Source: Antedon mediterranea (lineage: Eukaryota > Animalia > Echinodermata). Taken from it: a stretch of DNA of 64,000 nucleotides. Both the position numbers and the translations under genes were made by a program. Positions within the stretch are counted from its first letter, which is position 1; every line of letters starts with the position of its first letter. The stretch spans positions 26,108,437 through 26,172,436 of the forward strand of contig NC_092672.1 of assembly GCF_964355755.1 (NCBI RefSeq). The letters run 5' to 3'. Shown piece after piece: positions 1 through 64,000 of this stretch. The notes beneath the pieces were generated by a model that made no database searches, was not told where the DNA came from, and saw nothing but the letters and a program-made list of their open reading frames with translations.

Positions 1-3000
1 CGCGCTCTTTTAAATGTAATGAATTATGACGCAAAAGATGAAAATACGACCTTTTTTATTTAACTGGCCATATGATGACGTCACAACATCCGATGGGCAA
101 CATTTTTACATAATTTCGTATCTACAATCCAATAGCTTCCAGAAAAAGTTTTAATCGTGATTATCACATTTTATTCTTACGAGCTATAACAGAATAAAAT
201 TTACGGTAAAGATGAAATTGATGCCACACGTGATTTAAATTTTTAGGCATGATGACGTCAAAAAAATTAAAATATTTTTAACTCATGCGAAAGATAGTTG
301 ATTGACCTACACAATATCAAAATCGGGGTGAAAATGGAAAACGGATAAGTGGAGATGCGCTCTATTCAATGTGATGAGCTATGACGAAAGATACAAAAAT
401 CCTAAATTTTATATTCGCGTGACCATACGATGACGTCACAATGTCCGGTTAGCCATATTAATACCTGATCCGATCTCTACATCTCATCTACTTCTAGAAT
501 ATGTTATCCACAAAAATTTGACCGTCTAGTTTAGAAATTACGACTGTTTAAAAAAAGGCATATTTTAAACGAATTTTTTAACCTTTTCATAAAAAACGCG
601 CGCAAATTGTCCAATTCGACGTGCTCGTATGACGTATCTTTAAGTCGAAATTGTTTAAAATTTGGTAAAATTACTAGAAAAGGCTGGAAAAACATAAATC
701 ACGCGAAAAAAATACGTTTTCAATGCTACGTGCGCACCGCACACGTAAAAATTTGCGCACGCGTGGGAATTTTTGACATGCTTAACACGACTTGAAACGC
801 GAAGAAAGTTGATTATAAATTAATTTTGCGCATTTTGAAATTTTAAATGCGCGTGCGCGCGTAACTTTGTGAAAACACGCAATTTTTTTTCAACAGAAAG
901 TTAGCGCATGATATAAATTAAACTTTTGCAAAGTTTCACTTTAAAATGTTATTTGGTTTTCGACATATGTTAAATACAAGAAAATCGTTAAATCGCGCGT
1001 ACGTCACGTTGCGCAATTGTAAACATCATGAAAAGCTTCGCTTGACGACGTTACATAAATGTCAAAATGTTAACATAGTTAACAAAATGTTATGTTTGCA
1101 AGTTTTAGAGAAAAGCGTTACACAAAAATCATACAGAAAGAAAGAAGACTAGACATGTAACTCGTCACTTTGACGAGTTTGGTTATCCGCCGCGCAAGTG
1201 GTGCAACATTAACATTAAGGGGATAGGTTGAGGACAAAAGGAAGTGTTCACGTTGGCATTATGACCTGAACTGAAGAATATGATATGTTGTTATTGCTGA
1301 ATTTTATTATTCAAATTCATATATAGTGTACACAGTATAATCTGTATCCATATCACATACAGTGTAGAATAGGTGAAATTACGGGACCCGCTATTTATTG
1401 CAATTTTTAACATGTTGACGGTTTTAAAATGAAACGCGAAGGTAGCAATTCCGAAAGGAAATTATCTCAGCAACAACGTATTAGCATGTAGAAGAAATTT
1501 GAATACGTGAAATATTGATGCGCGCTCGTTTAAATGTAATGAATTATGACGCAAAAGATGAAAATACGACCTTTTTTATTTAACTGGCCATATGATGACG
1601 TCACAACATCCGATTGGCAACATTTTTACATAATTTCGTATCTACAGTCCAATAGCTTCCAGAAAAAGTTTTAATCGTGATTATCACATTTTATTCTTAC
1701 GAGCTATAACAGATTAAAATTTACTGTAAAGATGAAATTAATGCCACACGTGATTTAAATTTTTAAGCACGATGACGTAAAAAAAATTAAAATATTTTTA
1801 ACTCATGCGAAAGATAGTTGATTGACCTAGACAATATCAAAATCGGGGTGAAAATGGAAAACGGATAAGTGGAGATGCGCTCTATTCAATGTGATGAGCT
1901 ATGACGAAAGATACAAAATCCTAAATTTTATATTTGCGTGGCCATACGATGACATCACAATGTCCGGTTAGCCATATTAATACCTGATCCAATATCTACA
2001 ACTCATCTACTTCCAGAAAATGCCATCCACAAAAAGTTGACCGTTTAGTTTAGAAATTACGACTGTTTTAAAAAAGGCATATTTTAAACGAATTTTTTAA
2101 CGTTTTCATAAAAAACGCGCGCAAATTGTCCAATTCGACGTGCTCGTATGACGTATCTTTAAGTCAAAATTGTTTAAAATTTGGTAAAATTACTAGAAAA
2201 GGCTGGAAAAACATAAATCACGCAAAAAAAATACGTTTCCAATGCTACGTGCGCTCCGCACACGTAAAAATGTGCGCATGCGTGGGAATTTTTGACATGC
2301 TTAAACCGACATGAAACGCGTAGAAAGTTGATTAGAAATTATTTTGCTCATTTTGAAATTTTAAATGCGCGTGCGCGCGTAACTTTGTCTAAAACACGCA
2401 ATTTTTTTTCAACAGAAGGTTAGCGCATGATATAAATTAAACTTTTGCAAAGTTTCACTTTAAAATGTTATTTGGTTTTCGACATATGTTAAATACGAGA
2501 AAATCGTTAAATCGCGCGTACGTCACGTTGCGCGATTGTAAACATCATGAAAAGCTTCGCTTGACGACGTTACATAAATGTCAAAATGTTAACATAGTTA
2601 ACAAAATGTTATGTTTGCAAGTTTTAGAGAAAAGCGTTACACAAAAATCATACAGAAAGAAAGAAGATTAAGAAAAAGACTAGACATGTAACTCGTCACT
2701 TTGACGAGTTTGGTTATCCGCCGCGCCGCGCAAGTGGTGCAACATTAACATTAAGGGGATAGGTTGAGGACAAAAGGAAGTGTTCACGTTGGCATTATGA
2801 CCTGAACTGAAGAATATGATATGTTGTTATTGCTGAATTTTATTATTTAAATTCATATATAGTATACACAGTATAATCTGTATCTATCACATACAGTGAC
2901 ATACATAGAATAGGTGAAGTTACGGGACCCGCTATTTATTGCAATTTTTTAACATGTTTACGGTTTTAAAATGAAACGCGAAGGTAGCAATTCCGAAAGG

Positions 3001-6000
3001 AAATTATCTCAGCAACAACGTATTAGCGTGTAGAAGAAATTTGAATACGTGAAATATTGATGCGCGCTCTTTTAAATGTAATGAATTATGACGCAAAAGA
3101 TGAAAATACGACCTTTTTTATTTAACTGGCCATATGATGACGTCACAACATCCGATTGGCAACATTTTTACATAATTTCGTATCTACAATCCAATAGCTT
3201 CCAGAAAAAGTTTTAATCGTGATTATCACATTTTATTCTTACGAGCTATAACAGATTAACATTTACTGTAAAGATGAAATTAATGCCACACGTGATTTAA
3301 ATTTTTAGGCACGATGACGTCAAAAAAATTAAAATATTTTTAACTCATGCGAAAGATACTTGATTGACCTAGACAATATCAAAATCGGGGTGAAAATGGA
3401 AAACGGATAAGTGGAGATGCGCTCTATTCAATGTGATGAGCTATGACGAAAGATACAAAAATCCTAAATTTTATATTCGCATGGCCATACGATGACGTCA
3501 TAATGTCCGGTTACCCATATTAATACCTGATCCGATATCTACAACTCATCTACTTCCAGAATATGTCATCCACAAAAATTTGACCGTCTAGTTTAGAAAT
3601 TACGACTGTTTAAAAAAAGGCATATTTTAAACGAATTTTTTAACCTTTTCATAAAAAACGCGCGCAAATTGTCCAATTCGACGTGCTCGTATGACGTATC
3701 TTTAAGTCGAAATTGTTTAAAATTTGGTAAAATTACTAGAAAAGGCTGAAAAAACATAAATCACGCGAAAAAAATACGTTTTCAATGCTACGTGCGTACC
3801 GTACACGTAAAAATGTGCGCACGCGTGGGAATTTTTGACATGCTCAAAACGACATGAAACGCGTAGAAAGTTGATTAGAAATTAATTTTGCGCATTTTGA
3901 AATTTTAAATGCGCGTGCGCGCGTAACTTTGTGTAAAACACGCAATTTTTTTTCAACAGACAGTTAGCGCATGATATAAATTAAACTTTTGCAAAGTTTC
4001 ACTTTAAAATGTTATTTGGTTTTCGACATATGTTAAATACGAGAAAATCGTTAAATCGCGCGTACGTCACGTTGCGCAATTGTAAACATCATGAAAAGCT
4101 TCGCTTGACGACGTTACGTGAATGTCAAAATGTTAACATAGTTAACAAAATGTTATGTTTGCAAGTTTTAGAGAAAAGCGTTACACAAAAATCATACAGA
4201 AAGAAAGAAGATGACAAAAAAGATGATGATTTCGTACAATCACAAGAGGTTATCCTGCAACTTCGTTGCGGATAACCAACTAGACATGTAACTCGTCACT
4301 TTGACGAGTTTGGTTATCCGCCGCGCAAGTGGTGCAACATTAACATTAAGGGGATAGGTTGAGGACAAAAGGAAGTGTTCACGTTGGCATTATGATCTGA
4401 ACTGAAGAATATGATATGTTGTTATTGCTGAATTTTATTATTTAAATTCATATATAGTATACACAGTATATTCTGTATCCATATCACATACAGTGACATA
4501 CAGTGTAGAATAGGTGAAATTACGGGACCTGCTATTTATTGCAATTTTTAACATGTTGACGGTTTTAAAATAAAACGCGAAGGTAGCAATTCCGAAAGGA
4601 AATTATATCAGCAACAACGTATTAGCGTGTAGAAGAAATTTGAATACGTGAAATATTGATGCGCGCTCTTTTAAATGTAATGAATTATGACGCAAAAGAT
4701 GAAAATACGACCTTTTTTATTTAACTGGCCATATGATGACGTCACAACATCCGATTGGCAACATTTTTACATAATTTCGTATCTACAATCCAATAGCTTC
4801 CAGAAAAAGTTTTAATCGTGATTATCACATTTTATTCTTACGAGCTATAACAGATTAAAATTTACTGTAAAGATGAAATTGATGCCACACGTGATTTAAA
4901 TTTTTAGGCATGATGACGTCAAAAAAATTAAAATATTTTTAACTCATGCGAAAGATAGTTGATTGACCTAGACAATATCAAAATCAGGGTGAAAATGGAA
5001 AACGAATAAGTGGAGATGCGCTCTATTCAATGTGATGAGTTATGACGAAAGATACAAAAATCCTAAATTTTATATTCGCGTGGCCATACGATGACGTCAC
5101 AATGTCCGGTTAGCCATATTAATACCTGATCCGATATCTACAACTCATCTACTTCCAGAATATGTCATCCACAAAAAGTTGACCGTCTAGTTTAGAAATT
5201 ACGACTGTTTAAAAAAAGGCATATTTTAAACGAATTTTTTAACCTTTTCATAAAAAACGCGCGCAAATTGTCCAATTTGACGTGCTCGTATGACGTATCT
5301 TTAAGTCGAAATTGTTTAAAATTTGGTAAAATTGCTAGAAAAGGCTGGAAAAACATAAATCACGCGAAAAAAATACGTTTTCAATGCTACGTGCGCACCG
5401 CACACGTAAAAATGTGCGCACGCGTGGGAATTTTTGACATGCTTAAAACGACATGAAACGCGTAGAAAGTTGATTAGAAATTAATTTTGCGCATTTTGAA
5501 ATTTTAAATACGCGTGCGCGCGTAACTTTGTGTAAAACACGCAATTTTTTTTCAACAGAAAGTTAGCGCATGATATAAATTAAACTTTTGCAAAGTTTCA
5601 CTTTAAAATGTTATTTGGTTTTCGACATATGTTAGATACGAGAAAATCGTTAAATCGCGCGTACGTCACGTTGCGCAATTGTAAACATCATGAAAAGCTT
5701 TGCTTGACGACGTTACATAAATGTCAAAATGTTAACATAGTTACCGAAATGTTATGTTTGCGAGTTTTAGAGAAAAGCGTTACACAAAAATCATACAGAA
5801 AGAAAGAAGAAGAACTAGACATGTAACTCGTCACTTTGACGAGTTTGGTTATCCGCCGCGCAAGTGGTGCAACATTAACATTAAGGGGATAGGTTGAGGA
5901 CAAAAGGAAGTGTTCACGTTGGCATTATGACCTGAACTGAACAATATGATATGTTGTTATTGCGGAATTTTATTATTTAAATTCATATATAGTATATACA

Positions 6001-7388
6001 CAGTATAATCTGTATCCATATCACATACAGTGTAGAATAGGTGAAATTACGGGACCCGCTATTTATTACAATTTTTAACATGTTGATGGTTTTAAAATGA
6101 AACGCGAAGGTAGCAATTCCGAAAGGAAATTATCTCAGCAACAACGTATTAGCGTGTAGAAGAAATTTGAATACGTGAAATATTGATGCGCGCTCTTTTA
6201 AATGTAATGAATTATGACGCAAAAGATGAAAATACGACCTTTTTTATTTAACTGGCCATATGATGACGTCACAACATCCGATTGGCAACATTTTTACAAA
6301 ATTTCGTATCTACAGTCCAATAGCTTCCAGAAAAAATTTTAATCGTGATTATCACATTTTATTCTTACGAGCTATAACAGATTAAAATTTACTGTAAAGA
6401 TGAAATTAATGCCACACGTGATTTAAATTTTTAGGCATGATGACGTCAAAAAAATTAAAATATTTTTAACTCATGCGAAAGATACTTGATTGACCTAGAC
6501 AAAATCAAAATCGGGGTGAAAATGGAAAACGGATAAGTGGAGATGCGCTCTATTCAATGTGATGAGCTATGACGAAAGATACAAAAATCCTAAATTTTAT
6601 ATTCGCGTGGCCATACGATGACGTCACAATGTCCGGTTAGCCATATTAATACCTGATCCGATATCTACAACTCATCTACTTCCAGAATATGCCATCCACA
6701 AAAAGTTGACCGTCTAGTTTAGAAATTACGACAGTTTAAAAAAAGGCATATTTTAAACAAATTTTTTAACCTTTTCATAAAAAACGCGCGCAAATTGTCC
6801 AATTCGACGTGCTCGTATGAGGTATCTTTAAGTCGAAATTGTTTAAAATTTGGTAAAATTACTAGAAAAGGCTGGAAAAATATAAATCACGCGAAAAAAG
6901 TACGTTTTCAATACTACGTGCGCACCGCACACGTAAAAATGTGCGCACGCGTGGGAATTTTTGACATGCTTAAAACGACATGAAACGCGTAGAAAGTTGA
7001 TTATAAATTAATTTTGCGCATTTTGAAATTTTAAATGCGCGTGTGCGCGTAACTTTGTGTAAAACACGCAATTTTTTTTCAACAGAAAGTTAGCGCATGA
7101 TATATATTAAACTTTTGCAAAGTTTCAAGTTGAAATGTTTTTTGGTTGTCGAGCTATGTTAAATACGACAAAATCGTTAAATCGCGCGTAAGTCACGTTG
7201 CGCAATTGTAAACGTCATGAAAAGCTTCGCTTGACGACGTTACGTAAATGTCAATATGTTAAGATAGTTACCGAAATGTTATGTTTGCGAGTTTTAGAGA
7301 AAAGCGTTACACAAAAATCATACAGAATGATTTCGTACAATCACAAGAGGTTATCCTGCAACTTCGTTGCGGATAACCAATAAAAAGT

Positions 7389-7421
<33 letters not shown>

Positions 7422-7607
7422 CGTACAATCACAAGAGGTTATCCTGCAACTTCGTTGCGGATAACCAATGATGATGATGATTTCGTACAATCACAAGAGG
7501 TTATCCTGCAACTTCGTTGCGGATAACCAATTAAGAAAAAGATGTTGATGATGATGATTTCGTACAATCACAAGAGGTTATCCTGCAACTTCGTTGCGGA
7601 TAACCAA
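1..7607 (-). mobile_element. Nested array of five ~1.55-1.6 kb non-autonomous Helitron2/Helentron-type (HINE/DINE-1-like) elements
   Basis: Unit starts on + strand (ctagacatgtaactcgtcactttgacgagtttggttatccgc) at 1149, 2680, 4280 and 5815; the first copy begins before the window. On the - strand each element ends in CTAG preceded by a 9-bp hairpin (aactcgtca-ctt-tgacgagtt, e.g. 1159-1179). There is a 12-bp subterminal inverted repeat (ttggttatccgc/gcggataaccaa), a second hairpin at the other end (ggttatcc-t-gcaac-ttc-gttgc-ggataacc) and an adjacent (GAA/GAT)n microsatellite. Insertions are at A|T with no TSD. No coding capacity. Confidence 0.85.
7328..7607 (-). repeat. Four stacked ~52-bp HINE 5' termini separated by (GAT)n microsatellite
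   Basis: gatttcgtacaatcacaagaggttatcctgcaacttcgttgcggataaccaa ends at 7380, 7468, 7530 and 7607; the same terminus ends at 4279. Confidence 0.9.
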
Positions 7608-8220
7608 TAAAGATTTGATACAATAACAATAGGTGATCATTTTATTCTAAATGATCACCTAATTATAAAGAACCAAAACAAAAAAACATTTTTTTAAATT
7701 AACTCTTGTTTATGGCATTAAAATGAATTGAATTGTCTTGGTAAAAGTCTTATTTTCTACATATGTGGATCATTAAAAAATGTCTTGTGTTGATAATCTA
7801 AACATGTTGCAATGCAGACAAAGTTGTGCACTGAGTATTGGGTGCTGCTTTAAACTGGCATATCATATCACCTGATATCATGTAGCATCCAATCAATGTG
7901 GCCTTTATTTTTAGCTGTTATTGTGTTGAAGTTTACTCCCTAGTAGTGTAATATTATTTCTATAATTGTTTTGTTTTACATACAATTTTTTTTAATGAAC
8001 TATCAAAATGAATTTATTACTATATTAGTAAAATACTTCTTTTTGCATCTGAGAATCATAAAAGAATAAATTCTTATGTTGATAATCTTGCAAAATGCTG
8101 CAACGCAGTCATCTTCACTTATTGCCTGATGCCATGATGCCTATTTTGAGCTGTTAATGTGTTGCAGTTGACTTTCTATTAGTTTATTATTCCTATGTTT
8201 TTTTTTAAATTTTACTTTAA

Positions 8221-8513
8221 AGATGTATTGTCCCCAAAAACATAAAAAAAATGAAGATTAATTAAATCAGACTTTGAATATGTTATTCACTTCCAAAGAA
8301 AACAATATGGAAAAAAAAAACAAAATTCAACCAAAAACCCATTGGCTGGCAGCCAATTTGACCATTTTTTGGTTTAAATTACAGTTTTTTCAGTTAAAAT
8401 ACATTTTTTTTAAATCCAATTTTTGGTCAAAGTGGATAACTATTATGTTACATTATAATGGCATATTCAACAAAAACATTTTTAAGAATTTTTTTCAGGG
8501 GGACAATACATCT
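8221..8513. mobile_element. Kolobok-type MITE
   Basis: TIR agatgtattgtccc / gggacaatacatct flanked by TTAA on both sides (8217-8220, 8514-8517). Related copies at ~33836-34055 and near 49326-49528. Confidence 0.75.
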
Positions 8514-8599
8514 TTAATAGTTTAAAAGTGTTTGTTAGTTTTTTGTTTTGATATGAAGTTATTTTAATAATGTAACCTTTCATATATGTTTTACTTCAG

Positions 8600-11500
8600 T
8601 ATCACTGAAAAGCTCAGATGGATCTGAAGAGAGTTTTTTACCAAATAGTGGTTTCACACCAAAACGCAAACACAGAAAAGGCAGTAGCACACGCAAAACA
8701 TCAAGCATTCCTACTCCTAAAATAGAAGATCCCAATGAATCAGTTGGAGAACACTCAAGCTTCCGTGAATGTGAAATGAGTAGTGGATTGATTCATACCC
8801 CCTCTGAAGGAAGCCTGTCAATAGATTCTAACAATGAAAAGAATAGCGGACTTGGTAGTCAAGAAGGGGAGGAAGAACATTCAATGGAATCGCATACTGC
8901 TGTTGATGGCAATAATGAAACAAATGCAGGCTATATTAAATTTGAAGCAAGTGGACAATTAATTGTTAAGAATGATAGTGAACCATTAAATGCTGGTGAT
9001 GTCATAGAAAGTAAAAAGACTATTGGTGATATTTCAAAAGATGTAGCAGAGGGATTGATGGAAAAATTAGATGACAGAGAAGTAGAGTATGAAACTGAAA
9101 CCACATCAAAAACAATGGCAGTAGACCTGACAGATGATTCTATTATTTCTGAAGGTGCTTTTATTACTGATGAAATAGAAAACCCATATGAAAGTCAGCA
9201 ACAGTTTAAAGAAGACATTGCTGAAGCTGACCCACCTTTTGAATTTGTGGAAGAATCCAATGAAGATTCTGAACATTGTTTAAATCTAGATAAAGAGAGA
9301 TGCAAAAAAGAGGAGATTTTTGGAAACAGTTTAGGGGCCCGAGGTGGTTGGTCATCTCAATTTGAGAATTCTAGCTCTTCAAAGACAGTAGTTGGCCCGG
9401 AAAATGGTGAGTACTAAATGCACCAGGACATGGTGTATTTCACTATCTCTAATTTATATAACTTTACGAGGATACTACTGTGTTTAATCTTTATGCTGTA
9501 CCATGATAAACCTGTGCATTGATATGAGACTTTTGAGGCTATGTCTATGCCTATGTATGTCTCTCCAGGAATACAAATTTTTAATAGAGGCTTTTCAATT
9601 TGAGCGAGTTTGAAGTTCATATCCACAGTAGTTGACTGTTACTCGTCCGCGGATATGTGAATGTTTAGATTGTGTGGACATTCACGTTGACGTACCAATG
9701 AACGTATAATGTAATGACCTTGTAGTTCTTGTGTTGCTATTCCACTGCTGGGCCAGTGTTAGCGCAGAGACTTATGCCATGCTATGTATAAGTAGCTTAG
9801 GCCTAGCGTAGATCAATAATTTTTTGAATGATCAGACCAGCGTTTCTCCAAATCAGGATAAATTTTATTGAATGAGTATAAATCAACTACAGATACAAGA
9901 AGTGAACTTCAATTATTGTTTAAACTATTTTTTATTTTTCTGTGGCACCAAACAGGTAAGGCAGTACAGTGCAAACACTACACATAAGTTAGAGTCACTG
10001 TTTTGTTGAGAAATTAGGTTTTTCAAATATTTATTAATTTTTTTAGTAGGTGGCAGTTACACATCTCTTCTCAACAACTATGCTGAAAACACAGCTGCCA
10101 AGTTGCTTCCTGCTTCAGTGGATACAGAGAAACTTATGGACAAAATTGCACCAAAGGGAGAAGAAAGGGTAATTTGTAACTAAACTTTTAATTCATTTTA
10201 GAATTATTCATCCAGATCACTTTTGGCTATTTCGAACCATGCTCTGTCAATATTTGTTTTTACAATTATGAAACAGGATATCAGGTATTCTCATTATTGT
10301 TTTAATATAGTGGACAACATCTGCAAAATACCCACATCACATCATCTCACAGAATGTATATTATACATTACAATATTATTCAAGAAGATGAGATACTCTT
10401 ACCTGAAACAGAAAAGCATCCCTTAACCATTTGGCTTAACTCCTATTTTTGTACATTGCTCAACATTCAAAAGAAAATAAAAAAGATAATAGTTGTATTA
10501 ACTACGGATAGATCACTATTATTTGAACCAATCCGATGGCATGAATTTAACCATGTGATATATAAGTTGTTATTCAAATAAATAATATAGTCATATTATT
10601 ATTGTTGTACAGTACATATATATATTTTTTATTCATTTAATCATAACATAATAATTATAATCCTTTTATTGAATTCTATGATGCCCATTGGATAAAAGGG
10701 CTTTGCTTTTTATATATTTTGAGTTGGGCTATCTTAAAAGGTAACTCCAGGCTATTTTTATTTTTGTGAAAAAAATATAAACATTTGCTACCTGAATTAT
10801 AATTATTAGAAAACAGTAGTAGAACCACCATACTTTTTCTACTTCAATGCACATTGAAAAAGTCTCAATACTTGGAACTGATGTGCGAGGCCAATTGGAA
10901 AATATATTTTCAAATGTATCTTTAAATCTTGATATTGGCAAATAATGTGAATGTGATTGTTTTTCCCAAACGATTGTATGAATCAATTTTACATACTAGT
11001 GAGCGACAATTAAATTGTTTAATACTTTAATTTCTTTACAATGTTTCTTCCACTTCAACACTGTATAAAAATAGTTTGCATTAAATATGGTTGCAAAATT
11101 AAACCTGGAGTTGCCCTTTAAGTTAAAAAAAGTTTATATTTGATTCAGTATATTATTTTGTTTTATTCAGACTAGCAATGATTTATGCGATGATTTGTTG
11201 GCTGATTATGATATTGTATTACCCATTCCATCATCCACCTTGTTTTTGTCAGACCCTGTAAGCATACCATATTCATATATTGTTTGTAGCATAGATGTAC
11301 AGTACACCATACAGCAAATGATCGAACAAGTTACACGGTTGAAATAGCACTGCTGAAAGCATAATGAGCACAGCAGTTGTTTAAAAAAAAAGATATTTTG
11401 AATACTGTTAAGCAATGCTGTACAAGCTAAAACAAGATTATTGATATTGTAAAGTTCCAATTGACTGGAACATTCAGAAGGAAAATGCAAATTTTCAATT

Positions 11501-14500
11501 TATCAAAAATACTTAAATTTGTAAATGGCACATAATTGATAAAAGCCATAAAAGATTACTTGGTCGATGATTTAGCTATAAGGTATATAACATGTTGTGT
11601 TGATAGTGTGATGAAAGTTTAGAAAAGCATTGAACATGTGTCTCCAGTTATTTTATTATTACAGCATAACTTACAGCATAGCTTGCAACTTACGCCTTGG
11701 TCACTAACAGTGGAATTATGGAATTCTTGTCAAATTGCTTGACATTTTTCCTTCAGTTTTGTCATCTTACAATATTTTGTCATCTATAATTGCATAATTG
11801 TTTTAGTAATTTTATTTGCTTGGTTTTTTGCAACTTTCTGTTTCTATGCTTCATTTATTTTTGTGGTTTATAATAGTACATGGAGCTTTGTGATTAACAT
11901 TGTTTGTACTTGTTTTTATTGAATCACTCATGCTTGTTACTACTATATCATTTGTGGGTTTGAAATTTTGCATTTTTTGCATGGTGTTTTTTTTTTTTTT
12001 TATGTACAATAAAGTGATATGTTTATTATGGGTTTTGTTAGTATATAACACAATGCAAGTAATTTAGGCAATCACAATACAACAAGCAACACAATGTAAT
12101 CTTTATTGGAATAACTATCTCGTGTCAAATGGTGCGTCCAAGAAGTATACAAAACAAAACTTTAAAAAACAATAAATCAAAAGTAATTGAAAGGACTAAT
12201 TATGTAAAGACTGTCGCTTGTGGTGTAATTAATTGAGTTTCACATTCATCTTTGCATTTCATCCTAATGGGAATGGATTACATCACGACACAATTTTGAA
12301 AGGTCAAATATATATACTTAACCACTAGAAAATCAACATGAATCCTAGAAAACCTGAGCATAAATCCTATAAATAATTTCTTCTACTCAACTATAAATTC
12401 ATGCACTTTAGACTAAACTAACCTTTATTAAACATTTGTTTATTGTTTGTTGTCATTTTATAGGTTGAAAAGAGGGTTTCTTTTTTATTTTGGTTCATCA
12501 TATTTTTGTATATATATGATATAAATTTCCATGACTAACAATTTCCTTGTAAACCTTTTTGCTTGCAATAAAGAAATTTGGAGCCAGATGGTTAAATAAG
12601 GTAAATGTTAATGGCAAAGTTGGTGTAGATTATTGTCAAGCCAAAAGTATTGGTAATGTCAACTCTTTGAATAAGTTCCCCAGTTGAATAAGCTTCCCAG
12701 TTGAATAAGTTCCCCAGTTGAATAAGCAACCTAGTTGAACAAGCTTTCTAGTTGAATAAGTTCTCCAGTTGAATAAGCTCCCTAGTTGAACAAGTTTCCC
12801 AGTTGAACAAGCGCCCCAGTTGAAAAAGCGCCCCAGCCCAGATGAAAAAGCGCCCAGTTGAAAGAGCACCCTAGTTGAACAAGCTCCCCAGTTGAAAAAG
12901 TGCCCCAGTTCAACAAGCTCTTCAGTTGAACAAGCTCCCCAGTTCAACAAGCACCCAGTTGAACAAGTGCCATAATTAACAACAGCTCAATAACACAAGC
13001 ACCTCAGTCACGCACACCATTATTTGATTTTTTTCAGTACTGTTAATTTGAGCAATTTTTAAATTAAATGTTTTAATCTTATCTAGTTTGAAATGATTAT
13101 TAAAATACTTATCAAATCATTGTTTTTTAAACTATGTTTTCATTGCAGAAAGTTCAGCAACTGTTAGCAATTGTAACCAAGATATCACGTGAGAAAGGTC
13201 TTGATGCTCAGAACTACCAATGTAAAGGATGTACAAGGCCAATTGGAATAAGTAAGTAAGGCTGTGTTCGGTTACATGTGTAATCAGTGATCGTTCGGAC
13301 GATGAACAATTTACACGTGTAAAGGGTCATATTTCATGCATCTCTTTACATTATTAACGTCAAATTGCTCCTTATCTTGCAGTTAATCAGCTTGCGGTTT
13401 AAGGTGTTATTGAAAAATTCACCTCATGAGGTTGATTTTTGAAACAGCAAGTTTATCTCAGAATTTACACCACACGCGACCATTACACGTGTAAATTTGT
13501 TCCGTCCGAATGGACTCTAAATGTTTTATATATTGGTCCTTGTACTACAGTCTGACAAACAAGTGTAATGATTCATTTTCCCCCATTAAAAATAAACATA
13601 TAAAATCAAACTTTGAATAGGTTATGTTGTAGTTATTAATAAAGTTATTCACTTCTGCAGAAAAATAACAATTTTTATTTTGTGACATTAAAATGGCGTA
13701 TTCAACAACAAATTGTTCAGGGAGACAATATATCAATAAGTATAGTAATGTCTAAACTACAGTACAGTTTACATATCAAACAGTACTACTAAGGGAGTTT
13801 AAATTCTGTCTCGAGTGGAAGAAAACTTTAACATTTTAGATGGAATGCATGCAATAAAAATGTATTGTTGATGAGCATTCCAATGAAACAACATTTCTCT
13901 TTAACTTAACGCATCGCTTGTGATTGGTCAAATCTCTTACATTGCATTACGTCCTTGTGTTGCGTCTCTAGCCAGAATGAGATAGACGAGGTGCTCTAAA
14001 ATGTTTAATTTTCACCACCCACCCAAATTCCTCAGCAGATATCATCAAATTTTTTAATAGTAATTATATTTAAAACATCTTTCCCTATTCTGTTTTTAAC
14101 CTCTCGCTACGGCCTTGGGAACAAAACATTAACTCTGTATAAGTGTATCATAAACCTTTATGGTGCTGTACATTTGCATCAAGATTTAATGTGTTTTTTC
14201 TTTCTTTCACAGTTTATGGGAAGGCTAAAGTATGTAGCTATGATGGTTGTTATTACTGCAATGAGTGTCATATCGATGAGGAATGTGTCATTCCAGCCAA
14301 GGTATTGCATAACTGGGACTTTCGTAAGCACAAAGGTAAGCGCACTCTATCACATTTTTATTCATTATTGACCTTAAGAAATGTCAAGATTTCTTGCAAT
14401 ATAAACTACACAAAAGGATATTACCAACGTTGACACTAAAAATGAAAATTGTATGAACAAATCCAAAAGTATTACCTTACCAGATTTTAAGCATGTGTCC

Positions 14501-16204
14501 ATTCTTAGAAATAGATTTAAGTAGTAATTGTATAATTTTACAAATCAAGATAACATTTTTTCTTGTAGTTGCAAGTTACACCAAAACATTTTTACAACAA
14601 GTTGAGAGCTTTCCTCTGATTGATGTTAGCTTCAGTAATCCTTCATTGTATGATGCAATAACAGAAGTACAAGACATAAAGGTGACTTACCCTGATACCC
14701 TCCTCAATAACTGCCAATTCTATGCACATTTTGAGCTTGCAAGCGTAGTTTTCAGCAACCTATTCCAACAAAAAGTGCTTCTTTGAGAAAACTACTGTAT
14801 AGTGTTATGTCAAAAATACTATATATGAATTCTTAAGAGAAAAGGTCATGTAGGTGCAGTCCAGACTCAACCAAATTCTTTACCATTTAAGGTGAGGAAG
14901 TATGGGTAGAGTGGGATATCTACTTCTTACTTTTGTTGCTCTCTTTTAACTACCATAATAATACAACATAGTTTTATATAGTTAATTTGTTAATATGTAT
15001 TTTGATTACATTTTATTGGAAAATATGTCAGATGATTCTCATAAGCTTGTTTCACACTAGGTGCGACACAGCAAATTTAACATCAACTCTTCCGCATGTG
15101 GTTAGCTTCCAACTGACTATTCCAGGCAGAGCTTACGAATGACACAAAATCATTTGCTCCGTTGCTGCAGTTCAAATTTAAAAACAACTGCACTCAAATG
15201 ATGAATGTCGCGATGAACTTCCATTGTGTGTGCTGATTTTTTCGTCGCGTTGGTGTGAACCCAATCTTAATAAAATATTAATGTCTATTTTCAGGTGTTG
15301 AGAAATCAACTGAAATACCTGAAAGCTTACCTCTTTACATGCAAGCAGTCAACTGCTGAAGAGCTTAAAAAGAAGGTGTGGCCAAGAGAGTATATGTTAG
15401 ACCACGCCCATCTTTATTCTGTACAGGTAATTTTAAAGTGATCCTTAAATACATGAATCAAATTATAAATAAAAGATTTTTATTTAGGGGCTGATAGGGA
15501 TCATGACAGAAAAAGCTGTGTGAACCATCTTACCAAAATGGTTTTCCAGAGTAAACAACATTTTAGGGCAAGCCCAAAAAGTTATTTGGTTTTGGAAGAC
15601 TGTTAGCAATTATTTATTTAATATTTTCAGGATTTTCATCAAGTACAATCAGGCCAATTGGCTAAAGATCTTAAGAGGGTTATTAACTGGGCAGCTAAGC
15701 ATGTGTATAACTGCATTCTGTGTGGTCAAAAGGGCTTTATGTGTGAACTATGTGATAGCCCAAAGGTCATCTATCCATTTGATGTTGAACTCACTACAAG
15801 GGTAAGGAATTTTACAAAATAAATGTTATAAAATGGAACAGCTCATTATAGCTCTTGATTGATTGATTGCAGCAGAAAAGTTTGACAGAAACTAATACTA
15901 AACGCTAAAGACTGAATCGTAGTATCTGTCTGTCAATTAAATCTTTCACTTTCGCAGATTGTCTTATTTTAATTGGTCACACATTAATAATAGTCTACTT
16001 AATGATTGTGGTATGTTTGTAAATTAGACGCTTTATTGCAATGTTTTCTGTTTCATTTTCAAGTGTGAAATTTGCAAGACTGTTTATCACAAAGCCTGTA
16101 GACAAGAACACCAGCCATGCTCAAAATGTACTAGAATAAAACAAAGACGAAGCCAGCTAAGGAATCCTGGGGAACCAGTTGATTTTGCTTCACCCTGGAG
16201 TTGA
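8600..16204 (+). CDS. PLEKHM1: PLEKHM1/PLEKHM3-family protein, 3' exons: acidic region plus Rubicon-homology (RH, zf-RING_9) domain; 5' exons lie upstream of the window
   Basis: GT-AG exons in continuous frame: 8600-9406, 10047(or 10050)-10168, 11171-11257, 13149-13251, 14213-14335, 14569-14681, 15295-15426, 15631-15801, 16064-16204 (TGA). The translation contains EKGLDAQNYQCKGC..IGIIYGKAKVCSYDGCYYCNECH..IPAKVLHNWDF..LKAYLFTC..WPREY..HLYS..HVYNCILCGQKGFMCELC..IYPF..CEICKTVYHKAC..PCSKC, matching the PLEKHM1/3 RH domain. The symbol is family-level (invertebrate PLEKHM1/3). Confidence 0.9.
12668..12972. repeat. 17-bp minisatellite (agttgaa[t/c]aagc[t/g][t/c]ccc), intronic
   Basis: About 18 degenerate tandem copies read directly; this explains the repetitive ORF at 12636-12950. 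Confidence 0.9.
13290..13518. mobile_element. Small MITE-like element with inverted ends
   Basis: ttcggacgatgaacaatttacacgtgtaa at the left versus ttacacgtgtaaatttgttccgtccgaa at the right. Confidence 0.5.
15044..15266. mobile_element. Decayed Harbinger-type MITE
   Basis: Imperfect TIR gcttgtttcacactaggtgcgac ... gtcgcgttggtgtgaacccaa. Confidence 0.45.
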
Positions 16205-16967
16205 TGATAAAACTATGAATCACACTAGAAATGATGAAATCAGACTGTAATAAATTGTGGAATAACCCAATATCTATAACAAAAATGATATTAAATTTTA
16301 ATAATAGTGAATGTTTTATTATGGAATAAAATTGTATATATTTATATAATATAAGAATTATTAGTAATATTTAAATTTATTTTGCAGAAACATTCTTTTA
16401 TTAATAATCCATTTTGTAAAAAAAATAATAATTATTGTAAAATAACAGCACTATGAAATTCGATTCGTACATATATGCTGTCACTGGCCTTTTTTCTGAA
16501 GTTAGATTTTGTTATATTGCATTACAATAAATACGTCCAATTCAAGAATATGCAAGATTTCTACTACTTTCTATTTGGAATTCTATAAAATAAAATAATA
16601 ATAATTTAGCATACTGTTACTGCGTTGTAATGTTGGAATTCTGAACTGATTAGATTCTATGTTGTGGCGGAATGTTACTGATATAGACCATGAATGGTTT
16701 CATGGTCTTGTATTATATCATATATCATTTATTTCAGCAAAGATATAACAACACAAACAAACAGAAATTTAAATCAATCAGGCAGGATCACCTAAATGTT
16801 ATATAAAAAATAACAGTCTAGATGCTCTCCACAAATAAATACATACAAAGAATTACATATCTTTAACAATTTAAAAAGGATAAAATTGCATGAAAAAGTA
16901 TATTCTTAAATACTACGTTTAAAATCAATTAGAAACTGTCGTGGCCACAGTATGTGATATCGTGATG

Positions 16968-17585
16968 ATGTCGTGGTGAAATTCTACTGATGTATGTAGA
17001 TATCGTGACGGAATTCTACTGATGTAGTTGTCGTTGCGGACATCTACTGATGTAGATACCGTTTCGTCGTGTCGGGATTCTACTAATGTAGATACCGTGT
17101 TGTGGCGGAATTCTACCGATGTAGATACCGTTTTGTGTTGGGATTCTAACTAATGTTGATACCGTGTTTCGTGGCGGAATTCTACTCATTTAGATACCCC
17201 GTGTCGTGGCGGAATTCTACTGATGTGGATACACGTGTCGTGGTGGAATTCTATTGATGTAGATGCCGTGTCGTGGCGGAATTCTACTGATGTAGATACC
17301 GTGTCGTGGTGTAATTTTACTGATGTATATACCGTGCTGTGGCGTAATTCAACCGATGTAGAACGATGTTGTGATAGAATTCTACCGATGTATATACCGC
17401 GTCGTGGCGGAATTCTACATATGTAGATACCGTGTCGTGGCGGATTTCTACTGTGTAGTTACCGTGTCGTTGCGGGATTCTACTGATGTAGATTCGATGT
17501 CGGCAAATTTCATACTATTCATGTAGATAGTGCCGTTGCGGAAATCTACTTATGTAGATACTATGCCGGTGTCATGGCGGATTTC
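16968..17585. repeat. 33-bp minisatellite (gtgtcgtggcggaattctactgatgtagatacc)
   Basis: About 17-18 degenerate tandem copies, each with a tctac-tgat-gtaga hairpin; intergenic, ~340 bp upstream of the beta-lactamase-domain gene ATG. Confidence 0.9.
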
Positions 17586-17923
17586 ACACTTAATTCATGG
17601 AAGAAATAGTTATTTCATCCATGCTTAATTTAACTGTGCGTGGCGATATTCTACATATATTATATTAAAGATTGTTATGAATTATTGAACAAACAATTCG
17701 AATACTACCAGTCACTTAAACTACATAAAAGATTATTACTTATTAGGCAATATTAGTTAAACACCAATATTTACTTGATTCGATAACCCTTAACTTAACC
17801 ATTGTGTCTGCAATGCATGTCTCATGGTGGTATAAAGGTCGTCTTAAATCAATCTAATCATTTGGGCCTTTTACATAGACTATTATTTTAGAACAGAATA
17901 ATAATAAAAAGAGTGTAATCAGC

Positions 17924-20900
17924 ATGGATATACGTACAAGTGCAATATTTATTGTACTGTTAGCGTTTTTATTCTACTATGGACCCAAGTTTTCCAAGGA
18001 ATTACCCGTGGTAGTGGATGGATATACTGCACCTGGGTTCGAATCGTTGCTGGAAGTTATGAGGTAAGGCTAAAAAAAACATTTTTCTCCACTGATGATT
18101 TAGAGTTGATATGAAGAGATGAAGGATGAAAAGGTCATGAACAAATGATGATGAGATTGAATGAGGTTGATTAATATGGGGAGAAGAAATTTATGTCAAA
18201 CATACAGATGAAAGAAACCAAAATCCGTCTATGACAATGATAATATTGAGAAAAGTCAATTGTGGATATTTCGTAGAGTGAGACTACGACAAAATTGAAA
18301 GACGGTAATTGATTACGACGTGATAAGATGGCAACGAATAAATGTGACCATGCCATTTCAAGAAAAACATTTTTTTTTTGTTAAACAGAGATAACTTTGT
18401 GTCTGGTCCTGAACCAAAGGACAGTGGTTCAGCTTTTGCTGCGTACTATAAAGGAGTCAAAGTGGCACATCTCTGGGGTGGGTATGCAGACTCCGAGTCA
18501 AGGTCAGTATGGAAGGAAGACACAATGACAGCAGCATACTCTTGCACCAAAGGTATTGCCGCAATAAGCGTAGCATACCTTGTGGATAAAGGGTTGCTTG
18601 ACTACAATGTAAAGGTTGCCAAGTACTGGCCGGAGTTTGGCAAAAGTGGAAAAGAAAATATAACAGTGGAGATTCTACTCAGTCACCAGGTAAATATTAT
18701 TTATTTTTATTAATAAAATAAACAGTATGTTGATTTTAAGAAAGATAGTGAGCATCTTGTATTTTTTACAGGCTGGAATTCCATTTACTCCAGACGTGAT
18801 GACGTATAATTTATTTCGGGACCATGATGCTTTGGGAGAAGCTTTAGCTGCTACAACACCTTTATGGCAACCCGGTACTCATGGCTACCACGCGCTAACC
18901 ATGGGATCTTATTGTAGTCAACTCATTAAAAGAGTTGATCCTAAGAATAGGACACTTGGTAGATTCTTTGCGGAAGAAATAGCTATTCCATTTGGTAAGT
19001 GTGGTCTTTCGACAAAACTTGTAGCAACCTGTCCATTGTGGGATCATTGTATGTAATTATATCATTCGATGATACCATAGTACAGTAGTTGTTAATATAT
19101 TGCGGTTCGTTTGAAAGAGAACTTTGGCAAAAATGTTTATTTTATGCGGAATTTAAATTTATTGTTTTTGATGAGCTGAGTGTTATTGATTACAGAGAGA
19201 TTATGATCGATAAACGTTGACGACCCCGACTTCTTCTTCCTTCTACTTTTCCGCATAGTGTATTTCTCCTTTCCTGATTGTATATCCGAGATATTTTATT
19301 TGTCGTCTCCTAATCTCTTTTAGCACACTCCATTGGTAATTGCATGTGTGGAAAATCTCTACACTTGCGCTACAATTACAAGCAATATTTCTTTAATTCA
19401 TGTTTGTTAAAACGGACAAAGTTATTCATTATGAAAGTACACATTTTTCATCATAAAATAAACGTCTTCTTTCTTTTCAATAGTTTTGGTACTGATGCTG
19501 ATAAAAGCAATGTAGCAACCAATTACTTTAAAGAGTGTCTATTATTATGTCTTTACGCAGATTGTAAACATTGATCTCTAAGAGATACGCTGTGTTTCAT
19601 GATTTTATTATTACTTGATGATTTTATTAAGAAATGCTTTAATTGCTTGCAGATATTGACTTTCACATAGGACTTCCTTTGAAGGAAAACTATCGAGTAG
19701 CCAGACTTTCATTCTTATCTAACAACAATGCTCTGCGAGTATTAAAAGGGATTACGAAAGAAAAAAATCGTAGGATTGCTTACGCATATATGCAACCTGG
19801 CAGTCTTGTGAATAAATTACTCGTCAATGCCGGTGAAGTTGGAGAGGTAACAAGCACGTTAATCGTTGTATTACTAGATTAACTTGACACTATCCCCGTT
19901 AAACACTTAAATGCAATGTCCTCCATATCACCAAAAATACACAATGGATTATAACAGGTACAGGGCTGACATTTTAACAATATTTTGCTTGAAAGGACCT
20001 TTAAGTCAAGATATAGTACTTTCCAAATGAACAAACTCCGTCATAAGAATTTTTTTTTTACGGAAACAATATTCGTTATTTTGACAATAAACGTAAGCAA
20101 AATCAGTGACCTTAAGTAAAATCATAAACAGCATTGACTTTAAGCTGAGAGGATCAGTTTATAAGAATTACCTGTCGTTTCAATCATTCGGTTTGAAAAG
20201 CTGTATGGGCAAAACATATAAACATTATAAAATGAATATAATTAATGTTTTCTTTCTGTTACAGTTATGGCATTATAATGACCCGTATGTACGATCTATA
20301 GAAATTCCATCAGCGCTAGGAATTGGTACTGCGGAATCTTTAGCTAAAATCTACGGTATACTTGCTAACGGTGGAAGCTTCAACGGTAAAACTCTACTGT
20401 CGCCAGGGTTGATTGAGAAGTTAAATTCTGTTGTTGTGCCAGGTGTTGATGCAATATTCAATTACCCGTCTCTTATAGGTTTGGGAACCATGATTACACA
20501 ACTAAATGTAGGTATATTTCTAAAATATTTACCACTTTTTATAACAAACAAAAAATGTATTATTTTTTATAATTTAAATTTGTTGTGGACTCGTCTCAAT
20601 CTTTTTCTTTTATTACAAAATATTATCCCGGATAATATTATCCCGGATATTAGCCTATCCCGGATATTAGCCCGAATATTATCACGAAATTTAGAGAGTC
20701 TGGTCTTAGTTCTTTAGTTTAAGTTTTATATTCATCATTTCCAGTTATTACATGATTTATTTTGTTTCTTTCTACCACAGGAAACGAATACTTTCGGACA
20801 TCCAGGTAACGGAGGTCAGATGTCAGCTGCTGATCCCAAGATGCGCCTTGGATACGCTTTTCTATCCCGTCATTCGTCATCCTATGGTTCTGGAAACGAC

Positions 20901-20963
20901 CCTCGATACCTAGTACTGCGTGACGAACTTTACAACTGTGTCAGAAAACTGAACAAGAATTAA
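17924..20963 (+). CDS. Beta-lactamase domain-containing serine hydrolase (metazoan lact-2-like / family VIII esterase-like) with an N-terminal signal/anchor
   Basis: Exons 17924-18063, 18389-18689, 18772-18994, 19653-19846, 20265-20507 and 20781-20963 (TAA) join in frame. Hydrophobic N-terminus MDIRTSAIFIVLLAFLFYY. Motifs: VAHLWGG, catalytic SxxK (YSCTKG), VAKYWPEF, LLSHQAG, PGTHGYHA, EIPSALGIGTA, FGHPGNGG. Confidence 0.9.
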
Positions 20964-22222
20964 ATAATATACAGGTTATAGGCCTGTGTTATTTTGGAGA
21001 GGGCTTCTCATAGCATTATGAGTTGTTATGCCTAATGATAATTAAATATATTAATACTTAATTAATTAATACTTTCCATACATATATCTTGTAAAGCGCG
21101 GCAAAACCACAACAAATTCCAGTTTCCAAACATGGTTATAAGCTTAATATTTATGATAATCATGATAAGAAATATGATTCCAAACTCATAACACTATCAA
21201 AATAATGTACAGTAGGCCTATTGCTTATAATATGGCTGTATTTAAAGAAGGGTTTGTTTTTCATATTTAATAATAATGATAATAATAAATTGTCTGTTTT
21301 GTATCTTTGGGTTAAAGTACTGTTCACCAGCCATTGGAATTACTAGAATATTAAATACAAAATATTGAGTAAATGCGTATTGGAGCTGTAGCTTGGTTAT
21401 AATTTACTTGCAATCACACGGTCCAGGTTACAATCCTGATCTACTGCGAGGGTATAATTCGAAGACTGTTTCTATAGTTATCTAAACCTCAGACGAGACG
21501 ATTAGTGATATGTATAGGCCTAAGATACATTATAGTTTATCCATCCTGTATTGGCGAGTTTTGTTTAGCTATTGGATGGGTATATATAAACAACACATGT
21601 TTAGTAATAGGCCTAATCAGCAAAATAACACACGTCCAAAAGGGTTAACTTAAATCTCAGTACCAAAGTACTAAAGTATTAATTTGTTTGCTTTAGCATC
21701 GCTAAGTATCAATACAATAAAAACAATAAAAATGTCTTCTTGTCTCATGATGCATATCATTTTTATGATTAAATATCTCGATGTTTTCCACATTACTGGT
21801 ACTGGTACTGGTTCAAATAACCGTCTCAAAGAGACATCTGGTAGATTGACTTAAAGTTGGCATTTGTATGTGTTACTTTTAAATGTACAGTATGAGAGTG
21901 ACTACTACCAAATTGCACAGTCACAAAACAACTTATAAAACAGTTCATATATACAGTTAAAACATTGCTGGGAATTATAAATTTCTGTTGAAGCAGGCTC
22001 CAATGAAGTTGCATCTAGTAAGTTGATTTTGTTGTACAACTCTATCAAGTACTGATGGTATCTTCCGACCTCTTCGTTTACTTTGTGTTGTGTGAAAAGT
22101 AAGAATTTTTGTAGGATCTTCATTTTCTTTTCAAATTACATGTCCGATCCAGTTGAATTGTTGCTTGTAGACATATTCTTCTAGCGGTTGACAGCCAGTA
22201 ATTTTGTAGAGATCGTCATTAT

Positions 22223-22648
22223 TGTAAAGAAGACCCGTGTCACACGTTAACGTTTCCAAACAACTTTAATTCAACAATGATCAGATGTTCGAAATCTGCA
22301 ACAATAACAAATTACATAAACACAAGCATCTAAAGGCTAAGCCTAAAACAAAGCTAGGCCTACTAGGCCTACACCACTGTAAAGCTACCAAAAGCAAACT
22401 AGACAAAAAACTCCTTAGAGCTACAGTATATAATAATATCAAAGTGCTATACAGTGAATGCACTACTCAAAGAACTTACACTATTACGTCTACATTAAGG
22501 TTGTATTTCACGGGAATTCTCTTAAGATGTGCGTATCAATCACCAATTCAAAGATTCACGTGGTCAACATGACCTCTGACCAACTCTTATTATCTAGAAC
22601 TAGAGAGGGCGCTAAACCATTAAACAAGATATAAAGTCAAACTTTACA
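22223..22648 (-). repeat. 3' LTR of BEL/Pao element
   Basis: TG...CA ends; direct repeat of 26703-27128. Confidence 0.95.
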
Positions 22649-22667
22649 TTCCGCCCCACGAAACAAA

Positions 22668-25600
22668 CTATTCATCAATGTCGTCTACTGCCACTAGAAC
22701 GATCAATCGTTGCACTGCACGAGTTACAGTCTGCTTCGCATTTCTATCTTCATTTCTTAATTCAACTTGCACCGTTCTCACTTTTCCGTTTATGTCTGGA
22801 TACACACTGGAACCCAATCCCATCCTCCATTTCCCACGGGCGGTGTTGCTATCCTGCACCAACACGACATCTCCGATCTGCATATTTCTCTTCTCATGAT
22901 GCCATTTTTGTCTAACTATTAATGATGGGAAGTAATCTCTATTCCATTTAACCCAGAAAGACTTTATTAAGCTTTGTACAAATTCGATACGGTTTCTAGG
23001 GTTATTGGTAGCTCTCCATGGTCCACTCGGTACTCTGGTTGTAGCACGTCCCAATAAAATCGTATTTGGACCTAAGTATGCCCCATCTTCGGGATCGGTT
23101 GGATGTCTCCCAATTGGCCTTTTGTTAACCAAGTTGGCTACCTCAAATAGCACGGTTTGTAATTCGTTAAATGGAAGAACTTGTCCACCAATGGCATGAT
23201 GTATACCTTTCTTTATACCTTTGATCAGTATCTCTGTTACTCCATTTTGCCAGGGAGAATCCGCGGCTGAAAACTTCCAAGTAGTACCTTTGGTGATGCC
23301 GAAATCATGAAGATCACTCTCCTGCCCTCCGTCAATTACCCCTTTTAACTCCTTCGAAGCAGAAACTAATTGATTGTATATCTCAGTGGGGTATCCTCTT
23401 ATGGACACAAATCTACGAAATGCTTGTAGAAATCCAGTTGTGCTGTAGTCCGTGGCGAGGTCTAGATATACGGCTTGAGTAACCAAACAGGTGAATATGA
23501 TTCCATAAGCTTTTCCTCTTGCTCTCTTGTTTACTTCGCCACGAGTTATAAATGGACCAAACAAGTCAACACCGATGAATGACCATGGTGGAGAAGGCTT
23601 CAATCGCTCAATAGGTAATTGCCCCATCTGTTGTCCGGACATGTCTTTCTCTCTCTTCCTACAAGGAACACAATGGTGTCTGACGCTTTTGGCTAATCTC
23701 TGTAAATTCAGAATCCAATACCTCAAACGAACAAGGGATACGGTAGACTGTACACCACAATGACTCCTATTATGTGCATGTGTAACATATAGTTTCGAAA
23801 ATCGATGGTTTGCTGTCAATAGCGGTACTTCTTGGTTGTTGTAGCTAAAGTTAATATGCCTCTGCGCACGAGCTCCTACTACAATCGCACCATCATCTTG
23901 TACTCTAGGTGATAGCTTAGCATACTGGTCATCGAATCGTTTTTCATTGTTTATGAGCATGTCCATTATTGGTTTTTGGCACTCGATAATCCACAAGAGT
24001 TCGGCTTCATTGATGTCATTTGCTGTTAGAACATTTAAAGCGCCGGCAATTTTTTTCATTTTATACATGTTTTTCATTTTCGTGTTGTATGCAGCAGCCT
24101 TCTCTGGATCCTTTTTTAACCTATTCTCAAGAGATTTTAGAGCGAAAAGTGCGGCGTTTCGATTATTTGGCAATTCAGCTGGGTCTTTAATCCAGGGATA
24201 TTCTGCAATCCAATGAGAACCACAAAATTTGAGATTTTTCTCGATCAACGCCAATTCCCTTTCTTCCTTCAGTGTGTATTCCTTTGCGCCAACGGGACAT
24301 CTCCCACAACGACAGCTACCACATTGAGGGTTGCACTGAACACCCATTCCTGCCATCTTAATAAATGAATCCAAACTGCAAGTTGTAACATGATGTATTA
24401 ATGCTGCAGTCTTTACAAGCGTTGTTGTATTTTCTTTTAGGGTTGGATGTGAACCGCCCAAGCATTTTCCAAATCGGTTTTCGAGCAAAAGTAGATGTTC
24501 CGCAGCTTCCATTCTTATTGGGTGATAACCTGCGTACTCGTATCCTACAAGCAAGTCAACTTGGCCAGTTGGTCGCTTGATCTCTTCAAATCGGACTTTA
24601 CTGAATAGTCCCACTACATGCTGCACTGCTATGCATTCTATATTTGACGTAATCTGGTCAATACCGTATGCAGATATGTTGATCACGGATCCCTGTTTGT
24701 CGATTAGAGGTACAATATAATGGAAACTGTCTATTTCCTCCGTTAGTCCTCCAATCTTCGTAATGGCAATTTTCACAGGCTGACCCTTAAGCTTGGCTGC
24801 CCTTGCCGATTTGTTTGTTACGAGAGATGCCGTTGCACAGCCATCAAACAAGACATTCATATGCCCAGCTCCCACCTTTATGCTCATCAACTGCAAAAGG
24901 CAGGCTCCAGTTTGTTTAGAAGTGGCGACCCCCGTGTGGTGATTTAATGTTGTTTTGGGTTGACTATTGTCTCCAACAGTATCGTCATGTAGGCTTGAGT
25001 GGTGTAAGCGTGAACATTCAGATACACCACATTGTCGTTTGTTTTTGCATTCAGCTATACGATGCCCTCTTACTAGGCAGCCAAAACATGCACCCTTGGC
25101 CCTAACAAGTTGTGTTTTGTCAGATAGGTTCATTGCAATGTAAGCCCGGCATTCAGGCGTGGTATGCTGGCCCATGTCATGGACTAAGCAGTTCTTGTTG
25201 TTTTCAGATTTGGGTGCGTCGTTTCTCTCTTCAATGTTTGTGGTGTTAATGGTAAAGCGCGAAGACGGCTTCGATCTCACTCCCGACACTTCGTATTCTA
25301 CACTTTTCTTTTCCCTCACTAAAAATTTAAGAAGGGCAGGAAATCTGTCAGTTCTATCAATTACTGCTTTTTCATCATATAATGACCTTGACCATTCTCT
25401 TCGAATAGCAGGTGGCAATCTCCTCTCAATGTCACTAACCACTCTGGTGTTGGACATTTCCTTCTCCATTCCTAATTTCCGTAGGTCATTATGACCTCTC
25501 TCGATGATGTCGACAAACTCAACAAATCTTTTGTCGTCTCCGTCTTTGAGTGAGTCGATACTTTCAAAGTCATGCATAACGGCATCTGCTAATTTTATTG

Positions 25601-26498
25601 GGTCGCCATACCGCTCATCCAATCGCTTCCATATTTCGTTGATATCATCATCTACGGCGCCTACAACTTGTAGAGGTTTTTCTCCAAGAGATTTCCGCAA
25701 AACAAATGCTGCTTGATCCCTTGTGGTCTCAGGCAAAATGAATTTTAGAAAGTCTGTTTTGAATCTAGGGTAGGCCCTTACATCTCCGTCAAAGGTTGGC
25801 AATCGCATTTTTTCCAATTGTATACCGCCTTTTCTCTTTTCATCTACTGTCTTCTGAGTTTTGCTTTTGTCGAGGTGCTCCAAAATTATAGCAACAGCAC
25901 TACTGGTCTCGCCGTACTTATCACGTACTGACTGGAGCCACAGATTTTCATTTATTGCCTCTTCATTAGGAAGCATGGAAACGTATTGCATATGTGCAGT
26001 TTTTACGTCTTCCATCAATTTTACAAGGTCAGCCCTTGCAGCTTTAACACCCTCAACAGAATTCTTGTTAATCAATTGGATTATCTGATCGCAAAGTTGT
26101 TGAAAATCATCATGTTGTATGCTACGAACGTTTTTCGCTCTCATTGCTGATATTTGGACTTCTTCCTCCTGCAGATGCCTTCTGTCAATTGCCTCGGAAT
26201 CTATGTGCTGTTCATTAATGCGTGTTTTGTGTCTAAGTATCATTTCTCTTACTTCATCATATGTCTTCTCTAGTTGGCCAATCCAATTCTCATTCTCCTC
26301 TTCGTCCTTTGCAGACTGTAAAACTACTGATTCATGTTGATCGTTTACTGATTTCCAGGCTTCCTTCAAGTCAGCATTCAGCATATGTACATATTCTATT
26401 GTTTTATTCTGGTCAATTGCGGCGACGATAGAATTACAAATTCTTGTAAAACGTCCCTTGGCAATACGTCTCAATTTCTTATAATCGGGGTCAGCCAT
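22668..26498 (-). CDS. BEL/Pao Gag-protease-integrase polyprotein (1276 aa) lacking RT and RNase H
   Basis: DUF1759-type gag (LPTFDGD..YPRF), three Zn knuckles (CLVH..H..EC, CFGC..GH..EC, CGV.EC...HH..LH), protease LFDGCA, CGSCRCGRC, YPW..P..LPNN, then directly DINEAELLWI, HHCC zinc finger, integrase VDLFGP / WQNGVTE and a C-terminal GDVVLV..RGKW region. No YxDD RT region is present. Confidence 0.9.
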   Translation of the reverse strand: MADPDYKKLRRIAKGRFTRICNSIVAAIDQNKTIEYVHMLNADLKEAWKSVNDQHESVVLQSAKDEEENENWIGQLEKTYDEVREMILRHKTRINEQHIDSEAIDRRHLQEEEVQISAMRAKNVRSIQHDDFQQLCDQIIQLINKNSVEGVKAARADLVKLMEDVKTAHMQYVSMLPNEEAINENLWLQSVRDKYGETSSAVAIILEHLDKSKTQKTVDEKRKGGIQLEKMRLPTFDGDVRAYPRFKTDFLKFILPETTRDQAAFVLRKSLGEKPLQVVGAVDDDINEIWKRLDERYGDPIKLADAVMHDFESIDSLKDGDDKRFVEFVDIIERGHNDLRKLGMEKEMSNTRVVSDIERRLPPAIRREWSRSLYDEKAVIDRTDRFPALLKFLVREKKSVEYEVSGVRSKPSSRFTINTTNIEERNDAPKSENNKNCLVHDMGQHTTPECRAYIAMNLSDKTQLVRAKGACFGCLVRGHRIAECKNKRQCGVSECSRLHHSSLHDDTVGDNSQPKTTLNHHTGVATSKQTGACLLQLMSIKVGAGHMNVLFDGCATASLVTNKSARAAKLKGQPVKIAITKIGGLTEEIDSFHYIVPLIDKQGSVINISAYGIDQITSNIECIAVQHVVGLFSKVRFEEIKRPTGQVDLLVGYEYAGYHPIRMEAAEHLLLLENRFGKCLGGSHPTLKENTTTLVKTAALIHHVTTCSLDSFIKMAGMGVQCNPQCGSCRCGRCPVGAKEYTLKEERELALIEKNLKFCGSHWIAEYPWIKDPAELPNNRNAALFALKSLENRLKKDPEKAAAYNTKMKNMYKMKKIAGALNVLTANDINEAELLWIIECQKPIMDMLINNEKRFDDQYAKLSPRVQDDGAIVVGARAQRHINFSYNNQEVPLLTANHRFSKLYVTHAHNRSHCGVQSTVSLVRLRYWILNLQRLAKSVRHHCVPCRKREKDMSGQQMGQLPIERLKPSPPWSFIGVDLFGPFITRGEVNKRARGKAYGIIFTCLVTQAVYLDLATDYSTTGFLQAFRRFVSIRGYPTEIYNQLVSASKELKGVIDGGQESDLHDFGITKGTTWKFSAADSPWQNGVTEILIKGIKKGIHHAIGGQVLPFNELQTVLFEVANLVNKRPIGRHPTDPEDGAYLGPNTILLGRATTRVPSGPWRATNNPRNRIEFVQSLIKSFWVKWNRDYFPSLIVRQKWHHEKRNMQIGDVVLVQDSNTARGKWRMGLGSSVYPDINGKVRTVQVELRNEDRNAKQTVTRAVQRLIVLVAVDDIDE

Positions 26499-26702
26499 GT
26501 TTTATAGAATAAAATTAAAGTTGGTGATTCAAGTGAATACAGTTCTGTGTATACAGTAATACAAGGATGTAGCTCCTGGCGCAGTCAAATATTGGTATCA
26601 CACCGAAAGAACGGTAACTTGAGTGCGTGATGAGCAGGTTCATAAACAGGTCAGCAGAGTGCTGTCACTTCTCACTGTGCACGTAGAACACAGTATTTCG
26701 AA

Positions 26703-27128
26703 TGTAAAGAAGACCCGTGTCACACGTTAACGTTTCCAAACAACTTTAATTCAACAATGATCAGATGTTCGAAATCTGCAACAATAACAAATTACATAAA
26801 CACAAGCATCTAAAGGCTAAGCCTAAAACAAAGCTAGGCCTACTAGGCCTACACCACTGTAAAGCTACCAAAAGCAAACTAGACAAAAAACTCCTTAGAG
26901 CTACAGTATATAATAATATCAAAGTGCTATACAGTGAATGCACTACTCAAAGAACTTACACTATTACGTCTACATTAAGGTTGTATTTTACGGGAATTCT
27001 CTTAAGATGTGCGTATCAATCACCAATTCAAAGATTCACGTGGTCAACATGACCTCTGACCAACTCTTATTATCTAGAACTAGAGAGGGCGCTAAACCAT
27101 TAAACAAGATATAAAGTCAAACTTTACA
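26703..27128 (-). repeat. 5' LTR of BEL/Pao element
   Basis: TG...CA ends; direct repeat of 22223-22648. Confidence 0.95.
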
Positions 27129-30012
27129 ATTATCAATTACGTAACGCCAGTCTATATAGTTTTCATCTGTTTCTTCATCTGAAGATATGTCTACATGGTT
27201 TGGTGGGCAGACCCTTTGAAAGCCATTCACTAGCATTCTTCTTAGGAAGGTTTTGTATGTTGTACTAAGTTTGCACATTTCACTTCCTGTTGCCCTCCAA
27301 GCATGGCAACCATAGGTGAGTCTACTCCTAACTAGACCATTAAGAAACATCATTCTTGTTTGTAGGTGGATCGTTCTGTTGGTAAGGAATGCCATATTCT
27401 CTGAAAAAGCTCCCTTGGCTGAATTGATTCTGTATTTTACTTCTTGATCTCCAATATGAACATCATTGTAGGTAGCCCATACACCAAGGTATCTAAAGTG
27501 TGTTACGTTGTTAATGTGTACGCCGCAAATTTGTATGATGCATCTTGGGTATTCTTCAACTTCCTCTTTCCAGTTCCATATAATGGTTTCTGTTTTGGGG
27601 GCACTAATTCTTAGACCAAATTCCAGACAAACTTCATTCAAGATGTTCACAATGGTTTGCAGTTCTTCTTGTGACCAGTAGCTTACAGCAAAGTTGTCAG
27701 CATAGCCTATTTCAAAAGTCGTCATAGATGCCCCTTGACGGTGCTTTACATCTTTGAGCATGATTTGTAGCTTCAATAGGAATTAGGTATTGTATCATTT
27801 GGCCATCCAAACTAGCATCTTTACAGCGTTGTTTGAACACTCTAATAACGTAATCAAAATATTGGTTAAACATGCTGGTACTCTTAATACCACCCTGTCG
27901 CACACAAGAAGATGTTTCAAACTTATCATCACTCGGATCGTCGTCAGCAAGGTATGTTTTCGTTGAGCTGTACCTGATTGTATAATGTCAATCATAATAG
28001 TAGACTGGTTTAAGTGAAACCTATTACGAACGCTTAGGAAAAGAAGATTACGATTCACATGGTCGAATGCTGCTGTTAAATCAATGAAGCATGTATAGAG
28101 TTTGCGATTGAGCTATATGCAATTTCCTGGATCTGCTTGATTACATATATAGCATCATTGCACCCTCTGTTGGACCTGAATCCAAACTGTGTGCGTAGAA
28201 GTTGACTTTCATAAAAGATGGAAAAACGTGAAAGAATGATAACCATAAGTATCTTTGAAAAAGTAGACCCAATCGATATTCCTCTATACATTGATGGATC
28301 AAGTGGACTGCCTTTTTTTTCCAAATGGTTGTTAATTTGGACAGTTCCCAATCACTTGGTACCTCTTTGGTTCTCCAAATTTCCTCAAACAGTCTATGTA
28401 CATGGTCGACGAATACTGGGTTCTCTGTGGCGACTTGCAACATTTCAGAAGCGACATCTAGGGTAGCTTTGCGACATTTTAGATGTCCGATTGCATCAAT
28501 AATTTCTTTCTTGGACGGAGTTTCATCGTCTATCTCAAATTCTGGTTGTCTCAAGTTGATTATATATTCTGGAGGTGTGCTAATTTCATCTGGGATTTTA
28601 AGGCTAGATTGGTCTGGATTAAAGTGATCTTTAAAGTGTTCACGTAATCCAGGACATTTTATAGGCTTTGGTAATTTTCTTATAACATCACCGTGCTCCT
28701 TAGCTTTTCTCCATAAATCAAATATTTTTCTATTTTGGTGGGCTTCATTTAACTTGCTTGCTTCTTCATACAAATATTCATTCCGTAGTTCCTTCACCCT
28801 TATCTTAATTGCTTTCTGCATAGCCTTTATCTCCTCTTCTTTGTAGGTAACTGTGCTTTTGTTAATATTCTTTATTTCTTTTATAAGCTGTTGTAGTCTT
28901 TCATCACCATCCCATGGATGAGCATTTTGGTTTCTTGTTTTCTTCGGGACTTCTTCAACTGCCTTATTTAGCACTGTCATAAGTGTTGTATAGCGCTCAG
29001 TTGATATAGTGGTTGTTGTCTTTTCAGGAGAAGTAATTTTATTAATTTCTTCTTCTATCTTTGTTTTAACATTATTTCTTACTTCTCGATCTTTAAGTTT
29101 ACTCATGTTGGCTCTCTTGCTCTGTTTTTTCTTTTTATGCTTCTTCAACCTGGCTGCTTTGTTGGCTGGTGTTGTCATATTACTCACAAGGATTCTATAA
29201 TCCGACGAAAGATATTAGTTGTTATAGACTCTTGTGTCAGTAACATACTTCCTCAACCAGTGATCACATATGTTGTAATCTAGTGTTTTCTTTGTAACAC
29301 CATCGTTGCTATGCCAAGTGATCCGATGAACGTTTGGATGGTCAAACCAGGTGTTCAGTATGCATAGCTTGAAGTCAGAGCAGTAGTTGATGAGTCTTGT
29401 GCCATTGTCGTTACTAATGTCATCTGTGTCTTGAAATCTATGTAGGTTTCCATCAAAGAGTGATTTTCTGGTTGTTATTGTTGATGTTGCATTAAAGTCT
29501 CCCATCAGTAAGAGTTTTGTGTTGTTCTCGACTCTTGTTACTTTGGAGAGTTTTGCATAGAAAATATCCTTTGGTGATTCTGAACCGGATTCCGTAGGAG
29601 AGTACGCAGACAAAATTCTTAATTTACAATTTTTTATTGTGACGTCTATTGCCATTAGACGTTCATATACATAATGAACATTAGACACTTTGATATGGGG
29701 TGACTGTTTGATGGCAATAGCAACCCCATACATCTTTTTGATTTTCAGTCCAGTCCAGTATACATTGTAGCCCTCATGAGATTGCACCGGTACTAATCCA
29801 TCTCACTTCCTGCATACACACGATGTCAAGGTTTGCTGCTTTAATTTGAATGAGGGTTTCATGTAGTAAGAAGTCATCTGAGCAGGTATTAACATTAATC
29901 TGTCCTGCTCGCCAATGAAAATATTTTGCAGGCTTTTGTTTCCTAACTGCTTCTTGTACTTTCTTGTTTATGTTAGAAAGGTTTTTAGAATCTATATCTT
30001 TATTACTCTTTA

Positions 30013-30851
30013 GCCCCTTTCTCACAGAGTTGTGTGCCAGGAATATTGCGGGAATATACCATTACCATGCCGGTATGGTTTTCTGTGAGAACGGGTCGTC
30101 TTGGCATCATGCCGGCACCATGCCGGCATCGACATGACCTGCTTTAGACCTAGTAATATTCTAGGGATATTCCCCGCAATGCCAGACGGGCATTCTGTGA
30201 GAACGTATTGCCGTTATATTCCGGGGTTCCCCGTCGAGGCTTTGACACCTTGCGCAGTCAAGTGTATCACTTTGGCGCCTATTCAATTCAATTAACAATA
30301 ATAATGTCGAACTGGAGGGATAATGAGATAAGAGAGCTGCTTAAAATAAGGGGACAAGAAGAAATTTGTAGCATAATCTATATAGGCCGCTAGGCTAGGC
30401 CAGCCATAGCTCTTTGTTTGTTGGTGCCTGACCTTTCGTCGCCTTGCTTGTAAATTGTAGGCCTACAGCCTTCTAAGGTGTTTTACAGATTGCCGATGAC
30501 GGCAAATTAATTGCTATACCTGTATAATATTATAATATATGCACAATATACTGTACATAGCTTGTATTGCATAAATATGCTATAAAGGAAGATAATAATC
30601 TGTAACTTAACATTCGCAGCCATATCATCGCTAGACAAAAATAATAACAATAAAGGACGCCCTCAATAATTATTTTGTCAGAGACTTTTTATTGGCCGAA
30701 TATGCCCGACTCCTTTCTCACAGAAAGCCGGTATATACCGGTTATATTTCCGGCACGATAGTCCGATGAGAATGGGTATATGCCGGTAACGATACCGGCA
30801 CGACGCCAGCACTGTACCGGTATATTGCAGGCACATCTGTGAGAAAGGGGC
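30013..30851 (+). mobile_element. Non-autonomous PIF/Harbinger deletion derivative inserted in the LINE ORF
   Basis: 16-bp TIR gcccctttctcacaga / tctgtgagaaaggggc with 3-bp flanks TTA/TTT. An internal relic, MSNWRDNEIRELLKIRGQEEI (~30303-30366), resembles the start of a Myb/SANT-like Harbinger accessory protein. Confidence 0.75.
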
Positions 30852-32512
30852 TTTTGTGTGAAATGTTTGACTTGCGTCCACCACGGGTACCTCTATAATG
30901 GAAAATTCCCAAGTCTTTCAAAACACTTCCAACCGCAGTAGTAATTTTTCCAGCATATTGTCTCAGGTTAAGTAGCTTTGAGTAGCTATAGTATGTCAAC
31001 ATAGTTTACTCGCAGCAATGGTAGATTATAATAATAATAATATCACACATACACCGACTCTAGGCCCTGTAAACAAATCTCCTATGCTATGCTTTCCCAA
31101 AGTTCTAAGGCAACAATAGGCTTTGCTTCACTGAACACTGCTAAGACAATTAATAGCATGCACACAGCTAGATTGGGCCTAGCTATAAGCTATATAAAAA
31201 ATCTTTTCTAAATCCAGCTTAGCTGATAAAAATAGGAAAAAAGAATATATACAATACAATAGTTGTAAGTGCTGATAACAATATTGGTAGTAAAGTCACT
31301 CTCAAAATGTGTACTTAAAACCCAAAAAGATTTTAAAAGCAGAATGGGAGTAATAACACTGTCAAGCGCCTCTGGCAGCCTATCACACCCAACCAATTGG
31401 TTGATTTCATTGGTAGCTCGTATTATACAAAATTTGATAAGCATATAATTTATCGATACCAAAAAACCTCTTATTATGTTAGGACAATTTCGAATTGATT
31501 GTGAAGGATTTTTTTATTTTGGTAGGCCTACTCTCAATTTCTGTTTATACAGTATTTGTATTGTTAATTAAAATACACTTTGATGTAATTTACTGAAAAG
31601 TTTACGGTAACTCTTAATTTAAGGCCGTATGATATAAAATTTAATCTGAAGTGCAGTTAATTTCTTCATACAATTGTAATTATCAGTCTTATTTTACTTT
31701 TTTGTTGGCAAGAAGAGTGGGCCTTCTTATTCTTCTATATAAAAATGAATGAAATGAGACAGGCACTGAGGAAAAGAGAGTTGTCAACTATTTCCAAAAT
31801 GGTGGTGATTATTTCTTTTTATTTTAAAAATGATTATGGTTCACCTAATCCTCAAGATACAATGACAACATGCTATCCCAAGATTATGGTTAGCACTGTG
31901 TAAAGCTGGTTGATAGTTCCTATTCAACCTATGTCGGTCGGTATGATGCCGTTGGTCAGCCGGCCGGCCGATCGGTAAACACTAACTTGAGCGCGCGACT
32001 GCAGCCATGTATATGGCCTTGTTGGAAGCTGATTTTGTTTTTACAACTAACTAGTACAATGATTTTGTTAATAAATGTATAAATGCTAAACTGTATACAT
32101 TTAATTCCTAACCACAATTAAATTGTGATTTGAAACATGATTCTGCTACCATTTCATGCCGTTTTTCACTCAAATAAAAAGGCCGACTTTCTAATTAAAT
32201 TCAATACACTATCCGTGTTGAAATGATGTAAGCTATGAATGAACACAAGTGCTCAATACAAATCCAGAGTAAAATAGATACTACTGTATAAACCAAAGGT
32301 TAAATAACCGAATGACTTAATTGTCAACCAATAGAAATCATCCATGTATGATTGTTTACATTAAATAGTTTATGTTTACATAGGCCTACACTCAACTGAT
32401 AATATACGATCTTTGATACACTGCTCTTTGTTATTACGATGAACAGTCTGCTGTAGCCAACCGCTTCTAGTGAATCATTAAAAAATAACAATAGGTTTTA
32501 TATTGAGAAAAT

Positions 32513-35500
32513 ATGGTTGAAATAACGCCTAGTAGTAGGCATAAAGTAAGTATAGCTTTGTGATATGTGTATATTTTTTAGGACTTGTTGCATATTTAAC
32601 AACTCACTGGTAACTTCACATGTGATGCCTACAAATAATGGCGACGGATTTTCAATTGTTTACAATTATTATGGCATTTATGTTATAAAATCTAGTTGTA
32701 GATCTATATATAAAGTTATCCTACTACTCAAAGTTAGGTTTCTGGAATTTCTTGGTTGGCTGAACACTACTGATCATATAGATGGGGTTACTAAACACCG
32801 TGACCAAATACAACAAAATATCTTACGGAGACTCATACCAGGAGGTTTAGGTTAGGATGAAACCAATTTTTACAGCAAACATAAATAAAACTTTGTCGCC
32901 CATTAAAGCAAAAACTATCTCTGAGATAATCGTCATATAGTTTTTTAGGCCTATTATTAATGTAAAAATATAATATTCAATTTACATTAAATAAGGTAAT
33001 TATTATTTGTTTTTGTTTTAACTGTTTTTAACGTGTGTCACTTAAGGTGATATTTGTTATTTTGATGCACCGTTAGGTACGGTATTGTCTAACGTGTATT
33101 GCTATTAAGCTATCATTATACTGATTGAAATAATTGGATTGCCCTGCTTCACCCATATTATTTATTTTGGGGTTATGACGGCACCATGGGCCACACGACT
33201 GTATAACAAAAAGTTGCTGATTTACACATTTTTCTGCTTATAAAAGCCCGGATTTGTGTTCTTATTTTGTTAAAGTTAATTCTTATATAATTCTTATATA
33301 TTTATGATATAATAATAGTAAAATATTGCATTTTTGTTTCAGTCTTTTTTAGCTGTGTATTTTTTATTAGTAGGCCTATTACTGGATATTACAAAAACAG
33401 GTTAGTTTTTCATATATACATTTTATTTCTAAAAATTATGCACCTAAATTTATTCACAATATTACAGTATAATCATGTTTTCATTTTATTTTGGTTTATT
33501 CATACATTTTGGTCAGTTTTGTTTCTTTGCAGTATATTATTTGTTAAGAGCTACCTCACACAAGGTTTGGCTTTCTTGATGTCCCACTCTTTCATTTGAT
33601 AAAATTGGAGGCAGAATTGTGTATTTTTATTTCCTTCACATGAGAAGTAATTGGGAGTTGAACTTGTGGTACGCGCATGGTGCTTCCCTGATTAAAGGAA
33701 TAAATAGATATAATTAACTCTCTAATTCAAACAGTACTCATTTTAGTCAAGTCACTTTTGGTTTTGTTTTGTTTTGTTGTATGTTCTGGTAGTTGTAAAT
33801 GTAGGCCTCCCATCATCTAAAATCGTATGCAATTCTTAAATGTATTGTCCCACAAAACGGGAAAAATGAATGTTAATAAAAAAAAATTAATAGGTAATTT
33901 TGCAGTTTAAATAAACTTAATCACTTCCGTGAGTTTAAATTACAGTTTTTCAGGTAAACATTTTTGTTGGATCAAATTTTTGGTCAAAGTGAATAACTAT
34001 AATTTAAAAAAAATGTAAATAATTATTTTTTTTCATGATGACAATGCATCTTTAATGAAAGACCATCATCCGACATTTTAACCGCGTATGAAGAATATAC
34101 ACTGAATATGTTCTAAAATGTCAATTATTAATTCCCATTTAATCTAGTTGCATCGTTACATTTACATAAACATTTAAAAATAATCTGTAATCGAGACAAC
34201 AATCATTTGAATTTGATATTATGATGTGTTCTTCTTTTTCCAGAAGTACATGGTGAATTAATCACATCTGACCAGGAAGCCAATGAAGGTGATGCTGAAG
34301 TGAGGATACCTTGTGACTATTCACAACTTACTTCTACTACACCTGCTGGAATACAATGGGATGAACTAAATGAAGATGGGAACATCATTACTCCTGGCTT
34401 TGTTAATGATAAGAGGACTCAGAATGGTCGTTTTGAATTAATAAGCGAAACACTTGGGAAAGCTGACTTGGTGATGTCACTTCCAAACAGATCTGATTCT
34501 CAACGAATATTTCAGTGTGAGGTAAAAACATCAAGTGGAACCATTAAAAGATCAAATCCTTCTATTCTAACTGTATATTGTGAGTAACTTAACATATCAA
34601 TATCATACAACTGGAGAGTTAGAGAGAATAAACATTTGTTTTTTGTTTGTTTTTACTAATTAATAATGTATTCATTAATTAACTCAAGAATATAATGTTT
34701 GTTATAAGTAGAAAAACCTCAATATCAATTTAAATAATATTAAATTCAGTTTATACTGTATATAAAAAAAGAGATAGGAGTTAATTTTCAGTATTGTCAT
34801 AGTACCATTTTCTTTGTTTCACTTGATATTTATTTTAGGTATCTAAACTTTTAATCAATAGCACATAAATATAAAAGTTAATCTTCCTTCAAAAAGTTAA
34901 ATGCTTAATGGTTTACATTTTGGATGTTTTTAAACACTGTTGTTAAGGTCATTTTTTTCTGCAACAAAATACTGTCCATCTTTCTCCACTGTAAATTTGA
35001 CATTTTTTAGAAAATTGAAAAAAAAAACTATAAAAACCAAATAAACATATACAATTTCACTAATGAGCTACAGAGGTACAGTATAATGAATTAACACAAA
35101 CACACAAGTGTTTCACAGGAGTTTAAGTTTGCGAATGAAAAGTTGCTGTCCGAGTTTGAATGGACACAATTGTATATTGTATATTATGATATTTCATCAT
35201 TTTATTACTCTTGTTTCAGATTTGGATAAACCAGTTATTGTCTCGGCAAGTGCTATATATAAAGGTCAAACAGTGACCTTTACCTGTAGTACACCTGGTG
35301 GTAACCCTCCTCCTCGCATTACTCAATGGTATAAAAATGAACAGACAATCCCTAATAACCATTCTAGATACGATATTATTGCAAGTAACAATACAGTTCT
35401 TAAGATTAAATCAGCTACTGTAGAAGATGATGGGAGATATACATGTAAAGCAGAAAGTGGTCAGTTTAAAGGAGATGATGGAAAAACAAGCGTGGTCATA

Positions 35501-38500
35501 CAGTTGATAGTATATGGTATGTAAACTTGGAACATATTTATTAAAATAAAAACTGCTGTGCTGCATTTTTTTGTAGTTAATATTACGATTGAAGACATTT
35601 TGTTTAAAAAAAATATAGTTATTACCACATGTTGATTCTATATTTGGGGCCTACTAATGAGAATGTACATCTAGAAAAAAAATACCTTGTGTTCTTTGCG
35701 ATCTATCAGTTAAAATAACATTATCTGATACAGTAGACCTATTGTACATTGTTTAGATGTTGTTGTTACTTTTAAATCTGAGAATGGCTTTGCAACCTGT
35801 ACTGCAGTTGGTAATCCCAAGCCGCCATCAGTACAAGTAGTAATATTGCAAAATGGAGAAGAAGTTAAGAAGGGAGAAAATACCGCAGCTGTAGAAATTA
35901 ATGACGAAATATGCAAATCTAATCTTACATGTTATGCAGAGAATACTAAGCTTAGTAAAACAACGTTGGAGAACTGTAGTGCAGGTAATACATCAACATT
36001 AATAAAGGTGTTAGACGTAGTTAGATGGGTAGGGTGGAAGAGGTAAATGTGAGCATGAGATGTACTGTATGCTAATCACAACCTATATAAATAAAATTAT
36101 ATATAATTATAAATGGTCGCCTTTTTATGCCATTTATCTACCTGCTTAAAATGTTGTCCATGCTTGTTGGGATTTTATATACCCTTTCACACACATTTAC
36201 ATAGTGTTTTGTTTACCTTGAAAGTAATTTGAATTAGACCCTGATGCAGACTGAAGTATCTATAAAAGTGAAAATATTGTGCATACAAAACTAACTATAC
36301 ACAACTCCAAAGAATTGCTTTGAAGACAATCTATTATTAAGCACTTATTGGTAATTTGTATTATGGTAGTCAATAGTTTTTTTAACCGTTACTCTAAATG
36401 TCGGATAAACAGAATGTCGAAGAATTTTCTAAAAAATCGTCAACACTGTCACACATTCGTAATAAAAGTTGTTTTTAAATTGTTATTAAATAGGTCAGTC
36501 AGTCATTCTTTCATTTAAATGAAATATTCTTCCCATCAAACTCATCTTAAAACGCTCTTTTTTACTTTTAAATTGGTCAACATTTCATTTTTTCATTATT
36601 TTCTTAGCCATTTGATTAATTAAAGTTTTATTTGTGTTGTTTGCTACTGATAATTGATATGAAAAACATTAAAATACATTTGAAACTGACATACTAAACT
36701 ATAAATAGCATAACTAAAATCTGAGACAAATGTCACACTGTATCAAATAATTTGCCTATGAATACTGGACACATTATGCCATATGTGGAGTACAAACACA
36801 GAGGACGTGATAACAAATCTTTAATGTTCATAATAATTAATCAAACTCATGTTTTTGCTGGTTACCATTATACTAATGAATGAATCGTAATAAAAATTTA
36901 GGAGATTTGTTGAATGTTTGTCAGAAAACATTTTAAAATGCATCATATTAATATTCTGCAATTACAATGGCAATGGCGTCTTACCCTGTACTCTATATTT
37001 TAAATTTTATTGAATTGTGGTTTCTATTTTTTATTTTATTTATGTTGTCAATTCTGGTCAGTTCAAATATTGTTGTTAATAATTTCATATTAATTAAACT
37101 AACAATTCATTACACGATAATCTGTGCCTTATAACATCCTTGAAGATAATTATATCGAAAATGGACACCCTTTTAACAATTATTGAAATTGAAATATATA
37201 TTTGATCAGTGGCTGTGATGTACTAATACACCGGGTTAACCCCCTACTCGTCTCGTAAGATGTACTAGGTTCTTTAAAGTGCACACAAGCTAGATGTGTA
37301 ACACTGGACCGAGAAGACTGGTTCTACCACCAGAACCATGGAGTAAGTGAGCCTCGAACCCTTGCCGATGTTATGGCTACGTAATTACGGTTCCACTGTC
37401 TTAACCGCTCGGCCACTCACTCACTCACTATGTAACATAGAATAGGTGTTGTTCATTAGTACATGACCCTACAACATTTCTTGCAGTTAGAGAATAGTAG
37501 ATAAACATCACAAGGTGAAATATTTCCTTAATGACACTTTACATTTCTGTAGTATTGTTGCTTTCTGCTGGTTTCACTTTTTGATTTGATTAAATATTTT
37601 GCCACTAAAATGAAATTGATTTGTCATTAAATTGACTAAAACTACCACTATTATACTGTAGTAGTGGTGGTGCTTCTTGTTTTATATGTAAAATTGAATA
37701 AAGAAAAATAATCAGCAAATTGATTAATAATAATAATAATCATAAAAGCACTGCCAGTCGATTTTAATATGGCCTATACAAAGATTGTAAATTGTTTTTG
37801 TAGGTATTGTAGCAGGTTCAGTATTATTGTACATTGTTCTGATTGTGATTTGTGTTGGATTGCTGCTATGGTTACTGCTTCTTGTTTGTAAGTAAGATGT
37901 CTTTTCCCTTAATTATTAATTTTTAATTAATTGCAAGATTCGATATATCCTGCACTTTAAGATATTCATTGCTTCGTGAGCACTTGATAACAAATCAATT
38001 TGTTACAATTAAATTTTAATTATACAAATTGATGATTACAAAAGACTTTGTCATTTTTATTGATTAAGGGGTAGTAGATTTAAATGATTTATTTAAAAAT
38101 GATATTTTTAATTTAAATTTTAAGATTTTATGCATTACAAGAATATTGAGTGGAGCGATACAGATATTGATATAGCCACAGTTGAAGGAGGCAAGCCAGT
38201 TACGATGAGTTGGAAATACCGTCCAAGTATTGCAAGGTTCAAGACTTTTGAAATAAAGAAAGATAACAAGGTGCTTGGTTCAAATCAAAAGCAATTCAGT
38301 AGTTGCAAAAAGGTCTGTCAGTATGTCTGTTATTGCTGTGTTTACTTTTGCGGATTTTTTTGTGTTGACTACACTAATAAATCATGTAAGTTATATATTT
38401 TTCTAGTAGGTAATTATTTTCAAATTATAATTATGTTACATTAATTTTTAAATCGACTTTTTTTTGCTATGCACAACATTGTAAGAGTATAATAATGTAC

Positions 38501-41500
38501 TTTAATGGTAGTAATTGTTCAGGCTAAATGAGCAACATTCGTGAGTCAATCGAATACAAAGAATACATTTTGTTCATCATACAAATCAGTGAAAATATTA
38601 TTTATTCTTTTTAAATGGTGTCTAAGGAAACCTAGAATGTATGTACGGTATGTCAAGACATAAGATTACATTAATACATTTAAATTTAGTTTTGTATAGA
38701 TATTTGTAATATAGCGTAAGACAAGATAAAACAAGTATTGTATATGTCTATTTAAACTGATTTACATATTTATAATATCATATTTTAAATTATATACATT
38801 TTACTTATCATGGAGATAGTCGAATACAATGCAAATCCTTTTTCTTCACACCTTATCATGAGTAACTGCTGTATACATTAATTTAAACTCATTCACTTCT
38901 GAAAATGTAAAAAATATTCTGATTTCTTTCATAGTTGAGGATAAAACAATGCATAGAAACAAGTAAGTTTAGTTTTAAAATTTCAATAATTTATATAGGT
39001 ATATTATTCATGAAATTATTTATGTATGGCTATGATTATAAAATCATAAATATGTTTTGTTGATTTTTTCTTCTGTTTTCATAGAAATTTCAATTACTAC
39101 ATTATTGCAGCCAACAGTCCCATATCTAAACACATCTATATTATTTCCACAACATTTCCAACACACAAATTTACCTTAGTATAATATAACCAAAAGCAAA
39201 ATATGCCTATTAAAATACTTGATATTGATGTATTGTATTTTAATATCTTGTTTTGTTAACAAATATCAAGCAGAAGTGAAGAGTGTGAGATGATGGCCAA
39301 AGAAAGAGAAGGTCCAGAAGGTGCAGTAAGTAAATAATATATATTTTCTAGTGGAAAACGGAATCTACAATGTTTTGTTAAACTGAGTTTATGTGGTAAC
39401 CTGATCGTAATCAACAGGATAATCAATTTCAACCTAAATTAGCTAGAATTTGTAAATGTTGATTTTCTAAAACGATTAATTTTAGTAAAAGAAGCCAATA
39501 AATGTTGTAATAGTAGACTACAATTACATTGTTGATGTTATAGCTATTCATTGATTTGACACTGTTTTTTCAAAGAAAATTCCTGATGATAATGAAGATA
39601 GTAAACTTCTAGCAGGACATCAAGAAGCATCTGGTGAAAGTACAGACGATAAAGGTAAATGTTAATATTGTTTATTTAGTAGGCCTACTTCTATTTATAA
39701 TTTAAACAATTCAAACATACTTAGCCGTTGCCTGTCCAATATCGACGGGCACCATCTTATAATGAGTTTGATGTTTGGGAATAAAAAAGACAGTACAGTA
39801 ATAATGTTATGCAGTATATACAAATCTATAATTGGATGTACAGTACCAAGCTGTACATTACAGCATTTAGATACAGTTAATATGGATACTGATATACCTA
39901 TTTATTTGTTCATATTTTTTTTGGACAATGAGTAACATGTTGTCAGCACCCTTATTTACATGGTTGCTTTCTGCATGACCATTAAAGAAAGAATAAAAGG
40001 AATACTAATAAATACCTCTATCTATTGAGGGCGATATCTTTTATGATTATAATGTACACTCATTTAGTAATTTCTAAATTTGTACTTAACTTAACTTGTC
40101 CAGAGGTTCCAAAGTTTATGTCAGATTTAGTGGAGAAATAAAATGTAGTGGCGCGTGTGCTTCGTATGTTTTACATGCTGGGTACCAGGTTCGAGTCTTG
40201 TTGATACTTCATGGTCATGGTTCAATTTGTACTGATAATTTGCTGTGTAACAAGATCATATACAAACAATACAATTAAACAATGTTATTACAGAGATCTT
40301 GATCATTCTCAATATGTTCACTATAACATTTAAAAATGGTTATTTTATAAAGTAATTGTTGCCATATCTATACATCAGTTTTGATGAATTTAATGCAATT
40401 AGTATTTTCTTACCGTATTTATTGTTCAGGAAGTGTTTTAGGAGGGAGGTGGATGAGATTTTATTCAAGGTTTATTCGGGGATGGCGTTTTTTTTTGTGG
40501 GTGTAATGGTAATCAAATAAATACCCCCAGTATGAAAAAATACAACACCCACAATTAAAATAGTAATACAATACAGTAAAAATTGTATCAAATCCCTGGT
40601 AAATTGTAGGTGTGTCTCAGAAATATGTTTTTGTCTTAATTGTTTCCCATTCAATTAGTGAATACATTTTAATTGCTTTTTTTAATAAAGGAAGAGATAT
40701 CAGTCATACAGTAAGCTTTCGTTTTTCTTTAAAATCTGCAATTTTACCAATATGTGCATACTAATAATATTTTTATTTATTTATTTTTTTTATATTTTAC
40801 ATTGTATAAATACCGTAGAAATTGCTTTAATAGTTACTCTTTTTTCAAATATTAATAAAAAAAAATCAAATGACATATTTGTCTAAACTTGCTATACATT
40901 TCAGTAGAATTGTATTATATAATTACATTTATATTACGTTATAATTCATTACCTTATCTTCATATGTTTATCTTTACATTACAAGAGGCCACACAAAATA
41001 ACGTCTAATTAAAATACTGTAATACTATTGATATGGAAACATTTTCACAGAATGAAGTAGTTTATCCATCTGGTGTTTCGATGCCATTTGAAAAACCTGT
41101 CATTTATGCTCAAGTGAAACGTGGCAGAAAATCTACTGGTGATATTTATTATTATTTATTTACAAAATGAATTTAAAAAAAAGTGTATTGCTTTATTTTG
41201 CAAATTACTGAGTATTTTAATAATATAACTATTGGCACTATTAGATTTATATTTTTAAATAATCATTTTGATAAGAGGTGTTAGTGTTGTTATCCGAGAC
41301 ATCTGTATATCAAGCAGAAAGTTCCGGTTTCAAATGTCGATCAAGGCGGCGGATTTTTCTCATAGTCACAGATTTCCTCATCTGTATCGTTTCGAATTAA
41401 TTAATTCAATTTTAGTATATCACTGGGTAGTTTAGAATTTCTTCTGTGCCTATTAATTTATATAATTGTTTTCCATCATTGTTGCTATTGTAGATCTAAA

Positions 41501-44500
41501 CTTTGTTAATGCGTTTTGTGTAGATTATAGGCCTATCCTTCTAAATTAGGCTACTTATTATGATTGGGTGCAAAACCAAATATGCATCAAATAGTCTTTC
41601 TCATCATCATGTTTTTGTCCACATTACATTTGTACTGCATTTTGAAAATAATGAAAATAATTTAACAGTGAATCTATTTTTACTAATTTCTTTTTTATAT
41701 TCATTTATAATTGTTTGCGTATAGCTATACTTAATGTGTTGCATAGGTTAGTTGTAATTGATAATTTTTTAATTTTACAAACTATATTTTAACGTTTTCG
41801 AAAGATTTTTGTTTTTGTCAGACATACCTTGCACAAGGTTAACATGTATTTGTTGTTATACCAATCCTACATTCCTATGCGTTCATTGGTTTTAATTTTA
41901 TTTTTATTATTATTTTATTTATGCCACTAGGAAAATCAGATAGTAAACACAAAGAAGAAACATGCAAGGTATTATTCATTTTTTTAGAATATGCTTATTT
42001 GAAGAGAGATAGGAGGCTGTTCTTATTGAGAAAATTAAATTCTATTTCTTAATCAAACACGACATCTATCAAAGCAATTGTGTTCATTTACTTATTGCAT
42101 ATACTAATTGTGAAACTGAAAGTCGATAAAGTTGTTCCAGTTCATGGATACTTTCTTTGTTTATAATTATGATAAAATGTTTTTGTTATTTATTGGGAAT
42201 ATGTCTTAATTAGTTTATGATAAATTATAGAAAGAAATTCAATACGCTGATCTTGATTTACAAGTCAGTAGGCCTACCTCGGGAAGGATAATAGATAATG
42301 AGGAGCAAACACCATATATAGAAATGTCACACGGAAGACTTGTCAGGAAAGGTATTATGGTTGTATTGAAAAATTAAAGACACTGACTTTGTGTTTATTT
42401 CAAATTCATAAGAAAAGGAGAATAATAATGCTTTGATAAACTGATATTTTTATTGTTTGGATTTCATATCAGAAACACTTGTTTTCTTCTTTTGAATGAA
42501 TTGTTAGTAGGCATAACATAGTGCTGCTTTTCAAATTGAAAAATATTCAACAAAATATAATTATATATATAGCTACAGTAAATTTAAACGTAAGAGAAAA
42601 ACTTAATAATAGAGATATGAAGTTTACAAGTAAAAGTAAACTTAAATATAAAAACAACTTTATTTGTACAGTAAATTTTGGCTAAACACTTGAGTAGATA
42701 GAATTTTTTTTTAATTTCATTTCTTACAAAGTCCGTATCATTGTTGAATTTTTGGAAGATTATTATTTTCTCAAAATTTAGATTTTTATTTGTACAGTGA
42801 TACAACCTTATGACACAATAAATTATGTTTTTATAGAAGTCTTTCAACATCCCAAATAACTTAAAAAATTAACTGCAATTAGTGACAACTTTAACAAGTT
42901 TAAATTTTAGTTCATTTTGTAAAATGAACAGAATACAAAGAAAAAGCCTGACAAATTCGAATACATGAATAACCTTTCTCATCTTTATGCTTTTTGAACA
43001 AATGTCTTTTTTTATATAATTATTGCATTGTTTTAAATGGTCAGCTCATGATCTTGTGAATAACTACTTCTACACACATTTGTTAGCACTACTAGATATG
43101 GCACAGTTTAATCAACCTAACATGTTTTATTTGTTATTTTAAAAAATGGAGTGGATTGATTTGATTGTTTTTATATTTCATGCTCTGATGTATGTATTAA
43201 TTTTGTGGCATACACACTAAAAAAAAAAGGTGCAAATCTCTACCTAAAAAGGTGCAAACCGATGCAACAATAGCAGCTCCCTTTAAGGTGCACAACTGCA
43301 CCTTTGACGGAAGGTGCAATTTTGAACCCTGATAAAGGGTGCTATAATGCTCCTTTGGAGTTCACATTTGCACCATATAAGGTGTAATTTTCTACCCTAA
43401 AAGGTGCAAACTAAATGCAACAATAGCAGCTCCCCAAAGGAGCAAAATTCAACCTCTAAATAAAGGTGCAACTTTACACCCTAATAAAAGGTTCAATAAT
43501 GCTCCCCTAAGATTCAAATTTCTGTTAAAAAGGTGCACAAATAAAAATCACTAAAATACAAAAAATATTGATTAAGCTTTGTATAATTTTATTCAACTTT
43601 AAAACATTACATTATTCAATTCAACTGCTGAATTAATGGATGGCAATTACCAGTCTCTGCACCTTAAATAGAGTGTGGCCATCTCTTCTCAAACCAAAAA
43701 TAGGCCTATTGTTAAAATTATCTAATGATGACATCTTTGGCAGTATTCTCTTCTTATCCCCATATATCTGAAACAGTGTTCTTGATGTCTGGTTCACCTT
43801 TTCCGAACATTTTCACCTGATTATGTACTTTCCTAAAAAGCATGAAATAGGAAGGGAAACTATTATATTAATATTATCATTAATATGACAACATCATACA
43901 ATACATTATTGACATTGTTCTGATTTTTAAAGTCAAATTACCTTGACCACATGCTTCACATACTTTAAAGTATGTTCCTCTCCCTTTCCTCAGCTCGTAG
44001 TATAGTAGGCGCTATACTAGAGTATTACAGTACATGTGGTCACATTTCTTTCTCCTTTTCTGAACATTTTTATTGCTGCTGATTAGAGCAGAGGTGCTCT
44101 TTCATGTTTTAAACTTATTTTATCCCTCCATGACATCATGTAGATTGTAGGCTGTAACTATAATTAAAAATAATGATAATGTGTATAAGAATTTAATATA
44201 GGCCTAATAATACCCAGCTACTGTAACAGCCCACGAAATTCAGAAAAAAGAAGGTCGGCAAAAAATTGCCGACCTTAAATTCGCCAAGGTCGGCAGTCTC
44301 GGCAGTTCTAAAAATAGAAAATTCACCCCAAGGCCTAAACCTCTTGCTAACCTAAAAGGCCTAGCTAGGCCGGAGCCTAGCCTCCCTAGCTATGTTATGC
44401 AAAAAGAACTAGCAAAATTAACTTTAAAAAAATATAAAAACCTAACACTAAAATCTACAAGATAAATTCTATTTGATAATTAATTGCTGAATATCATGGT

Positions 44501-47500
44501 TCTGGAGCTAGCCGTACACAGAGCATAGTTGCTTGCTTGGCATAACAGGGTATTCCCCTACACAGGTCTGTGGCGCGCAGCGCTGTGCCCAGCCAGCTTG
44601 GTTGATAGGAAAGCATGCAGCTCACACACAAAATGATGTAATGGTTGAGTGAATTCAGGGATCATCTTAATTCCATGGTTTGTTAACTAAACACAACATG
44701 GTGGTGAATATGCCTGTTAAAATTTCAATGATACGATCCCTTAAAGTACCATGTTGTTGCTAGGAGGCTTGAAAGGAGGGATCTAGCCTAGTTTCTAGGT
44801 CGGCAATCTCTTGCTGTCCTCTGACAATTTAAGGTCGGCAATAAGGTCGGCAATTGCCGATTGCCGACGTGAAATTCGTGGGCTGCTGTAATAACTAATA
44901 TTAATAACTAGGCCCCTGGCCTGCCTAGCTAGGCCTATTATTGATTATAGGCCTAGCCGGCTAGCTAGGCCTAGGACTGCTTTTAATTAAGTTTAAGGTC
45001 TAGGCCTACCTTTAGTAACCTAGCCTAGCTAGCCTATATTATGCCTAACCTACTAGCTAGACCCAGGTAAGTAGGCTAGGCCTGGTCTAGGACTAGCCCC
45101 CGCCCGAAAGGCTACTGTAGGCTAAGTAGGCCTCTAGACTGCCTACTTTAGGCTTAACCTAGCCTAGGCTAGGCCTAATAGAGGCCGCCTACTAGGTAGA
45201 TAGGCTAGGTAGGAGGCCTCTAGCTAGCCATATTTATTTATTTAGCTATCATTTTTAAGTTTTAGGCCTAGCCTAGGCTTATAGGCCTATACAATAATTA
45301 ATCTAATAAAAACAACCAAACTACATGCCTATAAAGCTTCGTTACTTACTTTTAACAGCTATCCTACACTGGAGAGGTGTGGGAGCTAGGCCTAGTTTAA
45401 TTTTATAGCCTGATTTTTTGGGCGCAAACTCCTCAATTCAAACTGCATGTTTAACAACCGCACGCGCTTAAAATTATTGTTCAATTCCTGTTTCAAATAA
45501 ATTTAGAACAGATGCCTACATTATGATATTAGATATTCTAATAATATTGTTAAATATGAAAGAAAAGTTTACTTATTCTAGACTTAAGCAAACCAGAGTA
45601 AATGACCTCTGAAATTCAATATTTTAACAATTGTTTACAGACATCTTGCGTGCGCATACGGTACGAAAATTGTACAAAAATTGTACAAAAAGGTGCTATT
45701 ATGCACCTTTTAACTGATGTTAAACCTTATAGGGTGCCCAGTTGAATTTATCATGTTAAAGGTATTAAACTTTAATTTTCAGTTACAAGCCAGCGACTTT
45801 TTAATGTTCCGTAAAAAAAAAGATTTGTTCGAATTCCGATAGCTGTCCCCACAAACCTATCTATATTATTATTAATCTTTCTTATTTTTGTTTTAACTTA
45901 CCACAATAATGTCATTCTAAAAAAATTGTCCTTATCATCACCTTTTAAGCTTTTAGAAGCCCTAAGTTAAACATATCAAGAAGCGTTCATTAATCTAATA
46001 GGTCTTATTTGTCACACAGTCACCATGGCCTACTTGGGCCTTTGCGGTGCAGTTCTGCACCTTTGTATACTTGTCTGCATTTTTCGATATAAAAGGTGCA
46101 AAAATAAACCTTTTATGAACTCTGCACCATTTTATGAGAAAAAGGCGCAAATTAGCACCCTTTTATAGGTTTGCACCTTTTATTGCACCTTTAGTTTTAA
46201 GTGTGTACTTTCAAATTTAATTTTCAAATAATATTGTTTTCAGTTTTTAGAACGCATAGTTAAACCATATTTGTTATTTTTAAAGTTAAGAGTACAATAA
46301 TTGTCAGAATTAATACTTATTATATTATTTTTTTAATACTTATTATTATATATTAAAACTATTTTAAATGCATTTTAAAGCAAACTTACAAATTGCAATT
46401 GCAAATTCAATTTCTAACATAAATGCTGACCATGCACTGAATATATTTAGTCCTGCCTTGGGTTTTAATTTATTGGATTTTTTATGCCGCTATAGGAACA
46501 ACACACATTGAACTTGAAGAAGAAAAGTCCAAGGTATTTCTAGTTTTAAAAAAAGGTGCTCTGTTATTATGTTAACAATTTACAAATGCACTCCTCCTAC
46601 TAGGTATGAAGACTTAAACACAGCCTACGTGCTATTAACAAAGCATACATAATATCAGCACCTTTAAAAACGATTTTGTTTATTTGATCTCTATTGTGTC
46701 TTACTAATTATTAACCTTGTATTACAAAATGCAAGAATGGTAAAGAAACGATTTTGGTGAAGAATAGATAATTAATTCCTTTAGAAACCGAAAGCTGATG
46801 AAGTTAATACAGTACATCCTTAACTGCTTTCCTTGTTTATATAATTTCTGGTGCAACTTTTGTGTATATTTTTGTGTATATGTTAACTTTATGATAAATT
46901 ATAGAAAGAGATTCAATACGCTGATCTTGATTTACAAGTCAGTACCTCAGGAAGAGTAATAGATAATGAGGAACAAACACCATATATGGAAATGTCCCAT
47001 GGAAAGCTTGTCAGGAAAGGTATATAATATAGTAGTATTATACAATCCACAATTACAATTTTTTTTTTACTATACCGACATTTCGATTGATTCAGATGGT
47101 TTTTTTTTCAGACATTGTTACTTATTACAGCATTATTTATTTTTGAGTAATTATCTTTTAATTTGTATACAATATATAAATATTACACTAAATATTATAA
47201 TAAAAATATTATAATCCTGTTTCTGATGCGAAAAAAATAACCGATTAATAACTGTGTGACTAATTACCCCTTATCTCGTGGCAGCAGAAACAGGAACAAT
47301 TTTCAATTATTTACCGGTTATGGCAGCGTAAAAATAATTGTTTAAAACATCCACCATTTAACCGGCTATCATTGTGCAACTTTTAGCTGCAACACACACG
47401 GTTATTTGATTTACAGCTGTAGTATCTTGTACGTTTGACCGCCTGATCACATTGCATTTTGGGTAATGTTAATGTGTTTTTCAATGACCAACCACTGGTT

Positions 47501-50500
47501 TAAACGGTTATTTAGGAGTACAGAAAAGACCCTTTTTTATCAACATTCATAAATGACCTATAAAATTAAAACAATAAAATGTACTCCTAAATAGTCTAAC
47601 AGCTCATATACATATACACGAAGGTACTCTATTTCTACTATATATCATATAAATAATATTTTAATGGCTTGGGAGGAGAGTGGATGTGTCGTGTTTTTGA
47701 GTTAGAAACCAATTTTGTAATTAAGTCCTATTTTTTTAATGGAATTTTTTAATTTAGTGCAGTGAAAACAATAAAGGCCAAATTACACAGACGAGCGGTA
47801 ACGGTAAGCGGAAAACGCAAAAGTAGAATCTATGTAATTTCCTTAGGCCGGTGCACACCAAACGCGAAGCCGCGAATTTCGCGTTAAAAAGTGACGCACG
47901 CGGCAGGCAACGGACGCTTCCAGTGTGAACATACACGCGAACAGTGTACGATAGTCAAATTTCAACTTCAACGCGTTGAAAACGACAGCAGCGAAGGCTT
48001 CGCATGCGAATTTTCAAAAGTTGAACCGTGGTCAACTTTTTGAGGCGTCGCGAGCGCGGTTCGCGTTCGTCAACCAATCAGAAGTCAGGAATATCACTCA
48101 TCGACGACACCGACGGCAAAAAAATTGTGGCTGACGTGACGAGCGAGGTCTTTATGGAAATACTTTGTAATTACCCTTCTTGTCTTTACGATAAGGGAAG
48201 TAAGTCATACACAGACAGAAACAAGGATTAATGCATGAAGACAAAATTTCAGACAAACATAACATCTGTGTAGAAGAATGCCAGAAAAACTAGGCCTAAA
48301 ACGCGTCAGAGATCAATTTGTAAAGTGAGTTGGCAAGCCTTCTATTTCTAGCCTACCTATAGGCCTAGGTTACAGGCCATACTAGCGCCTAGCTAGGCCT
48401 ACCTAGGCTAGGGCCTAGGCTACATATACCCTAGTAGGCTAGGCCATGCCAAGTAGTACTTATAGGCCTACATAATACTTACTAATCCCTACTAGTCTAC
48501 TATGTGCTAGGCCAGGCCTAGCCTAGGCCTAGGTTAAGCCTACTACTAAATATGAGTACAGTAGGCCTACTACTAGGCCTAGCTACTAGGCTAGGCTAGG
48601 CCTAGCCTACTTATTATTATTCATTAATATTTATAGGCCTAATAGTTAGTTTATTTAGTGTTGTAAGGCTAGGATAGGCCTAGTAGTAGTAATAACTAAT
48701 ATTAATACATAAATACTGTTGTTTTTGTTTTGTTTTTTTTTAGGTCAATTAGATGAACATTGATAAATGGGATCCTTCAGGCTATTACCAGCGTTACAAA
48801 CTCCACCAATGACCAAGCTAGTAGTTTAAGTGACCAGTATATTATTGCCATGGAATTAAGAGCAATTGCTCCTCAAAAACGTGGACTGGCAATTATGAGG
48901 CTGATACAGGTTTGTATAGACTTTTTTCAAATGGGTATGTCAGTTGGTGACATACATTGGCCAGAAAAAAATTATTTAAGCAATATGCCTTACTATAGCA
49001 ATTTTTTAATACTTGTTTCATTTTTTTTTTAAATAGAAAATGGAAGAGATTAAGGAGGAGTTAGACTGTAACTAGTATTTATTAAGTGGTTATAGAAGGA
49101 AAGCTGAACTGAATGTCTTTTTTTAGCAATAGAGAACACATGGAAATATATGTATATGTTTTGTTATACTCCAATACTAAAAAAAATAGTCAAATTGGCT
49201 GCCAGCTAATGGAATTTTTTTCATTTTATAAGTGAAAACATAAGTTTTTTTGTTTTTTTTTCTATGTAAGTGATTAACTTTGTTAAAACTACAAAATGGC
49301 CTATTAAAATTTGATTTTAGTCATCTTCATTTTTCATGATTCTATGAGACAATACATCTTTAAGTTTAGTGTCATATTTTGGACAAGATATATTGTCTTC
49401 CTGAAAATATAATTTAAAACATTTTCGTTGTGTGTAATACAGTATAACACTTTAGGGTTAGTTATTCACTTTTAACAATAATAATATTTCTTCAATTTTC
49501 GTTTTTTTTTTGGGATGATACATTTTAAATTTATTATTTTGATATTATTTTGCAAAAGTATTCAGGAGTAGTAAAAAAGAAAATCTGGTTGATAAATGAT
49601 ACCTTTAAAAACAATGATTCACTATTTCAATAAGTGTATTTATGTGAAAAAAAAGTCATAAGATACAGTGTAGATATGAGTTTGGGATATTTATTACATT
49701 TAATCAAATGAGAATAAAACTGTATGTTTTTTCATGAATAATATAATATTTAATAATAATTAGAAAATAAATGTGAAAACTTTACATTAATATATAGGCC
49801 TATAGTTTATATTTTGAAAGTGACAAACCCATGAAGATTCCCAGTTCGTGTTTATATGAAATGTTTTATATGGTTATAATAACCTCTGTTGAAAGATATT
49901 TGTAACACCACTAATAAATAGTCAGCAGATCACATGTACGTGTAATCAACATGCAATAAATGCTTTAATTCTTGTAACTGTATTGATATTGGATACATCT
50001 TCTTCTGTCCTTGTGATATATACATACAATCATGCACATTTCAGGCTTTGGAAAAGGATAAAATTTTCCCACCAAAACCAAACACTGTGATTGGTGTAAC
50101 CAGGGAAGAGTTAAATTACATTTTAATTTAACTCTTCTCTGGTTAAACTTACATAGGAAATACTTCAGAGTCATCCTCTCTGATTATTTTAAATGTAGCA
50201 TTGTATTATTGGCCAACCCACTATCTAGGCCTAGCAATCGCGACGAATCAGCACATCGTGACGCGTTTAGTGGGAACCAACAAGAAAAACTAATAGACGC
50301 ATGACAATTCAACTTTCAAAGCGATCCGTCGAATGACGCGTGACGCATGACGCTTTGCGGCTTCGCGTTCGGTGTGCACCGGCCTTTATGACCATTTACA
50401 CAGAACGCGAAGCGGACGGGAGGTAAGCGGAAATACGTGCAGGATAGAAACAAATTCTGTGAAAATACCGCACGGTAATTATGGATTCTGGTCAATCAAC

Positions 50501-53500
50501 GACATGATGTGGCGTCAGCTATTAACAACTGTTTTGAGTGAGTCCGTCAATAAATACGAGTGCCGTAGTAGGCATAGCCTAGTTCTGGAACTTCTTATTA
50601 TTCAATACAAACAACTTGCAACTCGTCTGTGTAAATTGGCATCAACGCTTGACACACATCATTGATTTTAAATTTGTTAGCAATTATTTCAAAAAATTAT
50701 TTGTATTTTCCTTATCAATGTTTTAAGAATGTACTGTTTATGTGTATCATGTTTTGTTTCTTTTTGTTTGTTCTAGCAAAAGACTCAAACAGGTAATGTT
50801 TTGTTGATTATACATTAACTGATTTTTTTAACTGCCAGTAAATATTTTGGTAGCTTACTCACAGGTTTTTTTTACGGTTTTAAGCAACACACATTTATTT
50901 CATGCTGCTATACTGTTCACTATTCACTAATTCCTTCTGTATCACCTATGGGATAATGCTGTTTCAAAAGGGTTCAATTTATTTACATTCTTTTTAGTTA
51001 TTATCATAATGTTATTAGAATTAAGGTTAATATATTATTTATGTGGTAGTTAGTTGTAATCCATATCATAACATTTATATTCAATTCTGTGTTAAATCAC
51101 TTTAATCCAGTTACCTTGTTTTTAGTTTAATGATATATTTGATTTTATTTTGGAAACATCATAACATACATACAATATATGATATAAACACTTAATATAT
51201 TGAAATTTATTTCCATATTTTATAAGATCAACATCAACAAAGTATTTTTTCCGTTGCTTTTCTTTTGCTGTCTTCCTTTGGAACGGTTTATCGATCTCTA
51301 TCCATCAGGCTCATTAAATTTAAAGGTAGCTTTAAAAACTCGCTTTTTTAACTCTTAGTTTTCTTTATTTTTTTAATCTCTTAAATCACATTGCATCTCA
51401 TCATGCGCTATAATCCACATTATTATAATTTTATTAAATCAAGTAGCTAGACTTTTTGCTAGAAGAATGTATACAATTATTAACCTTGTTTTAATAGTTT
51501 AATAAATATATACTACCCTTGTATATTTTTCTTTTCATTTAAATCCTTCAAATGCAGTTCTCTTGTATTTGTGTAGTCCATAGTTCATAAGTGTGCCTGC
51601 TTGAATTGTTATTAATTGTTCAAAATTGTTTGCTTTTACTTTGGAGTGTGTTTCTCTGTCAGGAAAATCTCTCAGGGTATTTCATGATTTCATTTTATTA
51701 TGTAAATCTGCATTAGATATTTGTTTATATTTTTGCATGGTTAATAACAGTTCATAAATTTGTCGAAATGGTTTTATACATAATAAGTAGTAATATAAGT
51801 ACTCCAACCATAATGCATTCGCAACCGTACATTTTCATCCGATAACCATCCAGAAATGGAATGAGCCGCATGTGCGCACACGTCTTAATAAACACACCTG
51901 TATGACATTCTAATGTGTGGATGGTGTGTCTCGTATTTTCCTGAAAAATTTGTATTATTACATTTTTTTTTTTTTTTTTAGATCTGAAAATTCATATTCA
52001 AGTAAGTAACATTAATATTATTTCAATTTTACTTGTAAGTTATAATTGATCAAGTTGTAAAGCTTATTAATAATATAGTATGTTAGAATCAGTCAAATAA
52101 ATATAAATAGGCCTATATGAAATGATGTAATTTGTTGCTTAATTAATTAATAAATAATTAATTAAATTAAAAGCATATAAAAAAAGATGATTGTGACATG
52201 TCTGTATATGTATATTCGTTTGAAGTGTTTGCAAATGGTAGAGGGAGAATAAGCCTAAGAGTGCAAAATCCTGTAGGATCTGATTCAGGGACGTACAACT
52301 GCAACATAGAGGGCAGTAGCCAGCAACATCCAGTCCGCAACAGTTTATCTGTTTATTGTGAGTTTTTATAATTTATTATTCTTAATTGTTCACTAAGGTA
52401 TCTATGTTATTGTTTCTCTTCTTATTTGTTTATTTATTTATTGTGTTATGAAATTCAGGATTTACATAATATTTTTAAACAAAGGGATAAAGATGGTAAA
52501 CCCCGAGTACTTAGCAAGACATGGTATCGATAATTTTGAAATGAAGTGCAGATATGGACCAGAAGATATGCAGTTAACAGGTTACAAGTGGAAGAAGATT
52601 AAAGAAGATGGCACAACAGAGATCGAGGATTGTTCTAAAGATCCTAATTTTGAAGTAAAATGTTACCAAAATAGCATTCTCTCGTTAAAGAAAATAAGCA
52701 ATTTTGTAATTGGTGATACTGGGAAGTATCATTGTGAAATTCATCCAATTGCTGAAGAAAAAAGTCTGAAAGCTTCTACAAAGCTGACAGTAGTAGCTAA
52801 AGGTAAGTTTTTTTTAAAATAATTTATGAACACTGTACAGTAGCGGATTTTGTAAATAAGGCGTGGTGATATTGTGTGTAGTACATATTATGTATTGTAA
52901 AACAATGTGCTAATGTTTTATTTTTTTGCATTAAACTGTTCAATATTTAGAGAAAACTGTTCAATATTTAGAGAAAACTCAGGCTGCCCTTCCCCGTAAA
53001 CCATGGGTCTGCCTATGCTGTACTATTCTTATTTCAAACATTTATTTTAGATACTGAATTAAAAATAGTTTTAGTAATATTTTGTAATTCTTAAGGTATA
53101 CGTTAGTGGGCTAAAAATTATGATACAGAAATTGATCTGTTGATTTGTATGCCTAGCTAAACAAATCTAGTACTTGGTTGCAGTCCTACCAAACACCATG
53201 CACATCCTGCATCACCACACATCACATAATGATATGAATAATATACTGTGTGGTGTTAAATAGGGTTGCGAACTGTTTAGTATGGAAACTAATTCCAATA
53301 CAATACAGGATCTCTAAATGATTGACTATCGTAAATTTTGGCCTTACTTATTTTACATTTGTATTTTAAAATGCGCTATATGTGAACATTTGTGTAATTT
53401 AACACGTATGAATTTGGATTTCTTAAAAGGCAAGAATAACTTAAACGAAAGGCCAGCCAGTGTGTTTACCCATAGGTCATTTGGCCTTAATATCGAATGT

Positions 53501-56500
53501 TCAATTTAAAATTGTCTCGGTCTAGTCTTATTTGCGAAATTTAGATTTCGTGCGTGTTTTAATATTGTAGAAACGAATCCTGGTTTTATTAAAAGATTCA
53601 ATAGAAGTGAAATCAGTACTTACAATAAACATAAGATATTTATATTTTTCGTTAATTCTTTTCAGAATGATTCCATTGATATTTACAGATAAACACATAT
53701 TTAATGAACATTGTATTTGTGTGGTTTTTTTTAGATCCAGTATTGACAATAGAGAAAAGTATAATGTGTTTAGCAGAAAACGCCATTATTCCTTTTCGTA
53801 TGTTATCAATTCCACAAAATATCAATGAATTTATTTTTGAAAAACTTGAATCCGGGAAATGGAAGAAAGTTGGAAGTTCAAAATGTTCTGGCAGATTGTG
53901 TGTACATTATGATACAGTAACACTGGAAGGATATCTTACAATTCCAACAGTTGAACATTCAGATGCTGGCGAATACCGCTTAAAATGTGTGACAGATGAA
54001 AATGATATTGTTTACTTGGCAAACTGCAATTTAGATCTGGCCTGTAAGTATATAATGGCAAGTTAAATAGCAACCTACATGAGCAAATTGACTGCATAAA
54101 AGAATTAAGAAATAAAATAAGCAACACATTAACAAAAAATTGAAAAACCTATCCAGTTACATCTTGTGACAAGTTTTTGTCTAATTGAACTATGGAAGTA
54201 CTTATTTTATACCTCCATAATTGTTGAATACACTTACATACTTACTGAATACAACCATATTACTGCATTCTTAATTGAGGTTAATTATTTTTAGATAAAT
54301 TGAATGAATAGAATATTATCTTAACGTTGTTAAGTGTATTACTCTATAATTTTACTCCTTCTGTACAATGACAAACATTTAAGTAAGGATAAATACCCTA
54401 TAAACACCCTATATGACACCTATCAACATAAATGACTGTGAATTAGATACAGTTAACTATGCAAAAATACTCGGTGTTTTCATCCAGGATGATTTAAAAT
54501 TTGATGTCCAGGTTGACCATATCCTTAGTAATGGAGGAAGACGTCTACACATGCTTAGCCTTTTAAAACAGTTTGGGATTCCTTTTTAAGACCTTGCCCA
54601 AGTGTACACCACATATGTTAGACCAATTTTCGAGTATGCAATACCAGTATGGCACTCTAGTCTTACTGTTGCGCAGACAAATGCCATAGAGTCCATGCAA
54701 AAACGTGCATGTAAGATAATTTTGGGTAAAAATTACCAAGACTACAACACTTCCCTTAACATTTTGAATATTAAACGACTAGATGAACGCCGCGAAAATA
54801 CATGTCGTAAATTTGCTACAGATTGTATTACATCTAATAAATTCAAGGATTCCTGAGCTTTCTGTTAAACTTAGGAAAAGAAAAGAATTTGTTGAGCCCC
54901 TATGTAAAACAAACCGATACTATAATAGCCCTAAGCTTTATCTTACACGCCTCCTTAATGAGAGATAGATTTTAACTCAGTAAAACTAAAGACATTTTTG
55001 AAGACGTATAAATAAATTAAACATAATATGTGAATATGTACAAATAAATATATTACTACTGTAAATACCTTAATAACTCCATAATTTTCACATTTTCTAA
55101 TTTTATCAAATTTCATAATCTTGTAAATAAATAATCAATTTCCCTTATTTAATTAAATTTTTAAATTTGTAGATAAATTTTAGCTAAATTTGTATTTTTA
55201 TGTATTTTTCTTGTGCAATATGTTTGATTCCACTTTTATTTGTTCTTTGATTTCTATGTGAACTTTATATACTGTTTTATGCCTGTTTTAAATGTTTTTA
55301 TATTTGTAAGTATCATGTAATTCAGCCATTGGCTGCGATTTTGATATGCAATAAAATGAAATGAAATGAAATGAAATAAATAGTTTATCCACTTCCTCTT
55401 TGCTGCCAAAAAACACCTATTTATACTAACTGTTTTAATAAATTCACCTAAATTTTATAGTAGCCTAAAAAACTGACACATAACTGACCGCCTACTAAGC
55501 GCATTGCATATTGGGTAATGTTAAAGTTTCTTTCGTTTATTTCCACTCACTGATTGAAACACTTTTTATGAGCACAAATTTAGCAAACATATTCTCATCT
55601 ATTTTCAATGGTCACCATTCTTTGGTAATTTTATGATGAGCCCCTGATTCCATGTTTTTAGAAATTCTTTATCCCATAAATGTTCAAGACAATCGATTTT
55701 TTTCTTCCATAGCCTTTGTTCTTTCTTATTGTAGTCAAGTACCTCTTTTGCAATTTCCTTGTATGCAGTTATAATTTTACTACATTTCTTTCCACCACGT
55801 CGTCCTCATCAACACCTTCTAACGCTTCAAATCTGTTATTTAGTTTTATTGAAATTGTCTTCTCCTATCCGAATGTTCAAGCTTAATTGTGTCAAACGTA
55901 ATCCTGCTATTTCTGTGCTGATGCTTACTTTTTAGTTTCAGTTGAACTTGTGTGCGATTTAGATGGTCACTTACGATGTTAGCACCTCTCATAACACGAA
56001 TGATGTCCTATATGGATGATCTGTGTTGCTTACTAAAGTAGTATATGATCTATTTGGTTGTGTGTCACTCCTTCTCCAACATACGCATTATCCTATTCTA
56101 ATATACTTTTTTTAAACATTTTCTGTGCTACTCAGGTGCGACTCAGCAGTCTAATAAAAAAGAAGTTTGCCTTGGTGAAATACGAAAGCATCCTCCAAAA
56201 GAATTTGGTCTTGGTAAAATTGCAACATTTCAGCAAGGACTAACAAGTTTTGAAGTTGCATCAGCAAAGACCATGCGAGATGGCCACAATCGTTTTGTGT
56301 TGTATACAGTAGCTGTTAAACATTCAATTGGAAAAGACACATCTCAGGCCCTGATTGACAGAAGATATACTGAATTTTACCTTCTGAATAAAGTATTAAA
56401 ACGCAAGTACCCTCATATTATGAAACACGTTGTCTTCCCAAATAAAGTCATCACTGGCAATTTCCGTCACCACTTCATCATTGAGCGAATTCGTGCATTT

Positions 56501-59500
56501 GAAAAGTTCTTAACCAACATCTACACTTTTGAAGAGATTAGAATTTGTCCAGAATTTCAAGATTTCTTCTACAACAAAGACCTTTTCAACAAAGAATGTA
56601 ATAATGGTATTATCATATTTGAAGTTTGAATGTGAAATTGGAAACATGGCATTTAAATATGATATGGGTGGGTCTGGGTTTACAGGGGATGCCAATGATG
56701 ATTTAGATTCATTTATTCAAAGATTTTCAGATCATGCTTCATTGCGGGATTATACAGAACACACAGCCCTTTAAGCGTTGAAAACCGTTTACAGCTGGTC
56801 ATGCGAAAATGTTTCTAGATACAATAGAGGTGGAACATAGGAATTCTATAACTAAAAAACGGGACTTGTTAAAAGCAAATTTTGAGGGTCAATCCTGGAA
56901 ATGGGGTATTGAATCGCAGTTGTTAACTAGGAAACAATTACATTCTGAAACCATTGATAATAAATATGCGTCGAACATTATGTTATGGGGTAAACAGATA
57001 AAGAAATCAGATTCTGAGCTCCTGTCTATTTTTATGATATGGTTATTGCCGAACATTCGTGCATTTGTTTTTTCTAAAGAACCTCAGTCTTTTCGAAATG
57101 CTTTAGATGCAGCTCGGCTAGCCATATCCGTTTAGCCTTCCTCTGGTACTTTTATAAATAACCATCCCAAGTCCAGTGTTAGTAATAAAAAATACAACGC
57201 TAGATACGCTCGCGGGGATGGTCGTACAAGTTTCTAATAAATTAGACAGCATTGAATCGTCTAGTCGGGTTCAGGGGTGATTCCTCCTTCTAATAGTAAT
57301 GTTTATGATATGAAAAATGCCGATATATCTAGTCGGACATTTAACTCTCGAATTATTTGTTGGCATTGTGGTTTTCGGGGTCATATGCCAGTGACTTGTT
57401 ATGCTTAGGCAATAAATACGCAACACCTTACTCGGTACCGTTCACTTTATTCATTCTTTGTGTACAACCTCCTGCCCGGAACTCCCCCACTGTACAAATA
57501 CCTCGTCTATTTAAACCAACCCACAGGTGGAAAATATGCAAATAAGTAATTGCGTACAACAAAAGAGTAAAGACGTCACAGCAACTTGTTTCGTCCGCAA
57601 CAGTCGATTTTTCTTGGTTTTCGTTTCTTTTTCCAATGTCATGTTTCCACATTAAACTTCCGTATCGTTTATTTTCCTCTCCCACTTTTGCATTAACATC
57701 TCCCATCAGGATGAGTAGGTTATGTTTGTGTATGCTATCTATCCATCTTTCAAATACCTTTATTAATCATATTTCATGTCTTGTTTTTTAGTCTGTTTGT
57801 TAAGGTCCTCACACAAGCTACGGGTATCTAGGATTGTCCCACTCTTTCGTTTAAAAGTTTATTGAGGGAAAATAGGTTTTTAGATTTTCTATCTAGTGAA
57901 AATGTATGTCTAGTTAAATCTTATATACTGTATAGTATTTCCTAATTTAATCAAGTGTAAGCCTTTTTTTTTAAATGAAGTTGAGTAATTTTTATTTGGT
58001 TTAATACGGTAATAATCATATAATAATATCATAATAATTCTACATAGCTAACAGTGATTACTTTCCTTGCTATTCTCACCAATATCAAAATATACTTCTA
58101 TTTAATTTTGCCATTATTTATTGTTACATTTTTTTTAAAGACATGGATGATTGTTTTGCAACACTTGGAGAAAATGCTGTTTTAACTTACAAATATGAAA
58201 GTGATAAAGATATTGTTGTTAGGTGGTATAAGAAGACTTTTGATGGAAATACATTGATACTGTCTTCTAGTGAATCGAGGATAAAACAGGTAGAAGGAGC
58301 TAACAAAGGAACCATTGGTCTTAATGAAACACGGTTGGAATTTAAGAAGGTAGTTTTAACTGATGCTGGAGTGTACATATGTAATCTGCGTAAGAAGAAC
58401 ATACCTCATGAAATCACAGCAAATCTATATGCACCATGTAAGTATATTGTTATATTTTTTTTTCATTATGATAATAATTTAAATCAAGTTAACACATCCA
58501 CAAATGCTTTCTGACGATGTAACAGTATTTCGCTTTTTATTTTACGGACGAAAAACACGGGATCAAGTCGTGGCCCGTTTACCATTTACCAACATAATGA
58601 AGTAAATATACCTTAGCCCAACCATGGTTGTGGCTGAGGTAAGAACATTTTAAGAATATCGGCTCTACGTCTCCAGAAATTGCAATTGTATTGTTTTTAT
58701 TTGGAGGGTAAACATTGCACAATCTAGATGTTCTCCTTTATTACGCACATGGTGGGTCTAGGACAACTACCCTCTGGACAACTACACCCGGACAACTACC
58801 ACCCGGACAATTACTACCTGGACAATTACCCTGCTAGGACAACTACCACCCGGACAATTACCCTCTTAGGACAACTACCCTCTAGGACAACTACCCTCTA
58901 GGACAACTACCCCCTAGGACAACTACCCGCTAGGACCACTACCCCCTAGGACAACTACCCCATAGAACAACTACCCATAAGAAAACTACTCCCTAGGAAA
59001 ACTAAACGCTAGTACTACTACCCCTGGGTAGGTAACAGTCAAACCAATATTCCATATTATTACTGGACTTGCAGTAAACGTAAAATGACAGCAGCATGAC
59101 ATAAGCTCTTACGGTAAAACATTTGTTTTGGAAAAGAAAAAGAATGAACAAAATCAGGCCAGTTGTATCGATAGTAAGGGGCTGATAAAAACAATGTTTA
59201 TATTATGATTTTTGATGACTGGTGACACCTACACCTTAGTCATTTCGTTTAATTTCATTTATTTTGCTTTTTTTGTTAATAATAATAAATTACATTTGAC
59301 ATGAAGATGCCATATATAAATCTAGGAACACAGTTTACCAAGTTGCACCAGTGTAGAGGGTAGTTGTCCATCGCTTTCGATGGGACGTCCCATTCCAAAT
59401 TTACAAATTTAATATAATTAAATAGACTGGTTAAGACCAAACATTGGTTATTTCAAACTCATATAAGATCATGATAGATACATAACTAAATAATATAAAA

Positions 59501-60816
59501 TAACAGATAAGCAACACTAACTCTAAAGTTTTCATTCGTAGAACACTGTTTAAGTTTAACAGAAAAAGTTTTAACATCAAGTATGTCTACGCATATGTCC
59601 TGGATATCTGAAGGTCCCAGATCCGAGGGAATCTAAATAAAATAGAAGTTGTCCTCGAGGATAGTTGTCGTAGAGGATAGTTGTCCGGGTGGTAGTTGTC
59701 CTAGGGGGTAGTTGTCCGGGTGGTAGTTGTCCTAAGAGGGTAGTTGTCCCAGAGGGTAGTTATCCTAGGGGGTTATTGTCCGGGTGGTAGTTGTCCTAAG
59801 GGAGTAGTTGTCGTAGAGGGTAGTTGTCCTAGGGGGTACATGTCCGGGGTAGTTGTCCTAGGGGATATTGTCCGGGTGGTAATTGTCCGGGTGGTAATTG
59901 TCCAGGGGGTAGTTGTCCGGATACGAACATGATATCGTCACTGTGTCGTGTCAGAAATCTTAAGATTTTATATTAAATTGCCATATTAGTAATTCATCGT
60001 CTCGCTGTTTCTTGTAAGCTGCGTATTACGTTAAAAATAAAGGTACTTATGACGTCACTAAAACGTAACTTTAACGTTGTTTTTACTTTTCAATTTCTCA
60101 AGCTGCGTCACACGGGCCTATTTTGTAGCCTGTAAGTTGGTGAAGTGATGGTACATAATAATGCAATAGAATAACTGAAGCGTAACCATTAGTTATGTGT
60201 ACCAACCATGCAAATGCAAGTTATGCATAGCTTGCTTGGGTTATATAAATTAATTAACTAATTAATTAAAACAGTACAGTACACCAATGTGTGGCTACCA
60301 GCATAACAAACGTAATTCCGCGATTGCAAGATAGTAAGAGTGTTACAAAGAGTTAGACAGCTCGAATTTGAGCCACGGCCCATAGTTTACAGAGCTTCGC
60401 TTTTTAGTAGTATTGTAAACCATTATACTGTACAATTATGACATAAACATTCATAAACAGTTGTCATTATATTCCTTTTAAAAAAACTTTGATTAAAAAT
60501 ATAAATACCAATTTTTTCCAAATGCTAACGTGTAAATACATTAAATGTTGTCTTTTACATAGCTTTAATGTACTTGGATTTGTTTTGTTTTTTAAAATAT
60601 GGATGTTCATAATGTTCTTGAAACCAAATGTTTCTAAAAACACCTGAAGAATTAAAGAAAATAAAGGTGTCTTTTTAATATTGAAAGATTTTTTCATTTG
60701 ACCTTACAGTATATTATCAAAACAAATCATTTATGATACAAATAAGAATATTGAACCTATTGAATAGTGTTTTCTTTTTTCTACAGGGGATGTGTTTACT
60801 GATAATATTGAATCAG
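32513..60816 (+). CDS. Ig-superfamily type I receptor: signal peptide, 3 extracellular Ig, TM, ITIM-bearing region and 4 cytoplasmic Ig-like domains; continues past the window
   Basis: 24 GT-AG exons chain in frame without a stop: 32513-32545, 33343-33400, 34244-34579, 35220-35516, 35757-35984, 37804-37887 (TM), 38125-38316, 38935-38962, 39274-39325, 39576-39654, 40691-40710, 41051-41138, 41931-41968, 42231-42351, 46496-46533, 46905-47019, 50777-50792, 51227-51241, 51982-52001, 52226-52357, 52485-52802, 53735-54043, 58141-58437, 60787-60816. The micro-exons, several AAG acceptors and the 38316 donor are the weakest points. Confidence 0.75.
34244..35984 (+). CDS. Three extracellular Ig-domain exons of the receptor
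   Basis: RIPCDY..IQWDEL..IFQCEV; TFTCST..TQWYKN..DDGRYTCKA; ATCTAVGNP..LTCYAEN. All are phase 1-1 exons with both canonical Cys. Confidence 0.9.
37200..37425 (-). mobile_element. tRNA-derived SINE with Deu/Nin-domain-like core
   Basis: On the - strand: A box tggccgagcgg (37405-37415), B box ggttcgaggc (37351-37360), then ttaaagaacc..cttacgagacgagtagggggttaacccggtgt, which resembles my recollection of the Deu/Nin (AmnSINE1-type) core. Confidence 0.7.
37804..37887 (+). CDS. Transmembrane exon of the Ig receptor
   Basis: GIVAGSVLLYIVLIVICVGLLLWLLLLV, with tag| acceptor and |gtaagt donor. Confidence 0.85.
41051..47019 (+). CDS. ITIM-encoding cytoplasmic exons of the Ig receptor
   Basis: VIYAQV (41051-41138), IQYADL...TPYIEM (42231-42351) and IQYADL...TPYMEM (46905-47019). 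Confidence 0.8.
43213..46205. mobile_element. EnSpm/CACTA-like non-autonomous element (intronic)
   Basis: Termini cacactaaaa..aaggtgcaa / ttgcacctttagttttaagtgtg flanked by TA on both sides, with many subterminal aaaggtgcaa/ttgcaccttt motifs at both ends. Confidence 0.7.
44227..44885. mobile_element. hAT-like MITE with 6-bp TSD nested in the EnSpm-like element
   Basis: TIR cagcccacgaa / ttcgtgggctg; TSD ctgtaa (44221-44226, 44886-44891); subterminal ggtcggca/tgccgacc repeats. Confidence 0.75.
47777..50640. mobile_element. Outer Harbinger-type MITE split by an inner Harbinger derivative
   Basis: gccaaattacacagacgag at the left versus ctcgtctgtgtaaattggc at the right. Confidence 0.55.
47846..50384 (+). 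mobile_element. Non-autonomous Harbinger element with a MADF-domain relic
   Basis: ~28-bp TIR ggccggtgcacacc(a/g)aacgcgaagccgc with TTA/TTT flanks; internal EILCNYPSCLYDKGSKSYTDRNK (MADF-like, disrupted). Confidence 0.75.
52226..58437 (+). CDS. Post-TM Ig-like exons of the receptor (half domain plus three whole domains)
   Basis: ISLRVQNPVGSDSGTYNCNI (52226-52357); EMKCRY..YKWKK..DTGKYHCEI (52485-52802); YLTIPTVEHSDAGEYRL (53735-54043); VRWYKK..LTDAGVYICNL (58141-58437). All phase 1-1. Confidence 0.85.
54400..55378 (+). mobile_element. 5'-truncated L2/CR1-group LINE fragment (RT C-terminus and 3' tail)
   Basis: KILGVFIQDDLKF..YTTYVRPIFEYAIPVWH..IESMQKRACKIILG; ends aataaa(atgaa)n at ~55350-55378. 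Confidence 0.8.
56136..56629 (+). other. Captured SNX20/SNX21-type PX-domain coding segment (candidate cassette exon or pseudo-exon)
   Basis: Open frame from the acceptor ctcag|56136: ..FEVASAKTMRDGHNRFVLYTVAV..IDRRYTEFYLL..FPNKVITGNF..IERIRAFEKFL..FQDFFY, which matches the SNX20/21 PX signature. The PXB region is absent. Confidence 0.75.
56646..57410 (+). pseudogene. Gypsy-type gag relic (capsid + CCHC knuckle)
   Basis: FTGDANDDLDSFIQRF..LLTRKQLHSETI..LLPNIRAFVFSKEPQSF..A, then CWHCGFRGHMPVTC (~57358-57399); frameshifts and stops; no flanking LTR seen. Confidence 0.7.
58754..59925. mobile_element. Foldback/MULE-like MITE with inverted arrays of 16-17-bp repeats
   Basis: (ggacaactaccctcta)n at 58760-59025 versus (ggtagttgtcc..)n at 59645-59920; degenerate flanks acatggt / acatgat. 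Confidence 0.7.
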
Positions 60817-60895
60817 GTAACATTTACAGGTAAATAAATTATTTCTTTAATTAGTTGTTTTAACTGGTATCATCTTATTAACATTGTTAACTAAA

Positions 60896-63258
60896 CAGGG
60901 GCGGATCCAGGATTTTGTAAACTCTAGAGAGTCTACACCAACTCAGCCCCAGCATGGCTGGGGGTGAGTTCAACCGATTTTGAAAATATAACACCTCTAG
61001 ATGGTCGGAAATGGCACTCTCATGTTATTAAAAATGTATTAAAAATTGATATTTTAAATATGAAACTGCAGGTACTAGCCTATTAAAAGGTGACATTTTC
61101 CCCATAGGCCTACAGGTATTTTTAGTAAAAACGTCACAACATGGCGCTTAGCGCTAGTCAGCGTTTGCACATGGCGGAAAAAGGTACTTGACAAGGGCCG
61201 TTGACAGGACCGTGGCAAAGCGAACTTTGTTAAATGACGCCCCATATGGCCGGAAATGGTACTCTCGCACATAAAATTCATGAAAAAGACCAATGAGCAA
61301 AACGATCATACTTTTTCCCTCCAATAAACACACGTGACTAATTAAAGGACGATACCATTTTGTTGCCGATTTCATTCACTCGGTATTTAGTTTGATTGCG
61401 TTGCGTTCAAGTTCAATACGAACGTACATATAGGGGAAGCCCCGAAAAAAGCGCAAAATTGAATGCTTATTATAGCTCAATATTTATTTACATCAATTTG
61501 TTGAGGAAATTAAATATATAAATTTAAATAAATATAAATAGGTATTAATACAGTTGCGTGGGTGGCCTAGAAAAAAAAATCGGTTGCTATAATGTAAACT
61601 ACAGTACACAGACCACAGTTAGTGTACTATATTATTATTAACATATCCTCTATGATGATGCATGATACACTATAATAATATAATACTGTAGGTATCTACG
61701 GTGTTCCATTTTTGACGTATCTACACTTTACGCATGCTGACTGTGTCAGCGATCTAAACAATAGGTAGGCCTACGCGGTTGTATGGTGGTGTCCTTTGTA
61801 CGAATCGTTCCTGCCCCAGCTCGCTGTATGGGTACGATACACGCGTCAATACCATGTTACATCCAGGGAACAAAATGCGTTTATTTTCAGGTGAAAATAG
61901 GCAATTCATTTTGCAACTCTTAGAAAGACAGCAATGGCAGTGGTGATCTCTAATCTAGTATTTTACATATGAGAACTTTCCGGAAATTTAACGAAGAGTT
62001 GTTTATTTCTGATCTTGCGTCTGCCCCGTGGAGTATTAGTGAGGCGTCCGAGGATGCTAACGAGGCTTGGGACATTTGGAAACAAATTTTTACTGATATT
62101 TGTGATATTCATGCTCCTATGGTGACGATCAGGAGGAAGGGAACTGATATTCCATGGCTTACAGACAAATTGGTTTCCCTTTCTCATGATTGTGATTATT
62201 TAAAACAAAAATCCGAAAAAACTAAGAATATAGATGATTGGAATTCTTACAAAAAGGCAAGAAATAAATTAAATAATTTGTCTAAATCACTAAAACGTGA
62301 CTATATAAATAATAAATTAAAGGATAATGTTAATGACACTAAACCACTAAAACAACTCTCAATGTAAACGGTAATGAAATAAACAATCCAACTGATATTG
62401 CTAATCATACATATTTTTGTTCAATTTCTAATGAACTTGCATCAAATTTTAATGACAACCAAAACGATATTATCTTTGAGTCGTTATCACAATTTCAACA
62501 ACGTTTCACCTTTAAAGATATTAATGGAAATAAAATTGAAGCTTTGTTGGAAAAGTTAGAAATTGGAAAAGCTAATGGAATTGATGGGATTTCCGCTAGG
62601 TTACTTAAAATTGCATCATCACAAATGTCTCAAAGTCTTGCCTTTTTGTTTAACTGGTCATTAAGATCTGGTGTTATTCCAAGTGAATCGAATGTGTTCT
62701 TCATACTTATGTGATGTTTTGCAATATATTAGTGTACACAATATTCCAACCAGAAACTCTGAAAATAATCTGTTGTATTTGCCCAGATGTAACTTCGAAA
62801 TATACAAACGTAGTTTTGTTTATTATGGAAGTTCACTCTGGAATGGCCTACCTTATGAATTAAGAAAACAAAACAATTATAACCGTTTTAAATCACGTGT
62901 TAAGATTCATTTAATTGATTTGTTGCCGGTAGTCTAGGATGGTTGCAGTGAAAAATAATTTAAATTGGTATAAAAAGTTATAATTAATAATGAGAACAAT
63001 TCGTTTAGTTTTAGTTTAAGTTTAGTTTAAGTTGTTTTAAAATTATGTTTAAATGTGCCGTAGGGCTGCTCGGAAGAGCAGTTTTATTCTATTACTGAGA
63101 GGGCTACCCTACTGAAAGAAAACGAAATAAAAAAAAAATAATATAATAAAAAGTCAATTAGCACGGCGCTGAAACAATGTGTTTTAATCAAAAGTGAAAG
63201 TACTTTACTCCTACACTTTTTTCGTGCGGAGGGTGCGCCCTCTCTGGATCCGCCACTG
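60896..63258. mobile_element. hAT-like non-autonomous element with 5-bp TSD
   Basis: TIR caggggcggatccag / ctggatccgccactg; TSD ctaaa (60891-60895, 63259-63263). Confidence 0.75.
61960..63145 (+). mobile_element. L2/CR1-group LINE fragment with the RT core deleted, nested in the hAT-like element
   Basis: RTFRKFNEELFISDL..WKQIF..CDIHAP..PWLT, then KANGIDGISARLLK..GVIPSE jumps to the C-terminal TRNS..KRSFVYYGSSLWNGLP; 3' stem-loop (tagggc..gctacccta) and an A-rich end. Confidence 0.75.
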
Positions 63259-64000
63259 CTAAAAATCTCAGTCATAGTATTAAAAAAGGAAATGTTAAAT
63301 TGGAGGTTATACTTTGGAAGAAAGGAAGGTTTATAATACATATGTGAGGGATATGTTGAATTTAAAATAAACCATTTGATGTGCTGTTTAAAATGATTAC
63401 AGTGCAAAGTACTATTAATATTCTACGGATCACACAAAAGAAACATCATATACATGCATACTTATTCGACGTACTGTACAACCATCCAAAAGCAACAGTT
63501 ATAGCTGCTTAAGTTTACGGCGATGTTTCGCAACCTATTGGTCGTTTTATTCATTAAATAATTTGATTGGTTACAAAATAATTTCCTATGCCTATAAATT
63601 GTCTACAAACTGATCTACAAAATTCGGATTAAGTTGTTTTCAATCTTTTTAGAACTGTTTCATGTGAGCAAAGAGCCTGTATGCATGTTGCTAAGTAAAT
63701 CTGATTGTTATATTTGGTCAAATGCTTTGTTACACTAGTTTCTCATGAAAAAAAAATCTATAAATAATAATTATTGTATTTATTCTTAAATTTGTTTAAT
63801 ATTCATTTATTTTATTTACAACGGCTACATATACCAGATAGCTACAATAACCATAACCATTAAATATCCCTCTTTAATTAATCCTTGAAACAAGAAACAC
63901 TTTATTACATGCTTCCCACATTTTAACATTTGTTTAATATACGCACTATGTTTTTCCATTTCGACATTTGACATTTTACAATCTGCTTTCTTTTAAAAAT

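Follow-up and report, generated by a model that had tools for sequence, protein, structure and literature searches.

In ITIM-bearing receptors of the Ig superfamily, such as the CD33-related Siglecs, LILRB/PIR-B, SIRP-alpha and PD-1, one expects a short tail without folded structure, in which ITIMs recruit SHP-type SH2 phosphatases and YxxM motifs recruit PI3K p85. The hallmark of Siglecs is a sialic-acid-binding V-set domain with an essential F-strand arginine, and sialidases are normally expected as enzymes. The gene of the crinoid Antedon mediterranea described here, found in a window of 64,000 nucleotides (the whole stretch of DNA that was analysed), is a real, unusual form of ITIM Ig receptor. 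The best explanation, which we hold with moderate confidence, is an outward-facing three-Ig receptor whose cytosolic tail combines ITIMs with a docking scaffold of Ig domains and a dead sialidase. Our literature search found no paper on such a layout, and the Antedon papers that it listed did not, judging by their titles and the opening lines of their abstracts, deal with receptors of this kind.

Gene model, transcripts and paralogues

The 23 exons of the focal gene (32513-60816, + strand) can be read through in compatible phases as a single frame of 999 aa, with AG/GT ends at every exon and no stop in 999 codons; the frame is still open at 60816. An earlier sequence-only reading had described this chain correctly, including its signal-peptide exons, three Ig exons and one TM exon (Table 1), but its exon list was incomplete: exon 52226-52357, present in RefSeq and all paralogues, had been overlooked, and the chain stays open without it too. 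The final 362 aa of the window chain are identical to RefSeq XP_071944339-41 (P0001), a 679-aa product without a signal peptide that represents the 3′ half only and starts at Met638 of the full chain, linker exon 51982-52001 supplying the A of its ATG. All three RefSeq transcripts at the locus code only for P0001, and the search for a RefSeq protein spanning the 5′ exons found none. The full product is likely a 1316-residue single-pass receptor.

Table 1. Features of the focal gene; positions are those of the window.
Feature	Position	Strand	Remarks
Signal peptide, two exons	32513-32545, 33343-33400	+	Leader type as in P0013, P0019, P0020
Extracellular Ig1, V-type	34244..34579	+	Both canonical Cys
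Extracellular Ig2, I/C2-type	35220..35516	+	
Extracellular short Ig3	35757..35984	+	Pfam Ig_2 E 5.9e-4, below cut-off
Single strong TM exon	37804..37887	+	Kyte-Doolittle (KD) 19-mer peak 3.19
Half-Ig (aa 350-406), then Cys-rich hydrophobic helix (aa 407-432)	38125..38385	+	
Charged, disordered tail, four small exons	38935-38962, 39274-39325, 39576-39654, 40691-40710	+	
Putative ITIM exon	41051..41138	+	VIYAQV
Cassette copy 1	41931..42351	+	Spacer 41931-41968 + 42231-42351; putative ITIM IQYADL, YxxM YIEM
Cassette copy 2	46496..47019	+	Spacer 46496-46533 + 46905-47019; putative ITIM IQYADL, YxxM YMEM
Linker exons 50777-50792, 51982-52001	50777..52001	+	Homologous linker in P0004, P0005, P0011, P0013
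C-terminal half of split Ig	52226..52357	+	Pfam V-set positions 70-96, E 3.3e-4, below cut-off; start of P0001
Post-TM Ig A	52485..52802	+	Both Cys kept
Post-TM Ig B	53735..54043	+	Both canonical Cys lost; Pfam weak, E 0.032
Post-TM Ig C	58141..58437	+	B-strand Cys lost; Pfam V-set E 2e-6, above cut-off
First exon of sialidase-like six-bladed propeller	60787..60816	+	Other 317 aa beyond window

The signal peptide, as judged from hydropathy and paralogue leaders, the extracellular Ig domains and the single TM segment are together those of an ITIM-bearing IgSF receptor. The counterpart of Ig1 in the model of paralogue P0003 has a pLDDT of 79-89, and fold matches of that model were generic multi-Ig chains, among which no Siglec V-set chain stood out. 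After the TM segment, the pattern (I/V/L/S)xYxx(L/V), which also falls by chance in folded domains, occurs as VIYAQV and twice as IQYADL, which we take to be ITIMs; YIEM and YMEM are presumably YxxM motifs. ITIM-pattern motifs follow the Cys-rich stretch in the focal chain, P0004 and P0013, and cassette copy 1 duplicates 46784-47039 at 78% identity.

A search for paralogues of the same architecture, proposed in that reading, returned seven RefSeq genes in which a TM segment and downstream Ig domains occur in one protein (P0004/3/12, P0005, P0008, P0011/2, P0013/9/14, P0020 and P0166), five of them ending in the propeller; these counts come from protein searches only, and the models are automatic predictions that are not independent. 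In Anneissia, P0028, P0023 and P0024 have the same chain of half-Ig, Ig and dead propeller, and the TM-bearing half was not found there. The family has expanded in Antedon, and a second crinoid shares its C-terminal half.

RNA run X1 contains the GT..AG joint from exon 37804 to exon 38125, at least partly from paralogues; the joint is absent from DNA runs X2 and X3, and X1 depth lies over exons only. An X1 contig covers exon 39576 and its loose end matches exon 46496, a joint given by one contig with a 17-nt overhang, under the 31-letter bridging bar. RNA joints from 47019 to 50777 or beyond were absent from the best 15 of 127 matches at 41800-61400, a repeat-dominated region in which low-depth joints were hidden. 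X1 has no cover at 41800-42453, which is neutral either way. One RNA contig shows cassette skipping, as do paralogue isoforms. Since RefSeq models the 3′ half only and RNA supports part of the chain, one full-length transcript is likely but unproven. A separate downstream gene with its own signal peptide, the outcome that the sequence-only reading had set against itself, is not clearly indicated: the 3′ RefSeq product lacks a signal peptide. The restriction of the RefSeq models to that half does speak against the single receptor.

The split Ig domain and membrane topology

The four further Ig-like domains originally counted after the TM segment proved to be three whole ones (52485, 53735, 58141) and a fourth in two halves. 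At the level of sequence profiles, exons 38125 and 52226 each correspond to one half of a putative Ig domain, the two halves being complementary: against the profile of the family's intact Ig domains, the first matches positions 14-45 (4/1000 shuffles scored as high) and the second positions 71-98. The same holds in 7/7 proteins of the family, in which the two segments occupy non-overlapping, complementary profile positions (N half 8-45, C half 62-108) and lie 118-226 residues apart. Joining the focal halves raised profile scores of 8.2 and 11.5 bits to 23.2 bits, and hhalign assigned the N half a probability of 31% and the C half one of 92%. If the halves fold together, as we infer, the intervening insert would be a loop. 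AlphaFold modeled the cut-out split-Ig construct at low confidence (pLDDT 35.5) with the halves not assembled, and the split-Ig strands in the full P0003 model have a pLDDT of 43-66. Atlas matches to the N-half exon were Dscam-like and C2-set fragments (0.81-0.88), which serve as leads only.

No region of the family is better conserved than exon 38125-38385 (68-88% identity). Its Cys-rich stretch (aa 409-427) reaches a KD of 1.52 in the focal chain and 1.75-2.0 in 6/6 scanned paralogous models possessing it, contrary to the earlier statement that no second hydrophobic segment exists; P0166 has no such stretch in frame and keeps the remainder of the architecture. A missed second TM exon, the other outcome that the sequence-only reading had set against itself, is not clearly indicated either: the stretch looks more palmitoylated than membrane-spanning, and it is likely, judging from its sequence, a palmitoylated anchor. 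Clustering of Cys on one face of the helix is borderline (p about 0.05). According to one report, yeast CYSTM Cys-rich "TM" motifs are palmitoylated and not membrane-spanning, and CYSTM/CYSPD domains resemble the focal helix in being short, in containing 5-7 Cys and in having the look of a TM segment (PMC10840359). CYSPD is, however, C-terminal in small proteins, and exon 38125-38385 has no Pfam family at E 0.1, hence no CYSTM/CYSPD match; the likeness is an analogy only.

Everything after the TM helix is predicted to face the cytosol. Across the family, there are 35 sequons in 21 pre-TM Ig domains vs. 27 in 31 post-TM domains, and both canonical Cys are kept in 13/13 scored pre-TM vs. 17/28 scored post-TM domains (8 pre-TM and 3 post-TM domains were left out of the scoring) and in one of the three whole post-TM domains of the focal gene. 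The Fisher p of 0.008 for Cys loss was set aside because the paralogues are not independent. In P0017, an ectodomain like that of the focal family leads into a TM segment, RKRRSRR and four Ig domains with up to 58% identity to the post-TM Ig domains of P0020; its C-terminus gave a death fold as an Atlas lead only (0.85), and Pfam finds no death-fold family there. A looser scan for a hidden TM exon gave 113 candidates and missed the known TM exon, making it an imperfect test. The top candidate, an in-frame hydrophobic stretch from acceptor 52398, was rejected because only 40 nt would remain for the intron that follows exon 52226, and because P0001 and all paralogues use 52485.

The sialidase-like propeller

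Ten residues of the propeller lie in the window, and the 317 aa beyond it are known from RefSeq. A C-terminal module beyond the window had been anticipated correctly, but as a death fold, NACHT or TIR; no such Pfam family was found, and P0001 ends in a BNR/sialidase propeller (Pfam BNR_2, E 2.2e-11, 44.1 bits vs. a cut-off of 31.4). Its profile matches 18 PDB sialidase-type sequences (phmmer of P0001 against PDB gave 0 matches), and the predicted fold is the BNR/Asp-box six-bladed propeller of GH33. Six of seven active-site positions are lost in 9/9 family members, two of them from Anneissia. Of the arginine triad (R21, R237 and R304 in NEU2 numbering), the first is kept and the second and third are lost in all nine. 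The position of the Tyr nucleophile (Y334) holds Glu in seven members and Ser/Cys in two, that of E218 holds His in 9/9, and D46 is absent in 9/9, whereas these Tyr/Glu/Asp residues are kept in 8/8 control sialidases; in NEU2, Y334 and E218 form the nucleophile pair and D46 is the acid/base (PMC5669518). No member has the full set of residues of an active GH33 enzyme (Tyr/Glu with D46, and the arginine triad).

In a quick tree (59/83 sequences kept), the propeller is sister to the Antedon sialidase-3-like P0029 (SH-aLRT 92), which has no signal peptide and starts with MGGSTS, presumably a myristoylation consensus; its match to human NEU2, a cytosolic protein, has an E of 2.7e-30. The ancestor of the propeller was a NEU2/3-type sialidase, and six of the seven active-site positions have since been lost. 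The topology of human NEU3 is disputed (PMC5482835), which weighs against the cytosolic argument. The propeller would act as a hub for binding proteins rather than in catalysis or in effective sialic-acid recognition. With NEU2/NEU3 and the Antedon sialidase-3-like XP_071940874, likely the direct ancestor, it shares the BNR/Asp-box propeller and first RIP-type arginine; it differs in its lost active site and in being fused to a receptor tail. The inactive Trypanosoma cruzi trans-sialidases offer a parallel of non-catalytic reuse of the fold with the catalytic Tyr replaced, but they have one residue changed, still bind sialic acid and are at the cell surface (PMC5504189); the focal propeller has lost arginines and acids too and is predicted to be cytosolic.

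Alternatives, mechanism and known systems

It is unlikely, though worth weighing, that the locus holds two units, a 5′ ITIM receptor whose ordinary tail ends at a cassette exon and a soluble, cytosolic 679-aa Ig/pseudo-sialidase with an internal start; intronic transposons may then have uncoupled the halves, leaving the fused form only in paralogues. The P0001-only RefSeq transcripts fit such a division, as do P0006, which begins at the same Met, and Anneissia P0028, which begins at about that place. Reading through donors 42351 and 47019 meets stops after 8 and 2 codons, terminal-inverted-repeat elements lie at 43211-46207 and 47777-50640, and 8 AATAAA occur between 47019 and 50777. However, every junction is canonical and in frame, the two linker exons (50777 and 51982) align with linkers that are coding in paralogues, the single X1 contig with its 17-nt overhang splices 39576 to 46496 across the first transposon, and the Ig halves would end up on different proteins. 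Far less probable is a dispersed duplicate in decay, away from the main cluster, with its extra modules drifting without function. The focal locus does lie on a 39.0-Mb contig and most paralogues on one 28.6-Mb contig, its propeller branch is the longest in Antedon (0.7 vs. 0.04-0.28), and Ig B and Ig C have lost Cys that paralogues keep; but 999 codons in 23 exons, plus 317 in RefSeq, run without a stop, spliced RNA is present, and the dead-site pattern shared with Anneissia is therefore old and kept.

The Cys-rich stretch could instead be a second TM helix, leaving a 60-residue cytosolic loop between two extracellular arms. The C-terminal Ig chain would then lie outside together with the dead sialidase and serve in adhesion or as a lectin, in the manner of the inactive T. 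cruzi trans-sialidases, which reportedly act as lectins (PMC5504189). A KD of 1.5-2.0 over 19 residues, a helix of 30 residues in the P0003 model (390-419), enough to span the membrane, and the Cys pairs and sequons remaining in post-TM domains all speak for this, and the sea-cucumber Ig receptor AjNLRC4 is described with two TM segments (PMC8699970). We nevertheless consider it improbable. It would put the ITIMs outside the cell and the Ig halves on opposite sides of the membrane; the stretch is missing in frame from P0166 and is followed within 20 residues by 4-7 Lys/Arg; homologous Ig domains in P0017 come after a plain TM segment and basic cluster; and with the R237 and R304 equivalents gone, sialic-acid binding is not to be expected.

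The single-pass receptor with a scaffold tail has its foundation in an exon chain that stays open and in paralogous RefSeq models built alike. The Ig halves would fold together around the inserted loop, and the Cys-rich helix at the start of the loop may be palmitoylated and pin it to the inner leaflet without crossing. Judging from the motifs, ligand binding could lead to tyrosine phosphorylation of three ITIMs and two YxxM, which would recruit SHP-type phosphatases and PI3K p85, respectively; cassette splicing may set the number of motifs present, and the Ig spacer may hold the propeller hub away from the membrane. Since the tail carries ITIMs, Ig domains and a dead sialidase, the protein is likely both an inhibitory receptor and its own docking scaffold. 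The sequence-only reading had envisaged an ITIM receptor specific to the lineage, with Ig domains in the cytosol and an effector at the C-terminus; the paralogues and several indirect topology arguments support this idea, with a dead sialidase as the effector and one Ig split. More speculatively, and we are doubtful that all of it holds, crinoids may have evolved a class of receptor with a cytosolic Ig whose halves are parted by a phosphotyrosine loop that is lipid-anchored and alternatively spliced. Pairing of the halves would be a switch that couples ITIM phosphorylation to a cytosolic Ig arm, with a captured dead sialidase at its end; exchange of this tip (mostly the pseudo-sialidase, possibly a death effector in P0017) would give one ectodomain family different outputs.

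Inhibitory motifs and cytosolic Ig domains likely meet here in one protein that also has a discontinuous Ig fold and a pseudo-sialidase. If the topology holds, the family would be a candidate for self/non-self recognition in crinoids, the earliest-branching living echinoderm class, a natural test of Ig tolerance for a signaling insert of about 120-230 residues, and a case of an immune-type receptor that has independently acquired a scaffold tail like that of integrin beta4. ITIM IgSF receptors share with it the signal peptide, V plus C2/I ectodomain, one TM segment, tyrosine motifs on small cassette exons and a paralogue cluster with variable ectodomains; in contrast, the focal tail is about 970 aa with folded domains, its ITIMs lie inside a split Ig, a Cys-rich helix and C-terminal pseudo-sialidase are added, and the ectodomain is tied to none of these families by a homology test. 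AjNLRC4 of Apostichopus japonicus likewise comes from an echinoderm and sits in the membrane, with Ig domains outside the cell and a large effector domain inside, but the effector is NACHT and all Ig domains are extracellular (PMC8699970). The closest working analogy is integrin beta4, which has a single TM segment and a modular cytoplasmic part of ~1000 residues with beta-sandwich domains (four FnIII), a connecting segment and phosphotyrosines that bind Shp2; its domains are FnIII and Calx-beta rather than Ig V/I, and it works as an integrin heterodimer (PMC4388270). It has neither propeller nor split domain, and its sequence is unrelated to that of the focal protein.

Layout of the receptor and its inactivated propeller

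The gene model of this locus, reconstructed from splice sites, comprises 23 exons with AG/GT ends throughout and encodes 999 codons with zero stops, within AT-rich animal DNA containing zero N. The unbroken exon chain proposed in the sequence-only reading is real, but exon 52226-52357 had been omitted from it. Exon 52485 is 100% identical to RefSeq XP_071944339-41 (P0001, 679 aa) of the feather star Antedon mediterranea. The final 362 residues of the chain are the start of P0001, and the chain plus the remainder of P0001 gives a protein of 1316 aa. A leader opens this protein, followed by three Ig domains and a strong TM (KD 3.19). Next come a 57-aa segment, a hydrophobic stretch rich in Cys (KD 1.52) and a charged tail carried on small exons; a further segment of 49 aa leads into three whole Ig domains, and the propeller, of 327 aa, is C-terminal. 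The tail contains three motifs of the ITIM pattern (VIYAQV and IQYADL twice) and two of the YxxM type. Tandem duplication of the first ITIM/YxxM cassette gave the second (78% identical).

P0001 matches Pfam BNR_2 above cut-off, the family propeller profile matched 18 sialidase-type PDB sequences, and the best matches outside the family include animal sialidase-3-like proteins. In a quick version of the propeller tree (59/83 sequences retained), the nine family propellers grouped (support 100) on a long branch, sister to P0029 (support 92), an Antedon sialidase-3-like protein (XP_071940874) that matches human NEU2 (E 2.7e-30) and has no signal peptide. Seven active-site columns were compared between nine family members and eight control sialidases. 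The first arginine was the sole residue retained (9/9). The second arginine, the acid/base Asp, the Glu, the two other triad arginines and the nucleophile Tyr were lost in all nine, and these six positions were retained in 8/8 controls. The roles of NEU2 D46, E218, R237 and Y334 are described in PMC5669518.

A probable split Ig domain and the predicted membrane topology

On a profile of 110 positions built from 30 intact post-TM Ig domains, the 57-aa segment (exon 38125) aligned to positions 8-45 and the 49-aa segment (exon 52226) to positions 62-108, with no overlap in 7/7 proteins, as the N and C halves of one domain separated by an insert of 118-226 aa. Scores of the joined halves were additive; at this locus they reached 8.2 and 11.5 bits separately and 23.2 joined, vs. 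14.2 bits with the N half shuffled, and 4 of 1000 shuffles of the N half scored as well as it did. Conservation within the family peaks in the N half (68-88% identity to this locus vs. 56-66% for Ig1), which is therefore not a relic. The predicted structure of the paralogue P0003 shows strands in both halves (pLDDT 43-66), and a cut-out construct of the split domain gave pLDDT 35.5 and no assembled fold. Paralogues P0011 and P0166 offer a second case in the family of an insert within an Ig loop (predicted cytosolic), where about nine SVQSPDPT-type repeats interrupt one post-TM Ig domain.

The earlier claim that no second hydrophobic segment follows the TM is refuted by the Cys-rich stretch (KD 1.5-2.0), which forms a 30-residue helix in the predicted structure. 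We read this stretch as a putative palmitoylated, non-spanning helix, because it sits between two halves of one domain, is followed by the ITIM motifs and by 4-7 basic residues, and is absent, in frame, from the P0166 model. The same reading is favored by P0017, an Antedon paralogue in which homologous Ig domains come after a plain TM, and by the commoner loss of canonical Cys and fewer sequons in post-TM Ig domains. Both Cys were retained in 17/28 post-TM vs. 13/13 pre-TM domains (11 domains unscored, paralogues non-independent), and 27 sequons occurred in 31 post-TM domains vs. 35 in 21 pre-TM domains. Further arguments are that the intact relative nearest to the propeller belongs to the type lacking a signal peptide, and that yeast CYSTM motifs (PMC10840359) give a precedent for a palmitoylated, non-spanning helix. 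Against a non-spanning helix count the borderline clustering of Cys on one face of the stretch (p about 0.05) and the topology of NEU3, itself debated according to PMC5482835. Weighing these points, we hold the predicted cytosolic topology of the region after the TM to be quite probable.

Transcript, paralogues and neighboring elements

The RefSeq model covers the 3′ half only, its start Met being formed at the 52001/52226 junction, and protein searches found no proteins for the 5′ exons. In the RNA run X1, depth at 37750-40050 is confined to exons and RNA-like. A GT..AG joint, 37887-38125, occurs in two X1 contigs and is absent from the DNA runs X2 and X3. Translated loose ends of X1 contigs in this interval match paralogues P0003/P0004 and P0009, and the joint may therefore derive from elsewhere than this locus. 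One X1 contig (depth 7.4) spans exon 39576, differing from it in 3 of 82 letters; its 17 further letters, below the 31-letter bridging bar, match only exon 46496 within the window (1 mismatch). This contig shows the tail spliced across the first transposon with that sub-threshold overhang, and suggests that four exons can be skipped in frame, yielding a 910-aa form. None of the junctions 47019-50777-51982 was seen among the RNA matches listed. On the whole, we consider a full-length transcript at this locus likely.

Word-based protein searches and one full profile search retrieved seven Antedon genes, as judged from accessions and isoform names, that hold the TM, 57-aa segment and downstream Ig domains within a single RefSeq protein, five of them with the propeller at the C-terminal end. 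The ITIM block is what distinguishes isoforms P0003 and P0004. The paralogues lie mostly on one 28.6-Mb contig, and this locus lies on a 39.0-Mb contig. P0017 (XP_071958835) is an eighth gene. It shares the ectodomain, its TM is succeeded by RKRRSRR, and its four Ig domains show identities of up to 58% with those after the TM in paralogue P0020. Its C-terminal end is different: zero Pfam families were found there, and an Atlas match to TRADD-N plus DED (0.85) is a lead only. P0017 is possibly a death-signalling sister receptor. YATT-type tyrosine repeats lie between its Ig domains, which are predicted cytosolic. Three related fragments came from Anneissia japonica, namely P0028 (half-Ig, four Ig and part of the propeller), P0023 (Ig and propeller) and P0024 (propeller), with no match to the TM half among the proteins found in the family searches. 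Judging by the DNA-run depth over the N-half exon (table), the receptor family may be larger than the set of annotated genes.

The PX fragment in the table probably arose as a retrocopy that a retroelement took up; X1 contains a 1499-nt relative, about 90% alike.

Features of the window
Position	Strand	Feature	Remarks
1-7400		About five tandem copies, ~1.5-kb unit	Recurring open frames
8557-14800	+	Gene with acidic 286-codon exon and Rubicon-homology domain exon	PLEKHM/DEF8-like
18348-20960	+	Multi-exon beta-lactamase-family (serine hydrolase) gene	Upstream of receptor; one exon Pfam E 5.3e-25
22671-26501	-	1277-codon open frame: DUF1759, DUF1758, integrase zinc finger, DUF5641	Bel/Pao-type retrotransposon; zero reverse-transcriptase families matched, so looks internally deleted
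near 22270 and 26750		LTR-like repeats	Flank the 1277-codon frame
27100-30100	-	Broken LINE-like element	Endonuclease and reverse-transcriptase fragments, from translations
32513-60816		Receptor gene, 23-exon chain still open at 60816	
38125-38365		N-half exon	Summed depth in DNA runs tens of times flanking introns; not a copy number
43211-46207		High-copy element with terminal inverted repeats (first transposon)	Tail-region intron; nests second element (inverted arms 44216/44896)
47777-50640		High-copy element with terminal inverted repeats	Tail-region intron; nests second element (inverted arms 47845/50385)
56102-57400		Intronless PX-domain fragment (Pfam PX E 5.7e-14)	Within intron 54043-58141; adjoins broken gag-like sequence with zinc knuckle

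Proposed mechanism and known systems

From its anatomy, the likeliest role predicted for the protein is that of an inhibitory or mixed-signal receptor at the cell surface. Its variable ectodomain would bind a ligand, whereupon tyrosines of the membrane-pinned loop would become phosphorylated, drawing in SHP-type phosphatases and perhaps PI3K. The number of tyrosine motifs could be set by splicing, and the Ig chain may display the dead propeller as a hub for protein binding.

Within the open-access literature, which leaves most subscription papers outside its coverage, we found no paper on a crinoid ITIM immunoglobulin receptor, no immunoglobulin receptor with a catalytically inactive sialidase-like domain, and no invertebrate ITIM tail with immunoglobulin domains and a sialidase. 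We class the receptor as an unusual member of the ITIM-bearing Ig receptors. An echinoderm fusion of an Ig ectodomain to a cytosolic effector, AjNLRC4, is described in PMC8699970; its Ig domains are outside the cell, whereas the post-TM Ig domains of this receptor are predicted inside. The closest working analogy to the receptor tail is integrin beta4, which, according to PMC4388270, has a ~1000-residue tail with four FnIII domains and Shp2-binding tyrosines.

Follow-up and report, generated by a model that had tools for sequence, protein, structure and literature searches.

Organization of the locus

The window, a stretch of 64,000 nucleotides of Antedon mediterranea DNA, carries a member of a multi-copy crinoid family of probably single-pass immunoglobulin (Ig) receptors. 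Five downstream exons match an A. mediterranea RefSeq protein with 366/366 identity, and the predicted full chain comes to ~1,320 aa, provided that all exons are joined. The features at the locus, by position in the window, are as follows.

32513..32545, +, probable start of the coding sequence (exon of 11 aa from an ATG; GTAAGT donor in phase 0)
33343..33400, +, signal-peptide exon
34244..34579, +, extracellular Ig 1 (V-like; weak Pfam V-set match, 57-67% to relatives)
35220..35516, +, extracellular Ig 2 (Pfam Ig_3, 4.5e-17)
35757..35984, +, extracellular Ig 3 (short; Pfam Ig_2, 6e-4)
37804..37887, +, transmembrane (TM) exon (no charged residue; hydropathy 3.19)
38125..38385, +, post-TM exon: first Ig-like piece, then Cys-rich hydrophobic stretch
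~38139-38303, +, piece 1 (resembles strands A'-B-C, with Trp in place of the B-strand Cys)
38313-38372, +, Cys-rich hydrophobic stretch within the post-TM exon
38935-38962, 39271(or 39274)-39325 and 39576-39654, +, three linker exons common to ITIM-less relatives
40691..47019, +, ITIM cassette of six exons (phase 1 on either side; can be skipped without a frame shift)
40691-40710, 41051-41138, 41931-41968, 42231-42351, 46496-46533 and 46905-47019, +, exons of the ITIM cassette
50777..52001, +, three micro-exons (50777-50792, 51227-51241, 51982-52001)
52226..52357, +, piece 2, the second Ig piece (covers strands D/E-F-G and has a DSGTYNC motif; RefSeq protein P0022 starts here)
52485..52802, +, intact post-TM Ig A (of the family's domains, the one most similar to both pieces together)
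53735..54043, +, intact post-TM Ig without B-strand Cys
56136..56629, +, truncated SNX21-like PX-domain copy (intronic; phase-1 acceptor and stop)
58141..58437, +, intact post-TM Ig without B-strand Cys
60787..60829, +, first exon of a sialidase-like (BNR) domain that runs past the window (identity to P0022)

As expected of an ITIM receptor, a signal peptide and extracellular Ig domains are present, together with a TM helix that lacks charged residues. The product of the probable first exon ends in RHK, like relative P0007 ahead of its signal peptide, and the counterpart of Ig 1 is folded in the AlphaFold model of relative P0004. A weight-based splice-site scan missed most of the true exons and was dropped.

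The exon following the transmembrane segment

The junction joining the TM exon to 38125 is present in a spliced contig of sequencing run X1, whose 22-nt loose end corresponds exactly to 37866-37887, the 3' end of the TM exon. The first-pass annotation had read the post-TM exon as encoding A-B-C-C'-like strands only and had ended it at 38316. A weak A'-B-C match is indeed present, but the exon also encodes the Cys-rich stretch and extends to 38385, where a GTAAGT donor lies: the reading frame continues through this stretch in 7/7 relatives, paralogous DNA similarity persists to ~38385, and a paralog-like X1 contig departs at exactly 38385. Across eight sequences 22 of the 86 columns of the exon are invariant. 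Within piece 1, YRPSIA shows the highest invariance between the two crinoids; the Cys-rich stretch is the best-conserved part of all (0.87). It contains 7-8 Cys in Antedon, followed by 4-6 Lys/Arg, and is helical, at low confidence, in an AlphaFold model; a Pfam search of 38301-38384 gave no match. The stretch is likely palmitoylated, and as part of the insert the helix may anchor the loop at the membrane.

Linker exons, ITIM cassette and second Ig piece

Between the post-TM exon and 52226 lie 12 small exons of 15-121 nt, all AG/GT-bounded. They enter and leave in phase 1 and are in frame without a stop, as previously annotated; their sum, however, is 633 nt rather than 630 nt, the 3-nt gap being explained by a tandem acceptor at 39271/39274. 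Exon 51227-51241, of 15 nt, is optional; its omission brings the junction closer to that of the relatives, in which the exon has no support. The last micro-exon (51982-52001) contributes SYS and the A of a Met codon; SYS, which is conserved in relatives immediately ahead of NGRG, probably forms the start of the D strand. Two further micro-exon candidates were rejected by hand check, 41822 since it breaks the frame, and 51663 since it does so unless used in place of 51982.

The tyrosine motifs noted earlier, VIYAQV, two copies of IQYADL and two of the form TPYxEM (TPYIEM, TPYMEM), were all found in the chain. Three match the ITIM consensus, (I/L/V/S)xYxx(I/L/V), a number equalled in 0.09% of 20,000 shuffles (p 0.0009). 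The main ITIM exon is duplicated (42112-42367 versus 46784-47039, 78%), and with the duplicated unit removed the two remaining matches were equalled in 0.6% of shuffles (p 0.006). The ITIM-bearing segment between the pieces is disorder-like, and in this member the predicted disordered loop carries a probably skippable cassette of three ITIM-consensus motifs. A search with the ITIM exon of this locus gave two candidates and no database protein having the exon, which is weak evidence.

Exon 52226-52357 (AG/GT-bounded, phase 1-1) encodes only D-E-F-G-like strands, in agreement with the first reading of the sequence, and aligns to Pfam V-set positions 70-96 and I-set positions 54-90. With its E-F-G strands and the F-strand D-x-G-x-Y-x-C motif, piece 2 clearly represents Ig strands E-G. 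An upstream extension giving this exon a complete domain of its own, which would have undone the notion of a split Ig, is excluded, as an in-frame stop at 52170 means that the exon cannot provide its own N-terminal half.

The split layout in related genes

All seven matches from six related A. mediterranea genes share the layout, each being annotated as a single protein, and the two pieces are 127-198 aa apart in 6/6 genes. The ITIM block occurs in one of the six (P0004/P0010) and is absent from its isoform P0005, which skips the block at matching phase-1 boundaries; the other five carry the Cys-rich/linker insert without it. Since the insert occurs in genes that have no ITIM block, the insert is, to judge from these comparisons, the older element, with the ITIMs as an optional cassette inside it and not the reason for the split. 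The proposal that an ITIM tail had grown inside an Ig loop thus holds as to the position of the ITIM segment between Ig-like pieces, but not as to the origin of the insert, which pre-existed.

Skipping of all 12 exons had likewise been predicted to regenerate a compact Ig domain. A 38385-52226 fusion is in frame but would not be a compact Ig; it retains the Cys-rich stretch and loses SYS, and such a fused form was not found among the 134 proteins compared; the skip known in an annotated relative is that of the ITIM block alone (P0005 versus P0004). A contiguous version of the split Ig was also sought and not found among these 134 proteins. In the crinoid Anneissia japonica both pieces are present, in two separate records (P0029, P0060). 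The literature searched did not contain the receptor family.

One transcript or two at this locus

RefSeq annotates the 3' part of the locus as a gene of its own, so that a single continuous transcript is putative here. None of the 15 rows listed, out of 187 in the table of joints, was a junction between two of the 12 exons or from them to 52226. The 679-aa protein P0022, present under three RefSeq accessions, begins at exon 52226 with a start Met that spans 52001/52226; a Met at the piece-2 junction also occurs in four of the six relatives, and P0019 and P0060 likewise begin at or just before piece 2. The 3' part might be expressed alone, for example from a start within transposon-bearing introns, with the 5' part silent, truncated or separately spliced. 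Consistent with this, two inverted-repeat elements sit in introns of the cassette (~43211-46207 and ~47845-50385), an in-frame transcript via exon 46905 would have supplied upstream Met codons, and searches with the post-TM exon and the ITIM exon gave no database protein for the 5' part of this locus. Against it, the 5' exons are all intact, in frame for ~643 aa up to that Met and collinear with single-protein relatives, and the TM exon is spliced to 38125. Moreover, a frame error at one of the 15-20 nt exons would probably lead an annotation pipeline to prefer the longer 679-aa frame to that of 643 aa. We regard separate expression as possible but doubtful; it would leave the family layout valid for the paralogs and is compatible with the other readings discussed below.

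Relationship between the two Ig-like pieces

Whether pieces 1 and 2 co-fold into one Ig domain is about evenly balanced. The pieces are conserved (0.77 and 0.69) to the same degree as intact domains (0.67-0.80), compared with 0.49 for the linker. On a profile of intact family Ig domains, piece 1 occupies positions ~6-45 and piece 2 positions 67-105, without overlap, in 7/7 sequences. A piece-1 profile scored 18.4 against a profile of 109 outside Ig domains, which had been chosen by piece 2 alone, and 0/100 column shuffles scored as high. Single piece-1 sequences mapped to the N-terminal strands of the outside-Ig profile in six of eight cases (all except P0007 and P0029), and the pieces placed side by side gave a collinear alignment of 68 columns to the next domain (probability 76%).

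Piece 1 by itself matches Ig strands A'-B-C weakly. It has no Pfam match, no B-strand Cys (Trp/Phe instead) and no C-strand Trp, and it reaches just 4-9 bits on Ig profiles; scores of the window's own copy were equalled by 4/200 and 6/300 shuffles, and by 6/100 when piece 1 was compared on its own with the next-domain profile. Most pairwise tests were not significant (a repeat-filled domain, P0009_d3, was excluded from the controls of the profile and pairwise tests). Derivation of piece 1 from a TVEGG-type intact domain was unsupported (hhalign probability 0.1).

Structure prediction, suggested earlier as a check, left the split domain unassembled. In the model of relative P0004, piece 1 had a pLDDT of ~20-25 and piece 2 of ~50-64, versus 70-90 for intact Ig domains from the same 17-row alignment, and the isolated region of P0001 gave a mean pLDDT of 29 throughout. 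As AlphaFold left piece 1 unfolded, co-folding is something we infer. The alignments had little depth, with 8 and 17 close rows, and hence provide little signal for contacts across a gap of 130-200 aa. A two-chain complex prediction of the pieces, made from the sequences without alignments, scored 0.12 against a mark of 0.34 and gave no verdict. PDB fold and sequence searches returned generic Ig matches or none, and ESM Atlas matches, which count only as leads, were all below 0.9, some of them named Dscam-like or C2-set.

If the pieces do not refold together, piece 1 could be an Ig-derived remnant serving as a juxtamembrane or binding motif, and piece 2 would rest on the next Ig or be partly unfolded, leaving the ITIMs in an ordinary long linker instead of a closed loop and the cytosolic topology unchanged. 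The unstructured piece 1 in AlphaFold, its missing Ig hallmarks and low profile scores, and the invariant YRPSIA, which could be a linear motif, all fit such a remnant. The E-F-G core of piece 2, however, has alternating hydrophobics that need partner strands, the pieces span complementary profile ranges with the conservation of intact domains, and the shallow alignments signal cross-gap contacts poorly in any case. On balance we think it unlikely that the pieces stay apart.

Membrane topology

Everything behind the TM helix, including the ITIM segment, the three further Ig domains and the sialidase-like propeller, is likely cytosolic, as suggested by the distribution of N-glycosylation sequons. 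These are enriched 1.96-fold in the ectodomain (36 observed, 18.4 expected), unlike in piece 1 plus linker (13, 12.7), the post-TM Ig domains (26, 24.8) or the propeller (15, 13.4), as counted over seven related and therefore non-independent sequences with the isoforms P0005 (of P0004) and P0003 (of P0009) omitted.

The Cys-rich stretch could instead be a second TM helix. Piece 1 would then be a short cytosolic loop, and everything from the linker to the propeller, with piece 2 and the Ig array between them, would lie outside the cell; the two pieces could not form one domain, and the tyrosine motifs would have no signaling role. Sialidase folds are often active elsewhere than in the cytosol, the Cys pair is retained in many of the post-TM Ig domains, and the stretch has a hydropathy of 1.5-2.0 over 19 residues in 12/12 sequences that possess it. 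Its insertion energy of +0.7 to +4.9 is nevertheless unfavorable, the first TM helix having values between -6 and -8, and points to a marginal TM at best. The basic cluster after the stretch favors the cytosol, the ITIM consensus is conserved between this gene and P0004, and one report describes Cys-rich helices annotated as TM that proved to be palmitoyl anchors (PMC10840359). Together with the sequon counts, these observations make a second TM helix improbable.

Discussion

Sequence and relatives indicate a chain that would run from a signal peptide through three Ig domains, an uncharged TM helix, piece 1 and the Cys-rich stretch to the linker, piece 2, three further Ig domains and a sialidase-like propeller. 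In our model all that follows the TM helix would be cytosolic, and the Cys-rich helix with its basic cluster would lie on the inner leaflet without crossing the membrane. Pieces 1 and 2 would form one non-disulfide sandwich, probably originating from a duplicate of the next Ig; a single sandwich would draw the C-terminal Ig array back to the membrane and turn the linker into a loop pinned at both ends. By analogy with ITIM receptors, in which ligand binding leads to phosphorylation by Src-family kinases and recruitment of SH2-domain phosphatases, the same sequence of events may take place on the loop, and ITIM-less paralogs and isoforms may be the non-inhibitory members of a paired family. We give this model as a whole, a two-piece post-membrane Ig co-folding in the cytosol around a palmitoylated Cys-rich helix and a disordered loop, an even chance of being correct. 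That the split Ig is a snap-together joint, with piece 1 completed in cis or trans by soluble modules starting at piece 2 (P0022, P0019 and P0060-type) that dock Ig-plus-propeller or PX effectors under control of ITIM phosphorylation, strikes us as very improbable.

The receptor resembles SIRP-alpha, LILRB and Siglec proteins in its signal peptide, extracellular Ig domains, uncharged TM helix and ITIMs on small exons, likenesses that extend to NILT and the Hydractinia Alr family as far as the sources at hand describe them. Like other ITIM-bearing Ig-superfamily receptors it belongs to a multigene family with ITIM-plus and ITIM-less members. As far as is known, receptors of this kind carry their ITIMs in a free C-terminal tail, whereas here the motifs are flanked by Ig pieces, with three more Ig domains and a propeller behind them.

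A parallel for the split is lipin/Pah1, in which a cytosolic Ig-like fold is built from two parts around a variable, modification-regulated linker of 250-500 aa with a membrane-binding helix nearby (PMC7066176). Lipin/Pah1 is, however, a soluble enzyme and not a receptor, and for it a crystal structure as well as relatives with a natural fusion are available, both so far lacking for the crinoid family. Pfam searches of the crinoid sequences gave no match to the lipin family, and no sequence relation was seen. In their split PH domains, PLC-gamma and myosin X likewise have a signaling module inserted in a loop, but the fold is a different one, and the myosin X insert is a folded PH domain instead of an ITIM-bearing disordered loop (PMC2573054, PMC3216653). 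Cys-rich helices of the CYSTM/CYSPD type resemble the crinoid stretch in being hydrophobic, in having at least five Cys and in being called TM by predictors; CYSTM, however, forms the C-terminal end of small proteins (60-150 aa), whereas the crinoid stretch is internal and without Pfam match (PMC10840359).

Ig motifs flank a hydrophobic stretch on both sides in 19 of 93 outside matches. The teleost proteins P0021, P0068 and P0102 have V-type Ig domains on both sides of the TM segment, often without the B-strand Cys, and sea-cucumber AjNLR-new is a membrane protein with Ig behind its TM segment (PMC13133943). The split domain, Cys-rich helix and ITIM block were not seen in 13 such sequences or in P0021, and similarity to the teleost and sea-cucumber proteins is at a generic Ig level.

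To our knowledge, crinoids are the echinoderm class least studied for immune receptors. If the model is correct, they have expanded a paired receptor family with an unusual intracellular part, in which one loop of a folded domain displays the ITIMs and which further includes a sialidase-like propeller, an array of cytosolic Ig domains and, likely, a second lipid anchor. A receptor would then join lipin, PLC-gamma and myosin X among the few known cases of a split domain whose linker is regulated, and the ITIM-less, one-unit, duplicated-unit and spliced-out forms would constitute a natural series for ITIM gain via exon insertion. Should the pieces not co-fold, the locus would still represent a receptor family of crinoids that lacks annotation and has its domains in an unusual order, mainly of interest to comparative immunologists.

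Two further observations concern the 3' part of the locus. The PX-domain copy at 56136..56629 is possibly an alternative last exon; a gene ending in a PX domain was dropped as a model, as RefSeq P0022 skips the PX domain and the copy is truncated. The sialidase-like domain matches BNR_2 (2.2e-11), with scores above the cut-off in P0022 and four relatives, and Asp-box-like motifs occur in all five propellers. With regard to the sialidase arginine triad, R-x-P is conserved in 5/5 in a comparison at the sequence level. NEU enzymes are expected to have a Tyr ahead of SDL, and at this position the propeller has a Glu.

Domain architecture and gene family

In order, the predicted product comprises a signal peptide, three Ig domains, a TM (exon 37804-37887), a first Ig-like piece with A'-B-C-like strands followed by a Cys-rich hydrophobic stretch (both in the post-TM exon, 38125-38385), a linker, a second piece with D/E-F-G strands (exon 52226-52357), three further Ig domains that are intact, and finally a BNR propeller continuing beyond the window edge, about 643 + 679 aa if all exons join. 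The window DNA is animal sequence with a GC content of 27-42%.

With the post-TM exon as the query, seven proteins were found among nine candidates, all from Antedon mediterranea, 68-84% identical and representing six genes. Both pieces are kept in all six, spaced by 127-198 aa versus 241 in the window gene. The ITIM block (six exons within 40691-47019) was present in only one of these genes, that of isoforms P0004 and P0005, where it is homologous to the window's block exon by exon; the relative P0007 gave one loose match. In the RefSeq models isoform P0005 lacks the block, with skip boundaries corresponding to 39654 and 50777, and the same skip is in frame in the window gene. Piece 1 was matched by just 12 of 134 proteins, namely 11 Antedon isoforms and a fragment from Anneissia japonica that contains piece 1 together with the Cys motif. 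Another record of that species begins just upstream of piece 2. No contiguous version of the split Ig was found among the 134 proteins, despite an exhaustive profile search (118 matches). Since the pieces are kept apart in all six genes and the block occurs in one, sequence comparison marks the insert as old and shared across the family, with the ITIM cassette as an optional part.

Summed contig depth at 38115-38385 and 52485-52802 was tens of times that of the flank, with many substitutions, which, depth not being a copy number, points to many more genomic family copies than the six annotated genes.

Ancestry of the first Ig-like piece

The first-pass annotation had read the two pieces as halves of one Ig domain. 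Against a profile of the family's intact Ig domains, the pieces occupied separate ranges in all seven sequences, positions of about 6-45 for piece 1 and 67-105 for piece 2, with piece 1 scoring just 4-9 bits (equalled by 4 of 200 shuffles for the window sequence). In a set of 109 outside Ig domains, selected by piece 2 alone, the N-terminal strands were matched by six of eight piece-1 sequences (0-6 of 300 shuffles each) and not by the other two, and the piece-1 profile matched the outside-Ig profile better than 100 of 100 column shuffles. Placed side by side, the pieces aligned with the next domain over 68 columns at a probability of 76%; piece 1 alone was equalled by 6 of 100 shuffles, and most pairwise tests of it were not significant. 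Both pieces are conserved at the level of the intact domains, with the linker below, and 22 of 86 columns of the post-TM exon are invariant, A. japonica included. Piece 1 is likely to be of Ig ancestry.

The proposed co-folding was not borne out by AlphaFold: in the P0004 model, built on a shallow alignment, intact domains were folded, the Cys-rich stretch formed a low-confidence helix and piece 1 was left unstructured. The isolated split region, with its shallow alignment, was uninformative. That pieces 1 and 2 co-fold is our inference, about as likely as not.

Exons, motifs and transcript continuity

The 12 small exons described earlier have AG/GT ends, no stop and a phase-1 close, and total 633 nt in our chain; the previous figure of 630 nt is obtained via a tandem acceptor at 39271/39274. 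The tyrosine motifs agree with those quoted then. Three ITIM-consensus matches were equalled in 0.09% of 20,000 shuffles, and the two remaining once the duplicated unit is removed in 0.6%, the main ITIM exon pair being a duplication (78%). Exon 52226-52357 encodes the C-terminal Ig part alone, its match being restricted to that end of Ig profiles, and upstream extension into a full domain is ruled out by the frame closing at 52170. The donor placed at 38316 was wrong: seven of seven relatives read on through the Cys-rich stretch, and the window has a GTAAGT donor at 38385. Across about 38115-38385, contig depth summed over paralogous copies greatly exceeds that of the flank; in X1, a run whose contigs include spliced ones, one paralog-like contig departs at exactly 38385. 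Another contig in the same data, differing at 3 of 95 bases, has a loose end whose 22 bases exactly match the end of the TM exon; the junction of the TM exon with 38125 is therefore spliced in the window gene or in some allele or close paralog of it. Among the 15 of 187 joints listed, none linked the small exons to each other or to 52226.

Five downstream exons, joined by coordinates, are identical at 366/366 residues to the A. mediterranea RefSeq protein P0022, which makes that species the most likely source of the window. That the locus has no continuous transcript is possible, if the less probable reading: P0022 begins, under three accessions, at a Met spanning 52001/52226, database protein searches found no protein with the locus's own post-TM or ITIM exon, and the cassette introns contain two inverted-repeat elements. 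The 5' exons are intact all the same, and a pipeline that lost the frame at one of the tiny exons would presumably choose 679 aa over 643 aa.

Inverted-repeat (DNA transposon-like) elements, one nested, lie in the ITIM-cassette introns at 43211-46207, 44216-44896 and 47845-50385. Segments 44221-44885 and about 47808-50386 are absent from other contigs, and X1 has a GT..AG joint at 48907-49035, within the multi-copy element.

Membrane topology

Hydropathy was 1.5-2.0 for the Cys-rich stretch and 3.1-3.6 for the TM; the stretch has 7-8 Cys followed by 4-6 basic residues. Across the sequences counted, which are related to one another, sequons were enriched in the ectodomain only (36 seen, 18.4 expected), with ratios of 1.02-1.12 behind the TM. 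These values and the presence of the ITIMs speak for a C-terminal part in the cytosol, with the Cys-rich helix palmitoylated on the inner leaflet, for which CYSTM proteins (PMC10840359) are an analogy; a second TM at this stretch is the less likely alternative.

Relation to known receptors and proposed mechanism

The window gene has the testable sequence features of an ITIM-bearing Ig receptor and would work like one; what differs from known ones is what surrounds the ITIMs. Lipin is a known case of an Ig-like fold in the cytosol that is split by a long, regulated linker (PMC7066176); split PH domains are known from PLC-gamma and myosin X, and Ig domains behind a TM from AjNLR-new (PMC13133943). 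The latter arrangement is also seen in database proteins of teleosts (19 of 93 matches). Full-text literature searches, with top results covering few subscription journals and no supplements, returned no paper on the crinoid receptor family, and split-Ig phrases were absent from papers among the matches listed. Several teleost profile-search matches (P0021, P0068, P0070, P0088, P0102, P0119 and others) have V-type Ig on both TM sides, and one such protein also has an Hsp70-like domain as a fusion; the full-text searches brought up no paper about these proteins.

The window gene most likely encodes a paired-type receptor. In ITIM receptors, ITIM phosphorylation is followed by SH2 phosphatase recruitment. 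Here, ligand would be bound by the extracellular Ig domains, and the ITIMs would sit on a loop held in place by the TM, the lipidated helix and the reassembled Ig, where their phosphorylation would bring in an SH2 phosphatase; splicing or paralog choice would remove the cassette. The Ig array would position the sialidase-like propeller, which is likely cytosolic and may be catalytically dead, since the family has Glu where we take sialidases to carry the catalytic Tyr. That modules starting at piece 2 are expressed separately and dock in trans onto membrane-bound piece 1 is a long shot; if true, it would be of greater significance than the split-Ig receptor reading alone.

The BNR propeller (from 60787-60829 in the window) ends P0022 and the relatives P0001, P0002, P0006 and P0009.

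Other features of the window

Additional features, with coordinates and strand where assigned
about 500-7000: tandem repeat of ~1.5 kb, yielding near-identical ORFs
8557-15805 (+): exons of a gene, one of them acidic and of low complexity; a Cys-rich, zinc-finger-like piece of it presumably resembles the Rubicon/PLEKHM C-terminus
18348-20963 (+): exons by eye, which we take to be a beta-lactamase-domain-like gene
22668-26501 (-): 1277-aa ORF, presumably a gag-pol of a Bel/Pao LTR retrotransposon that apparently lacks its reverse transcriptase part
27117-29802 (-), 54563-54856, 61954-62937: retrotransposon-like fragments, presumably non-LTR endonuclease and reverse transcriptase
56136-56629 (+): SNX21-like PX region in truncated copy, matching residues 95-245 of the A. 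mediterranea protein at 87%

The PX copy lies in a receptor-gene intron on the same strand, with a phase-1 acceptor and an open frame with a stop. It is absent from the RefSeq protein and may serve as an alternative final exon, which would yield an Ig-PX receptor.
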